From NCBI GenBank assembly GCA_002269645.1, contig NIVC01001900.1, forward strand, positions 159,710 through 223,709: a stretch of DNA of 64,000 bases. The letters are read 5' to 3'. Below are positions 1 through 64,000 of this stretch, piece by piece. Position 1 is the first letter of the stretch. Every line of letters begins with the position of its first letter. Under the pieces are notes generated by a model. It worked only from the letters and a program-made list of their open reading frames with translations. It ran no database searches and was not told the DNA's origin. The position numbers and the translations under genes are program-made. This DNA is from Macrostomum lignano (taxonomy: Eukaryota).

Positions 1-221
1 CATCTGAGGGCTGCGTACGGCTGTTCAGTCCCAAGGACTGGGGGGTCGCCACACACCCTCAATTACTCCAGCTATCGCTGGCACCCATTTTACAGCTGGG
101 TGAACTGAAGCAATGAAGAGTTAAATTTCTTGCTCAAAGACACTAATGTTTCCGAGTAGGTTGAGAATCGAACCCCCACTTTTCAGTTGTAAGTCCGACG
201 CTCTAACCACTAGGCTACAAC
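1..221 (-). mobile_element. tRNA-derived SINE (family A) with conserved central domain (MetaSINE-like), running off the window edge
   Basis: Minus strand reads GTTGTAGCCTAGTGGTTAGAGCG (A box), then GGGGGTTCGATTCTC (B box), then GTGTCTTTGAGCAAGAAATTTAACTC...CACCCAGCTGTAAAATGGGTGCC, a central domain typical of metazoan SINE superfamilies. Confidence 0.7.
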
Positions 222-1120
222 CCCAGTAGTCCTGCAAATACTCGAAGTTCCCTTATTGATTTTGTGCTAAAGACACGGCAGTATTCCGATATTCATCGAT
301 CTCCTCGGAGGTACGGCTGGAATATTAGACCAGAGAGGCTCTTAAAATGCTCAAGGTCTCAGACTCGAAGCCTCGACCTTTACCTTCTCAGTCCACCACT
401 TCTTGTACAGCTCAGCCAACACCTGTGAAAATCCGCGTTCATCTTCGACTCCAGCAAGAAGGCGTAGCGGCCGTTTGATTCGCGAACTCGCTGTGGTGCT
501 CGCTTTCACCTGGGCAGCTTTGTGGGGCTGCGGGTTCACGAGTATCTCGACGGTGTTCACGGGAATCTCATGGGTGTTCACTGAGATCTCAAGGCTCAGG
601 GTGTTCACGGGGAACTTGTGTTGGTCACAGTGATCTCTGCGTGTTCACGAAGATCTCTAGTTCTTTGCGAAGATCTCGGGTTGTCACCGAATAGGGCGGC
701 ACATGTGAGCACGTAGGGCCACACTTGTGCTCAGCTGGGATCAGGGATTGCAAAACTTCCAGAGACGCAGGTCAGGCAGGCTGAGCAATCAATTGATAAG
801 AAGGTCCTGAGTTCGATCCAACTCAGCTCACAGAGCGTGATCAGGTTGCGTAGAGCCAACACTTTGAGTTTGTGCTCAAATTTAAGATAAGCAGCTGCAC
901 AAAGCTTTGAGTCTGTGTGCGGTCGAATCACCTTTATCTGTGTGCAGTGCGGCTTTGCTGGCTGTCTGACTGTCCCGCAGTTTGGTAACCATGGCAACTG
1001 CTGATAGCGCCGCTGCTGGGCTCAGTATGAATTGTATTAGCAACTGTGGCTCTGTTGAGACCCCAACTTAGAGATTGCAGCAGCCCAGCGCTTCACTCTG
1101 ACTTTGCGCAGTTTTAGAAG

Positions 1121-1452
1121 GTGAGCTGGTTTTTAATATCTGAATTATGTTCTTCTTTATTCCAAATCTCAGCATTTCTGAGCAGGAAATTTTTGATTAT
1201 TTGTTCCCTCATGGGCCTTGTCTCCCACCTGACCTGAGTCTCCCACCTGACCTGAGTCTCCCACCTGATCTGAGTCTCCCACCTGATCTGAGTCTCCCAC
1301 CTGATCTGAGTCTCCCACCTGACCTGAGTCTCCCACCTGACCTGAGTCTCCCACCTGACCTGAGTCTCCCACCTGACCTGAGTCTCCCACCTGACCTGAG
1401 TCTCCCACCTGACCTGAGTCTCCCAACTGACCTGAGTCTCCCACCCTGTCAG
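1121..1452 (+). other. probable 5'-UTR intron of NHL paralogue 1
   Basis: AAG|GTGAGC donor at 1121 and CTGTCAG| acceptor ending at 1452, 20 nt before the ATG at 1473. Confidence 0.45.
1220..1445 (+). repeat. 18-bp minisatellite (CTCCCACCTGACCTGAGT)n, ~12 copies
   Basis: Direct reading; explains the PPDLSL and GDSGQV repeat ORFs. Confidence 0.95.
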
Positions 1453-2810
1453 TTATTCAATCACCACTCAAGATGAGCCGCAAAAGCTCCAGCGACAGCT
1501 TGAGTTCGGACGCGCCTCCCGCTTCCCCAACTCCTCTCTGCATCATCTGCGACCAAGCTGCAGTCGGTGTGGCTCCGTTCTCCCGCTGCCACATGTGCAG
1601 TCAACACCTCAGTGTCGATGTGGCCAATCTATTCAAGCTCAAGGAGCAGGTCGAAGAGCTGCTGCGTGCCTACTCAAAAGACTCACAAGAATCACAAGAG
1701 TCACAAGGCGCAGCAGGTGCAGCTGGCCGTGCAGCGCTGCTGCGACACAGACAAGACGCTGAGTCGCTGCGTCGTCTCGCTCTCGACATCCAACAGCAGC
1801 TGCAAGAGGTCAATCACAAATTCGATTTGGTACAGCAACACATCGACTCGTTTCGTAGCAGGGTGACGGGCCAGCTCTCAGGTGTACTTGAGGCAGTGCG
1901 TGTGTGCGAGCGGGACCTCGAGGACGTCTCCAGCTACAAGCAGGAGGTGGCCACGGCGGAGGCTGCAGGCGACATGGCGGAGCTGCTTCGCCTTGTCCAG
2001 TCCATGCACGAATCGCTTGGAGACTTGGAGGCCGACTTTGAGAGGTCAGAGCACCTGCTCAGAGACAAGAGCGACAATGAGGAGGTGCAGCTGCGGCTTC
2101 TGGGCCAGCTCGAGCGGCTGGTCGGCATTTGTGCGGGACGCAGTGAAGAGGGCGACTGGTCGAGAGACGCTGCGGTGACCGCGACATCCGACGAGATAGA
2201 AGCCGCTGAGAGAGAGAGACTGCTGTTCGATCCGATGGTCTTCAGTCACGAGGTGAAGCTGGATTATGATGTTACATGGCTGATGGCTGACTGTGTGCAG
2301 CGACACCAGGGGATTCGTTGGTGACCGCTCAGGCCGTGTGGTTCGCATCGACTCAGCGAGAGACGGCAGCGAGGCTCTGCCTCAGCCCTGCATCCTGACA
2401 TCATACTTTTCCGACAGAGACCATCTACTGGTGCTGTCTGTGGATGGCTCACAGAAGCTGCGGTGCCACTGCGACATCGACTGGAAGAATGACATCCGTG
2501 GCCTTCACTGCGACCATCAGCTGCTGTTCATTGCTCAGCGTGACACAGTGACAGTGACGGACCTGAGCGGTCGCCCAGTGCGTCGAATTCGCGCACACAT
2601 CGAGGGCTTCGGTGACATCAGTGGAATCGGCGGCAACGCAGCCTCCGTGTTTGTGTCCAGTGGAAACAAAATTGCTGCATTCAGCAAAGCGACTTGGCAG
2701 ATGGAGACGGTCATCACGCTGTCTCAGTTTCCTCATGCTGCACTGGGTAACCTGACGAGTCATAACAACTGCATTCTGGTGACAGACTGGAGGCACAATC
2801 AGGTGCACAG

Positions 2811-5800
2811 TCCGGCTCGGGGGCCGGCAACTCCCGCGGCCGGGGGTCCGAAAATCCCCCAACCCTCCAGCTCGGAGGTATTTCTCTCCGCGAACCCCGC
2901 GGTTACTACCCTAAGTGGGGCTAATTCGACTCCCACTGGTGGAGATTCTGGTGGTGACACAACCACGTACCGCGACAGCGAGGCTAACGCGGCTCCCAGC
3001 ACTGTCCGCAAGAGGCAGCAGCCTGAGGACCGCACGCTTACCCCCCAGGACCCGAAGCGCTCTAAGGGCAGGGGGACAGCCGGCTCCTATGCCAAGGTGG
3101 CTGCTGAGCCCCTCCATAAAATCTGCGTCCGTGCGGCCAGCGGGACGCTGAGTGACGCCCAGATGGAAGGTGCTGTTGCCCTCGTTGACGACTTCCTCTG
3201 GGATAACGACCATCTCGGTGTTGAGGTCGAGTCGGTCAGATTCGCCAACGGCAATCTCATCCTCGCTTTCAAAAGTGAGGTCCATCTGAGCACTGCCTTA
3301 GCCAACCTGCCCAGCATCGACTGGAGTACCTCCACGGCACAGCTCCCGGAGCTGGTCGTTGAGAAGGCCCGTCCTCCGCCTCCATGTAAGAGGTATAGGG
3401 CCTTCTATTCCGGGCACAGGACGATCGAGGAGATCCGTGGTCGTCTTGTCGCCAAGCACCCCGAGTTGCCTGCGGACGGCCTCCGGGCCTACAAGGAGGT
3501 GCCGGCCAAGGACGGCAACGGGAAGACCCTCTACATGGGCCTCTCCGCTGACTGGGAGCGCCACATGCAAGGCAAAGACCACGCCGCCTACGTTGGGGCA
3601 TGGAAGTTAGTCTTCCACCTCATCCCTAGGAGGAAACGCAACGCCGGCGGTGATCAGCGCCGAGACGATCCCGAGAGCCCGGATAGCTCTGAGGGCGAGA
3701 CTTAAGCTGTTCTCGACCCGCCATGCCCAGATCTTCAATGATGAGGCGTGACCGTCTGAGGACCAACCCGGCGGGTGGGTCCAATGATGATTTAACCACA
3801 CTCACGCAAAACAGTGATCCTAACCTGCACATCGTGCAGATTAATCTGCACCACGCGGTCGCAGCCTCCAGCAGCCTCACCGACACCCTCGATGGCACCG
3901 GTGTTGACATCTACCTCATCCAGGAGCCCTACACCGTGAGAGGTAAGCCCACCCTGCTGCCGAAAGGCTACCAGATCCTCTTCCTCTCTGGAGGGGAAAC
4001 CCCTAGGGCCATTGCTCTGGTCAAGTACGAGCTCGCAGCCATGCTCATGCCGATGTTTTGCAATAAAGACATCTGTACCTTCACCGTGAACGGGATGATT
4101 TTCTCATCCGTGTACATGGACATTCAGGATGAACTTCCGTCACCCCTCCTGCAGGATCTCGCAAACCATTGTATCATCGAGAACCGGAACCTCATTAATG
4201 GTTGCGACGCTAATGCTCACAACACTGCGTGGGCTAGCAGTAACACTAACCTCAGAGGTAGTATGCTTATTGATTTCATTAACACCTCGAATTTGCATAT
4301 TTGCAACTTGGGGCGTAAACCCACCTTTGCGAATGCTAGCAGGAAAGAGGTCATTGATCTCACCCTTGCGTCCAGTAGCATCCTTAATCGGATTCAAAAT
4401 TGGAGGGTCAGGGACGACATCCCCTCGCTCTCGGACCATTTCTACATCCATTTCAGCGTCACAGCTGGCGGCGCTCGCGTCACCAAGGCGAACCGTCCCA
4501 ATTTAAAAAGGGCGGACTGGACTGGCTTCAGAAGGGACCTTGAGTCTCTGATCAGCAGCGAACCGGCCGATGACCTGGAAGGCTGCGATGATATTCCGAG
4601 CATTGAAGCACGCTGCAACAAACTTGTCGAGCTGCTTAATGCGGCCACGATCAAGAACGCTCCTCCGATTGTCAGTAGAAAGAAGTACTCACCTTGGTGG
4701 AACAAGGAGCTCACCCGCTTAAAAAAGGCCTCCCGTCGGTTGCATCGGATTGCCAACCGGAACAACACCCCAGAAGACTGGGAGAACTACCACTCTGCTT
4801 TGAGAATCTACAAGAGTTGCATCCGGAAGGCCAAAAAGGACACCTGGAAGGCCTTCTGCGCCGGTTTAGAGGGCCAGCATCCTACTGCCCGGCTGGTCAT
4901 GTGCCTCAGGCATGACAACCTCGCCCAGTGTAACTCCCTCCTCCATTTCGATGGCAACTATTCCAGAACCGCCGAGGAATCCCTCAATCTGCTTTTCTCA
5001 GCTTGTTTCCCCACATGCGAGCATCCTGAGCAAATCGTTGCTGATCACAACCCAAGAGATCGACAGCTTTTCGAGCAGTGCGCCACCAAGAACTTAATTC
5101 AGCTGGCCGCCAACACTTTTAAGCCGTTCAAAGCCCCCGGCATAGACAATATCGCCCCCTGTGTTCTCCAGGAAGCGGTTAAGCTGCAGAGCTTCTCTGC
5201 CTTTTTCTCTAAGCTCATCACCGACTGTTTCACCACTGGGTACATTCCCACTATCTGGAGGACCGCTCGGGTGGTCTTCATCCCCAAGCCTGCCAAAGCC
5301 GACTATACTAATGTGAAATCTTTCCGCCCCATCAGCCTTACATCCTTCTGCATTAAGCTGATGGAGAGACTCATCTTGTGGAGGCTGCGCGACTGCGAGT
5401 TAAGGACGGCACCCATAAGTAAGCACCAATTCGCCTTCCAGCCAGGTAAAACCACCGAGCACGCTTTGCATGTTATTACCTCAGCCATTGAGAAAGCTAT
5501 CCTGAGTAAGCAGATTGTCTGTGGGCTTTTCTGCGATATCGATGGGGCCTTCAATAACGTTTTGTTTGGCTCCTTCAGTGACTCCCTTTTGCAGAAAAAG
5601 GTCCGACCCAGCATTGTGCGTTGGATCGACTTTATGATCCGGAACAGGAAGGTGACTTCCTCCCTCATGGATGCCACCTGCACTCACACGGTTACTAAGA
5701 GCGGAGCCCAAGGTGGAGTGCTCACCCCGCTGCTCTGGAATCTCGTGATGGACGAGCTCCTGACGGCTGACGTCCCCAGCAGCATAGTCAAGGCTGGCTA

Positions 5801-7609
5801 CGCTGATGATGTCGCTGCTATTGTCAGTGGCCCTGACACCAGTACCCTCCGAAGCTTAATGCAGCAGTTCGCCGATAAGGCGCAAGCCTGGGCTACCCGG
5901 CACGGCCTAACCATTAGCACCGCTAAGACGGTGTCCATTATCTTCACCAGGAAGCGGAAGTGGAGCATGCGGAACCTCACCATCTACGGTAAGGACATAC
6001 CCTTAGTCAAGGAAACTAAGTATCTAGGTGTGACGCTCACCCACGATCTGCGTTGGACCAAGCACGCTGACAATGTCATCGGGCGCGCCAGGCGCTGCTT
6101 TGCGCAGGTGAGGAGAGCCATCGGGCCTACTTGGGGTCTTTCTCCCAAGACGGTCAGATGGATTTACACCGGCATCGTTCGGCCCAGTATCACCTACGCG
6201 TGTGTTATCTGGTCCAGTGCGTTGGAGTTGAAGACTGTACGGGACCGGTTGTACCAGCTGCAGGGTAACATCTGCCGAGCCATCACCGGTGGGTATCCAT
6301 CCACCCCTTACGAGGGGCTCAACACCATCCTCAGCATGCCTCCGCTGCATTTGTTCATTAGAGCTGAGGCGATGAAGGGCGCCGCGCGTCTCATCTGTGA
6401 TAAATTTATTGCTAACACGCCCTCGGGCTTCATGCCTGAGAAGACTCTTTTCCCACATCTGGACTATATCCGTCGCGATCTTCAACGCATCCACCTCAAT
6501 TTAGACGAGGTGGACTGCAGATCCCCACTCTCATCCTCAGGAGGGGCTTCAAGTGTACTCTTCCACCGAGAGGGAGTCACCCGCTGGACGTGGGCATCAA
6601 CCGGAGAAGCCAGGGTATTCACTGCTTCACTGACGGATCCCTGCGTGACGGTCTCGCTGGTGCGGGCATTGCCATTTTCCACAAGGGTGAAGCGATCTTA
6701 CAAGAGAGTCTTCATCTTGGTGAGAATGTCTCGGTTTTTCAATCCGAAGTTGTAGCTATCAACCAGTGCGCTGAGCATTTGCACAAAGCTGGCATCAGCA
6801 GCTTTGACATTTATTTTTACTCTGACAGGCAGGCCGCTATTAAGGCCTTGTCTTCTATCAAGCTCTCAACCAAGTCAGTCTCAGACTGCCTCAAAAGCTT
6901 GCAGACCCTAGCGATTCTCAACAGGATCAATGTTATCTGGACACCAGGCCATAGCAACATCCTCGGCAACGAGCTTGTGGATCAGCTTGCCAAGCGGGGT
7001 TGCACCCCTGATGGAGCGCAACGCTCAGTCAAGTTACCTTCTCCGAAGTCATCAATCAACCGCGCCATTCAAGATTGGCTGAACCGCCAGCATCAGACTC
7101 ACTGGGACAGCTGCTCCGAATACCGGCAAGCACGAAAGGCTATGCCTGCCATTAACCGGAAAGTATCCGAATATCTAATCTCCTTAAGTAAAACTGACCT
7201 GAGGGAGATGTGCATGGGCATTACTGGCCATGGCTTCTTCCAGAGACATATTTTACTGCTAATTGGCTGCTCCCCTATCTGCCCATTATGTGATTTAGAG
7301 GAGGAAACCTCGACGCACCACGTCACTTTCTGCCCGCACTTCAACGAGGCGCGGAGGCGTCACCTCGGTCACCCGCTAAGGCTTGACAAGCTCACCACTC
7401 CGGACCGTATCCGTGATCTACGTGCATTCGTTCGGGATTCTGGGCGGATGAAAATCGCAGACGCCACTCTCGCGAGCTCTTCTGCCGGCGAGGGGTGGGC
7501 GCAGCCCCAAGGCTAACGCCTTTCTGTTTCTGTTTAGCTTGGGGTTGCGATAGGGGCCTCGCGGCCTGTTCGCGGCGCTCTGCCCCCCGTCGGTAGTAAG
7601 TAAGTAAGT
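2811..7609 (+). mobile_element. non-LTR retrotransposon, LOA/R1-group-like (ORF1 + APE-RT-RNase H-Cys finger), 5'-truncated
   Basis: 13-bp TSD ATCAGGTGCACAG at 2798-2810 and 7610-7622; (TAAG)n tail at ~7594-7609. ORF2 has QINLHH, QEPY, GCDANAH and SDH (APE), FRPISL, DIDGAF and GYADD (RT), FTDGS...SDRQAA...[13 protein letters not shown] (RNase H) and CPLC..HH..C. Confidence 0.93.
3723..7516 (+). CDS. LINE ORF2 (endonuclease-reverse transcriptase-RNase H) with one 1-bp frameshift near 6520
   Basis: ORFs 3723-6755 and 6590-7516 join by a frame change at GACTGCAG/ATCCCCACT, giving ...[40 protein letters not shown]. Confidence 0.88.
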
Positions 7610-9287
7610 ATCAGGTGCACAGAGTGCGCATCGACACCCAGCAGCTGGTCGCCTCCTTCCAGACTCAGCGTTCCGGCCTCCAACAGTTTGCTGGTCCAGT
7701 AGATGTGGCCGTCGACAGCAGAGGCCGCCTGTTCGTGAGTGAATATTTGGGTCACTCAGTGCGAGCGGTGGCTGCAGACGACGAGTCGCTGCTGTGGACT
7801 CTGGGGACTCCGGGCGAGAGCGGCAGCGGAGACGGCAGATTCGAGTATCTATCGAGTCTGGCGGTGGTGACAGGAGGTCCGCGCGAGCAGCTGGTGGTGG
7901 CTGACCTTTTCAACAGCAGACTGCAGGTGTTCAGTGCACCCTAATTTTATTCACAGGCCCAATAATAATAGAACTGTGGGGTGTCTGGAGTTGATTGATT
8001 TATTGGAGGCTGGGTTTTTGTTAGATTTTTTCCCATTGTATTATGCAATTTCTTACATTTGATGACGTTCTTTGTCTGATAATTGTTTATCAAGTCGAGT
8101 ACATTCAAAATTGATATTTATTGAATAGAAGCACATTAAACATTATGCATGCATTGAGTATAATTAAACTAAACTTACGCGTTGGCCCTAAAAAATTCTA
8201 TCATTGTTTTTTTCTAGAAGTTTCAGCACCATAAATTGGGTTTTGACTGTTGAATTGAATGTCAGCAAATCCTGTGCAATGTCTCCTGGAAATTTTCCAT
8301 CACTCTGTGCTCAATCAAACTCCAGTTTTTGGCTCTCGAACAGTTCATTCATTTCTATCAGTCGCTCGCTTCTGCGGTTTTCTCCAAACTGCCCCTCAGT
8401 TTGCACTCAGACTTACTTGTTTTCAAATGCTTTATCCATTTTTCTTTGATATTTATGCAGCCTCCGCGTCACCTTTTCTGTGTCAGAACTGACGTAAAAT
8501 CTGATTTAATTTCTCTTTTAACTGCCTCACCTGAATTCATAATGCTATCCAGCTATGAGTTCATTGCCAGCCAATGAAAATGCTCAAACAAGCAGAAGCT
8601 GAAGATGAGACCCCTGCATGTTCACCCAATAGGAATCAGCAAGGTGCAATGGAAATCTCCCAATGCGAGAGGCTGAAAGATGCTGTAAAACCGCTGGTTA
8701 GACCAAGCAGGAAGCGCAGCCCTCTCTCCCTCGCACCTGCACTAAATATTCTCCGACCTGAGCAGACAGTCTCAGCCGAACTACTCAGAGTGAGCAGATT
8801 AACCCAGCTGATCCTAGCAAAGCACTCCCTCTCCTCCACACATCAGATCGAACTGCTGGTTCGCCCTGACAGCGGAACCTCAGAGCGAGCACAAAATATT
8901 CGGAAACTCCTGACTTGGTGTGGCTGATCTTGCACTGCACTCTCTGATGTAAGCCAGCATCACTGCGGTGACAGCATCAAATACAGCAGACTGCGAGTCT
9001 CCCTTGTGACTGCATTATCAAGAAAAGTCGGTTGAATTTCCGACTCAGTGATTTGGCTCTGACACTCGGAATGGAAATGACAGACAGCCACTGTAGTGAG
9101 GTGAGAGTCCCTGATGCCAAGGTATTGAAATATTTCACTCGCGGCAGACTCCGCGTCGCTTCTGTGTTGCATTTTCCTCAATGGGTCACTGCTGTGTTTT
9201 AATGTGCATGAGCACAGGTACTTTTAGCTGGGAAATTATAGTTAAAATATGAGTGCTTTGGAAAGTTGAAATTAATGGCACAACTGA

Positions 9288-9500
9288 GGTTTCAGTGACT
9301 GGGTTTCAGTGACTGGGTTTCAGTGACTGGGTGTCAGTGACTGGGTTTCGGTGACTGGGTTTCAGTGACTGGATTTCAGTGACTGGGTTTCAGTGACTGG
9401 GTTTCAGTGACTGGGTTTCAGTGACTGGATTTCAGTGACTGGGTTTCAGTGACTGGATTTCAGTGACTGGGTTTCAGTGACTGGGTTTCATTGACTGGGT
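9288..9500 (+). repeat. 14-bp minisatellite (GGGTTTCAGTGACT)n
   Basis: Direct reading, ~15 copies. Confidence 0.95.
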
Positions 9501-11126
9501 TTTATAACCCAGGTTACTCAAAGAAGAGAGGGGAGATCACGGGGATCTGAGTCTTCCAGATGATGATGAAATGGTTGATTCTTAAGCGAGCTCAATTCTC
9601 AAGAAAGATATCGGATGTGGCTCTGGCATGGAGGTCAGGGGTGAGTCCAACCCAGGCCAGTTTGAAAGAAATGGATGAAATTCTGCTACGGCGTGACGCG
9701 CGAACAACGTGCGGCCTTGACCCGTCCTTCACCAGAGTCGCCAGGCCAGCAAATGACGTCACCTGTCTAGCAGCGCTGTGATTGACTTGGAAAATGGGGA
9801 GGGGTTACGCAACAAGTCACGTGACAAATTCAATTGATGAGAACAGATTACGGAGATCGGGGCAATAAATGCTGATTCAGAACAAAATAACGGAGGTTGG
9901 GGTGGGCGAAAGCGGAGGGGTGGGTGTAAGCGGTGACTCACTGGGGATTCCAGAGCCGGGATCATGCAAGACCACGTGTACAATTGGGGACTCTTTAACA
10001 TTGCAAATTAGTGAGTGGCTGCCGAAAGCCGCTGCTGCATCACCAGCTAAGAAACTTCAACTGACTCCATGCTGCATAGCGACTGCGGTCAGACATGCTA
10101 ACCAAACATGAAAACAGACACGTTGATTGAATTGTGAGAGCGGTGGCGTACACAGCATTTTTCATTGGTTGGGACGCCGAATGTATTTTGTAGGAAGCTG
10201 GATTTTTTTAAGAAATGCATCGCAGTGCATTCAGTTCTCAGCTCTCGAGTATTTTCTCCATTGACTTTGTCTATGGCGAAACCCCATTCATTGGACAGAA
10301 AAAAACCGCAGCAGGTGACGGAAAAGTGCTCAAAGACAGCTCAGAGCAACTCACTGCAGGATTTTATTTTTCAAACGAGTAAAGAGCAGGCGCTCCTTCG
10401 GTGCCGTGTCTGCTGCCTGCTGCTCTCCGCAATTTTTTTTCCTTATTGAGTGATGCAGAATGGAGACCTGAAACTGCATGATTGAAATAAGTGAAATATG
10501 CCTGAGTGACAGATGAGCATTGGAGTATCAGGCACACGAAAATTCTTGCAGCTGCCTTTGTTGGTATTTAATAATATAAAATTCATTGTTTAGCTTTAAT
10601 GCCACGCATTGTTTATGGCCTATGTGAGATTGTTAAATGATATGGCAGAGACTTATTGCATTTGATTTGCCCAATTGTTTTCAATGAGGATGAATGGCTT
10701 TGTTGATATATTATTATAATTAAAATACGATTTGAATCAGCAATAGACAAAAGCATCCATGATTCATACATATTTTGCACTAATTGAAAGTAATGGGACA
10801 AAAATATGCATGAATAATCCATGCTTGTGTGTGTGTACAAGCACATTGATGAATCATGCATGACCATGCAGACTACATGTATAAAGCATACATGATTTTT
10901 AAAACACACGGATAGCACATGCATACCCATGCATGTAACATGCATGAATCATGTGTGTAACATGCATGAATCATGTATGATCATCGATGAAACATGCATG
11001 TTTTTTGCCTAGGGATCATGCATGATTTATCCATGATCGAAGGCTTAGGGTGGGCACAAGGCACTGCACTGCTGCATGCACCTGTAAGCGCGATACAGTT
11101 ATAAACTGTTCCGCAGCTGCAAGTCT

Positions 11127-11856
11127 CAGCTGCTCAAATTGCTGCTCAAACTAATGCTCAAACTGCTGCTAAATTGCTGCTCAAACTGCTGCTCAAATTG
11201 CTGCTCAAACTGCTGCTAAATTGCTGCTCAAACTGCTGCTCAAACTGCTGCTCAAACTACTGCTCAAACTAATGCTCAAACTGCTGCTAAATTGCTGCTC
11301 AAACTGCTGCTCAAACTGCTGCTCAAACTAATGCTCAAACTGCTGCTAAATTGCTGCTCAAACTGCTGCTCAAATTGCTGCTCAAACTGCTGCTAAATTG
11401 CTGCTCAAACTGCTGCTCAAACTGCTGCTCAAACTACTGCTCAAACTAATGCTCAAACTGCTGCTCAAACTGCTGCTAAATTGCTGCTCAAACTGCTGCT
11501 CAAACTGCTGCTCAAACTGCTGCTCAAACTGCTGCTCAAACTAATGCTCAAACTGCTGCTAAATTGCTGCTCAAACTGCTGCTAAATTGCTGCTCAAACT
11601 GCTGCTCAAACTGCTGCTCAAACTGCTGCTCAAACTAATGCTCAAACTGCTGCTAAATTGCTGCTCAAACTGCTGCTAAATTGCTGCTCAAACTGCTGCT
11701 CAAACTGCTGCTCAAACTGCTGCTCAAACTAATGCTCAAACTGCTGCTAAATTGCTGCTCAAATTGCTGCTCAAACGACTGCTCAAACTGCTGCTAAAAC
11801 TGCTGCTCAAACTGCTGCTAAAACTGCTGCTCAAACTGCTGCTCAAACTGCTGCTC
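11127..11856 (+). repeat. 11-12-bp minisatellite (CTGCTGCTCAAA)n with variant units
   Basis: Direct reading; followed by a short TCTCCTGAGCACATC repeat at ~11857-11940. Confidence 0.95.
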
Positions 11857-12114
11857 CTCTCCTGAGCACATCTCTCCTGAGCACATCTCTCCTGAACACA
11901 TCTCTTCTGAGCACATTTCTCTTAGACACATCTCTCAGCCTTCTCATCCCTGCTCTTCTCCCTCTCTACTCCTCTCTTCTCAACTTTTGAGTCATTTCAG
12001 TTTGCATAATAAAATAATTTCTTAATGCATTGCTTCTTACTTCATCTGCATTTCAGCCTCTCCAGACAACAAGTATTTTATTCTATTTTAAGATACACTT
12101 GGCTATTAAATTTT

Positions 12115-15100
12115 CACGCCTTGCATGGGAATTGAGTACGTCGCCCACCTCCGGCCAGAGCATCGGCCTGGAGCCAACGGAGCCGCCATCAGTCCTGATA
12201 GCGCGGCGCAACCAAGCTGGCGACTCACAGGGGACGACGGAGTCAGGAGGCCTCTAAGCGCCGCCGGCAGCCCTTTAATGCGCGGCGCAAAGATCTCCGC
12301 GCCAATGCCCGTCGGATCTACCAGGACTCGCGGCCTGCCAAGCCGGAGCCTCGAGGGCCATCGCTTTCCACCCAACTCGCCCCGCAATGCATGCACAAGC
12401 AGAGCCAAGAAGGAGACAAGTCGGCCGCATCTTTAAAACCAGATTCGGGTTGCCACCTTCAATGCCCGCACTCTCAGTCAGACATGGAGACTGCAGGAGC
12501 TGACCAGGCTGGCGGCCGACCTCAACATCTCCATCCTGGCAGTTCAAGAACATCGGTGACAGAACCCTGACGAGACTGTGGATCTGGGCCTAAGCTGGTA
12601 ATTCAAGGCTGCCCCAGCCACTCCACAGGGAACTGGAGGTATCGGCTTCCTGCTGTCGCCCGCCGCATCCAGAGCGCTGCTGGACATCAGGTTCCCATCC
12701 GAGCGCCTGGGACACACCTCCTTTGCCGGAAAAGACAGGCGTCTTCACATCATCTGCGTCTGCGGCCTCTCGGGCCAGCGAAGATCCATCTGAGACAGAA
12801 GCACTTTACGACACTCTGGGCTGCATGCTTGATTCCATCACTGCTCGCGATTCTGTCATTGTCGCTGGTGACTTCAACTCGCCATTGCCAGCGGACGGCG
12901 CCTGGTAAAGAACAGCTGCGGCATCCCCAATGCCAACTCACCTTTTCTATCCAGTTTTATCCAGGCCAGAGATCTGATGGCTGTCAATGGCACCACGCGA
13001 CAGCGCTTCAGCAAGCTTCCAACTTTCTCTGGCCCCAACGGGCGAACCACTCGGCTGGACTGGATTCTCTGCCCAACTGCTCTGAGGTCCAGGGTGCGCA
13101 GAGTCCTCAACATCCGCCCCGACTGCGTTCAATCTGATCACCGCCTGGTGGCATGCGGCTTCGATTTGCACTGGCAAAAGCTCCGGCCTGCGCCACCTCA
13201 CCCGCTCTGGGCCGACCTGAGAAGCCCAGACACGCGGCAGGTCTTCCTACTCAAGCTGCTTGCCGCCACTCCTGCTCCAGCCGAGTCCTTCGAGTCTCTC
13301 CATCACGCCGTCGAGGATGCTGCAGCGCTTCAACCATCCAAAGGCCCTGTGGGACCGCGATCTCATCATCTCCCAGGCAAGGCGGCACGTGCAGAGCACT
13401 GCTGCACCCCACGGCCATGACAGCGGCCAGGCCAGTGCTGCCAGGGACGAGCTGCAGGGTATTTATGCCCAGCGGACTGAAGCCTTCATCGAAGAAGCTG
13501 TGAGCGAAATCCAACTCCCTACTGACAACTGCCGCCATAGTGCTGCCTGGAGGGCCATCAACCAGCTGACTGGCAGGAAGCCCAGGCCCAACACCACCGT
13601 CGGCGCTGATTCCACCGAGCACCGCAAGGCCCTGCTGGCCGCCCACTACCGCGAGGTGCTCAACGCGCCCGATCCAACTACGCCTCTTCTGCCAATCCCA
13701 GACTTCGCTCCAGCCCAGCCAGACGCCTTCAACACCGGCCCCATCACTGCAGGCGAGGTTGACAGAGCACTGAGGACCATGCGAGCTGATGCCGCCGCTG
13801 GGGTGGAAGCCATCCCTCCCAGGGTCCTAAAGCTGGCCGAGCTCACCCGCGGTCATCACCTGCCTGCTGAAGAAGCACTGCAGCCTTGGAGGCAACGAGA
13901 CCGCCTCAGCTCCTCAGCAATGGCGCACCTCCAAGATTTTCTCCATCCCGAAGAAAGGTGCCTCCACCAGCCCGGAAAACCAGCGGGGCATCGCGCTGGA
14001 ATGCACAACGCCGAAGCTGCTGAACGAGAATCTGCGCAACCGCCTCCTGCCCGGCCTTAACACGCTGCTGCTGAGCCTCCAAAGCGGCTTCCGCCCGAGC
14101 AGGTCCACTACCGAGCAGGTTGCCACCATCCACTCTGTCATCAAGGCCTGCAAGACACGCCAGCGCTCCGTGTCAATCATCTTCGTCGACTTTTGCAAGG
14201 AACGTTTTTAATTTAGCTGCCAGAGACGACCTGAAGGTGCGCCTGTTCAGCGCAGACGTCGAGCCGATTCTGATGTACGGCATGGAGGCTGTGCCGCTGA
14301 CCGAGACGCGAGAGCGAGCCCTGGACGCGCTTTACCGATCGCTGCTGCGCTACGCGCTGGGCGTGCACTATCGGGATCGCCTGCCGACCAACGCTCTGAT
14401 GGCCCGCGCTGGAACTCCGCCCTTGAGCGCTATCCTGCGCCTGCCGTCCCCTGCCCTTCTCCTCTACTGCGTAGAGCCCTCCTCAGGCTCAACCGCAGAG
14501 ACCTCAGAGCAGTTAGCATGGCCCTCTTCGGGCATGGCTGCTTCTCTCGCAACCGTTTCCTTCAGGGCCAAGTTCCCGAGGAGCGGTGCCCCTTCTGCCG
14601 CTCAGGCAGTGAAAACGCCGAGCATTTTATCTGCCACTGCCCGGTTTTCACCAGGGCCAGGCTCACTCACCTCGGGCCAAACCCGGTTCTCTCCGACGTT
14701 TGCAGGCCCGAGAGCATCCCGCTGCTCGCCCGGTACCTCAGGGACACGGGACGAGCTGAGTTCTTCTCCACCATTGGTGAGAAGAACCGTGCTGCAGGCG
14801 AGACCGACGTGTCCCCCTGAGCGACATCGCTTCAGCGGAAGTCAATGGTCGCCAGGGGCCAGCGGAATGGGCGGTCCCCTCCGCCTCCTCGCTGCATCCG
14901 CCGGACGCCCCCTGCAGCTAAGTCAAGTCAAGCTATCCTGTGCCGGCACCGCCAGATGCTGCTGGGCCACAGCCTACGGACCCTGAGTCGCGGTGTGCCC
15001 GTCCCTCTGGCCCTGGCCATTCTGCACCGGCCGACCGAGCAATTGCACCGCGGCCAGGCTCGAACTGCCACCCTAACGAACTGCTCATCGCTGCTTGCAG

Positions 15101-15207
15101 GCGCTTGAGCTGACCCCTCAGGCTGCTGCTGCCTGCCCCTCCCGCCTGTTCTGCGAACGCGTGCGCGCGAGGGGCCTCCCCTCTGCGTCCTAATATATAT
15201 AATATAT
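12115..15207 (+). mobile_element. degenerate RTE-like non-LTR retrotransposon with deleted RT core
   Basis: ATFNARTL..LAVQEHR (12450-12560), GGIGFLLS, VAGDFNS and RLDWIL..SDHRLV (APE); PKKG..RGIAL..QSGFRP..STTEQ..IFVDF (RT N-part) jumping directly at ~14200 to KVRLF..VEPILMYG; C-terminal AIL.RHRQMLLGHSLR; TA-rich tail at ~15190-15207; many frameshifts. Confidence 0.85.
14442..14931 (+). mobile_element. 5'-truncated second LOA/R1-group LINE nested in the RTE element
   Basis: Encodes GHGCF..CPFC..ENAEHFICHCPVF..R..HLG..LRDTGR, homologous to the C-terminus at 7200-7460. TSD GCTATCCTG(C/T)GCC at 14429-14441 and 14932-14944; CTAAGTCAAGTCAA tail; the RTE reading frame resumes after the TSD. Confidence 0.85.
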
Positions 15208-15269
15208 GCGTATGATACACGCGACCACCAAGAGAAACTTCATATGGCTTCGCCACACAGACACCACTT

Positions 15270-15730
15270 TGGTGGCAGCAGTAAAAGGAGAAAAGCTACA
15301 TTCGCAATCAGAAGATGTACTATTAAGAAAATGCTGTGCAGGATGGCCTCAGCACAGTTCTAAAGCATTGGGCATTTCGATCCAGATGAAGATCCGCTCA
15401 ACAATGCAGAGAAGTGGAGCCGCTATGTGCAGGAAGTCGAGCTGTTCATGGATGTGCAAGGAATAGCTGACGAAAAGAAGCAAGCCAAATTATTGCTTCT
15501 AGCAGGGCCGAAAATCCTAAATTTGTTGCAGACTGTAAACTATGAACAAGGCTACGAAGCAACGAAGGAAGCGCTCAGCTCTCAATTCCATAAGGTGCAA
15601 CCAATGGCGTCCATGAGACTTACAAGCTGCTGTCAGTAAGCCAGATAGAGGGAGAACCATTTGATTCGTTCTACAGTCGTCTAATAAGTGCGGCAAAGTA
15701 CTGCAACTTGCCCGACGAGTACAAGCCTGA
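15270..15730 (+). mobile_element. Gypsy gag relic preceded by a PBS-like motif
   Basis: TGGTGGCAGCA at 15270, then FDPDEDP..AEKWSRYVQEVELFMDVQGIADEKKQAKLLLLAGP and later DSFYSRL..AAKYCN (gag-like). Confidence 0.65.
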
Positions 15731-15792
15731 AGGAAAAGAAGCAATCTATATAACTAAATCCTAATGTTACCTAATGCTAAACAGCATCTGAG

Positions 15793-15870
15793 TGAATGTC
15801 ACTGGGCCAATGTCAGTGGGCCAATATCACTGAGCCAATGTCACTGGACCAACGTGACTGGGCCAATGCC
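15793..15870 (+). repeat. short array of the 14-bp unit GTCACTGGGCCAAT
   Basis: Same unit as 32773-33235, at the equivalent position upstream of an NHL gene. Confidence 0.85.
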
Positions 15871-16181
15871 CATAACGCATAAGCAACTGATAGATCAGAC
15901 CCTGCTGGCAAAAGTGATCTTCCGTCCCCCTGGCCTTCCAGGCCTCGCACAGAGCCAAGCGCACAGGTGCGTCAGATAACGCAGTTGCTTTGCGAACTCT
16001 GCAGCAGGCAGATGCGGTCTCTGGGCTGCGGACGGTCACCTGCCCTGTGCCAATGTAAACTGTGCGACCCCACCCATGCTGCAGCTGCCGCTCGCGTACA
16101 TAAAAGTCAGACCTGTACGAAAATAATTCAGTTTTCGTTTCTTAATTAAAGAAATAAGATTTCAAAACCTGCGGTACTGCA

Positions 16182-17810
16182 ATGAGCCTTGAAGACTACA
16201 GCGACAGCTCGAGTTCGGACGCGCCTCCCGCTACCCCAACTCCTCTCTGCATCATCTGTGACCAAGCTGCAGTCGGTGTGGCTCCGTTCTCCCGCTGCCT
16301 CATGTGCAGTCAACACCTCAGTGTCGATGTGGCCAATCTATTCAAGCTCAAGGAGGAGGTCGAAGAGCTGCTGCGTGCCTACTCACAAGAGTCACGAGAC
16401 GCAGCAAGTGCAGCTGGCCGTGCAGCGCTGCTGCGACCAAGACAAGACGCTGAGTCGCTGCGTCGTCTCGCTCTCGACATCCAACAGCAGCTGCAAGAGG
16501 TCAATCACAAATTCGATTTGGTACAGCAACACATCGACTCGTTTCGTAGCAGGGTGACGGGCCAGCTCTCAGGTGTGCTTGAGGCAGTGCGTGTGTGCGA
16601 GCGGGACCTCGAGGACGTCTCCAGCTACAAGCAGGAGGTGGCCACGGCGGAGGCTGCAGGCGACATGGCGGAGCTGCTTCGCCTGGTCCAGTCCATGCAC
16701 GAATCGCTTGGAGACTTGGAGGCCGACTTTGAGAGGTCAGAGCGCCTGCTCAGAGACCAGAGTGACAATGAGGAGCTGCAGCTGCGGCTTCTGGGCCAGC
16801 TCGAGCGGCTGGTCGGCATTTGTGCGGGACGCAGTGAAGAGGGCGACTGGTCGAGAGACGCTGCGGTGACCGCGACATCCGAGGAGATAGACGCTGCTGA
16901 GAGTGAGAGACTGCTGTTCGATCCGATGGTCTTCAATCACAAGGTGAAGCTGGATGGCAATTCTCAATGGCTGGCTGTGTGCAGCGACACCAGCGGATTC
17001 GTTGGTGACCGCTCAGGCCGTGTGGTTCCCGCCGACTCAGCGAGAGACGGCAGCGAGGCTTTGCCTCAGCCCTGCATTATTGCAGCATTCTGTAAAAATA
17101 GAGACCATCTACTGGTGCTTTCTGTGGACGGCTCACAGAAGCTGCGGTGCCACTGCGACATCGACTGGAAGAAGAGCATTCATGGCCTTCACTGCGACCG
17201 TCAGCTGCTGTTCATTGCTCAGTCTAACGCAGTGACAGTGACAGAACTGAGCGGTCGCGCGGTTCGTCGAGTCCACATCGTGGGCTTCGGTGACATCTGT
17301 GGAATCGGCGGCAACGCAGCCTCCGTGTTTGTGTCCAGTGGAAACAAAATTGCTGCATTCAGCAAAGTGACTTGGCAGATGGAGACGGTCATCACGCTGT
17401 CTCAGCTTCCTCATGCTGCACTGGGTAACCTGACAACTCACGACAACTGCATTCTGGTGACGGACTGGATGCACAATCAGGTGCACAGAGTGCGCATCGA
17501 CACCCAGCAGCTGGTCGCCTCCTTCCCGACTCAGCGATCCGGCCTCCAAGAGTTTGCTTATCCAAAGGATGTGGCCGTCGACAGCAGAGGCCGCCTGTTC
17601 GTGAGTGAATTTTTGGGTTACTCAGTGCGAGCAGTGGCTGCAGACGACGGGTCGCTGCTGTGGACTCTGGGGACTCCGGGCGAGAGCGGCAGCGGAGACG
17701 ACAGATTCAGGGGTCCATGGGGTCTGGCGGTGGTGACGGGAGGTCCGCGCGACCAGCTGGTGGTGGCTGACTGTGGTAACAGGAGACTGCAGGTGTTCAG
17801 TGCATCCTAA
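16182..17810 (+). CDS. TRIM-NHL-like protein, paralogue 2 (intact, 542 aa)
   Basis: Uninterrupted ORF with CIIC..CLMCSQH Zn-binding motif, heptad-rich coiled coil, and NHL repeats (F..P.DVAVDSRGRLFVSE; F..PWGLAV..QLVVAD.GNRRLQVF). Confidence 0.9.
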   Translation: MSLEDYSDSSSSDAPPATPTPLCIICDQAAVGVAPFSRCLMCSQHLSVDVANLFKLKEEVEELLRAYSQESRDAASAAGRAALLRPRQDAESLRRLALDIQQQLQEVNHKFDLVQQHIDSFRSRVTGQLSGVLEAVRVCERDLEDVSSYKQEVATAEAAGDMAELLRLVQSMHESLGDLEADFERSERLLRDQSDNEELQLRLLGQLERLVGICAGRSEEGDWSRDAAVTATSEEIDAAESERLLFDPMVFNHKVKLDGNSQWLAVCSDTSGFVGDRSGRVVPADSARDGSEALPQPCIIAAFCKNRDHLLVLSVDGSQKLRCHCDIDWKKSIHGLHCDRQLLFIAQSNAVTVTELSGRAVRRVHIVGFGDICGIGGNAASVFVSSGNKIAAFSKVTWQMETVITLSQLPHAALGNLTTHDNCILVTDWMHNQVHRVRIDTQQLVASFPTQRSGLQEFAYPKDVAVDSRGRLFVSEFLGYSVRAVAADDGSLLWTLGTPGESGSGDDRFRGPWGLAVVTGGPRDQLVVADCGNRRLQVFSAS

Positions 17811-18652
17811 TTTTATTCACAGGTCGAATAAAAATCGAACTGCGGGGTTTCTGGAGTGACTGATTTGTTGGAGGCCGGGTTTTTGTTGATTTTTTTATTA
17901 CGATGGAATAATTACCATGTGATTAACTTCTTTGTTTGATAATTGTTTATCATGGCCAGTATGTTCAGAATTGATATTTAATTGAATAGAAACACACTAA
18001 ACATTATGCATGCATTCAGTATTTATATTAAAGTAACGTTTGCCCTCAACACTTCTCTCATTGTTTTTCTTTTTCTGCAAGTTTCAGCACCAGAAATTGG
18101 GACTGCACTGTTGAATTGAATTTCAGCAAACACAATTGGTTCCTGTGCAACTTTTCCTGGAAATTTCTTATCACGCTGTGCCGAATTAAACTCCAACTTT
18201 TGATTCTCAAGCCGTTAATTTCTCAGTTTGCATCTGATGCAATTTCTCTTTTAACCACTTCAACTGAATTCAAAATGATTTTTTCTCCTAAACTATATTC
18301 AGTCGTAAAATTTGCCATCCAGCTGTGAGTGCTTTTAGGAGTATTACAATAATTGCTTAACTCCCGAGAGAGACGTCGGTTGTGGCCCTGGCATGGAGGT
18401 TAAGGGTGAGTCAAACCCGGGTCAGCTGGGAGAAATGGATCGCCACAAGTCACGTGACAATTCAATTGATGGGAACAGCCTACTGAGACCGGGGTCATAA
18501 ATGCTGATTCACAACAAAATAACGGAGGTTGGGGTGGGCGAAAAAAAAGTGGGGTGGGTGTAAGTGGTGAGTCATCGCTGATTCATTGAAAATTAGTGAG
18601 TGGCTGCCAAAAGCCGGTGCTGCATCAGAAGCTGAGGGACTTTAACTGACTT

Positions 18653-18922
18653 CATGCTGCATAGCGACTGTGGCATGATTGCCAATCAGACATGCTGCAT
18701 AGCGACTGAGGCATGATTGCCAATCAGACATGCTGCGTAGCGACTGTGGCATGATTGCCAATCAGACATGCTGCATAGCGACTGCGGCATGATTGCCAAT
18801 CAGACATGCTGCATAGCGACTGCGGCATGATTGCCAATCAGACATGCTGCATAGCGACTGCGGCATGATTGCCAATCAGACATGCTGCATAGCGACTGTG
18901 GCTTGATTGCCAATCAGACATG
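18653..18922 (+). repeat. 38-bp minisatellite, 7 copies
   Basis: Unit CATGCTGCATAGCGACTGYGGCATGATTGCCAATCAGA; copies start every 38 bp from 18653. Confidence 0.95.
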
Positions 18923-19169
18923 ACAGCAGCTGATTGATCGAATCGCGGGAACTGCACGATATTTTAAAATCAGCAAATGAAGACACGACCTGCTTTAGAA
19001 ATAATTATTTCGATTTTTCTATTGGAAAATATTCTACGGAACATGCAGTTAGCAATCCGGAGCAGATGCAGCGTGGAAGAGGAAGAGAAGCCGGACGCAA
19101 GGCAGCAGCCGGGGAAGATGCTTCAGCTGCGCTCAGACCGGCCATTTCGCTGCTCAGTGCCCCGGCAGG

Positions 19170-19360
19170 AAGGCCAACCATGCCGTCTGTGTGCAGCCGC
19201 TGCCCAGGCAAAAGATACCGGGTCTCCGCCGGCGGCAGCTGGGGTCCTACCGCTGGCTCGAGAAGCTCAACCCCGCCACCTACCGAATCTCCAAACCCGC
19301 CGGCAGGAGGCGGAGCTCAGTTGTGGAACCACCGACTGGCTGAAGGTGTTCGTGCGCAGG
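19170..19360 (+). mobile_element. degenerate Gypsy integrase C-terminal (GPY/F-like) fragment
   Basis: Frameshifted W-GP-YR..LEKLNPATYRI...VV motif. Confidence 0.45.
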
Positions 19361-19734
19361 CGGCCGAGGCCTACGATGGCGCTGCCTGCCGCTGGCTGAC
19401 GCAGCAGAGGATGGTAGGCAGGATTTGTTTACGAGTTTACTTAGTTTGCATAAGAAAATGACGCACTGTAGGGTTGTGTCAACGGTGAACTTCTTTTTCG
19501 ATACATATCGTTTCCGAACGCAAAACTCTGGTTGCAGCTCTGAATTTCCCGAAAGTTGCGAATGCTCGCGAAACGAATAAAGGATTCGAACTCAAGACCT
19601 ACAGTTTTAATGCGAGGAGAGAATTAAGGCTGAGTTTAGGCTAACTGGTCAGCCAAGTCGGCAATTTCGACTCCTATGATTATAGTGCCTGATGTACTTT
19701 TATTGGCTCACCAGAGTACGCAAATTGAACACAA

Positions 19735-20368
19735 TCATTAGTCACAGTTCATTAGTCACTAGTCACAGTCCATTAGTCACTACTCACAGTTCATTAGTCA
19801 TTTAGTCACAGTTTATTAGTCATTTAGTCACAGTTCATTAGTCATTTAGTCACAGTTCATTAGTCATTTAGTCACAGTTCATTAGTCATTTAGTCACAGT
19901 TCATTAGTCATCTAGTCACAGTTCATTAGTCACTACTCACAGTTCATTAGTCATTTAATCACTGTTCATTAGTCATCTAGTCACAGTTCATTAGTCACTA
20001 GTCACAGTCCATTAGTCACTACTCACAGTTCATTAGTCATTTAGTCACAGTTTATTAGTCATTTAGTCACAGTTCATTAGTCATTTAGTCACAGTTCATT
20101 AGTCATTTAGTCACAGTTCATTAGTCATTTAGTCACAGTTCATTAGTCATCTAGTCACAGTTCATTAGTCAACAGTCACAGTTCATTAGTCATTTAGTCA
20201 CAGTTCATTAGTCATCTAGTCACAGTTCATTAGTCACTACTCACAGTTCATTAGTCATTTAGTCACAGTTCATTAGTCATTTAGTCACAGTTCATTAGTC
20301 ATTTAGTCACTGTTCATTAGTCATTTAGTCACAGTTCATTAGTCAACAGTCACAGTTCATTAGTCATC
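19735..20368 (+). repeat. 22-bp minisatellite (GTCACAGTTCATTAGTCATTTA)n
   Basis: Direct reading, ~28 copies. Confidence 0.95.
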
Positions 20369-20993
20369 ACAGCAGGTGAAGCTGCACATTTGTTCTCAGA
20401 ATTTTGTGTCCATGTTGAGCCTATAAGATACTGATGCATTTGACAAAGGCAGACAGCTTTCGGCTCTGTAGAGGCGGAGCCAAACAGCTACGGAAATCTC
20501 CGAGACTCGACTTTGCTGTCTCAGCCACCCTGAGACTCCATCAGTGCGGTCAGCACCGGAAGCATCGCACAGACACCTATGCCACACGGAGCATGGTGAG
20601 CATTGTTGCAGCCGTGAAAATCCTTGGGAATTGAGTGAGAAAGTCCTTGAGATACGAATTGGGCTGGCTTTAGTTGATTCGGGTAATTCACCAATCTTCA
20701 GACAGAGACACAGAGGTGAACAAAGACCATCCTGCATGCTGGCCGACCACAACAATAAATAAACTGCATGATTTCAGCTCCTCCGCGCTCTTGTTTGTTT
20801 TGCTGCGAGATTTCCCTTGATTTTCGGTTCGACATCAGTTTTCGGGCTGCATAAGCCAGTAGCCTCCACTGCCTGGGGCAGATGCTTCATCTATTGGCTG
20901 GATGCTTTTATCTATAAATGACTCACAGAGGATATCAACCCCCTTTTACTAACCTATTTTCAGGTAAACCAAAAACTCCTAAAATCAAGCAGT

Positions 20994-21366
20994 CAGTGTC
21001 ACTCAGTCACGGAGTGTCACACAGTCACGGAGTGTCACTCAGTCACGGAGTGTCACACAGTCACGGAGTGTCACTCAGTCACAGAGTGTCCCACAGTCAC
21101 GGAGTGTCACTCAGTCACAGAGTGTCACACAGTCACGGAGTGTCACTCAGTCACGGAGTGTCACACAGTCACGGAGTGTCACACAGTCACGGAGTGTCAC
21201 ACAGTCACGGAGTGTCACTCAGTCACGGAGTGTCACTCAGTCACAGAGTGTCACACAGTCACGGAGTGTCACACAGTCACGGAGTGTCACTCAGTCACGG
21301 AGTGTCACTCAGTCACAGAGTGTCACACAGTCACAGAGTGTCATACAGTCACGGAGTGTCCCACAG
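20994..21366 (+). repeat. 18-bp minisatellite (CAGTCACGGAGTGTCACA)n
   Basis: Direct reading; explains the SHSHGV ORF. Confidence 0.95.
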
Positions 21367-21863
21367 CAGAGAGGCTTGATGCGTACAACAAAAGAATGTG
21401 TTTAAAATACTTAATATATAATATATGTACAAATACATGTATACCGCCTCAGCATTCAGTGTGTTCTCAAGAAATAGGATTTGCTCGACTGAATTTGTCT
21501 GCCGCGTTGGTTGCAGAAGCTGTGTGACACCTGTGTAATCCTGATCTTTCTTCGGTCTTGCCAAAGGCGTCAGGCTTCGCGGTGTCTGCCGAAACCAGAA
21601 TCCGAACTTAGCGGCATCCTGACCGGCCTACAGCGGGCTGAATCGGCTTGGCTGTCGCTCATGCTGCATCAGAGTGTGTAGTGTACGCTCTGCGCGGTAA
21701 TAATGTACAGCTGGCTTGGTCGATGAATTCCTAGAAATATTGATACATGTATTACGCAATACTCTCGTGCCTATAAATATAGTGAATTGAGCAGTCGGCT
21801 CAGTTAAGTGCAATCATAGCGCACCCGAAGATATTACGTCAGTCTGCAAAGAGCGAGTTATAG

Positions 21864-24800
21864 TTAAACCCTATAGTTCACTCTCACCTTGGCCTCTCGG
21901 GGGTGTGGTCGCAGCGCAATTGGAGAGGTCGCGGGTTCGCTCCCTGCAGCTTGTAGGATCGGAGGTGCGGGCTCCCCGACAGGAAAATCAGGCTCAGTAT
22001 CCGGCGCTACTCGCTTCAGGTCGGTGCAGTGTCGCCTGCAAACTCTGGCGCCCTGCCGAATGGTCATCGAGTCGCCCTTGACCTTCTCGACCAGCCAGGG
22101 TGCCCACTCGAACGGAGTCTCGCCCTTGAGCGGATTTAGTCGGCGCCGCAGCACTGTGTCACCGACTTTGAGACCGTGCGGTCTCGCCTGCCGTTGCTTG
22201 TCGGTGTAGCGCTTGCCCTTTGCCTTGCTGCTGGCGTCCTGCTGTCGGAGCCTCCTGTCCACGATGGCCACTGTTCTCGACGGCTTGACTGACGGGATGG
22301 CGTCGTTTGGGACGCGCCCCATGAAAAGCTCGGCTGGTGCCCGGTTGGTGGTTCGCTGCGGCGTGCAACGGTAGGCCAGCAGCCACTCATCAAGGGCTGC
22401 CCTCCAGTCGCTCTTCTGGGCAATGGCAGCTCGTACAACCTTATTGATGGAGCGGTTCAGGCCCTCGGTGATGCCGTTGGCCTGCGGATGCAGCGGTGTG
22501 ATGAGACGCTGCCGGATTCCGTAGCTGTCCAGAAAGACTTTGAACTTGGCCGAGGAGAACGGCGGGCCGTTATCTGTGACCAGTACCTGCGGGATGCCGA
22601 ATCTGGCGAACGAATTCCTCAGCTTGGGAATCAGCGCTTCGGTCGTTGTGGTCTGGACGATCTCGACCTCAGGGAAGCGCGAGTAATGGTCGACGCAGAC
22701 GAGCAGCATGTTGCCTTGAATGGGGCCCAGCAGGTCTGCCCCTAGCGTTAGCCATGCAGCTTTCGGGATTGGCGTCGGCTTCAGCGGCGCCGCGGTCGCG
22801 TCGGCTTCAGCGGCGCCGCGGTCGCGTCGGCTTCAGCGGCGCCGCGGTCACGTCGGCCGCGTGCGACGTTGCTGCACAGGCTCGGCACGCACGCACAAAG
22901 AGCTCCGCTTCTGTCTGCATCCTCGGCCACCAGACTTTGGTGTTCAAACGGTCAACCGTCTTGCGCATGCACTGATGACCACGGTGTGCCAGGTCCAACA
23001 CCAGGCGCCGAAGCGCCGTTGGAACTACGATCCGCTGGTCCCGCAGGAGCACGCCGTCCGCTGCCGATAGCTCGTCCCGTAGGGCGTGAAGCGATCGCAT
23101 CTCCGCCGACTCGAGGCTCCATCGTCCTGTCTCCAGCGATCGAATAGCGGCTTGAATTGTTGCATCTTGCAGCGAACTCTCTTGCACTAAGGACAGCGAC
23201 AGAGCGTTCGGTATGGCCGCCTGGACAGTTGCTGCGATGCAGAGGGTGTCGAGCTCCTCGCCGACATTTCTTCCTCGTGTTGGCAGCGGCTGCTGGCTCA
23301 GCACATCCGCTGGGTTTAGTGGGCTGGTATTCGACTGTGAATTTCATGTTCTGAATGCGCAGCGCCATTCTTTCGATCCTCGGGGGAGGCCTTGAGCGAC
23401 TGCTGAACAATGCGATGAGCGGCTTGTGGTCCGTCACCACCGTAAATGTCGGGGCGCCGTGGAGGTAGTACTGAAATTTCAAACAGCCGTATTTGACTGC
23501 CAGCGCCTCCTTCTCAGTCTGGGAGTAGCGCTGCTCGACACCGGACAGCGTCCGGCTGGCGTACGCAACGGGCCGGTTGGTGCCGTCCGCTTGTGTCTGC
23601 GTTAGAATCGCGCCCAGGCCCGCTGGGCCGGCGTCGACGATGAGTTGCGTCGCTAGGCGGTGGTTAAAGGAGGCGAGGGTGCCGCTGGTCGCAATCAGGG
23701 TCTTGACGTCATCAAAAGCTCGTTTCTTGAGGTCGGTCCATGCCCAGGGCTCGCCTTTTCTAGTCAGATTGCGCAGCGGCTTCGCTACGTCCGCCAGCCC
23801 GGGGGTGAATGAGGCCAGATAGTTGACCAGGCCTAGAAACGAGCGCACCTCTGTGACGGTCTTTGGCTCGGCGAATGCGTGGATGGCCTCCAGCTTGGAC
23901 TGGGTTAGTCTGACCCCTTCACGAGACAGTCGCATCCCCATGAACGTGACCTCGGTACGGGCGAGCTTGCATTTTAACGGATTTAGCGTCAGCCCGTGCT
24001 GCGCCAGTCGTCGAAGACATGCCTGCAGGTTGCTGTGGTGCTCCGCCACGCTGTGCCCATACACGATGATGTCGTCGTGAATCCATTTTACTTTCGGAAG
24101 TCCAGCTAGCACGGATGACATGACCGCCTGGAGAATTTCCTGGGCCGTAGACAGTCCCATACAGAGCCGTGTCAGCCGCCGCAGGCCTCGTGGCGTCGAG
24201 AAAGTCAGAAGATGGCGGCATTCGTCGGCGACTGGGATTTGATAAAATGCCTTCGTGATGTCGAGCTCTGAGAATAGCTGCGCCCCTGCCATGTCTCCCG
24301 TCACCTCCTCGAATGTCGGGATGGGATGCCGCTCTCTAATGACCGACTTGTTCAGGTCTCTCAAGTCTTGCGTAATCCTGATCTCGCCCGGAGTCTGCTT
24401 GGGCACGACGACGATGCGAGCTACCCACTGACAGGGGCCTTCAACCGGCTTTGGTCCTCGAGGCACTGCAGCTCGGCGTCGACTGCCTGTGCGAGATGTA
24501 TTGGCACCCTTGATGGGGGATGACAGACCGGCCTGGCTCCCTCTTCCAGGAAGATGCGGGCGAAATAGTTTTTGAGCCTGCCGATTCCGCTGAAGACTTG
24601 TGCGTTCTCCGTCAGGAGTTCGTCCAGGGCCGGTGCCCCTGGCGCATGTAGGACTTCCTTTGGGATCCATGCTAGCATGCTGTCTAGCGAGACCTCAGGA
24701 GACGGACGCAGCTGGCATGCCACCTTGTTCTCTGGACCGACTCGCAGAATCTGAAGTCTTTCAGCGCTTCTCCGGCCAATGATGCAAGCGCCCTCACCGT

Positions 24801-25928
24801 CGAGCACCAAGAACGGTAGTGTCTCGTGGATCTCGAACACGCTGACTTGCAGGTCTGCCTTGCCCAGCAGTCTCAGTGGCTCTTGGCTTCCGTACGGGTA
24901 GACCTTGTCGCTGGCAGGCTGCAGCGCGGCTTTTTGCGGCATCCTGTCGTAGGCTGCCCTGTCGGTGATGTTGCAGGCCGCGCCGCTGTCGATGAGCACA
25001 TTTGTCTTGAGCCCGTTAATGGCCGCAGGCGTCCAAGCTGAGCCGCAGTTCCGCAGGGGGAATAGCTCGTGCTCTAGGGGGTCGTCCTGCAGATATTCGA
25101 CTCGACCCGGCGGAGCGCCCTCCTGCGGTTCGTCAACGGTCCTCAGAGGGACTTTAGCTGCTCCTCGACACGCCCGAGCGAAATGACCCATCTTTCCGCA
25201 GCGTCGACACGCTTTGTTACGGGCTGCCTCGCACGTCCGATGTCCTGGCCGCCCGCAGCGATCGCAGTTAATGCCGCTGTCTCTTGCCGCGGCAGCCGGC
25301 CTGGGTGAATGCGACGGTCGGTTACGAGGTGGGCGCAGCGCCGCCACATTTGAAGCGGCAGGATGGCCCGTGTCGGCTGCGGTGCCGATCTCAATGGCCT
25401 GGGCCTGCTGCTCCGCTGCCTCCCTCGCTCGGATTCGCTTCATAACGTCGTCCAAGGAGACATCGTTGAGCTGCAGGAGTTCCCTCCTGATCCTCTCGGA
25501 CCGGTAATGAGCCACGATCTTGTCCCTGATGAGCGAGTCTCGGAGTTCGCCGGATGTGCATTGGTCCGCAGCCTTGCGTAGCCGACGGTACCAGGCCTCA
25601 ATTGACTCTCCTTCTTCCTGCCGGCAGATTTCAAATTGGTACCTGAGGAAGACAACGCTGTTCTTTTGGTCGAAGATTCCCTGCAACTCTTTGATGAGCT
25701 CCTCCGCGGACTCTCCTTTCTCCACGCCGTTATCGTCCATAAGTCTTCAACCTTCTCGCCCGCTGTGTAAACTAAGAGTTCGAGCTGCTGTGTTGCATCT
25801 GAGATGCCGGCTGCGCGTATGTAGCTGTTGAACCTTCGCGTCCAGGTTTTCCATCGCTGAGCTCTTGTCAGAGGATCGCCTTCGAGGTCAAAGACGTCTG
25901 GTGCCGCGAGTTGCAGGGCCTGTGCCAT
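21864..25928 (-). pseudogene. gag-pol polyprotein (gag with two CCHC knuckles, PR, RT, RNase H, IN), about 4 frameshifts
   Basis: CDRCGRPGH..C and CRRCGKMGHFARAC; LIDSGA (PR); ELDITKAFYQI and IHDDIIVYG (RT); IVDAGPAGLGAIL, EKEALAV and TDHKPL (RH); H..HQC..WWPRM..CRAC, VDHYSRF, TDNGPPF and PQANGITEGLNR (IN). Frame breaks near 25745, 24440, 23310 and 22780-22855. Confidence 0.92.
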
Positions 25929-25986
25929 ATTTGCTGAATCACCGGTCGATATCAGTGTGCGGGGGGTGGGCCTCACTGAGAGTTTG

Positions 25987-26174
25987 CTTGCGACGCCATG
26001 TAATGACTCAGACTAGCTATTTAGTTTTGGCGAGAGAAAAACGATGCACTTAACTGAGCCGACTGCTCAATTCAATATATTTATAGGCACGAGAGTATTG
26101 CGTAATATCAATATTACTACGAATTCATCGACCAAGCCAGCTGTACATTATTACCGCGCAGAGCGTACATTACA
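25987..26174 (-). promoter_or_regulatory. 5' LTR-like unit (25999-26174, TGTAAT...ATTACA) with TATA box and adjacent PBS-like TGGCGTCGCAAG
   Basis: Minus strand reads TGTAATGTACG...CTATAAATAT...GAGTCATTACA|TGGCGTCGCAAG. Confidence 0.75.
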
Positions 26175-26714
26175 GAGTGCAGCTTCTTTCTCCATCGTAG
26201 TGCAGACTGGAAGCGGATCATCAAAAGTGCAGCCAGTAGCAGAGCCAGTGCACAGCTTGTGAAGCACTATGAATGTAAAATTGCTGAAAAGGGCGGCTCT
26301 CTGCCCGCTGAGCACCCCAGCTGCTTAAACTGGGGATTGAGAATCAGTAGTGTTCAACGCCTGCACAGGACAGACAGACGGGGAGACAGAAGCTCCATTG
26401 TCCCTTGCGACAGGCTGCTCAGCACCCACTGTGAGCACCTGAGTAGCTTTGAGCTGATTTGAATTTTTTACTTTTTAAGCATTATAACAAAAACATTTTC
26501 CCTAACATCATACAATGAAAAAAAATTTACATGTAGCCTCGTTTGATTGTTTTTACTTTACGTATTATAAAGCATCTATCTGCCATGAAGTACAACTTCA
26601 CAGCCGTTTCCTTGGAAGACAGCACCAATTTAAGCAGATCTAAATGTAATGCTTGATTTTGCCGAAGCACTACCTATTTAATATTTTCAATAACAGGAAA
26701 CTTCCTCACAAGCA

Positions 26715-28370
26715 ATGAGCCGCAGAAGCTCCAGCGACAGCTCGAGTTCGGACACGCCTCCCGCTACCCCAACTCCTCTCTGCATCATCTGCGACCAAGC
26801 TGCAGTCGGTGTGGCTCCGTTCTCCCGCTGCCACATGTGCAGTCAACACCTCAGTGTCGATGTGGCCAATCTATTCAAGCTCAAGGAGGAGGTCGAAGAG
26901 CTGCTGCGTGCCTACTCAAAAGACTCACAAGACTCACAAGAATCACAAGAGTCACAAGGCGAAGCAGGTGCAGCTGGCCGTGCAGCGCTGATGCGACACC
27001 GACAAGACGCTGAGTCGCTGCGTCGTCTCGCTCTCGACATCCAACAGCAGCTGCAAGAGGTCAATCACAAATTCGATTTGGTACAGCAACACATCGACTC
27101 GTTTCGTAGCAGGGTGACGGGCCAGCTCTCAGGTGTGCTTGAGGCAGTGCGTGTGTGCGAGCGGGACCTCGAGGACGTCTCCAGCTACAAGCAGGAGGTG
27201 GCCACGGCGGAGGCTGCAGGCGACATGGCGGAGCTGCTTCGCCTGGTCCAGTCCATGCACGAATCGCTTGGAGACTTGGAGGCCGACTTTGAGAGGTCAG
27301 AGCGCCTGCTCAGAGACCAGAGCGACAATGAGGAGCTGCAGGTGCGGCTTCTGGGCCAGCTCGAGCGGCTGGTCGGCATTTGTGCGGGACGCAGTGAAGA
27401 GGGCGACTGGTCGAGAGACGCTGCGGTGACCGCGACGTCCGAGGAGATTGACGCTGCTGAGAGACTTCTGTTCGATCCGATGGTCTTCAGTCACGAGGTG
27501 AAGCTGGATGGCGATGTTAAATGGCTGGCTGTGTGCAGCGACACCAGCGGATTCGTAGGTGACCGCTCAGGCCGTGTGGTTCCCGCCGACTCAGCGGGAG
27601 ACGGCAGCGAGGCTCTGCCTCAACCCTGCATCCTGGTATCATACTTTTCCGATAGAGACCATCTACTGGTGCTGTCTGTGGACGGCTCACAAAAGCTGCG
27701 GTGCCACTGCGACATCGACTGGAATAAGGACATTTTTGGCCTTCACTGCGACGGTCAGCTACTGTTCATTGCTCAGCATGACGCAGTGACAGTGACGGAC
27801 CTGAGCGGTCGCGCGGTTCGTCGACTCAGCCCACAAATTCGGGGTTTCTGTGGTATCTTGGGAATCGGCGGCAACGCAGCCTTCGTGTTTGTGTCCAGCG
27901 GAAACAAAATTGTTGCATTCAGCAAAGCGACTTGGCAGATGGAGACGGTCATCACGCTGTCTCAGCGTCCTGATGCACGACTGCGCAACCTGGCGACTCA
28001 CGACAACTGCATTCTGGTGACGGACTGGAAGCACAATCAGGTGCACAGAGTGCGTATCGACACCCAGCAGCTGGTCGCCTCCTTCCCGACTCAGCGTTCC
28101 AGCCTCCAACAGTCTGCTCATCCAATTGATGTTGCCGTCGACAGCAGAGGCCGCCTGTTCGTGAGTGAATTTTCGGGTCACTCAGTGAGATCGGTGGCTG
28201 CAGACGACGGGTCGCTGCTATGGACTCTGGGGACTCCGGGCGAGAGCGGCAGCGGAGACGGCAGATTTTGGCATCCATGGGGTCTGGCGGTGGTGACGGG
28301 AGGTCCGTGCGAGCAGCTAGTGGTGGCTGACTGTTGGAACAACAGACTGCAGGTGTTCAGTGCATCGTAA
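26715..28370 (+). CDS. TRIM-NHL-like protein, paralogue 3 (intact, 551 aa)
   Basis: Uninterrupted ORF with the same domain layout as paralogue 2; acceptor-like TTTTCAATAACAG just upstream. Confidence 0.9.
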   Translation: MSRRSSSDSSSSDTPPATPTPLCIICDQAAVGVAPFSRCHMCSQHLSVDVANLFKLKEEVEELLRAYSKDSQDSQESQESQGEAGAAGRAALMRHRQDAESLRRLALDIQQQLQEVNHKFDLVQQHIDSFRSRVTGQLSGVLEAVRVCERDLEDVSSYKQEVATAEAAGDMAELLRLVQSMHESLGDLEADFERSERLLRDQSDNEELQVRLLGQLERLVGICAGRSEEGDWSRDAAVTATSEEIDAAERLLFDPMVFSHEVKLDGDVKWLAVCSDTSGFVGDRSGRVVPADSAGDGSEALPQPCILVSYFSDRDHLLVLSVDGSQKLRCHCDIDWNKDIFGLHCDGQLLFIAQHDAVTVTDLSGRAVRRLSPQIRGFCGILGIGGNAAFVFVSSGNKIVAFSKATWQMETVITLSQRPDARLRNLATHDNCILVTDWKHNQVHRVRIDTQQLVASFPTQRSSLQQSAHPIDVAVDSRGRLFVSEFSGHSVRSVAADDGSLLWTLGTPGESGSGDGRFWHPWGLAVVTGGPCEQLVVADCWNNRLQVFSAS

Positions 28371-29189
28371 TTTTATTCACAGGCCGAATAATAATCGAAT
28401 TGTGGGGATTCTGGACTGACAGATTAATTGGAGGCCAGGTTTGTTGGAGGTTTTCATATTGTGGATGGGGTGTTTCTCATTGTTTATCGTTTTCTAGAAG
28501 TTTCAGCACCAGAAATTGGGACTTGACTGTTGAATTGACTCAGCGCTCGCTTCTGTGGTGCATTTTCCTCGATGGGTCACTGCTTTGTGTTTTATATGCA
28601 TGATTACAGGTGTCTTTGGCAGGGAAATTTGACTGCAGCGGTAGGCGTTGTACTTGTCTGGCGTTGACTTAGATCTGCTAGCAGCTGGGCGAGGACAACG
28701 CGGTGGTCGATGAACTGAGTCGGATCTGGAGTCCATGGTGACGAAGTGACTGTTTGAGTCTATACTGAACTGACTTTGAGTGCGGTTATTGGAACAGAGT
28801 TCTGCTTTGCAAGTTTTCTGGCTTCTTTTACTTGCTTTTGTTGCTGTTTCATGGCTTGTGTTGTGTTGTGGTGTAAGCTTTGGTTTATTTTTCTCGCAAT
28901 CACCCTGGGCGGCTTGTCTCGCACGATAAATAGACCCACGGGAATACAACTTTTACTTTGCTGTTTGTTCTGTAGGCTGAGCTCTTACTGGAGAATGCTG
29001 GAGTGCTGGCTTCTTTCTTGCCATCGCCTTATGGGAATGTCACAGTGTTTCATAGTAAATGGGTTTCACTGTGAATCATGGGTTTCTTGAAATTATGCGA
29101 TTGTCATAAAACTGAGGTGTCAAGATCTTATGGTGGTTAAGAATCACTCAACCAGTAATGAATTCCATACCATATAAGCAAAAAACTGT

Positions 29190-29560
29190 AAACAATTCAA
29201 CTCAAGAACACCTGGCATACAGTTTCCGATGCTTCTGTGTACTGTCGATCTAGACGGCAAGCAAAATCCAATGCTCCGCAGGTAGCGGTGGCATCGAGGA
29301 CTGTAGTGAAGTATCCTTGTGGCAAATTTAATGGAATCACGCGTCGAGACAGGTCTAAGCCTCTTGGAATTCAAAAGTAGATCAAAAGCATTTGGATGAA
29401 AAGCGGCTGCGACGAAATGCAGCTTCCAATGTTGAATTCTTCAAAGACTTGACGGCAATTATCTGGCGTTTCAGCCTCTTCAATTGACTTCTAGCAACAT
29501 GCAGCTTCCGATTCAGTTCTTGCCTTGTTGCAGGCTTTCTTCCTCTTGGTTGAGGATCGT
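29190..29560 (-). mobile_element. P-element/THAP9-like transposase relic
   Basis: KFATRILHYSPRCHRYLRSIGFCLPSRSTVHR..MPG resembles the F..L..YSP.AY.YLR..LPS..T...PG motif of P transposases, and is preceded by a short coiled coil. Confidence 0.55.
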
Positions 29561-31574
29561 GAAGCGCAGCAGAAGAAGGACTGCAAGGACTGTAGGTATA
29601 GGAATTGCAGCCATTGGTATGCTGTGCTCCGGACGGGCCGTAGAGAATATTGTTGAGCTTTGCCAAGACAATATCGCTAATTCTACAATCTTCTGTGAAT
29701 CACTTATTCAGCAATGCGCAAGCGGCAAGCTTGGATCTGTTTTATCATGCCGAGTTCTAGCTCCAGCAGTGCGGATTTACATGAAGAATCTAGTCATTCT
29801 TGGAATGACAATTGGAAGAGCGATGAAGCACTGAAACGCAAGAAGTCAAAACTATCTGAGAAATGAGCTATAGCTCTGACGTATGCTCACTCGTAGTAGA
29901 TTAGCTTTCGTTTTAACTTTTATAGAGTCATAAAGTGTTATTTTCATACAGCATGCCCCAGCACTTTTCTGCTCTGTAAGTTAATTTCACTCTGTTTTGC
30001 TGAAGTACATGTATCACCTAAGGATTTTCTCGCCATGATAAAATATTTCAATTCTCTGAAATTATTCGACAAATCTTTCCGTGGGTATCATTCCTTTTTT
30101 GTTTCATTGTATTTGCATGGCCTGAAGGGTTATAAAGTATTTTTATCGCACTAACAAAGCGAAAGTTTTTTGAATAATACAACTTAACGTTGGAGACCTA
30201 AAGTTCTGAATGTTTTGCGTTGAATAGTGCAAACCGCATCTTTCTTTTAGTTTAGTGATTTTTAGTTAAATCGTTATCAGTCATAAAAATGAAAAAATGT
30301 TGCATTTTCCTATTCATTCACTGCTTTCCAATTGAGCTTTTACCCCTAAACTTGTATGCTGCCTAAACTAGTGTCCCTTCCTGGGGAGCGCAGGGACCAT
30401 AGAGGTTTCCCTGGCATATCTTTATACATGCTACTTGTCTTACTACTATGTAAGTAGTACGTTAACAATTTTATGCATTTTTTGAGGGAGACAGAATACT
30501 CTACACACGTAAACAAGATGTCGGTTGTGGTGTAAGTGCGGAGTCATCGGTGAGCAATCGGAGTAAAAGCGGCTCGCGATCCCAGAGTCGGGACTATGCA
30601 CGGTCGCTTTAGCATTGAAAATGAGTGAGTGGCTTCCAGAAACTGCTGCTGCATCAAAAGCTGAGGGACTTCAACTGACTTTATGCTGCATAGCGACTGG
30701 TGTGACTGTCAATCAGACATGACAGCAGCTGATTGATTGAATCGCGGGAGCAGATTGGTTGGGATGCCAAATTTTGTAAGGAGCTGAATTAAGTTACTAC
30801 AAATTCATAATTTTACCATTCAATAAATGCAAAAATGATAATTAAATATGAACAAATGAAGACACGATCTGCTTTCAAAATATGAAATTACTTTATATAG
30901 ACTATTTTTATTTCTAATTTTATTTCTATTTTTTTATTAGAGAAATCAGTGGGTAAGGGAGGTAACAGCAGGGGCAGGAATGACAAAACCTGGAATGAAC
31001 AGGAATGAACGTTCAAAATTAGCATGAACCTGATCGGTAAAAAATAACATGCACTCGGACTACTTCTTACAAAAGAAAATGATACCCAATGAAACGCAAG
31101 TCAATTCTTCTGTACCCGAGCACAAATACTGACTGAATGTCGTCTTTGTGACGAATTAACAGAAATAGAAAATATACAGAGAAAGATGAATATATATATA
31201 GATAATTAGTTAATCTTCTGAGCAGAACTTTTCAGTCTACATCATCAAGACTGATTCTGTTTTCTGCATTTAGCATTATTAACAGATAGTGATTGAATTG
31301 CTTAAAGGTTGAGTTTTATATTTTTTCATAGCTTAAATAGTTTGTCTTATACTGCCTAAAACTGAGACAAAACAAGATACATGTAGAAATTATTAAAATA
31401 GAAAATTTCGAGAAATTTATACGATATATTTTGGTTAAATAGAAATTGTCTGTGTGATGCAGAGTCAATTGATTTATTTATTCGGTATACAAGTAGCTAC
31501 TGCACAAAAAGCTTTAAAAATTTATTCAACAAGTTTATTTATTTATTCGTCTATTTATTTATGGGCCAATAGCG

Positions 31575-31900
31575 AGTGACCAACGCGGCTTTGTATCGCC
31601 GCGCCGGCCTGGTCCGTCCAAGCGACCTGTTGCGCCGTCGGCGACTCCAGCTGGCAGGCCACATCATCCGCGCCAAGTCGCACTGCCCACAGCCGGTGCA
31701 GGAGGTGCAGCTGCTAACGCTGCTGGCACCCTACCGGCGAGGACAAGGACGCACTCGGCGTTTCGTTGACTGCCTACTGTCTGGCGCCGTCGCCCCGGAT
31801 TCGGCCATGGGAGTGGTGTCCATTCGCGACCTGGCCCTGAGACGTGCCTGCGACGCTGAATGCGTATTCTGTTGTTGTTGTTGTTGTTGTATTTATTTAT
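31575..31900 (+). mobile_element. 5'-truncated RTE-like LINE 3' end
   Basis: TNAALYRRAG..PSDLLRRRRLQLAGHIIRA..GQGRTRRFVD followed by a (GTT)n/(ATTT)n tail. Confidence 0.8.
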
Positions 31901-32772
31901 TAATTGGGACGCACTTAGGCAAAAGGAGAAACTGTAGTGTAGCTGAGTATTTGAAAAGATAAACAAATGGAGGGGTGAATATGCGCATGAATAATTGCAC
32001 AATGAACTTGGCTGTCTTAGCAGGAAGTAGGTAAATAATATGGCCTCCGTCGCATAGCCACGGATACTCCGATACTCCACTCGATAAAATGTACAGTAAT
32101 GTCGTGCAGTTTTAAAGTAGAATGCTGGTAAGAACCACTTGTCGCTGCTTGCAGTACTAACTTAATTCCACCTTAATTTGATTTGTAGAATGGAAGCAAA
32201 AGCTCCGAAGCCTTTTCCCCAGCACGTCTGCCAGTGAAAAAGCGCTTTCGTCCTTCGATAGAAATCGTCGAATAGTGTCGATCGGCAGGATTAATTTCTG
32301 GTGGAAGGCTTCTGCCTGCGTAGCACAGCTGTGTTGATGAGCAGCATCGGCGCCTTCTAGGCGAGCTGGAAGTCCTTCATCCGGATGTGAAGACATTTTT
32401 GAGCTGATCAGATTTCTATACTAAGAATTCAGTGGGGAGAAGGAGCGAATTAGGAGCTAGGAGCAGAGTAGAGGAGCAAAAGCAGGCGGGATCGGGAGCT
32501 TCATACTCATTTAACGTTAGTATACGCTCGTATACTCATATATATGTTTTCTATAACGCATTCCTTGGTGTTCGCTTCACGCAATTGGATCTTTACTGCC
32601 GCACATGCATGTGCTGTAAAACCTTCTGAAGTTCGCATTAAACTAAAAAAAGCGCCGTGCATTACATTTTTAAATCGAGATCACTTCACTACTGCCCACT
32701 CACAGCATTTTATCTCCTAAGCACAACTCGTAGCCCTCATCATTGCTGTACGCCCTCTCTTCTGTATCACTA

Positions 32773-33235
32773 GGCCAATGTCACTGGGCCAATGTCACTT
32801 GGCCAATGTCACTGAGCCAATATCATGAGGTCAATATGACTGGGCCAATGTCACTGGGCCAATATCACTGGGCCAATGTCACTTGGGCCAATGTCACTGG
32901 GCCAATGTCACTGAGCCAATATCATGGGGTCAATATGACTGGTCACTGGGCCAATATCACTGGGCCAATGTCACTGGGCCAATGTCACTGGGCCAATGTC
33001 ACTGGGCCAATGTCACTGGGCCAATGTCACTGGGCCAATGTCACTGAGCCAATATCATGGGGTCAATATGTCACTGGGCCAATATCACTGGGCCAATATC
33101 ACTGGGCCAATGTCACTGGGCCAATGTCACTGGGCCAATATCACTGGGCCAATATCACTGGGCCAATGTCACTGGGCCAATGTCACTGGGCCAATATCAC
33201 TGAGCCAATGTCACTGGGCCAATGTCGCTGGGCAA
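32773..33235 (+). repeat. 14-bp minisatellite (GTCACTGGGCCAAT)n, ~33 copies
   Basis: Direct reading; explains the HWANVTGPMSLGQC ORFs. Confidence 0.95.
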
Positions 33236-33533
33236 CTGCAATAGTTCAGACTCTGCTAAAAGAAGCGATCTTCCAGTCTAAGCCAAGAAGTAAACGAATT
33301 CGCTCTGCATTCAGCAAGTGCACAGCTGCATCAAATAACGCAGTTGCTTTGCGCCCTCTGAAGCAGGCAGATGCGAACTCTGGACCGTGAACAGTCACCT
33401 GCCCTCTGCCAATGTAAACTGTGCGTCCCCACCCATGCTGCAGCTGCCGCTCGTGTACTTAAAAGGCAGCCTTGTGCGAATCAACAGTTGTCGTTTTACA
33501 ACGCAATAAAATTGAAGGACCTGCGGTGCTGCA

Positions 33534-35214
33534 ATGAGCATTGAAGATTCCAGCGACAGCTCGAGTTCGGACGCGCCTCCCGCTACCCCAACTCCTCTTT
33601 GCATCATCTGCGACCAAGCTGCAGTCGGTGTGGCTCCGTTCTCCCGCTGCCGCATGTGCAGTCAACACCTCAGTGTCGATGTGGCCAATCTATTCAAGCT
33701 CAAGGAGGAGGTCGAAGAGCTGCTGCGTGCCTACTCAAAAGACTCACAAGACTCACAAGACTCACAAGGTGCAGCAGGTGCAGCCAGCCGTGCAGCGCTG
33801 ATGCGACCAAGACAAGACGCTGAGTCGCTGCGTCGTCTCGCTCTCGACATCCAACAGCAGCTGCAAGAGGTCAATCACAAATTCGATTTGGTACAGCAAC
33901 ACATCGACTCGTTTCGTAGCAGGGTGACGGGCCAGCTCTCAGGTGTGCTTGAGGCAGTGCGTGTGTGCGAGCGGGACCTCGAGGACGTCTCCAGCTACAA
34001 GTAGGAGGTGGCCACGTCGGAGACTGCAGGCGACATGGCGGAGCTGCTTCGCCTGGTCCAGTCCATGCACGAATCGCTTGGAGACTTGGAGGCCGACTTT
34101 GAGAGGTCAGAGCGCCTGCTCAGAGACCAGAGGGACAATGAGGAGCTGCAGCTGCGGCTTCTGGGCCAGCTCGAGCGGCTGGTTGGCATTTGTGCGGGAC
34201 GCAGTGAAGAGGGCGACTGGTCGAAAGACGCTGCGGTGACCGCGAGGCCGGATTTGAGAGACGCTGCGGTGACTGCGACATCTGAGGAGATAGACGCTGC
34301 TGAGAGAGAGAATGTTGGAGCCGATGGTCTTTAGTCACGAGGTGGATCTGGATGCCCCTGTTCAATGGCTGGCTGTGTGCAGCGACACCAGCGGATTCGT
34401 TGGTGACCGCTCAGGCCGAGTGGTTCCCGCCGACTCAGCGAGAGGCGGCAGCGAGACTCTGCCTCAGCCCTGCATCCTGGCATCATTTCATCGCAATAGT
34501 AACAAAGACCACCTACTGATGCTGTCTGTGGACGGCTCACAGAAGCTGCGGTGCCACTGCGACATCGACTGGAATAAGAATATTCCAGGCCTTCACTGCG
34601 ACCGTCAGCTGCTGTTCATTGCTCAGCATGACGTAGTGACAACGACGGACTTGAGCGGTCGCAAGGTGCATCGAATTTACCGCCCACACATCGAGGGCTT
34701 CGGTGACATCAGTGGAATCGGTGGCAACGCAGCCTCCGTGTTTGTGTCCAGTGAAAACAAAATTGCTGTATTCAGCAAAGCGACTTGGCAGATGGAGACG
34801 GTCATCACGCTGTCTCAGCTTCCTTTTGCTTATTTAAACAACCTGGCGACTCACGACAACTGCATTCTGGTGATAGACAGGGAGCGCGATAAGGTGCACA
34901 GAGTGCGCATCGACACCCAGCAGCTGGTCGCCTCCTTCCCGACTCAGCGTTCCGGCCTCCAACAGTTTGCCTTTTCAGAGGATGTGGCCGTCGACAGCAG
35001 AGGCCGCCTGTTCGTGAGTGAAAATTGGGGTCACTCAGTGCGAGCGGTGGCTGCATACGACGGTTCGCTGCTGTGGACTCTGGGCGGGAGAGTCAGCAGA
35101 GACGGCAGATTTTGGCATCCATGGGGTCTGGCGGTGGTGACGGGATGTCCGCGCGAGCAGCTGCTGGTGGCTGACGAATTCAACAGGAGACTGCAGGTGT
35201 TCAGTGCACCTTAA
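33534..35214 (+). pseudogene. TRIM-NHL-like paralogue 4
   Basis: CAG>TAG nonsense change at 34002-34004; 33-bp in-frame duplication (ARPDLRDAAVT); 2-bp loss in the (GA)n tract near 34300-34311 shifts the frame. Confidence 0.88.
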
Positions 35215-36409
35215 TTTTATTCACTGGCCGAATACTAATCGAACTGTGGGGTTTCTGGAGTGATTGGTTTATCGGAGGCCGGGTTTTCGTTTGACGTTTT
35301 CTTATGATAGAATTTTACATTTGATAAGCTTTGAATGATAATTGTTTATCATGTCAAATACGAGCTTCATTCAGAATTTTCTATTTATTGAGTAGGAAGC
35401 ACATAATTAATTAATCATGTGTATTAAAGTATTTACACTGGCTCATAACGCTTCTCTTTTTTCTGTTTTTCTTTTTCTAGAAGCTTCAGCACCAGAAAAT
35501 GTGACTGGACTGTAAAAAAATGATTTTCAACAGAAAATTAAAAAACACATTTTTTGCCTTTGCAAATTATTTTGGAAATTTCTAATCACGCTGTGCTGAA
35601 TCAATCTCCAACTTTTGACCTTCAGATTCAGACTGCTAATTTATTTTTATCAGTCGCTCGCTTCTGCGGTTTTCTCTTTTAATCACCTTTGACTCAAGGA
35701 CCACTTTAGTACAAGAGGACATTAAACTGCAAGATCTTGCCAATTTTTAGAAAAGAACTGCAGATGAGAAACATCTTTTTTCCATCACAAAATCAATGAT
35801 TCCATTTGATCTGGGGCAGTGACGATGGCTATTATTCTTTGTCGCAGGGCTGAGTTGTCGCAGGGCTAATTCCTATACTTAATTTTATCAATGTACTTTT
35901 GCACGAATGTACTTATACGATTGGTAGCGTGACTACTTCTCTATCTACTTCTATATTGGTAGCGTCTACTTATCTTATTGGTGGCGTCTGTACATGTACT
36001 GTACTCTTTGACCTGAGCGGTCTAATGGCACTGTCTACTCTATTTACTCCTATAGTTTTCTCAGTCCTGGGCGTTCCCGGGATCAGAGGGTCACAGCCTA
36101 TGCTCTTTGTCTGCCCTGATGCGATCTTCTCCTGCTATATGAAGCGTTTCCCCGGCCCTGAGGCGATTTATACACTCTGAGGTTATTGTCCTGAGGCAAT
36201 TCTCGCTTTCTAGCGGTCTATTACTACTCTCAATATGAGGATTTTTACTCTTAGCAAATAACCAAGTCTTAAGCGATTTCAATATTACAACGAACTAAGT
36301 TTGCTTATTAAAAACCAAGAGGCGGCAAACGTGTAAAAAGTAAAAACAAGTTACAAGGAATACCTTTTAATTTACTCGATTACATTTTAAAGGGGTTTTA
36401 AGTTCTTCT

Positions 36410-38111
36410 CTAAGCGCTGAACACCTGCAGTCTCCTGTTGTCACAGTCAGCCACCACCAGCTGGTCGCGCGGACCTCCCGTCACCACCGCCAGACTCAAC
36501 GGCCTGCTGAATCTGCCGTCTCCGCTGCCTCTCTCGCCCGGAGTCCCCAGAGTCCACAGCAGCGACCCGTCGTCTGCAGCCACAGCACGCACTGAGTGAC
36601 CCCAATTTTCACTCATGAACAGGCGGCCTCTGCTGTCGACGGCCACATCATATGGAAGAGCAGACTCTTGGAGGCCGGATCGCTGAGTCGGGAAGGAGGC
36701 GACCAGCTGCTGGGTGTCGATGCGCACTCTGTGCACCTGATTGTGATTCCAGTCTGTCACCAGAATGCAGTTGTTGTGAGTCGCCATGTTGCGCAGATCA
36801 GCATCAGGAAGCTGAGAAAGCGTGATGACCGTCTCCATCTGCCAAGTCGCTTTGCTGAATGCAGCAATTTCGTTTCCACTGGACACAAACACGGAGGCTG
36901 CGTTGCCGCCGATTCCCCTGATGCCCCTGAAACCCCGAATTTGTGGGCGGAGTCGACGCACCGAGCGACCGCTCAAGTCCGTCACTGTCACTGCGTCACG
37001 CTGAGCAATGAACAGCAGCTGACGGTCGCATTGAAGGCCCCAGATGTCCTTCCAATCGTCGCAATCGTCCAATCGTCTGTCGCAGTGGCACCGCAGCTTC
37101 TGTGAGCCGTCCAAAGACAGCACCAGTAGATCTCTGACTGAAGAGCATGATGCCAGGATGCAGGGCTGAGGCAGAGCCTCGCTGCGGTCTCCCGCTGAGT
37201 CGATGCGAACCACGGCCTGAGCGGTCACCAACGAATCCGCTGGTGTCGCTGCAGACAGCCAGCCATGCAACAGGACCATTCAGCTTCACCTCGTGACTGA
37301 AGACCATCGGCTCTAACATTCTCTCTCTCTCAGCAGCGTCTATCTCCTCGGATGTCGCGGTCACCGCAGCGTCTCTCGACCAGTCGCCCTCTTCACTGCG
37401 TCCCGCACAAATGCCAACCAGCCGCTCGAGCTGGCCCAGAAGCCGCAGCTGCAGCTCCTCATTGTCCCTCTGTTCTCTGAGCAGGCGCTCTGACCTCTCA
37501 AAGTCGGCCTCCAAGTCTCCAAGCGATTCGTGCATGGACTGGACCAGGCGAAGCAGCTCCGCCATGTCGCCTGCAGTCTCCGCCGTGGCCACCTCCTGCT
37601 TGTAGCTGGAGACGTCCTCGAGGTCCCGCTCGCACACACGCACTGCCTCAAGCACACCTGAGAGCTGGCCCGTCACCCTGCTACGAAACGAGTCGATGTG
37701 TTGCTGTACCAAATCGAATTTGTGATTGACCTCTTGCAGCTGCTGTTGGATGTCGAGAGCGAGACGACGCAGCGACTCAGCGTCTTGTCTTGGTCGCAGC
37801 AGCGCTGCACGGCCAGCTGCACCTGCTGCGCCTTGTGATTCTTGGGGGTCTTGTGAGACTTGTGACTCTTGTGACCCTTGTGAGACTTGTGAGTCTTGTG
37901 ACTCTTGTGAGTAGGCACGCAGCAGCTCTTCCACCTCCTCCTTGAGCTTGAATAGATTGGCCACATCGACACTGAGGTGTTGACTGCACATGTGGCAGCG
38001 GGAGAACGGAGCCACACCGACTGCAGCTTTGTCGCAGATGATGCAGAGAGGAGTTGGGGAAGCGGGAGGCGCGTCCGAACTCGAGCTGCCGCTGGAGCTC
38101 CTGCGGCTCAT
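36410..38111 (-). pseudogene. TRIM-NHL-like paralogue 5 (single 2-bp frameshift; could be a sequence error)
   Basis: GGCCGTGGTTCGC versus GGCCGTGTGGTT in paralogues (~37210); otherwise full length. Confidence 0.8.
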
Positions 38112-38335
38112 TGTTGGATTGTCTGTGAAGAGCTGAAATGCAGATGAAGTTTTATTCAGACTTATGAAGACTTATTTAGAATTCCAAGTTACCGAGTGGG
38201 CCATGAGGGTAATTTGGATTTAATTTTTGATTGTAAGAGGATGAGAATGTTATGCCTGTGCTTTTCAGCTGCGCTAGCATTGTGGGTGGCTCTCCGTCCT
38301 ATCTAATCGGAAGCCTTCTAGTAGCGTAGGTAGTG

Positions 38336-39528
38336 CCGCTGCCACCAGTTTCTTAGTGTCTCACCCGTCTCCTCATCGACGTGTGAGGTTGAGGATCCCG
38401 TCGGAACGAAATAAACAAGACAAGCGAACACAGCACTTCAGGCGGATTAGCAATTTCAGACTAATAGTCAGCAGATCCTGTCGGGCTCAGTGGGCTGGCT
38501 GGGAGGGCGATGCCAGCCTCCAAGCAGCCTCAGAGGTCAGGGTCTAGGTTTGCACAGGCAAGCCAATAGCAAGCGGGAATTAGAATAGCAGGCAGGAAAT
38601 TAGAATGGACAGAATTGAAGACTCGAGACTCCTTGACAAAGCCAAGGGTTCGCATTTATAGGCAGAAATCTATTGCACCATCCCATGCAAGAACCCATTG
38701 CGCCAGATCGCGTGACGCTGCTTCTATTTTTAGCAATAGACGCGGAGGTTTGCATCAGAGAAGGCAAGGGGCCCGGATCACATGATTTCGCCATAAACAT
38801 GGACCGATTGGACAGTGAGAAATTCACTGTAGTTCGGACTGTTGGAGAAACAGAGCTACTAGTGAAGCCACTAGTGACCGCCGCACAGAGAGCGAACCAA
38901 GAGCAGGCTTAAGCCAAGCTGCCCAGCGGCTGCAAACAAGAGCACAATGGGGCAGGGAAGACAGGCAGCCAAAGGGGAAAGCTGCGCCCAGCGGCTGCAA
39001 ACAAGAGCACAAGGGGGCAGGGAAGACAGGCAGCCAAAGGGGAAAGCTGCGCCCAGCGGCTGCAAACAAGAGCACAATGGGGCAGGGAATCCAGGCAGCC
39101 AAAGGGGAAAGCTGCGCCCAGCGGCTGCAAACAAGAGCACAATGGGGCAGGGAAGACAGGCAGCCAAAGGGGAAAGCTGCGCCCAGCGGCTGCAAACAAG
39201 AGCACAAGGGGGCAGGGAAGACAGGCAGCCAAAGGGGAAAGCTGCGCCCAGCGGCTGCAAACAAGAGCACAATGGGGCAGGGAATCCAGGCAGCCAAAGG
39301 GGAAAGCTGCGCCCAGCGGCTGCAAACAAGAGCACAATGGGGCAGGGAAGACAGGCAGCCAAAGGGGAAAGCTGCGCCCAGCGGCTGCAAACAAGAGCAC
39401 AATGGGGCAGGGAAGACAGGCAGCCAAAGGGGAAAGCTGCGCCCAGCGGGAGACGACAGCTCACAGCGAGGGCGAGAGAAACTGCTGACTAAAGTGAGAC
39501 AATACCATTAATCCAGTGGCTCACTACA
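38336..39528 (-). mobile_element. LTR (~1.18 kb) with adjacent PBS-like motif; internal region absent
   Basis: Minus strand starts TGTAGTG (39528) and ends ..GAGACACTAAGAAAC followed by TGGTGGCAGCGG (38347-38336, the same motif as 15270); CCTATAAAT at ~38655-38663. No TSD found. Confidence 0.6.
38918..39448 (+). repeat. 65-bp tandem repeat, ~8 copies, inside the LTR
   Basis: GCTGCGCCCA recurs at 38981, 39046, 39111 and so on to 39436. Confidence 0.95.
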
Positions 39529-39864
39529 AGAACAAAGCAGGTTTTCAGGCATAATTATATTTTTACCTATAGCTACTTGTTAATTATAAAACTTACTAAT
39601 TTACATTTGTACGCGTTCGCCGTTCACTCAACTGGCCATTTGTGTATGCCACCCGTTTTTTCAAGACAAAAATCTTTTACTACGGGTCCGGGTGAAACAA
39701 GTCTTGTTGTTTAAGCTATAACTCTGCTAAAAACCGATTCTCATTTTGTGCAGTTTTTTGCTTTATTATCATTTTGGACACCCACTGAAAGTCTGGCGAA
39801 AGTTTTAGAAAAATCTAAAAATCAAAAGTATTTTTACGTACCCAAAGCTTAAGAAGTCCCAATA

Positions 39865-41761
39865 ATTCGCATCCTCCGAGAGGACCTGCAGCTGAGGTGG
39901 GCGTGTTGTGTTCAGTGTGGGTAACCCCACAACCTCACGGATGAGCAGAGCCAGATGCGAGTCAACTGTGCCACACAATTGCGACGGGTTCGGCTAGGAA
40001 TAAAGGAGGAAAGGTACAATTTGCACGCTGTGCAAGACGAGACATGGGTGTCCTGGGATCCTCATGGAACCAAGACTGACAACAGGACTTGGTTTGAGAT
40101 TGGAGAGGCCCAGAAGCAGGTCGTGCGCCCGAATGCCATGATGAAGCGGAAGTCCCTGCTGATGGTCACGTTCATAGCCAACAAGCAATTCTCAGTCACT
40201 GCATTGTCTCAGGGAGAGACAGTGGATGCCCAGCAGATGGTGAGCTACCTCTGGTGATCCGGAAAACTGTGGCGTACTCTGCGCTCCTACCCAGTCTGAC
40301 TGAGCGAGATCAGCTTGCAAATGGACAACCCGGGTAAAAATCAAGGTCTCCTAATGCTAGTAGATATAGTAGCGTCCGGCCTAGATATTACCCGGCTGTC
40401 GACCTTACCCAGCAGACATCAAGGGTGCAAATTTGTTGCACATGTATAGACTGCATTGCCCAGAGACATCGTGTATTTACGACATGCCGAGACATTACCC
40501 GACACATCATTTATTTCCACGAGACATGCCGAGACACCATTTATTTCCTCGAGACATTAAGACACCATTTATTTCCTCGAGACATGCCGAGACATTACCC
40601 GACACACCATTTATTTCCACGAGACATGCCGAGACATTACCCGAGACACCATTTATTTCCTCAAAATATGAGGAGACGTATAAAAAGTATGTAAAGGGAG
40701 GATAGACTGGATAGTAGCAAGTATTGTACGTGTATTTAATCGCTTGTCAAAAAATGAAATAACAAAGGGATAATTTCGCGATTGCCCACTGCAGTAAAAC
40801 TGTATAATAAATGATATTAATGTACATACAGTGGCCGTGGCGACCATGTGCACGTGCCGAGAGTTTCGCGTCCCAAAAAGATTTCGCCTCTTAGTCTGTA
40901 CCACGCTGTAGACGAAAAAATGGCCGGTTGTAAGTTAAACACTTTCGGCCCCTTATAGTCTACTTACAACGGACCACTTCTTGTCTGCTTATTCGTCTAA
41001 TTTTCATTTACAATACATATTAGTTGGACTTCAAATAGAACTATTGCATAACAAATGCAACACTGCAAGCAAAAACAGCACAGTTGAATTCAACGAATCA
41101 AAGGTTTGGTTGTTTTCGCCTTTTGTGGGTCTCAATTTGCGAATTCGCGTCATTCCACGCCACTGCTGTGTATATATATTATAATTAAAGAAAGGAATCC
41201 CGGGGCAATGTCTTAGGACAATGTCTCGCCATGCCTAGTGAAAAATAATGTCTCGCGGCAATGTCTACAAAGAGACACCCCACATGATGTCTCTCCAACA
41301 TTTCTTCAGGACATCTTATCATGAAGATTATCATGACGATGGGGGGGGGGTTGCAATGTCTCCGAAGCATCTTTCATTTTTTACTCGGGCAATGCTCGAC
41401 TGCATGTTGCAAGACCCTTACGGGATTTCCTGCAAGAGCGCTCTGTCGTCGTGATTTGGCAAAGCCCCTACAGTCCCGATCTGAACCCATGTGACCAATT
41501 TCTGTTCCTTTGGCTGAAGAACGCACTCAGAGGCATGACCTTCAACAGCTGTCACGAGGTTAAAGATCCGCCTCGTTGCAGGTGTTGCGGAGCATCTCCG
41601 AAAGTGCCCTCCGAGACCAGGTGGATCTGTCCCTGGACCACTGCCAGCGCGTGATTGCTGCCAATGGACACAGCGCTACTGATTAGAGTTAAAATGTTTC
41701 ATGTTTTTACCTGTTTCCTTGTCTAGAGGTAACTGACGACAAAACTTTCGTCCCCTTAGTA
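39865..41761 (+). mobile_element. mariner (DD34D) transposase relic, 5'-truncated and interrupted
   Basis: WV-PHNLT, QDETWV, MDN|ARLH and YSPDLNPCD motifs; removing 40329-41392 restores exactly 34 residues between the second and third D. Confidence 0.88.
40329..41389. mobile_element. non-autonomous TIR element with CCC...GGG ends and 3-bp TSD (CMC/EnSpm-like?)
   Basis: CCCGGGTAAAAA at left versus TTTTTACTCGGG at right; TSD CAA at 40326-40328 and 41390-41392; inverted subterminal GAGACAT repeats at ~40480-40660 and ~41200-41300. Confidence 0.8.
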
Positions 41762-41779
41762 AGTTAAACTTAAAGTGAT

Positions 41780-41962
41780 CACAGCACAGCACACTGTAAG
41801 GATGGATTGGTCACAGCACAGCACAGCACACTGAAAGAATGGATTGGTCACAGCACAGCACACTGCAAGAATGGATTGGTCAACAGCACAGCACACTATA
41901 AGGATGGATTGGTCAACAGCACAGCACACTATAAGGATGGATTGGTCACAGCACAGCACATT
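41780..41962 (+). repeat. 32-37-bp minisatellite (CACAG)nCACACT..GGATTGGT
   Basis: Direct reading, ~6 copies. Confidence 0.9.
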
Positions 41963-42923
41963 TGTGCCAACTATAATAAATCTAACAATGATTTCTTATT
42001 TATAAAACAAAAATAAACGTAAATAATAAAATAAATGATTATATTAAAAATTATGCTCGTCAACATTGGTGCTACAATATATTTATAAACGACTCTAATT
42101 CATTGACAATATTTTATATTTCATTCACAATGATCAATGGGCAATAAAAGTTTCAATTTTGATAGTGTGCAGAGAAGGCACCGTTATAATTGTTGAGAGT
42201 ATTGTTATTTCACTCAAGGCAATTACTTGGGCATGATCGGGTGATACAATACAAGACAATTAAATGCTTCCCTGGTGAAGCGCATTTCAATAATTCAGGG
42301 TTGTTAAAAAGTGCATTATCTAATTTGTGTGTAAAAATATAATTTAATAAATTTCAACAGAGTTGAAACACACCAAACTAATAATTATTAGCAGTTTAAC
42401 AATAATTTGATCTGTTCTTTGATTGAGCATTGTTTATTGGGATTAATAATTAACAATAATAAATTAGTGATAGTAATTACAATGCATTAGTTTATAATTT
42501 TCGAATTATTAGATCAAATAAATATTATTATTGAAATGCTATTGATCTAGGATCAAGAAAAAACTGTAGACACAGCGAACTGGGGACTTATAATCAGTCT
42601 ATGGATTTAAAAAAGGAATTATGGGATTTCAATCGCGAGATTTTAAGAACTTAAAATTTCAAACATAGGATCTTGTGGGATTTCAAACATGAGATCTTGT
42701 GGGAGTTCAAATATGGGATCTTGGATTTTTAGGTATGGGATCTTAAAATTTCAAAGAGGATCAGGAAATATATGGACAACATCTAGGGATTTTAGAATAA
42801 CATGCAGTGAAATAGATGCAGATCTATGCATCAGGGGAATGATTCTTAGAATTTCGGAAGAGACAGTCATCCGCTGAGGAATATTAAAAAATACAGAATC
42901 ATAAATACAGTCTGGCTTTCGAA

Positions 42924-45900
42924 TCACCAGGAGCCGCGTCGCTGATCGATCTGATCGCTGCAGGGCGACAGCAACGGCGATTTCTCGTTGTCGTCGACAT
43001 TCTGTCGTCGCGTGCATTTGGTCGCCGCCGCCGCTGCCGCTGCCGCCGTAACCGCCTCCGCTGCCTCTCGCAGCTCCTCGTCAGTGGGCGGTGACGCCGC
43101 CGCACCTGGCATCGGCGGCGGCGCCCTGGGCGGCGTTGAAGTGGCCGGCGACGCCTCACCACCGAGGTTGCCGATGTCGTTGTTGTCGTCGTCTTCGCAG
43201 CCGACGCTGACGCCGCGGCGAAAATGTCGATCGTTGCGTCGACGCCGAGGATCCAACGTGGAGCGACGCTGACGCCTGGGCAACAGCCGGTGTCGGTAGC
43301 CTCCGACATCTGACGATGGCGTCCGACAACCATCGACAAAAGAGCCTGCGGCTCCGGCTTGCATTGAGCGCTGCCGCTGCAGCTGCAGCAGGCTGGTGGC
43401 ACGAAGGAACGACACTGAGCGACGTCGGAATGGCACCGGTTGGACCAGCGTTGCGGCGGCTGTGGCGGCGCCTGCGGCTGTCGATACGGCGGTAACGGCA
43501 TCGACTGTGGCAGCGGCCGCGGCGCTGACGGCCGTGCGACGGTGCAATCGCTTCTGGTAGCGCTGGATGAGCACGAACACTAGGAATAGGGTCATCTGAG
43601 GTCACAGGGTGAGGGTCGTAGGTTAGCGATGTGTAGGCAGGGTCATCTGAGGTCACGGGGTGAGGGTTGTAGGTTAGCGATGTGTAGGCAGGGTCATTTG
43701 AGGTCACGGGGTGATGGTTGTAGGTTAGTGATGCGCGAGCAGGGTCATCTGAGGTCGCGGGGGTGAGGGTTGTAGGTTAGCGATGCGCGAGCAGGTTCAT
43801 CTGAGGTCACGGGGTGAGGAATGTGGCTTAGCGATGCATGAGCAGGGCAGGGTCATCTGAGGTCACGGGGTGAGGGGGTGTAGGTTAGCGAAGTACATGT
43901 ATGAGCAAAGAAGGGTCATCTGAGGTCACGGGGGAAGTAGATTAGGGTTTTAGATTAAGGGATCCATGGACAGGGTCATCCGATCGAGGTAACATGCTTT
44001 ATGTGTGCGTGCGGGAACACAAAACTACGGGTTAACTGAGGTCAAGGTGGCAAGCACACGCCCCAAGAAACAGAGAACCAAGGGGTCATCCAAGGTCACG
44101 AGAAATTAGTCCAAGTTTGGAACAATAAAACAAATAATAAACAAGCCGTGAAAAACGCATTACTGATATCAAAGAGAGGCCAGCGCCTGCGGTGGTGGCC
44201 CAGCCAAACGAAGAAATGTCAACCAGAAAGCCGCCAGCAATGGACCGACAAATTCGCTGTTAAAAGATTTTGAAAATCAGATTATAATTCGATAATTACT
44301 AATACATAGATTTAATACTACTCAAATTGAATAAGTAGTGAGTAGCGAATATGATTTGTAAATCTTACCCGAACGCGTAGGCCGAGCCCCACAGACCGCC
44401 AATTGCTCCGTGAACGGACACGTCGTCTGGAAGGCCAGCTTCTCTGAAAATTTGTTAATAATAATTATATTATTTCCAAAATAATCCCAAAAAATCACAT
44501 CTTTAAAAATCCAAAAAAATCCCAAATTTAGAAACCCCAAGATCCCATCTTTAGAAATCCCAGACAGAAGATCCCATCTTTAGAAATCCCAAGATTCCAT
44601 TTTAGAAATATCAAGATCCCATATTTAGAAATCCCCAGAAGATCCCATCTTTAGAAATCCCCAGAAGATCCCATCTTTAGAAATCCCCAGAAGATCCCAT
44701 CTTTAGAAATCCCCAGAAGATCCCATCTTTAGAAATCCCCAGAAGATCCTATCTTTAGAAATCCCCAGAAGATCCCATCTTTAGAAATCCCCAGAAGATC
44801 CCATCTTTAGAAATCCCCAGAAGATCCCATCTTTAGAAATCCCCAAAAGATACCAACTTTAGAAATCCCCAGAAGATCCCATCTTTAGAAATCCCCAGAA
44901 GATCCCATCTTTAGAAATCCCCAGAAGATACCAACTTTAGAAATCCCCAGAAGATACCATCTTTAGAAATCCCCAGAAGATCCCATCTTTAGAAATCCCC
45001 AGAAGATACCAACTTTAGAAATCCCCAGAAGATACCATCTTTAGAAATCCCCAGAAGATACCATCTTTAGAAATCCCCAGAAGATCCCATCTTTAGAAAT
45101 CCCCAGAAGATCCCATCTTTAGAAATCCCCAGAAGATCCCATCTTTAGAAATCTCCAGAAGATACCATCTTTAGAAATCCCCAGAAGATCCTATCTTTAG
45201 AAATCCCCAGAAGATCCTATCTTTAGAAATCTCCAGAAGATACCATCTTTAGAAATCCCCAGAAGATACCATCTTTAGAAATCCCCAGAAGATCCTATCT
45301 TTAGAAATCCCCAGAAGATACCATCTTTAGAAATCCCCAGAAGATCCCATCTTTAGATATCCCCAGAAGATACCAACTTTAGAAATCCCCAGAAGATCCC
45401 ATCTTTAGAAATCCCCAGAAGATACCATCTTTAGAAATCCCCAGAAGATACCATCTTTAGAAATCCCCAGAAGATCCCATCTTTAGAAATCCCCAGAAGA
45501 TACCATCTTTAGAAATCCCCAGAAGATACCATCTTTAGAAATCCCAGAAGATCCCATCTTTAGAAATCCCCAGAAGATACCATCTTTAGAAATCCCCAGA
45601 AGATACCATCTTTAGAAATCCCAGAATATCCCATCTTTAGAAATCCCCAGATCCCATCCTTACAAATCTCAGAAGATCCCATCTTAAGAAATCCCAGAAA
45701 TCTCAAAATCCCATTCGTGAACTAACCAAATCCCATTTAGATTTCAATGACATCCCAAAGAAAACTGCACTCACTCCGCAGCATCGAGCATATACTCATA
45801 GCTCGGCACGATGCCCATAGAGTTGAACAGGCCCAGCAGAGCCAGTGACACAATGATCAGAGCCAGACTGCCAGTAGCGCTATCCGGTGCATTGTTAGTG

Positions 45901-48900
45901 AACAAAGGCGACGGGCCCAGCATGGCTAAACAGGCGGTGCAGCCGGCTAGACTGGCCAGAATCAACGGATTTAAATCGTCAATCCGTTCAGTAATCCAAC
46001 CGAATAACGGGGCGGATAAAGCGTAGGATGCGGCAGTCAGTAGGAAGACTAAACCGATGAGCTGAGGACTCAAGTTGTAGCTGCCTAAGCGAGGCTCCAG
46101 CACCGGCTCGAATATTGACCAGCCGGTTCCCAGCACTATTACTGTCCAGCACATCATGAGGATGCCTGATGGGGAGGGGTGGGGGAAGCTGGCTGCTGCA
46201 GACAGACAGACAGGCAGACAGACACTAAGACAGACAGACAGACAGACGGACAGACAGACACTAAAACAGGCAGACAGACAGACAGACAGGCAGACAGACA
46301 GACAGACAGACAGGCAGACAGACAGACAGGCAGACAGACAGACAGACACAAAATCCGAGAGCTCACCTGGCACCCTCAGCAGGGTGAAGTTGGACACCTG
46401 TCCGTGATGAGACTCTGCATCGGACGGGATGAGCGGCCAGCTGAGCGGCACAGTGAGCAGGTAGATGCCGCCCAGCACAAAGAAAGGCAGGCCGAAGCCG
46501 CCCCAGCCGTAAAGAACGCCGCCAACAGCCGGTCCTAATACGGCGCCAATGCCGCAGAAAGTCTCAGCAATGCCAAACACCTGAGACACGTTGTCGCCAA
46601 ACTCTTGCGCTATGATAACAAACGCGGCGGTTGTATAGGAAGCGAAGCCCCAAGCTGTAGTTATTCGTATTGCAAAGCAATAAATAATGAACATGAGACC
46701 GCCGTCCCGGCTAGGCATATGATCCAACGCACCAAATAGTATAGTGGCGCAACCGCCCAAGAAAGCGCCAGATAGGAAGAGGAACTTCACGCCGGCAGGC
46801 TTCATCATGGCGCCTGAAAATGGGATTCAGTATGAGTTTTGTTTGCTTTTTTTGAATTAGGGTAGCAATTTACTTCTACTGTTTTTCTACTGCTAGTAGT
46901 TTAGTAAAAATTGGATTTTTTATTTTAAAATATACTCAAGTTCTTGAAATTTTACAATAACAATCCGGCCCGTTATTAAGGTTAATGTCTCTTCTCAGCT
47001 CTCTTCTCGCCATCTCTTATCTCGTATATCTTCTTATTTCTTGTGTCTTCTCCTCTCAAGAAATTGCACGATTATTGATCGTGCTTAAATATTGATCCAT
47101 CAAAACACCCTGGTTAATTTAGGCAACAATTTGCTTCGATTTCTACTTTTAGTTTATAGTTAGTAGTAAAAAATTTATGAACAGTCCAGTGGTTAAGCGC
47201 GGCGCTTTGATATCTGCTTGCTATCTGGGGATGCTTGCTATCTGGGGAGATGCTATCTGGGGATGCTTGCTATCTGGGGAGATGCTATCTGGGGATGCTT
47301 GCTATCTGGGGAGATGCTATCTGGGGATGCTTGCTATCTGGGGATGCTTGCTATCTGGGGGATGCTTGCTATCTGGGGAGAATCCGGGAGATGCTATCTG
47401 GGTGGATGCTTGCTATCTGGGGGGATGCTTGCTATCTGGGGGGATGCTTGATATCGGGGGGATGCTTGCTATCTGAGGAGATGCTTGCTCGGGGGAATCG
47501 CTGAGATGTCGAGGCTTACTGGGGGAATTGCTTGGGTGTCAAGGCAGATAGGATTTATATAAATGTTTTTGTCCCTTGCTTTTTTGGGCGCCCGAAGGGG
47601 CACCAGATTGCTAGTTTGGAGCTAAATTGGAATCTCGGCTTGGCTTTGCTCGTGCAATTAGCTCCCAATTGAAGGCCAACCCCCAAGGCACAGTGAAGTG
47701 TACATGCCTAATGATAAATAAAGTTAGGGCCGCTGTGCACTCCTGTGTGAGTGTGTGCCTGTGCGTATGACTGCGTACGTATCCGCGCGCTTGTGTGCCT
47801 GCTCAAGGGAGTCGGTGAAATGGGCAGCCCCTAGCTCAGCTACGATGTACATAATGTCAGTCAACTAACAGGAGTCACTCACCAACAATAGGGCTGAATA
47901 TTACTTGAGCCAATGGTAAAACACCAAATATCCATCCGCTAACCGTACTTGAGACGCCTTTGGACTCAGCTTCGCTAGGAAAAAATGGTGCCATAATTGA
48001 TAACATAACATTTGAGCACAGCTCGCCAAGGCAAAGCGATACGAGCAGCAGTTTTCGTTTTCTACTCAATGCTCGAAATGAGAATGGCACAAAAATTGAC
48101 GATTCGTCTGATGATGAACTTCCGCAGGCGCTTTCCACAGCGGTTTGATCCGCATCTTCAACTTTGATGTCCAGATTCACTGTTGGCAATTAATTTGGGA
48201 TTGCGAAGTGGATATTTAGGCTGACATTTCCGAATCCGATTCTTCCCAATTCCAACACCATTTCCTATTTAGATTCTTCCCAATTCCACTAACATTCGCC
48301 ATTCAGATTCTTCCCAATCCCACTAACATTTCCCATTTAGATTCTTCCCAATCCCACTAACATTCCCCATTTAGATTCTTCCCAATTACACCAACATTTC
48401 CCATTTAGATTCTTCCCAATTCTAATAACATTTCCCATATAGATTCTTCCCAATCCCACTCCCACTAACATTTCCCATTTAGACTCTTCCCAATCCCACC
48501 AACATTTCCCATTTAGATTCTTCTCAATTCCACCAACATTTCCTATTTAGATTCTTCCCAATTCCACCAACATTTCCCATTTAGATTCTTCCCAATTCCA
48601 CCAACATTTCCCATTTAGATTCTTCTCAATTCCACCAACATTTCCTATTTAGATTCTTCCCAATTCCACCAACATTTCCCATTTAGATTCTTCCCAATCC
48701 CACCAACATTCCCAATTTAGATTCTTCTTGATTTCACCAACATTTCCCATTTAGATTCTTCCCAATCCCACCAACATTCCCCATTTAGATTCTTCCCGAT
48801 TCCACTAACATTTCACATTCAAAATCTTATCAATATTATTTACATTTTTCATTCAGATTCTTTCTAATCTTTCTATGCCCTAATACTTCCCAATTAGAGT

Positions 48901-49221
48901 TTTCTCAGAGACAATACCTAAAAACAATTAAATGTACTTTCTACACTCACCATAAATAGGGTTTGAAACAGCCTGAACTTGAGCTGGCTCAATGCCATCT
49001 TGTTGAACTACTGATCTATGATGCTTCACAAACACATCATCATTGTTATTAGTTGGACTAGCTCTGCTTGGCAAATTTGCAGATATATTAGTAGTTGAAG
49101 CATTCCTATTGCTATGAGATCCAGATGCAACAGGCAAAAGTATTTGACCAGATACATTGCCATTTATTAGCCCATTATAGTCATTAGAACTGTCATCACT
49201 GGCAAATTGGGTGCCATGCAT
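42924..49221 (-). CDS. SLC18B1: SLC18B1-like MFS transporter, 7 coding exons: 49221-48951, 48179-47883, 46813-46367, 46165-45775, 44443-44369, 44256-44164, 43595-42924 (~748 aa if a 1-bp loss in exon 6 is corrected)
   Basis: GT-AG junctions with consistent phases; motifs SIMAPFFPSEAESKGVS, GWIFG, IAETFCGIGAVLGPAVGG.LY..GGF.LPF, EFVGP..GGFLVD; C-terminal ExxxLL (EKSPLL) sorting motif. The gene symbol is by recognition of the family, and orthology was not tested. Confidence 0.8.
43589..43935 (+). repeat. ~51-bp degenerate tandem repeat spanning the last splice acceptor of the MFS gene
   Basis: GGGTCATCTGAGGTCAC recurs at 43589, 43640, 43691, 43742, ~43794, 43850 and 43913. Confidence 0.9.
44560..45690 (+). 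repeat. 26-bp satellite (AGAAGATCCCATCTTTAGAAATCCCC)n, ~42 copies, intronic
   Basis: Direct reading. Confidence 0.97.
46200..46348 (+). repeat. (GACA)n microsatellite in the intron at 46166-46366
   Basis: Direct reading. Confidence 0.97.
47215..47490 (+). repeat. GATGCTTGCTATCTGGGG-type minisatellite, intronic
   Basis: Direct reading. Confidence 0.92.
47612..47829 (+). mobile_element. SINE family B, partial copy
   Basis: Shares TTGGAATCTCGGCTTGGCT...CAGTGAAGTGTACATGCCTAA...AAAGTTAGGGCCGCTGT with the copies at 56310-56663 and 58072-58425. Confidence 0.85.
48235..48810 (+). repeat. 34-bp minisatellite (TTAGATTCTTCCCAATTCCACCAACATTTCCCAT)n, intronic
   Basis: Direct reading, ~17 copies. Confidence 0.95.
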
Positions 49222-49647
49222 ACTGCTTCAACTTGGACCTTGTTAAAAGTATAATTAAATTTATCAGATAAAGCTTGCCTGACCTGAGCTGCAAGTTTTT
49301 AATCTTGATCTTTATTCTATTACAAATTAGTTAAATATTATTAGTTAATTAAAATTATAGAACAATGATTTGTTCAAGCAAAGAATTTGTTGCTGCAAAA
49401 AAGGAAAAATATAATAGAATCAATATAACATTAAATAAAAAATCAAATATTTTATATTGACTAGGCTATTGATTATAATCTAATAATTATAATGTAACTA
49501 TAATTTTGGCATTAAAATATTTAAATTATATATTTATTTGAAGACAAAATATAAAAAAATATAATTATTTAAAGTATTAGATTTTAATGAGTTTTTAATT
49601 ATCAAATTTGAATAGACCTTAAGTCTAACTTGTATTAGGCTTATATC

Positions 49648-49831
49648 TATAAACATGCTTGGGCGCAACCTTGGGATTCACTCGGCCGTTTCTATTGGCA
49701 ACACACACACGTAAGTCGCTATTGGATGGAATAGTAGTCACGTGACTACTCTCAGCCAATAGCGACTTACATGTATGTGTTGCCAATAGAAACGGCCGGG
49801 TGACTCCCAAAGTTGCGCATGTATGTCTATA
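49648..49831. mobile_element. palindromic foldback/MITE-like element (~184 bp)
   Basis: Arms such as GGCCGTTTCTATTGGCAACACA..GTAAGTCGCTATTGG are reverse complements; perfect 18-bp central palindrome AGTAGTCACGTGACTACT (49733-49750); TATA at both ends. Confidence 0.75.
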
Positions 49832-52800
49832 AATTAGATCATTGATAGGCTATTATCATAATGTCAATGAATAAAAGGCTAAAACATAGGCCTAGATTTT
49901 TTTTCTAATTCTAATGTTAGCTAGGCCTAGGCCTAGAAATTATAGAATCTTATTATTTTTTAACTTGGTATCCTAGTTAGGCCTAGTACCCACCTAGGTT
50001 AGCCTAATCTAAAAAGGCATAAAGCTAAATGACATGATTTTAATATTTAAAAACCTAGATCTAAAATTATAAAAGGCTTATTTTAATCAATATAAAATAG
50101 GTTACATAGATAATTTATAAAAGCTAGAATGATTAAGCCTAGATATAATTTCATTTATTTTCTATTAGAATTAGGCCTACTCTAGATTAATTAGGGCCTA
50201 CTTATAAAAATAGGCCTAGCTTTACTATCAGTCTATATGATATGATCTAATCTATGATTTAAAAAGGCCTAGGAGGCCTAGCTAGATAGATTTGCCTATC
50301 TATATTGATACTTTAGCTAAGCTAAGTTAGACCTAGTATTTCAAATTCAAAATAGCCTAAGTAGGCCTAGGCCTTGTATTTATATGTATAAGCTAGGGGG
50401 GCCTATGCTAGGCCTAGTTATGGCCTGGCCAAGCAATAGGACTATGCCTAGGCCTAGCTTCTGCCTTCTAGGATAGGGGTTTAGCTATAGGCCTAGGCCA
50501 TAGGCCCTAGTCAGTACCAGCCAGTGTAAATAGCATTGAGAAAAAGGAAGCTATAGTATTAGCTAAATAATCAAGAATAGGCCTACCTAGTCCTAGACTC
50601 CTAAGCCCTAGCCCCTAGGCCTAGTCAAATCCTCATTGTATTATTTATACCTAATCTAATATTCTTGACTTAGACAAATATATATATATCTAATATATAT
50701 ATATATTTATTTATTTATTTATTTATAGACAACTAATGAACCATATCATCAGGCTTTCAAAAAAATTGAATTGTGCCTAACAGCCTAAGCCCTAAGTACA
50801 ATTAAAGACTAATTATAATTACAGCAGTGCATTCCTTGCAATATGCAGTGGACAATACTCAGATCAGATTTCAGAGCAATTTGTCAATATCAAGCTTAAG
50901 GCCACTTCGACACCCGATAAGACCAGAGAAAACCTGATAAAGTACAACTGTACAAGTGTCATGCTTTTACATTAGGCCTAGTGCCGGCGTGTGCGCGTGT
51001 ATAGCTGTTTACACTTTACACGTTTGTTTTCTTTTCATGGATCATTCGTTCGATGTGTGAAGTAAGACTAAATCGGTGCCAAAAAACGATTCCGGAAACA
51101 TAAAAGCAAATTTAATATCTCATTAGCACTCAAGTAAAAATGCCAAGCAGTCGCCACTGCAAGCAATCTTCAAGTTTAATTTTCATAGTCGGATTGTAAG
51201 TAAATGCTTCATTTATTTGTTCTGGGCAATCGATTGAATTAAACAATGCAATTAACACAGTACAGCACGAGTATTCAACCAATAATTAAACATCTGAGTT
51301 GTCGCCGGACCGCGGCCGACCCTACCACCCCTCCTCCTGACAATAATTGCCACCTAAAGGAATAGAACTTTTATACCATTATTTGTAAACTCAAAATCAA
51401 TTTAAAAAAATAAATTTTAACACCATAAATATACAACGCTATATTAAATGCTCTTGATCTAACGTGTAGATACTCATCATCATATTCTCTCCTTAATTCT
51501 TACTATCTCACCTTCAGACTGTGTCCTTGAAAGGAAAATGATTCACTATAGTAATATAATGTAATATAATACGAGTATAAACTCTCTCTCAATATACTTA
51601 AATTCAAGCGATGTTTGTCCGTTTATTTGTCAATTTTATATCTCTCTGAAACTATACTGGCCAAACTTTGATGGGATGACATGCAGCGGCAGAAGGAGAG
51701 CGCGGACCCAGAATAGAAGCCTTCAATTACAGACAGGATCATTGACAATACTAGCATCAGCAGCAGCCGGTGCCAACAGTTTCCCATTGATTTCTGAAAC
51801 TCTGGAGCAGAGGTCGGCAAACTCCGGCCCGCAACCCTCTCAACCCTCTTTGAAACTTCACTCAATGTACAAGGTTTGCAGTCTCAATTCGACTCTCTTC
51901 TCTATCCCTTCTGCTCTACCTTCTTGCCTCGCCTTTTTTCTCCCCTCTTTTATCTTTGTTTCCACTCCTAACTCTCCCCTTTCCCTTCTCTCTCTCCCCT
52001 CTCTCCCCCTCTTCCCCCTTTTCTCTCTCCCCTCTTCTCTTATCTTCAGCAAAAATGTCGGAAAATTTTCTTACTTCGAATGAGAGGGAATAGAAGATTA
52101 AAGACAAGCAAACAGAGGAGAGGCGAGAGATTCGATATGAGAGAAAAGGTAGAAGAGAAGAGAAGAGAAGAGGGGAGGAGAGAGATCAGAGAGAAGAGCA
52201 GAGGAGAGGAGAGAGGAGAGGAGAGAGGAGAGAAGATGGGAGAGAAGCGAGGGGAGAGGGGAGAGAGGTGGGAAGGGAGAGAGGAGAAGTGAGAACAGAG
52301 AGAGTACGCAGAGAGGTGGCAGATATGAGAGAGTAGAGAGGAGACATGAGAGAGTAGAGAGGGAAGAGAAGAGAGCAGAGAAAAGAAAAGAGAAAGGAAA
52401 GAGAAGAGAGAAGGCGGAAGAGAAGAGTGAGGATGTATTTTGCTACGAATTTTCTTATTAGCTTATTTTTTCAAACAAAATGTTTATGATTGAAAAATAT
52501 AGTTGATGAAAGCTTCTTGCATTTTTAATGAAATATGCACACAATGAAAATGCACAACAGAAATACAATAAGTCATTGTTCGAAGACGAATCTGAATTTT
52601 TCAAATGCTAGTGTACATGCGAATTGATTTGAGCAATCTTTCACTCGCGAAGCTACTGGCCCACAAGGCTCTTGTAATTGCATTTATTTTTCATAAACAG
52701 TGTCTATCGTATAATATCCACGAACATGCACGTTGACGTCACCCGGGGCTATATTAAAACACCTTGCGCAACCCCTGGGCAACGCTGAAAGGTACAGCTA

Positions 52801-54070
52801 CATGTATATAGCTACCAGACCTCGTCCCTAGACTGTCCGCCTCTGGATGGTGCGGTAGCTGACATTGCGGCAAAGATTCCATTATCTGGACAGCAGGCCC
52901 GGGCTGTTTGAAAGACACCCTATTCACTCTTATTTCTAGTCCCGAGATCATGCGTCATGCGATCACGTGAGCGTCATGCGTGTGATATTGAAGGCCGTGA
53001 CTTGTCCTTGACCTCCGCTGTACCAAGCAACCCTGATGACGTCACCCGTCAGCCCCGATGTGATTGGACGAGAAATTTGAGTGGTAACGTAACAGGCAGG
53101 ATAAAGCTTGGGAAAGATAGGAGGGAAAATAGGGGTCATAAAACTGTCACACGCATGAATGATTTCAAAAAAGAAAGAATCGGTGCGGTTGGCGCGCGGG
53201 GAATGTGGTGGGCGATAAGCATGAGTCATCACAGGAATCATAGGGAAAGAAGGGAGGGTGCGCTAAAGTTATTGGGGCCCAGCTGACGTGCAATCAAGGT
53301 AGTGTATATGACATAATCCACACAGCTAAACTTACATTCACCATTCATGCAGATTTGAAATGATTAAAGTGACTTATACGGTGTGAAAACTATTGTGTAT
53401 AGTATGTATACCTTAATTTGTGTTCGCACCTCGCATACACTACACCACAAATCAATTTTAATAATTTAGACTAATTGCTAGTCGAAAATTAAGTAATTGA
53501 TGAACTTCTGATTGTTTATATAAGCCTTTTATTGTTGAAAAAACTTACGGGTACTCAACACGGACGACAGGGCGCCTAAAACTTGCAATGTTTGGCGTAT
53601 CTCTAGAACTCAATGCTCTATTGCTGTGAAAAAGTCAACTTGGCTCAATATCACTCAGGAATGCCTTGGCCCCCCGTCTCTAACATTTAGTTATAATAAT
53701 GGATTGAGTGGCCAGAGCAGAAGTGAGGACGCTCTCTCATGGGTGACAGAGGTCCAGTAAGCACTTAGGACTATCTAGGACACTGAAGGTTAGCCCTAAG
53801 CAGCTGCATTGTCCACATGAGGATACAAGTATTTAAACGTCCATGAGCTGAGAGGCCAAGCCATGAAATTCCAAGCCCAATAAAACAGTCTTCATTTTCA
53901 TTTCTCTTCCCATTAAAGCATTGAAAAATGCACTATAGCAAAAAATATAAATTGTGAGCAAGTGTCTGGATGAATTCTCCTCCTCTTGCAAATAAATCAG
54001 CAGAAAATCATTGGATACTTACAAATCAACTCAGCAAATTATAAACTTCAACAAAAGACAATACAATTAA

Positions 54071-55009
54071 ATGGCTCTTCACCAGATTCTACTGGTGTCT
54101 CTTGCGTCCGTTCTGCTCTGCACCTCTGAAGCCTCAATTTCCGGAGATCGCTACCCGGTCCTCCAGCGCACCTGCCTCAACAAGTCTTTGTCCGAGTGGA
54201 CCCTCCCTAAGCCGGCCGTCTCCATTCTGCAGTGCATCTTTCTGAGTCGTCTGCAGAAGCTTTCAGCCAATCGGTGGCCCAGTTCAGCTCGCGAACTGCC
54301 ACCTGTTCGCTGTTTCTCTTCAGCCGAGTCTACCACCTGTTCAACCTGAGCAGCCCCGCTGATGGTCCGTCAGACGAGGCCAATTCGTTCAAGCTCGTTG
54401 TGGACTCAGAGCTTGACGTGCTCACCGCCAATCGGCACTTTGCCGCCGTGTGGCTCAGAGGCAGAGGCGAGCAACTCGAGAACCTCGTGTGCAGCGATGG
54501 CGGACAGAAGAACGCCGTCCAGCACACCGGAGTGACTTGGACTGACGAGGGCGCCAAGATGGACGGCCTGACATCCAGGATGTGGGTGGACGACACCGCC
54601 GGGTTTGAATTTAAGAAAACAGCTTCACGTTTCTGATGGAGCTGAAGAGGCAGCCGTAGATAAGTGCTTTCATTGAGCTCACCGACTGCAGCTTCAATTC
54701 TGGGAATGGGACCTACCCAAGGTGACTCGCAAGCTCTACATTCAAACCGGACACCGGAACTTGTTATCCATTAACCAGGAGCTGCTAATGATCATGAACA
54801 GGACCTGTCTGTTCGTTGACGGTTCTTTTATTCCCGGCAACCAAGTGTCTCTCTACAACGTCAAATTTGCCAAAATAGACAACTTCTGCATGAAGATCAG
54901 CTGGCGCGACCTGACTGGCTCGAACTTCAAAATAAACGGCACCGTGAAGATGCTGGCCGTGTACAACTTCTACCTGACCGCCGACGTCATCAACCGGCTG
55001 TTCAACTGA
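54071..55009 (+). pseudogene. secreted protein (signal peptide, Cys-containing PAN/apple-like segment, beta-rich LamG/ConA-like region) with several frameshifts and a stop
   Basis: Hydrophobic N-terminus MALHQILLVSLASVLLCTSEA; consecutive GC-rich coding-like ORFs 54071-54349, 54232-54636 and 54722-55009 in changing frames. The domain names are inference. Confidence 0.5.
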
Positions 55010-55849
55010 GCGATTGTGAAGGATATGTCTCTGAAAATTAAAGTAAAGTAAATTAACTGTTGTAACGTTTACTGCTGCAGTTCAAAGTTCTCAGCAAAAT
55101 TCACGAGCTGATACCGTTTTGCAACTGCATTCGATTACGTACTCAGCGTGTTTTCAGTTGTTGATACTAGCTAGATGCATATAGCAAGACCGTTATAATT
55201 GGAGACCCTCAAGCCTAAGCTATCTGAAGCCGATACAGCGTCGCTGGGAAATGGGTACTTTTATATTTAACCGACGTTTTGCAGACGTATAACAGCGTTT
55301 ATATATTAGTGTAGTATAAAAGACTGACATATTAGCTAGCGACGTCTATTGACAATCGGAAAGACGGAAATTGTTATGAAAATGTTGTATTAATTTCAAT
55401 ATCTGTCCACTGTACAGCAGATCTGTATTCATTCGCGAAGATTTTTGTCATTAGCTAAAAAAATTATACATGCTGAGAACCTACAGTAAACTGAATCGTC
55501 GCTTATTCCGTTATTCATTTCCAGATATTTTAGTAACCAACTTTCAGATGCTTTGCTATACTTCAAACTCACTTAATCCCATGTTAAATGCGCGTGAAAA
55601 GAAGATAGCTCACAAAAAAGTCTTATATGCAATGTGCATAGTACAGGTTCACTTTCATGGAAATTACATGGGCTGTCCTGAGAACTCTTAAACTTAGCTA
55701 ACTGATTGCTTGACGAACTAATCGCAAGAGACAACTGAACCACCGGTGGAAAGTCCTTTGACGCGAGGTTCTCCTTTTGTTAGTATTTGTTCAGGAAAAC
55801 CGAAGCACAATTAAAACTGCACAATTATGTAAAGAAATTCTAAATCCTC

Positions 55850-56140
55850 ATTCAAGATCCCCTTCCCAGATCCTCATCCTAGATCCCCATCTCAAATCCC
55901 CATTCCGAATCCCCATTTCAGATCCCATCCCAGATCCCCATCCCAGATCCCCATCCCAGATCCCCATCCCAGATCCCCATCCCAGATCCCCATTCCAGAT
56001 CCCCATCCCAAATCCCCATTCCGAATCCCCATTTCAGATCCCATCCCAGATCCCCATTCCAGATACACATCTCAGATCCCCATTCCAGATACACATCTCA
56101 GATCCCCATTCCAGATACACATCTCAGATCCCGATCCCAG
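55850..56140 (+). repeat. 13-bp minisatellite (CAGATCCCCATCC)n
   Basis: Direct reading. Confidence 0.93.
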
Positions 56141-56309
56141 ATTCTCAGAACTTTAAGGTTAGCCCAACCGGAAGTCAAAGTATATGCTTGAGAGGGTTTT
56201 GATGTACAGTAATAAAGTTTTGCATGAACACTTAATCGAGAAGGTTGCAACTTTCCAGGAAAACTGATGTTCTTAGACAAAGCTGTAATAAGTTTAGCAA
56301 CGAATTTTT

Positions 56310-56663
56310 ATGATTATTAGAGATAGGGGCTGTGTGCACCCAGGCGCACTTTAAGCGACATTGTGACACAACCGGCGAGAGGCATTGCAGCCCATTCCGC
56401 CGACTCCCCTGAGCAGGCACACAAGCGCGCGGATACGTATGCAGTCATACGCACAGGAGTGTACAGCGGCCCTAACTTTATTTATATCGTTAGGCATGTA
56501 CACTTCACTGCGCCTTGGGGGTTGGCCTTTAAGGCCATTAATTGCACGAGCAGAGCCAAGCCGAGATTCCAATTCAGCCCCAAATTAATGTGACTGCACT
56601 TGGAATCGAGCCTGGGCCGCTGGCACTTCGGAGCGCTGCGCTAGACCGCTGGGCTACGGCCCC
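56310..56663 (-). mobile_element. tRNA-derived SINE family B, full-length copy
   Basis: Minus strand reads GGGGCCGTAGCCCAGCGGTCTAGCGC (A box), then GGCTCGATTCCAAG (B box), body, and an A-rich tail. Confidence 0.85.
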
Positions 56664-56896
56664 GTAGCTACGACTTATGCAGCTGAAGGTTATAATGTAC
56701 TTCATTTCAATAAATGACAAATTCTAAATATATTGACCATAGAAATATCGATCTTTATTGGACAAGCACAGCCATTGAATCTGAAGAAATCTAAAATAGG
56801 AAAAAGAGCCAAAAGAAAGATTCAGCCTACAATTGAATTAAATCAACCACTCCCAGAAACCCCACAGTTCGATTATTATTCGGCCTGAGAATGAAA

Positions 56897-58079
56897 TCAG
56901 GATGCACTGAACACCTGTAGTCTCCTGTTGTAACTGTCAGCCACCACCAGCTGCTCACGCGGACCTCCCGTCACCATCGCCAGACCCAATGGATACGTGA
57001 ATCCTCCGTCACCTCTGTCGCTCTCGCCCGGAGTCCCCAGAGTCCACAGCAGCGACCCGTCGTTTGCAGCCACCGCTCGCACTGAATGACGCGACCAATC
57101 ACTCACGAAGAGGCGGCCTCTTCTGTCGACGGCCACATCCACTGTACCAGCAAACTGGTGGAGGCCGGAACGCTGAGTCGGGAAGGAGGCGACCAGCTGT
57201 TGGGTGTCGATGCTCACTCTGTGTACATGACTATGCGTCAATTCTGTCACCAGAATGCAGTTGTCGTGAGTCGCCAAGTTGCCCAATCGAGCATCAGGAA
57301 GCTGAGACAGCGTGATGACCGTCTCCATCTGCCAAGTCGCTTTGCTGAGTGCAGCAATTTTGTTTCCACTGGACACAAACAGGGAAAGTACGTTGCTGCC
57401 GATTCCCCTGATGTCACAAAAGCCCTCAATGTGGTGGAGGACACGACGCACCGCGCGACCGCTCAGATCCGTCACTGTCACTGCGTCATGCTGAGCAATA
57501 AACAGCAGCTGACGGTCGCAGTGAAGGCTCCATATGTGCTTCTTCCAGTCGATGTCGCATTGGCACCGCAACTTCTTTGAGCCGTCCACAGACAGCACCA
57601 GTAGGTGGTCTCTGTTCGGATAGAATGATGCAAAGATGCAGGGATGATGCAGTGCTTTTCTGCGTTCTCTCACTGAGTCGGCGGGGACCACACGGCCTGA
57701 GCGGTCACCAACGAATCCGCTGGTGTCGCTGCACACAGCCAGCCAATTAACAGGGCCATCCAGCTTCACCTCATGACTGAAAACCATCGGCCCCAACATT
57801 CTCTCTCTCTCAGCGGCTATATCTCTGTCTATCTCCTCGGATGTTGCGGTCACCGCAGCGTCTCTCGACCAGTCGCCCTCTTCACTGCGTCCCGCACAAA
57901 TGCCGACCAACCGCTCGAGCTGGCCCAGAAGCCGCAGCTGCAGCTCCTCATTGTCGCTCTGGTCTCTGAGCAGGCGCTCTGACCTCTCAAAGTCGGCCTC
58001 CAAGTCTCCAAGCGATTCGTGCATGGACTGGACCAGGCGAAGCAGCTCCGCCATGTCGCCTGCAGCCTCCACCGTGGCC
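56897..58079 (-). pseudogene. TRIM-NHL-like paralogue 6, lacking the 5' ~130 codons
   Basis: Homology starts at ATVEAAGDMAELL; the upstream part of ORF 56897-58186 is antisense SINE sequence. Confidence 0.88.
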
Positions 58080-58425
58080 CACGGTAGCGCAGCTGTCTGG
58101 TGTGCCAGCGACCCAGGCTCGATTCCAAGTGCAGTCACATTAATTTGGGGCTGAATTGGAATCTCGGCTTGGCTCTGCTCGTGCAATTAACGGCCTTGAG
58201 AGCCAAACCCCCCAAGGCGCAGTGAAGTGTACATGCCTAACGATAAAATAAAGTTAGGGCCGCTGTACACTCCTGTGTGAGTGTGTGCCTGCGTACGTAT
58301 CCGCGCTTGTATGCCTGCTCAGGGGAGTCGGCGAATGGGCAGTAATGCCTCTCGCCGGTTGTGTGCCTATGTCGCTTAAAGTGCGCCAGGGTGCACACAA
58401 CCCCCCTGCCTCTAATAAAAAAAAA
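58072..58425 (+). mobile_element. SINE family B copy fused to NHL paralogue 6
   Basis: CCGTGGCCCACGGTAGCGCAGC...GGCTCGATTCCAAG...GTGCACACAACCCCCCTGCCTCTAATAAAAAAAAA; reverse complement of 56310-56663. Confidence 0.87.
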
Positions 58426-59261
58426 TACGTGTGAGGGTGGGTCAACCGGAAGACTAACTCAGTCCAGAATCGAATATAATGTACATTGCACGGGTCTTAC
58501 TCCACGGAAATTCCATGGTCAGTCCAGATAACTCTTCGACCTAATCACTTGTAATACATAAACATTTAGTCGTTTTTAGAATGAATCGCAGTGTATCCTC
58601 ACCGCACGTATCTGTGCGAACCCCACAGACCTACGAATTTCTGTAAAAAACTTGGGTTGTTCACTACAGTTATAGTCAAGTGTTCATGCTACTACAGTAC
58701 TACTCTGACCCCAATGTAAAATGAGTAGTATGTAATGCACTAGGCCAGAAAATCTATTAGATTCTGGTCAAATTTGCAATTAGGGCTGGGTGTACATTCG
58801 ATTTTGTACGCGGCGGGAGGTTGGGTGCAGAAATTCATGTCGCTTTGAGTCAAAACCCGTCTCCGATTGGCTCGTCTCTGAAAGACTTTTTAAAAAGGTC
58901 TTTTTAAAGTTATATCTGCGAGTAGAAATTGAAGCACTGACATTGAGCATTCATTCTATCATTTCGGCAACACTAAAGGTAGTCTCAGCCCTACAGATGA
59001 AGGATCAGCTTATTGGCAGCTCCGTTAGCTAATTATCGGTGCATCAACATTGAGCAGCCATGCCATCTTTAAAAATCACCCGTAAAGTCTTCATCCTTGT
59101 TGTAATATTGGCGTGCAACACTGTCTGGTCGGTTGCAGATACTAAGTAAGTCCGATTACTTCGACTAATAGTTTTATCAAAGAGAGATAATCAAGCTTGG
59201 TGAATGACAGGAGCTCAAATTTCGCCACCTCGTGGATGTGGCGTCCACCGGCCCAGGAGAA

Positions 59262-59628
59262 AGGGGCGCCTACCAAGCTACAGGGGCGCCACCCAAGAGA
59301 CAGGGGCGCCAACTAAGAGACAGGGGCGCCTACCAAGAAACAGGGGCGCCTACCAAAAGACAGGGGCGCCACCCAAGAGACTGGGGCGCCAACTAAGAGA
59401 CAGAAGCGCCAGTAGGAGATAAGTAGAGACAGAGGCGCCCACCAAGAGACAGGGGCGCCCACCAAGAGACAGGGGCGCCACCCAAGAGACAGTGGCGCCC
59501 ACCAAGAGACAGGGCCGCCCACCAAGAGACAGGGGCGCCCACCAAGAGACAGGGCGCCCACCAAGAGACAGGGGCGCCACCAAGAGACAGGGGCGCCCAC
59601 CAAGAGACAGGGGCGCCCACCAAGAGCC
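59262..59628 (+). repeat. 20-bp minisatellite (CAAGAGACAGGGGCGCCCAC)n
   Basis: Direct reading. Confidence 0.95.
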
Positions 59629-59989
59629 GCCTTGCTTTCTGGCTTGTGGGTCAACTGTCGGCTAAACCAATAGGTCGTACTATAAAAATTTACATCTATG
59701 TATTATCTACTCATAATTTAAGCCCATCTTCGGACCAGCACATTCACATTGCTGGCAGCCAGTCCGTTATGGTGGTTGGCGATGAACCTGACGCAGACAC
59801 CGATTCTGAACAGCGACTCAAAGCGTGAGTCATGATTTGCTTTGTCTGTTGTATTATTTTCATGTATAAGTGACAGTCTATCTTAAATATTAAGTAGATG
59901 CCATTTTAAATATGAGATGGTAGCAGCTGTTTACAAGCTTTCATGTGCATTTTTAGTCCATGAAATAGTTTTCGAAGTTAGAATGTCAT

Positions 59990-60340
59990 TTTTGAAGATT
60001 GGATGCCATCTTTGAATGTTGGATGCCATCATTGAAGGTTGGATACCATCTTTGAAGATTGGATGCCATTTTTGAAGATTTGATGCTATCTTTGAAGTCT
60101 CGATGCCATTTTTTAAGCTTGGATGCCATCTTTGAAGCTTGGATGCCATCTTTGAAGGCTCGATGCCATTTTTTAAGCTTGGATGCCATCTTTGAAGGCT
60201 AGATGCCATTTTTTAAGCTTGGATGCCATCTTTGAAGGCTCGATGCCATTTTTTAAGCTTGGATGCCATCTTTGAAGGCTAGATGCATATTTTTCAGCAT
60301 GGATGCCATCCTCGAAGGCTCGATGCCATCTTTGAAGATT
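59990..60340 (+). repeat. ~20-bp minisatellite (TTGGATGCCATCTTTGAAG)n
   Basis: Direct reading. Confidence 0.92.
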
Positions 60341-61009
60341 AGAGTCTCCAAGAATCTTCTCTATTCCTTTAAAGAAGGAAACAGTTGATGCTACAATGTG
60401 CAGTCTTGATGGCGTGCAATGCATTCTAAATTAGCATCTCTGCTTAATAATACATAGATTAGGGCTAAAAAACACCGACGCTCCACAAGCATTCAAAAAA
60501 GGCGATACCAAAAAAACAAAAACCAATTCCTGCCGCCGATTCTCATTGCAGGAAAAACATTATCGATCGGCTGCTGCAGAACTACACGAGACAGAACAGT
60601 CCTCACGGAGGTGAGCCGCATGAGCACACCTTGCGTGTTTGAAGACAAGGGATGACTACATCCCCCCTCACTCTCTCTCTCACTCTCTCACTCTGCATCA
60701 CAGGCTCTAGTCAAACACTTGAAACCTTGACAAACACTATTCCAGAAAAAAATATTTGCCGGAGGGCTTTGGGGCGCCCTGGCGCAACCGCGTCGGCGAC
60801 ATCCTCCCGCAACCAGGGCTGACGGCAATTCTGCCATTCCGCAGACTCCTGAGCCATGCAAGCGCGCCAATACTGTACGCAGGCACAGCACTCATACACA
60901 CGCTCACGCAGGGTGTACAGCAGCCTCCTGACTTTCTAATCGTCAGGCATTTACACTCTCTGCCTTGGAGGTTGGCCCATGGGGGTTGGTGACTAAATGA
61001 CTGATTGAT

Positions 61010-61440
61010 TAGAAGACAGAGTGACAAGAAGACAGAGTGACTAGAAGACAGAGTGACTAGAAGACAGTGACTACAAGACAGAGTGACTAGAAGATAGAGT
61101 GACAAGAGACAGACTGACTAGAAGATAGAGTGACAAGAGACAGACTGACTAGAAGATAGAGTGACTAGAAGACAGAGTGACTAGAAAACAGAATGACTAG
61201 AAGACAGAGTGACAAGAATTCAGAGTGACTAGAAGACAGAGTGACTAGAAGACAGAGTGACTACAAGACAGAGTGACTACAAGACAGAGTGACTAGAAGA
61301 TAGAGTGACAAGAGACAGACTGACTAGAAGACAGAGTGACTACAAGATAGAGTGACTAGAAGATAGAGTGACAAGAGACAGACTGACTAGAAGATAGAGT
61401 GACTAGAAGACAGAGTGACTACAAGACAGAGTGACTAGAC
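61010..61440 (+). repeat. 16-bp minisatellite (AGAAGACAGAGTGACT)n
   Basis: Direct reading. Confidence 0.95.
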
Positions 61441-61914
61441 GAAAAGTGCAAGGGTTTTAGAGTTCTTGCGATTCTAGCGATGCAGAAAAATTCATTGAAA
61501 AGTTTATCCCTTAGTCAGTGACTTCCTTTGCCGTCGTAAATAATTTCTGTTTTGTCCTTGACGCCCTGTATGTATGGCTTAGGACAAGACTAATTCCCTT
61601 TACATCCGATGCGAACCATGAGATTTACAGCTAGACTGCCTCTTTCTGTTGTTCATGTGAACGATATTTTTTGTTGCTAATGCTGACTGAAGGATTATTC
61701 AAATGTATTTTCTATACCTCATTATTCATTATGATATGGTTATTTTTACACTGTAACATTGCCTATGATGATTAGAGTGGGCATCTAACGGACCATAAAT
61801 TACAATATGGTCTATACAACTGTTTGTCTCTTGTATAATTAGTATAAATCTGAAAGGCCTAATACGAACTATTGTTTATGATAAACATACTAGCTATATG
61901 GTAATTATATATCA

Positions 61915-62029
61915 ACTTCAATATCTACAGACAAATGTACTTTTAATAATAGAACTGTACATCTACTTCAATATCTACAGACAAATGTACTTTTAATAAT
62001 AGAACTGTACATCTACTTCAATATCTACC
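61915..62029 (+). repeat. 50-bp tandem duplication
   Basis: ATATCTACAGACAAATGTACTTTTAATAATAGAACTGTACATCTACTTCA at 61921 and 61971. Confidence 0.92.
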
Positions 62030-62419
62030 GATAGAAGCACCTCAATAACACGCAAAAACATCAAAGCAAAACAATTCTCAACAGATTTATGAACAAATTT
62101 TTTCCAGGAAATCGATGAGGCCCTATTTATTTATTAGTCCATCTCATGTGGGCTTCAAATCGACAGCAGCCTTGAGACGAGATTTGCATGTCTGCCTGTG
62201 CGGCACAAAAACTTCAGCCGCTTAAGTTTGCAATCGTTTTTTTCGGGAGGGAAGTCTTTGCCTCAGCCTCCTTCATCGATTTTTTGCATATTTATGTCAA
62301 CACTTTGCCTGCAGTGGGGCTTCTGCCGGGGGCCGGTGTGGGCGATGAGTGGAGAGAGAAAGAAGAGAAGAAGAAAGAGAAATGCAAGTAAGGGAAGGCG
62401 GAGGGAGACGGGGTGACAA

Positions 62420-62800
62420 TATTCAGAGTGACAAGAATTCAGAGTGACAAGAATTCAGAGTGACTAGAATTAAGAGTGACTAGACTTAAGAGTGACTAGA
62501 ATTCAGAGTGACTAGAATTCAGAGTGACTAGAATTCAGAGTGACTAGAATTCAGAGTGACTAGAAGAAAGTGTGACTAGAAGAAAGAGTGACTAGAAAAC
62601 AGAGTGACTAGAAAACAGAGTGACTAGAAAACAGAGTGACTAGAAAACAGAGTGACTAGAAAACAGAGTGACTAGAAAACAGAGTGACTAGAAAACAGAG
62701 TGACTAGAAAACAGAGTGACTAGAAAACAGAGACTAGAAAACAGAGTGACTAGAAGGCAGAGTGACTAGAAGACAGAGTGACTAGAAGGCAGAGTGAAAG
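62420..62800 (+). repeat. 16-bp minisatellite of the same AGAGTGACTAGAA family as 61010-61440
   Basis: Direct reading. Confidence 0.95.
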
Positions 62801-63399
62801 TGACAACAGGCAAGCAGCGAGATAAGAGCCTTAATAATAAATCTGAAATAAAATAAGAAAAGACAAATAAAAAAAGTGGTTTCCGGGCCTTCGCTCCATC
62901 CCGAACCCAGCAGGCCAGCATTTTTTCGTCACGCTCAGCTGGATTCGCCCTTTCCTTGTTCTTGTCCTCATCCCAGCCCTATGTCGAACAAAACGGATTA
63001 CTTAGCGAAGGTTATGAGGAGCCCATTTGCAGATTGGAGCGGATCCAAATGACACACATGTATCACATGACGTCTAGTATACTGTATACTTCTTCTATTA
63101 ATAAGCCTTCCTGTCTGTTATACGGAACCACTCGATCTTGTGTGTGAGTGTGTACTGGACCCCCCCCCCGCCTATACCGCCCGCCTTCATTTCCTTCATT
63201 CCACTTTTCCATTTTCTTGCCCCCCAGGCTGCTGGGTGACGCGATTAATCCCAATTCTCTCTCTCTCACTCTCCCTACGTTTCAGTAGGCTCATTCTACA
63301 ATTCTGTCAATACTTTAATCTCTATTTTTTAAATTTTATATCAGTGTACTTGGAGGTATTCATTTTCAGCTGCTCACACTATTCCCTGAATCCCCGGCT

Positions 63400-64000
63400 G
63401 TCTCGCAACTACTTTCTCCTCTCTCCCATCTACTTATCTCCTCTCCTATTTACTCTCTCTCTTCTCTCATCTACTCTCTCTCTTCTCTCATCTACTCTCT
63501 CTCTTCTCTCATCTACTCTCTCCCTTCTCTCATCTACTCTCTCCCTTCTCTCATCTACTCTCTTGATCCCTTCTCCCATCTACTCTCTCTCTTTCCTCTC
63601 CCATCTACTCTCTTCCCTCTCGCATCTACTCTTTCCCCTCTCCATCTACTCTCTCCCTTCCTATCTTCTCCCTTCCCTCTCCCATCTACTCTCTCCCTTC
63701 CTATCTTCCCCCTTCCCTCCCCATCTACTCTCTCCCCTCTCGCATCTACTCTCTCCCCTCTCGCATCTACTCTCTCTCTTCTCTCATCTACTCTCCCCTC
63801 TTACATCTACTCTCTCTCCTCTTTCATCTATTCTTCCCCCTTTTCAATCTACTCTCTTCCCTCTCTATCTACTCTCCCCCCTCTCTCATCTACTCTATCC
63901 TCTTCATCTGCTCTCTCTTCTCCAGTTTCTATAATACTCTTACATCCTCTCTAACTCTCTCATTTCCTCTTCCCAAATATCCTCATTTGATCCCTATTTT
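63400..64000 (+). repeat. pyrimidine-rich degenerate repeat (CATCTACTCTCT)n
   Basis: Direct reading; produces the spurious Leu/Ser ORF 63140-63934. Confidence 0.9.

Follow-up and report, generated by a model that had tools for sequence, protein, structure and literature searches.

Descriptions of TRIM-NHL proteins usually portray them as single-copy regulators of development that evolve slowly, and the fast-evolving TRIMs that are linked to immunity are vertebrate SPRY proteins. It is well established that several TRIM-NHL proteins (TRIM71/LIN-41, Brat, Mei-P26 and NHL-2) bind RNA through the top face of their propeller. Expanded families of intracellular adaptors are also known from nematodes, where Thomas reportedly found in 2006 that positive selection in MATH-BTB and F-box expansions is confined to the substrate-binding domain, with pathogen proteins as proposed targets. 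Canonical TRIM-NHL genes belong to the conserved, slowly evolving 'group 1' TRIMs (PMC2533329). The 'group 2' TRIMs, which have been linked to antiviral defence (PMC2533329; PMC3137616), are restricted to vertebrates and are said to be absent from invertebrates (PMC2533329). In Podospora anserina, the HNWD NLRs (het-d, het-e plus het-r) combine a conserved WD40 framework and concerted evolution with a few hypervariable codons on the interaction surface of the propeller (PMC11761791).

Here we analyse a gene family with six copies in a 64-kb stretch of Macrostomum lignano DNA, hereafter the window. Like TRIM-NHL proteins (TRIM2, TRIM3, TRIM32/Thin, TRIM71/LIN-41, Brat, Mei-P26, NHL-2), its products carry a C-terminal NHL beta-propeller behind a long helical region and, as in TRIM71, the chain stops directly after the last 'RLQVF' strand; judging from a structural model, the variable loops would be D-A and B-C, which form the ligand-binding top face of TRIM-NHL proteins. 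Unlike TRIM-NHL proteins, however, the family is devoid of a RING, of a Pfam-detectable B-box and of a filamin domain, its genes are intronless, multi-copy and arranged in tandem, and 22 propeller sites evolve at an omega of about 9.5, in contrast with the 'group 1' TRIMs. With TRIM5alpha, finTRIMs and other 'group 2' B30.2/SPRY TRIMs it shares clustered, lineage-specific expansion of TRIM-type genes and positive selection on loops of the C-terminal recognition domain, but the recognition domain of the latter is SPRY and not NHL and their RING E3 domain has been kept: this likeness is a functional analogy in evolutionary mode, which implies neither family membership nor homology of the variable domains. 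HNWD proteins are similar in that a beta-propeller sensor with a uniform framework has a few codons under diversifying selection on its surface, but there it is the repeats of a single gene that vary, the propeller belongs to the WD40 type, NACHT and HET modules make up the N-terminal part, and the setting is fungal allorecognition and immunity. The nematode MATH-BTB and F-box families are likewise large and arranged in tandem, evolve by birth and death and encode intracellular adaptors whose partner-binding module stays constant, but their folds are unrelated and their link to ubiquitin ligases is established.

Results

The window contains six copies of a TRIM-NHL-like gene, two of which are intact

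The window had originally been predicted to hold an array of six TRIM-NHL-like genes. Comparisons with copy c2 by blastn recovered all six copies at the predicted places (Table 1). They are copies of an intronless gene of about 1.65 kb, with a short Zn motif followed by a long helical region and then by the NHL propeller; only c2 and c3 are intact ORFs, however, and the four others are defective, so that these are not six genes. Every motif string quoted in the prediction (W-KNDIR/KKSIH, FAGPV/FAYPK, SEYLG, RFEYLSS and the AD-LF/CG series) was found in the translations and in the codon alignment. An indel map and junction sequences showed that c1 was disrupted by a frameshifting 7-bp insertion near 2274 and by the insertion of a ~4.8-kb LINE flanked by a 12-13 bp target-site duplication (TCAGGTGCACAG). 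The counterpart of c5 in NIVC01000032.1 is 98.6% identical and has an intact ORF of 567 aa. Nearly all copies of the window and of other M. lignano loci, though not c5, have in common a conserved block in the 3' UTR, about 100 nt long. Besides the LINE, the interior of the array also holds an LTR element.

Table 1. Coordinates of the gene copies and associated features in the window
Feature	Position	Strand	Description and evidence
c1, 5' part	1473-2810	+	codons 1 to about 436; pseudogene; blastn 91.6% to c2
LINE retrotransposon inside c1	2811-7610	+	Pfam Exo_endo_phos_2, RVT_1, RNase_H; ORF1-like region, endonuclease/RT ORF 3723-6755, RNase H ORF 6590-7516, (GTAA)n tail
LINE target-site duplication	2799-2810 and 7611-7622		junction sequences
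c1, 3' part	7611-7944	+	final two propeller blades and stop codon; blastn, alignment
c2	16182-17810	+	intact ORF, 542 aa; Pfam NHL E 6.7e-8; AF2 model
NHL beta-propeller of c2	16932-17807	+	aa 251-542
Conserved 3' UTR block	17811-17900	+	contains AATAA(A)
c3	26715-28370	+	intact ORF, 551 aa; Pfam NHL E 1e-9
c4	33534-35214	+	pseudogene; in-frame TAG 34002-34004; 5-bp deletion near 34313; propeller part still open (ORF 34312-35214)
c5	36410-38111	-	frameshifting 2-bp deletion near 37213
c6	56897-58079	-	5'-truncated, without the first ~153 codons of c2; rest open
Inverted copies of a dispersed repeat flanking c6	56300-56659 and 58072-58430

The family is expanded in M. lignano and turns over by birth and death

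All 14 homologues retrieved from a word index came from M. lignano, and at least 14 additional copies were found across eight loci of this species, with intact and broken ones interspersed; no fewer than 8 additional copies or fragments sit within a single stretch of 54 kb. The full architecture has so far been seen in M. lignano and, beyond it, only on a few metagenome contigs. The family is thus a lineage-specific, multi-copy expansion that turns over by birth and death, as also seen from the defective state of four of the six window copies. The prediction had named untranscribed, TE-borne fragments as an outcome that would contradict it, and this was not borne out: the repeated unit is the gene itself, and since the paralogues are annotated from GenBank gene models derived from RNA-seq (PMC5730564), the family is transcribed. 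Our literature search found no paper on this M. lignano family, and its gene IDs were absent from the searchable supplements.

The proteins combine a single-zinc motif, a predicted helical region and an NHL propeller

In c2, the Zn motif reads C23-x2-C26-x15-C42-x2-H45, the helical region spans about aa 40-214 and the propeller aa 251-542. Pfam detects two NHL repeats per protein (26.1-38.4 bits for a cut-off of 20), and sequence matches in the PDB were the NHL domains of Thin, TRIM71 and TRIM2/3 (E 1e-16 to 1e-22), with Thin as the best match of a profile search (E 1.2e-22); this homology to solved NHL domains is confined to the last two blades. The propeller of the c2 AF2 model has a pLDDT of 80-94, and its best Foldseek matches were six-bladed NHL domains (Thin, TRIM2, TRIM3 and TRIM71; TM 0.75-0.79, rmsd 3.2-3.6), seven-bladed WD40 domains being poorer (TM 0.55-0.60, rmsd 8-12). 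DSSP assigned 26 strands to this model, with six strand segments in aa 261-332, the first blade region. The N-terminal half is modelled at low confidence (pLDDT 30-58), with helices at 40-83, 90-145, 154-192 and 196-214 (pLDDT about 50-58), and no resemblance in sequence between the helical region and solved TRIM coiled coils was detected.

In agreement with the earlier remark that no RING is visible, Pfam gave no RING match at E<=1 in four window proteins nor at E<=0.01 in ten relatives, and the RNA-seq-based GenBank models begin at the same Met, without an upstream coding exon. No zf-B_box match was obtained from Pfam at E<=1 either. Across subfamilies, the only conserved Zn ligands are those of C-x2-4-C-x14-16-C-x2-H, enough for one zinc. 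UniProt tags some members 'B box-type', presumably through a weaker profile. Since the proteins, whose N-terminus is rich in Ser and Asp, have no signal peptide or membrane segment, they are intracellular.

Some 22 positions of the propeller experience very strong diversifying selection

Codon site models were run on the window copies and 11 further copies from M. lignano contigs, using our own implementation with a single NJ tree, on which branch lengths were fixed except for a scale factor. The codon alignment comprised 18 copies, 11 of which are intact ORFs (nine locus copies plus c2 and c3) and 7 broken; L7a and L7c, two locus copies found later, are outside this alignment and both are intact ORFs. 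Omega under M0 was 1.04. Models allowing positive selection were preferred by wide margins (2dlnL = 534 for M2a vs M1a, 572 for M8 vs M7 and 525 for M8 vs M8a), with about 9.5% of the propeller sites at an omega of about 9.5, while more than half of the sites are under purifying selection (omega0 0.13-0.19). The M2a/M1a statistic was 312 for intact copies alone and 145 for the six window copies alone. Sites with P>0.95 numbered 22 and correspond to c2 residues 260, 262, 288, 304, 305, 332, 334, 348, 360, 373, 411, 413, 430, 460, 462, 477, 478, 510, 511, 531, 532 and 534. In a cross-validation in which hypervariable sites were picked solely from other copies, the window copies showed a pN of 0.51 at these sites vs a background pS of 0.13. 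Whole codons had been said to be replaced at these positions, and codon pairs did differ at two or three positions in 49% of cases at hypervariable columns vs 4.3% elsewhere in the propeller. Selected sites have an excess of Tyr (20-fold), Trp (3.4-fold) and Arg (2-fold) and are also rich in His and Cys. Altogether, very strong diversifying selection acts on about 22 positions of the propeller, in a scaffold under purifying selection, so that no two copies have the same set of loop residues. Among the N-terminal sites, a few (residues 3-6) likewise exceed an omega of 1, which the model proposed below leaves unexplained.

Selected residues map to one predicted face of the propeller

Alternate inter-strand loops (D-A and B-C) hold 17 of the 22 selected sites and the opposite loops a single one (Fisher p = 8e-7), three more being at adjoining strand ends, and 11 of the 13 odd-numbered loops carry a selected site. 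Faces were assigned from the DSSP order of strands and loops and from NHL motif logic, not from coordinates, and residues 304/305 would move to the other face if the fold had seven blades. With this assignment, the selected positions would lie in loops D-A and B-C, which together form a single face, the 'top' face of NHL domains, so that sites with omega>1 appear to be concentrated on the ligand-binding surface, as had been anticipated. The view of a lineage-specific, diversified family under diversifying selection is thereby supported by the site models, by this clustering on a face and by a repeated unit that is not TE-borne.

The 5' halves of the genes are probably homogenised

The front halves of the genes had been described as almost identical at the DNA level, and pairs of window copies are indeed 95.6-98.6% identical over codons 1-235, vs 84.8-90.1% in the propeller. 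Relative to the propeller, divergence in this N-terminal half is lower by a factor of about 4, with a dS of 0.03 in the helical region vs 0.14 in the propeller and a tree length of 0.82 vs 3.43. Considering that the 5' half is so little diverged although the copies have 5' flanks of at least 4 classes that are unrelated to one another, gene conversion among copies is the suggested cause, with selection presumably keeping the propeller loops distinct.

Discussion

In the model that we propose, the locus carries some members of a family that is specific to its lineage and has expanded in tandem, with intronless genes for cytosolic, RING-less, TRIM-NHL-like proteins, predicted to consist of a single-zinc motif (C-x2-C-x15-C-x2-H), a helical, coiled-coil-like region of ~170 residues and a C-terminal NHL beta-propeller. 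The invariant N-terminal half would have the same oligomerisation or effector-recruiting function in all paralogues, and each propeller face may bind a different fast-evolving ligand. The likeliest setting would be a genetic conflict, for example one in which proteins or RNAs of viruses, transposons or microbes are recognised; the family members would then serve as sensors or adaptors and not be E3 ligases in their own right. We consider the evolutionary and structural part of this model very probably correct, and the model as a whole, a diversified NHL recognition family in a conflict setting, probable; the conflict or defence setting, taken by itself, is plausible but falls somewhat short of an even chance. 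More tentatively still, the NHL propeller of Macrostomum may have become a germline-encoded, intracellular and innate-immune-like repertoire of hypervariable receptors, in which a homogenised signalling or oligomerisation half is combined with loop 'cassettes' that tandem paralogues would exchange and that selection would drive to keep up with viruses, transposons or microbial effectors. If so, this would be the first NHL-based counterpart of the SPRY repertoires of TRIM5/finTRIM or of the WD40 repertoires of fungal HNWD proteins.

A rival explanation is that there was no adaptive diversification at all, the loops being unconstrained in a decaying, largely pseudogenised family or being local hot spots of mutation or micro-conversion. 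Besides the many defective window copies, an overall propeller dN/dS of about 0.8-1.0, the reticulate sharing of loop motifs among copies and a nominal pS that is about 2-fold higher at hypervariable codons than elsewhere (0.26 vs 0.13) would fit such a scenario. Relaxed constraint cannot, however, yield an omega above 1, let alone the class at about 9.5 that is also found in intact ORFs alone, nor does it agree with purifying selection at more than half of the sites. Moreover, pS between c2 and c3 at hypervariable codons equals the background (0.107 vs 0.120) while pN reaches 0.49, and null simulations gave LRT values of at most 1.4 on a single tree and at most 4.8 under heavy recombination, with a new genealogy every 10-30 codons, so that the observed 534 goes far beyond chance. 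A non-adaptive origin of the variable positions is thus largely refuted and we regard it as very improbable.

Alternatively, the ligands may be RNAs. The proteins could be a diversified set of RNA-binding repressors of the Brat/LIN-41 type in which every propeller face has an RNA motif of its own to read, for instance one in transposon or viral transcripts of this TE-rich genome. RNA binding by the same top face in TRIM71/LIN-41, Brat, Mei-P26 and NHL-2, the nearest solved relatives, argues for this possibility, as do the enrichment of Arg, Lys, His and aromatic residues at selected sites and the LINE and LTR elements within the array; NHL domains of the Thin/TRIM32 type, which are the best matches here, nevertheless bind protein, and an enrichment in Tyr, Trp and Cys suits protein interfaces equally well, so that we find RNA ligands rather unlikely. 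A role in reproduction or in self/non-self recognition (sexual conflict, gamete or sperm-recipient interaction, allorecognition) instead of parasite defence seems less likely again. Strong, site-specific positive selection and tandem birth and death are typical of such genes too, and the mating biology of M. lignano, an outcrossing hermaphrodite with intense sexual conflict, also speaks in its favour, but intracellular proteins are a poor fit to extracellular roles in gamete interaction or allorecognition.

Under the diversified recognition model that we prefer, the NHL propeller itself would have turned, in a family of invertebrate proteins, into a surface for diversified recognition, and the scaffold that carries it has lost both RING and B-box. 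Innate immunity is poorly known in flatworms, and a defence or conflict system of this kind would give a view onto the recognition of non-self or of genome parasites in these animals. Since transgenesis and RNAi are established in M. lignano and the invariant 5' half offers a target for a pan-family knock-down, function is directly testable. The locus may also serve as a clean natural case of a gene with one half shaped by gene conversion and the other by diversifying selection.

As to species and locus, positions 35671-47004 of the window align with NIVC01000032.1 at 95-98%, and the MFS exon in the window matches a protein of M. lignano at 99% identity.

Copies of the NHL gene in the window

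When the intact open reading frame (ORF) of c2 was searched against the window with blastn, five further copies were found, so that the six-copy array seen in the original prediction was confirmed; as an array of six genes it did not hold, since it consists of two genes, c2 (542 aa) and c3 (551 aa), and four defective copies. c1 has a 7-bp insertion near 2274 and is additionally interrupted by a LINE, c4 carries both a TAG (34002-34004) and a deletion of 5 bp near 34313, c5 lacks 2 bp near 37213, and c6 begins at about codon 154, adjoining a dispersed repeat with inverted copies on either side. An exact-product look-up in public assemblies returned no record of the c2 protein. On GenBank contig NIVC01000032.1, from which we fetched locus L007 (124891-214015), the counterpart of c5 is an intact 567-aa ORF that is 98.6% identical and lacks the 2-bp frameshift, so that this defect is either recent or an assembly error; the copy at the position of c6 is full-length, yet only 86% identical.

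A self-comparison of the window showed that the repeat unit consists essentially of the gene itself, starting near the ATG and ending 100-400 bp beyond the stop, and that the intergenic DNA is not common to the copies. We therefore rejected a TE-borne cassette as the vehicle of the family, the repeat unit being just the gene and the flanks being unrelated. A retrocopy origin was also rejected, because the copies with the commonest type of 5' flank stay homologous upstream past a TTTCAG acceptor, in DNA that does not look transcribed, and because there is no poly(A) tract. The inverted ~360-bp repeats (88% identical) that flank c6, one arm of which has its inner edge at the c6 truncation point, were considered as a sign of capture, which we rejected because this sequence is a dispersed element that is also found elsewhere in the window and in the M. 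lignano loci L002 and L007.

Features of the window and of the matching GenBank locus (window positions unless L007 is named)
Feature	Position	Strand	Remarks
18-bp minisatellite GTCTCCCACCTGACCTGA	1220-1445		12.6 copies; directly upstream of c1
c1, blastn match	1473-2810, resumes 7610-8349
LINE within c1	2811-7610		EN/RT ORF 3723-6755 (1010 aa); RNase H ORF 6590-7516
c2, query ORF	16182-17810
LTR-retrotransposon interior	21864-25976	minus	between c2 and c3
c3, blastn match	26712-28460
c4, blastn match	33151-35618
c5, blastn match	38113-36414	minus
c6, blastn match	58079-56840	minus
c5 and its counterpart, as compared	36410-38111; L007 86294-87997
~360-bp repeat	56300-56659, 58072-58430		inverted, flanking c6
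~360-bp repeat, further copy	47612-47828
Antisense ORFs	36596-37105, 57086-57580	plus
Antisense ORFs in L007	87302-87811, 2244-2729	minus
MFS (slc18b1-like) gene exon	45771-46808	minus
Other minisatellites	9283-9502, 11129-11856, 18653-18922, 19735-20367, 20995-21366, 32767-33233, 38921-39449, 43588-43891, 44486-45699, 47219-47485, 48224-48819, 55844-56142, 59253-63918

Domains and predicted fold

NHL repeats were the sole Pfam matches (26-38 bits; cut-off 20) and neither a RING nor a B-box was detected by Pfam at E<=1, in line with the earlier remark that no RING is visible. Matches in the PDB were the NHL domains of Thin, TRIM71, TRIM3 and TRIM2, with E values of 1e-16 for the single sequence and 1e-22 for a family profile, the alignment being limited to aa ~417-542; since only the last two blades align to solved NHL domains in sequence and no end-to-end alignment of the propeller was obtained, our mapping of blades and faces rests on the secondary structure of an AlphaFold2 model. 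This model, computed for c2 from a 9-sequence family alignment, contains 26 beta-strands over aa 250-542 (pLDDT 80-94) and, in the N-terminal half, long helices at 40-83, 90-145, 154-192 and 196-214 with pLDDT 30-58. The best Foldseek matches were the six-bladed NHL domains of Thin, TRIM2, TRIM3 and TRIM71 (TM 0.75-0.79, rmsd 3.2-3.6 Å), compared with TM 0.55-0.60 and rmsd 8-12 Å for seven-bladed WD40 propellers. Against the PDB, the N-terminal 250 aa gave chance-level matches only, none significant, so that their sequence provides no link with TRIM coiled coils. Judging from an N-terminus that is Ser/Asp-rich and has no hydrophobic leader, the protein presumably resides in the cytosol.

A constant scaffold with hypervariable propeller columns

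A codon alignment of 571 codons was built from 18 copies, six from the window and 12 from M. lignano loci. The front halves, which had been described as almost identical in DNA, are indeed so: the window copies share 95.6-98.6% of nucleotides over codons 1-235, against 84.8-90.1% in the propeller. By the Nei-Gojobori method, dS was 0.03 in the helical region (dN/dS about 0.5), 0.32 in the linker and 0.14 in the propeller (dN/dS about 0.85), and the codon-tree length was 0.82 for codons 1-235 and 3.43 for the propeller. Most propeller columns are invariant, while a small set displays 6-9 different residues across the 18 copies. In these hypervariable columns, two or three nucleotides are different in 49% of codon pairs, compared to 4.3% elsewhere, which confirmed that whole codons are replaced. 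The combination of loop motifs is unique to each copy, and single motifs recur reticulately among copies, suggesting that motifs were exchanged by recombination or conversion. Between c5 and its counterpart on NIVC01000032.1, three adjacent replacements (E-S-A-L versus Q-F-A-F) fall exactly at the hypervariable F-A-x-P-x loop and may represent a micro gene-conversion tract.

Directly before the ATG, the DNA is of at least four classes that cannot be aligned with one another, the largest one with the conserved TTTCAG acceptor 22 nt ahead of the start codon and another one with the 18-bp minisatellite GTCTCCCACCTGACCTGA, an arrangement also seen upstream of L2c, a paralogue in L002 (contig NIVC01000200.1). 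Downstream, nearly all copies share a 3' UTR segment of ~100 nt that contains an AATAA(A) signal. c1, c2, c3 and c5 group in the propeller tree despite four different 5' flank classes. Since the 5' half is little diverged even though the 5' flanks of clustered copies are unrelated, the simplest reading would be that the 5' coding half is homogenised by gene conversion between neighbouring copies, with selection preserving the differences between propellers.

Variation is also found at the very N-terminus, where sites with omega >1 (2ΔlnL = 44) are residues 3-6 and some in a Ser/Gln-rich stretch of uncertain alignment. After Met-Ser, codons 3-6 (e.g. window 16188-16199) encode L/R/H/I, E/K/R/G/D/S, D/S/N/H/R and Y/S/T/H, and the following ~55 codons are nearly invariant.

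Positive selection on the propeller

Codon models were fitted with our own GY94/F3x4 likelihood implementation on an NJ tree, using 299 propeller codons of 17 sequences for the site models and branch lengths fixed from M0 up to a scale factor. These analyses demonstrated strong site-specific diversifying selection on the propeller, as anticipated by the original prediction, with a posterior probability >0.95 at 22 sites.

Site models for the propeller
Model or comparison	lnL	2ΔlnL	Estimates
M0	-6056.9		omega = 1.04; tree length 3.43
M1a	-5843.7
M2a	-5576.6		9.5% of sites omega 9.5; 51% omega 0.15
M7	-5866.6
M8	-5580.7
M8a	-5843.2
M2a vs M1a		534
M8 vs M7		572
M8 vs M8a		525

Neither recombination nor the analysis code explains this signal; data simulated under M1a gave an LRT of at most 1.4 on one tree (4 replicates) and of at most 4.8 with an independent genealogy per 10 or 30 codons (5 replicates). 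When the 11 intact ORFs only were used, 2ΔlnL was 312, omega was again 9.5 and 21 of the same 22 sites were recovered; with the six window copies only, 2ΔlnL was 145. In hypervariable columns picked on the 11 non-window copies only, pN among the window copies was 0.51, versus a pS of 0.13 elsewhere; in the comparison of c2 with c3, pS in these columns (0.107) equalled the background (0.120) with pN at 0.49. Relaxed constraint was rejected as a cause, since it cannot yield omega >1.

Selected sites concentrate in alternate loops

The selected sites are residues 260, 262, 288, 304, 305, 332, 334, 348, 360, 373, 411, 413, 430, 460, 462, 477, 478, 510, 511, 531, 532 and 534 of c2. When the 25 inter-strand loops of the AlphaFold2 model were numbered in order, 17 of these 22 sites fell in odd-numbered loops and a single one (288) in an even-numbered loop; the other four lie in strands, where 262, 334 and 462 are the first or second residue following an odd loop. 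Selected sites are present in 11 of the 13 odd loops, and their concentration in alternate loops is significant by Fisher's exact test (p = 8e-7 for odd loops versus all else; p = 6e-4 for odd versus even loops).

Consecutive antiparallel strands alternate in direction, so that the odd loops would all lie on one face if the strand count of every blade is even, as is the case in the six-bladed fold that Foldseek favours; in a seven-bladed alternative, residues 304/305 alone would switch face. In the four blades with an NHL consensus, the odd loops are either the stretch before 'P-x-G-V-A-V' (D-A loop) or the B-C loop ('A-D-x-x-N'), which joins the second and third strands. By standard convention, D-A and B-C loops form the top face of a propeller, and the NHL top face is the RNA-binding face in Brat and LIN-41. 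The predicted clustering of the variable residues on one propeller face thus agrees with the alternate-loop pattern, and on the model the selected loops would all belong to one binding face. Tyr (20-fold), Trp (3.4-fold), Arg (2-fold), His and Cys are enriched at the selected positions, and Val, Ile, Thr and Gln are depleted, a make-up characteristic of binding hot spots.

A transcribed family in M. lignano

In a word-indexed search, all 14 homologues found were M. lignano proteins (89-45% identity), named 'hypothetical' or 'B box-type domain-containing'. Many additional copies lie in the M. lignano loci that surround six annotated paralogues, with at least 8 matches in one 54-kb stretch; nine locus copies are intact, with ORFs of 539-563 aa, and several others are broken. 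An exhaustive profile search added about a dozen ~500-550-aa proteins matching both the helical region and the propeller: all those bearing an organism name are from M. lignano, and two (P0017 and P0020) come from short metagenome contigs. The other top profile matches were giant NHL-repeat proteins, with similarity confined to the last two blades. Related subfamilies have in common the motif C-x2-4-C-x14-16-C-x2-H at the N-terminus as well as many motifs of the propeller framework. Since the GenBank gene models of M. lignano derive from a genome-guided RNA-seq transcriptome (PMC5730564), family members are transcribed, and these models and the window ORFs have the same start Met.

A putative diversified recognition family

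The architecture, copy states and expansion of the family are established here. We regard it as a putative diversified recognition family that uses an NHL propeller, a reading of the original prediction that is supported by the sites with omega 9.5 and by their alternate-loop clustering. Each paralogue would have its own ligand specificity, for a ligand that may speculatively be protein or RNA, and the invariant Zn-plus-helical half would provide a common oligomerisation or partner-recruiting function. Since they have no RING, family members would act as adaptors or sensors, not as ligases. The selective agent could, speculatively, be a fast-evolving non-self or selfish element such as a virus, a transposon or a microbial effector. 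A role in reproduction or self-recognition, instead of a conflict with parasites, could also be considered for these propellers, but it is less likely for a protein that appears to be intracellular.

By its variable domain the family is a homologue of the TRIM-NHL proteins, but it lacks the RING and B-box that define TRIM membership, and also a filamin domain. 'Group 1' TRIMs, TRIM2/3 among them, are conserved, an evolutionary mode opposite to that of this family (PMC2533329), which evolves like the vertebrate SPRY TRIMs (TRIM5alpha, finTRIMs). Among propellers, it resembles in evolutionary mode the WD40 repeats of the HNWD NLRs of Podospora, where concerted evolution goes together with surface positions that are hypervariable and under positive selection (PMC11761791). 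Our literature search, which was incomplete and does not prove absence, yielded neither an account of any diversified family based on NHL nor a paper on the one in M. lignano; broad searches for B-box or TRIM-NHL expansions gave nothing relevant, and Mlig028814 and other gene IDs did not occur in the full texts and the M. lignano supplements searched.

Other features of the window

The LINE in c1 is apparently complete: its 3' tail is (GTAA)n, and the duplicated target site of 12-13 bp, TCAGGTGCACAG, lies on either side; its open ORFs suggest that it is recent and possibly still active. The LTR element encodes, over three overlapping ORFs, a gag with a CCHC knuckle, RT, RNase H and an integrase-like ORF. 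In c5, c6 and the GenBank counterparts of both, antisense ORFs of ~160-170 aa run over the part that encodes the propeller, and probably are a by-product of composition; c2 and c3 have no antisense ORF of at least 150 aa.

The MFS exon shares 99% identity with M. lignano BOX15_Mlig031423g1. A long ORF across this exon contains an in-frame (SVCL)n microsatellite translation, and part of it is probably intron read-through, since just 43% of its length aligns with the M. lignano MFS protein. Identity to NIVC01000032.1 drops across this gene, from 95-98% over window 35671-47004 to 85-91% over 47215-59065, and a stretch of ~62 kb within the MFS gene model on that contig (L007 13474-75908) has no counterpart in the window. 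The window is thus another haplotype, subgenome or assembly of a locus already known from M. lignano; the differences could be structural variation between haplotypes or subgenomes, or a difference in assembly. Finally, the window has a very heavy load of minisatellites, their units of 12-65 bp being repeated up to 61 times, which fits the ~15% of simple or tandem repeats reported for the M. lignano genome (PMC5730564).
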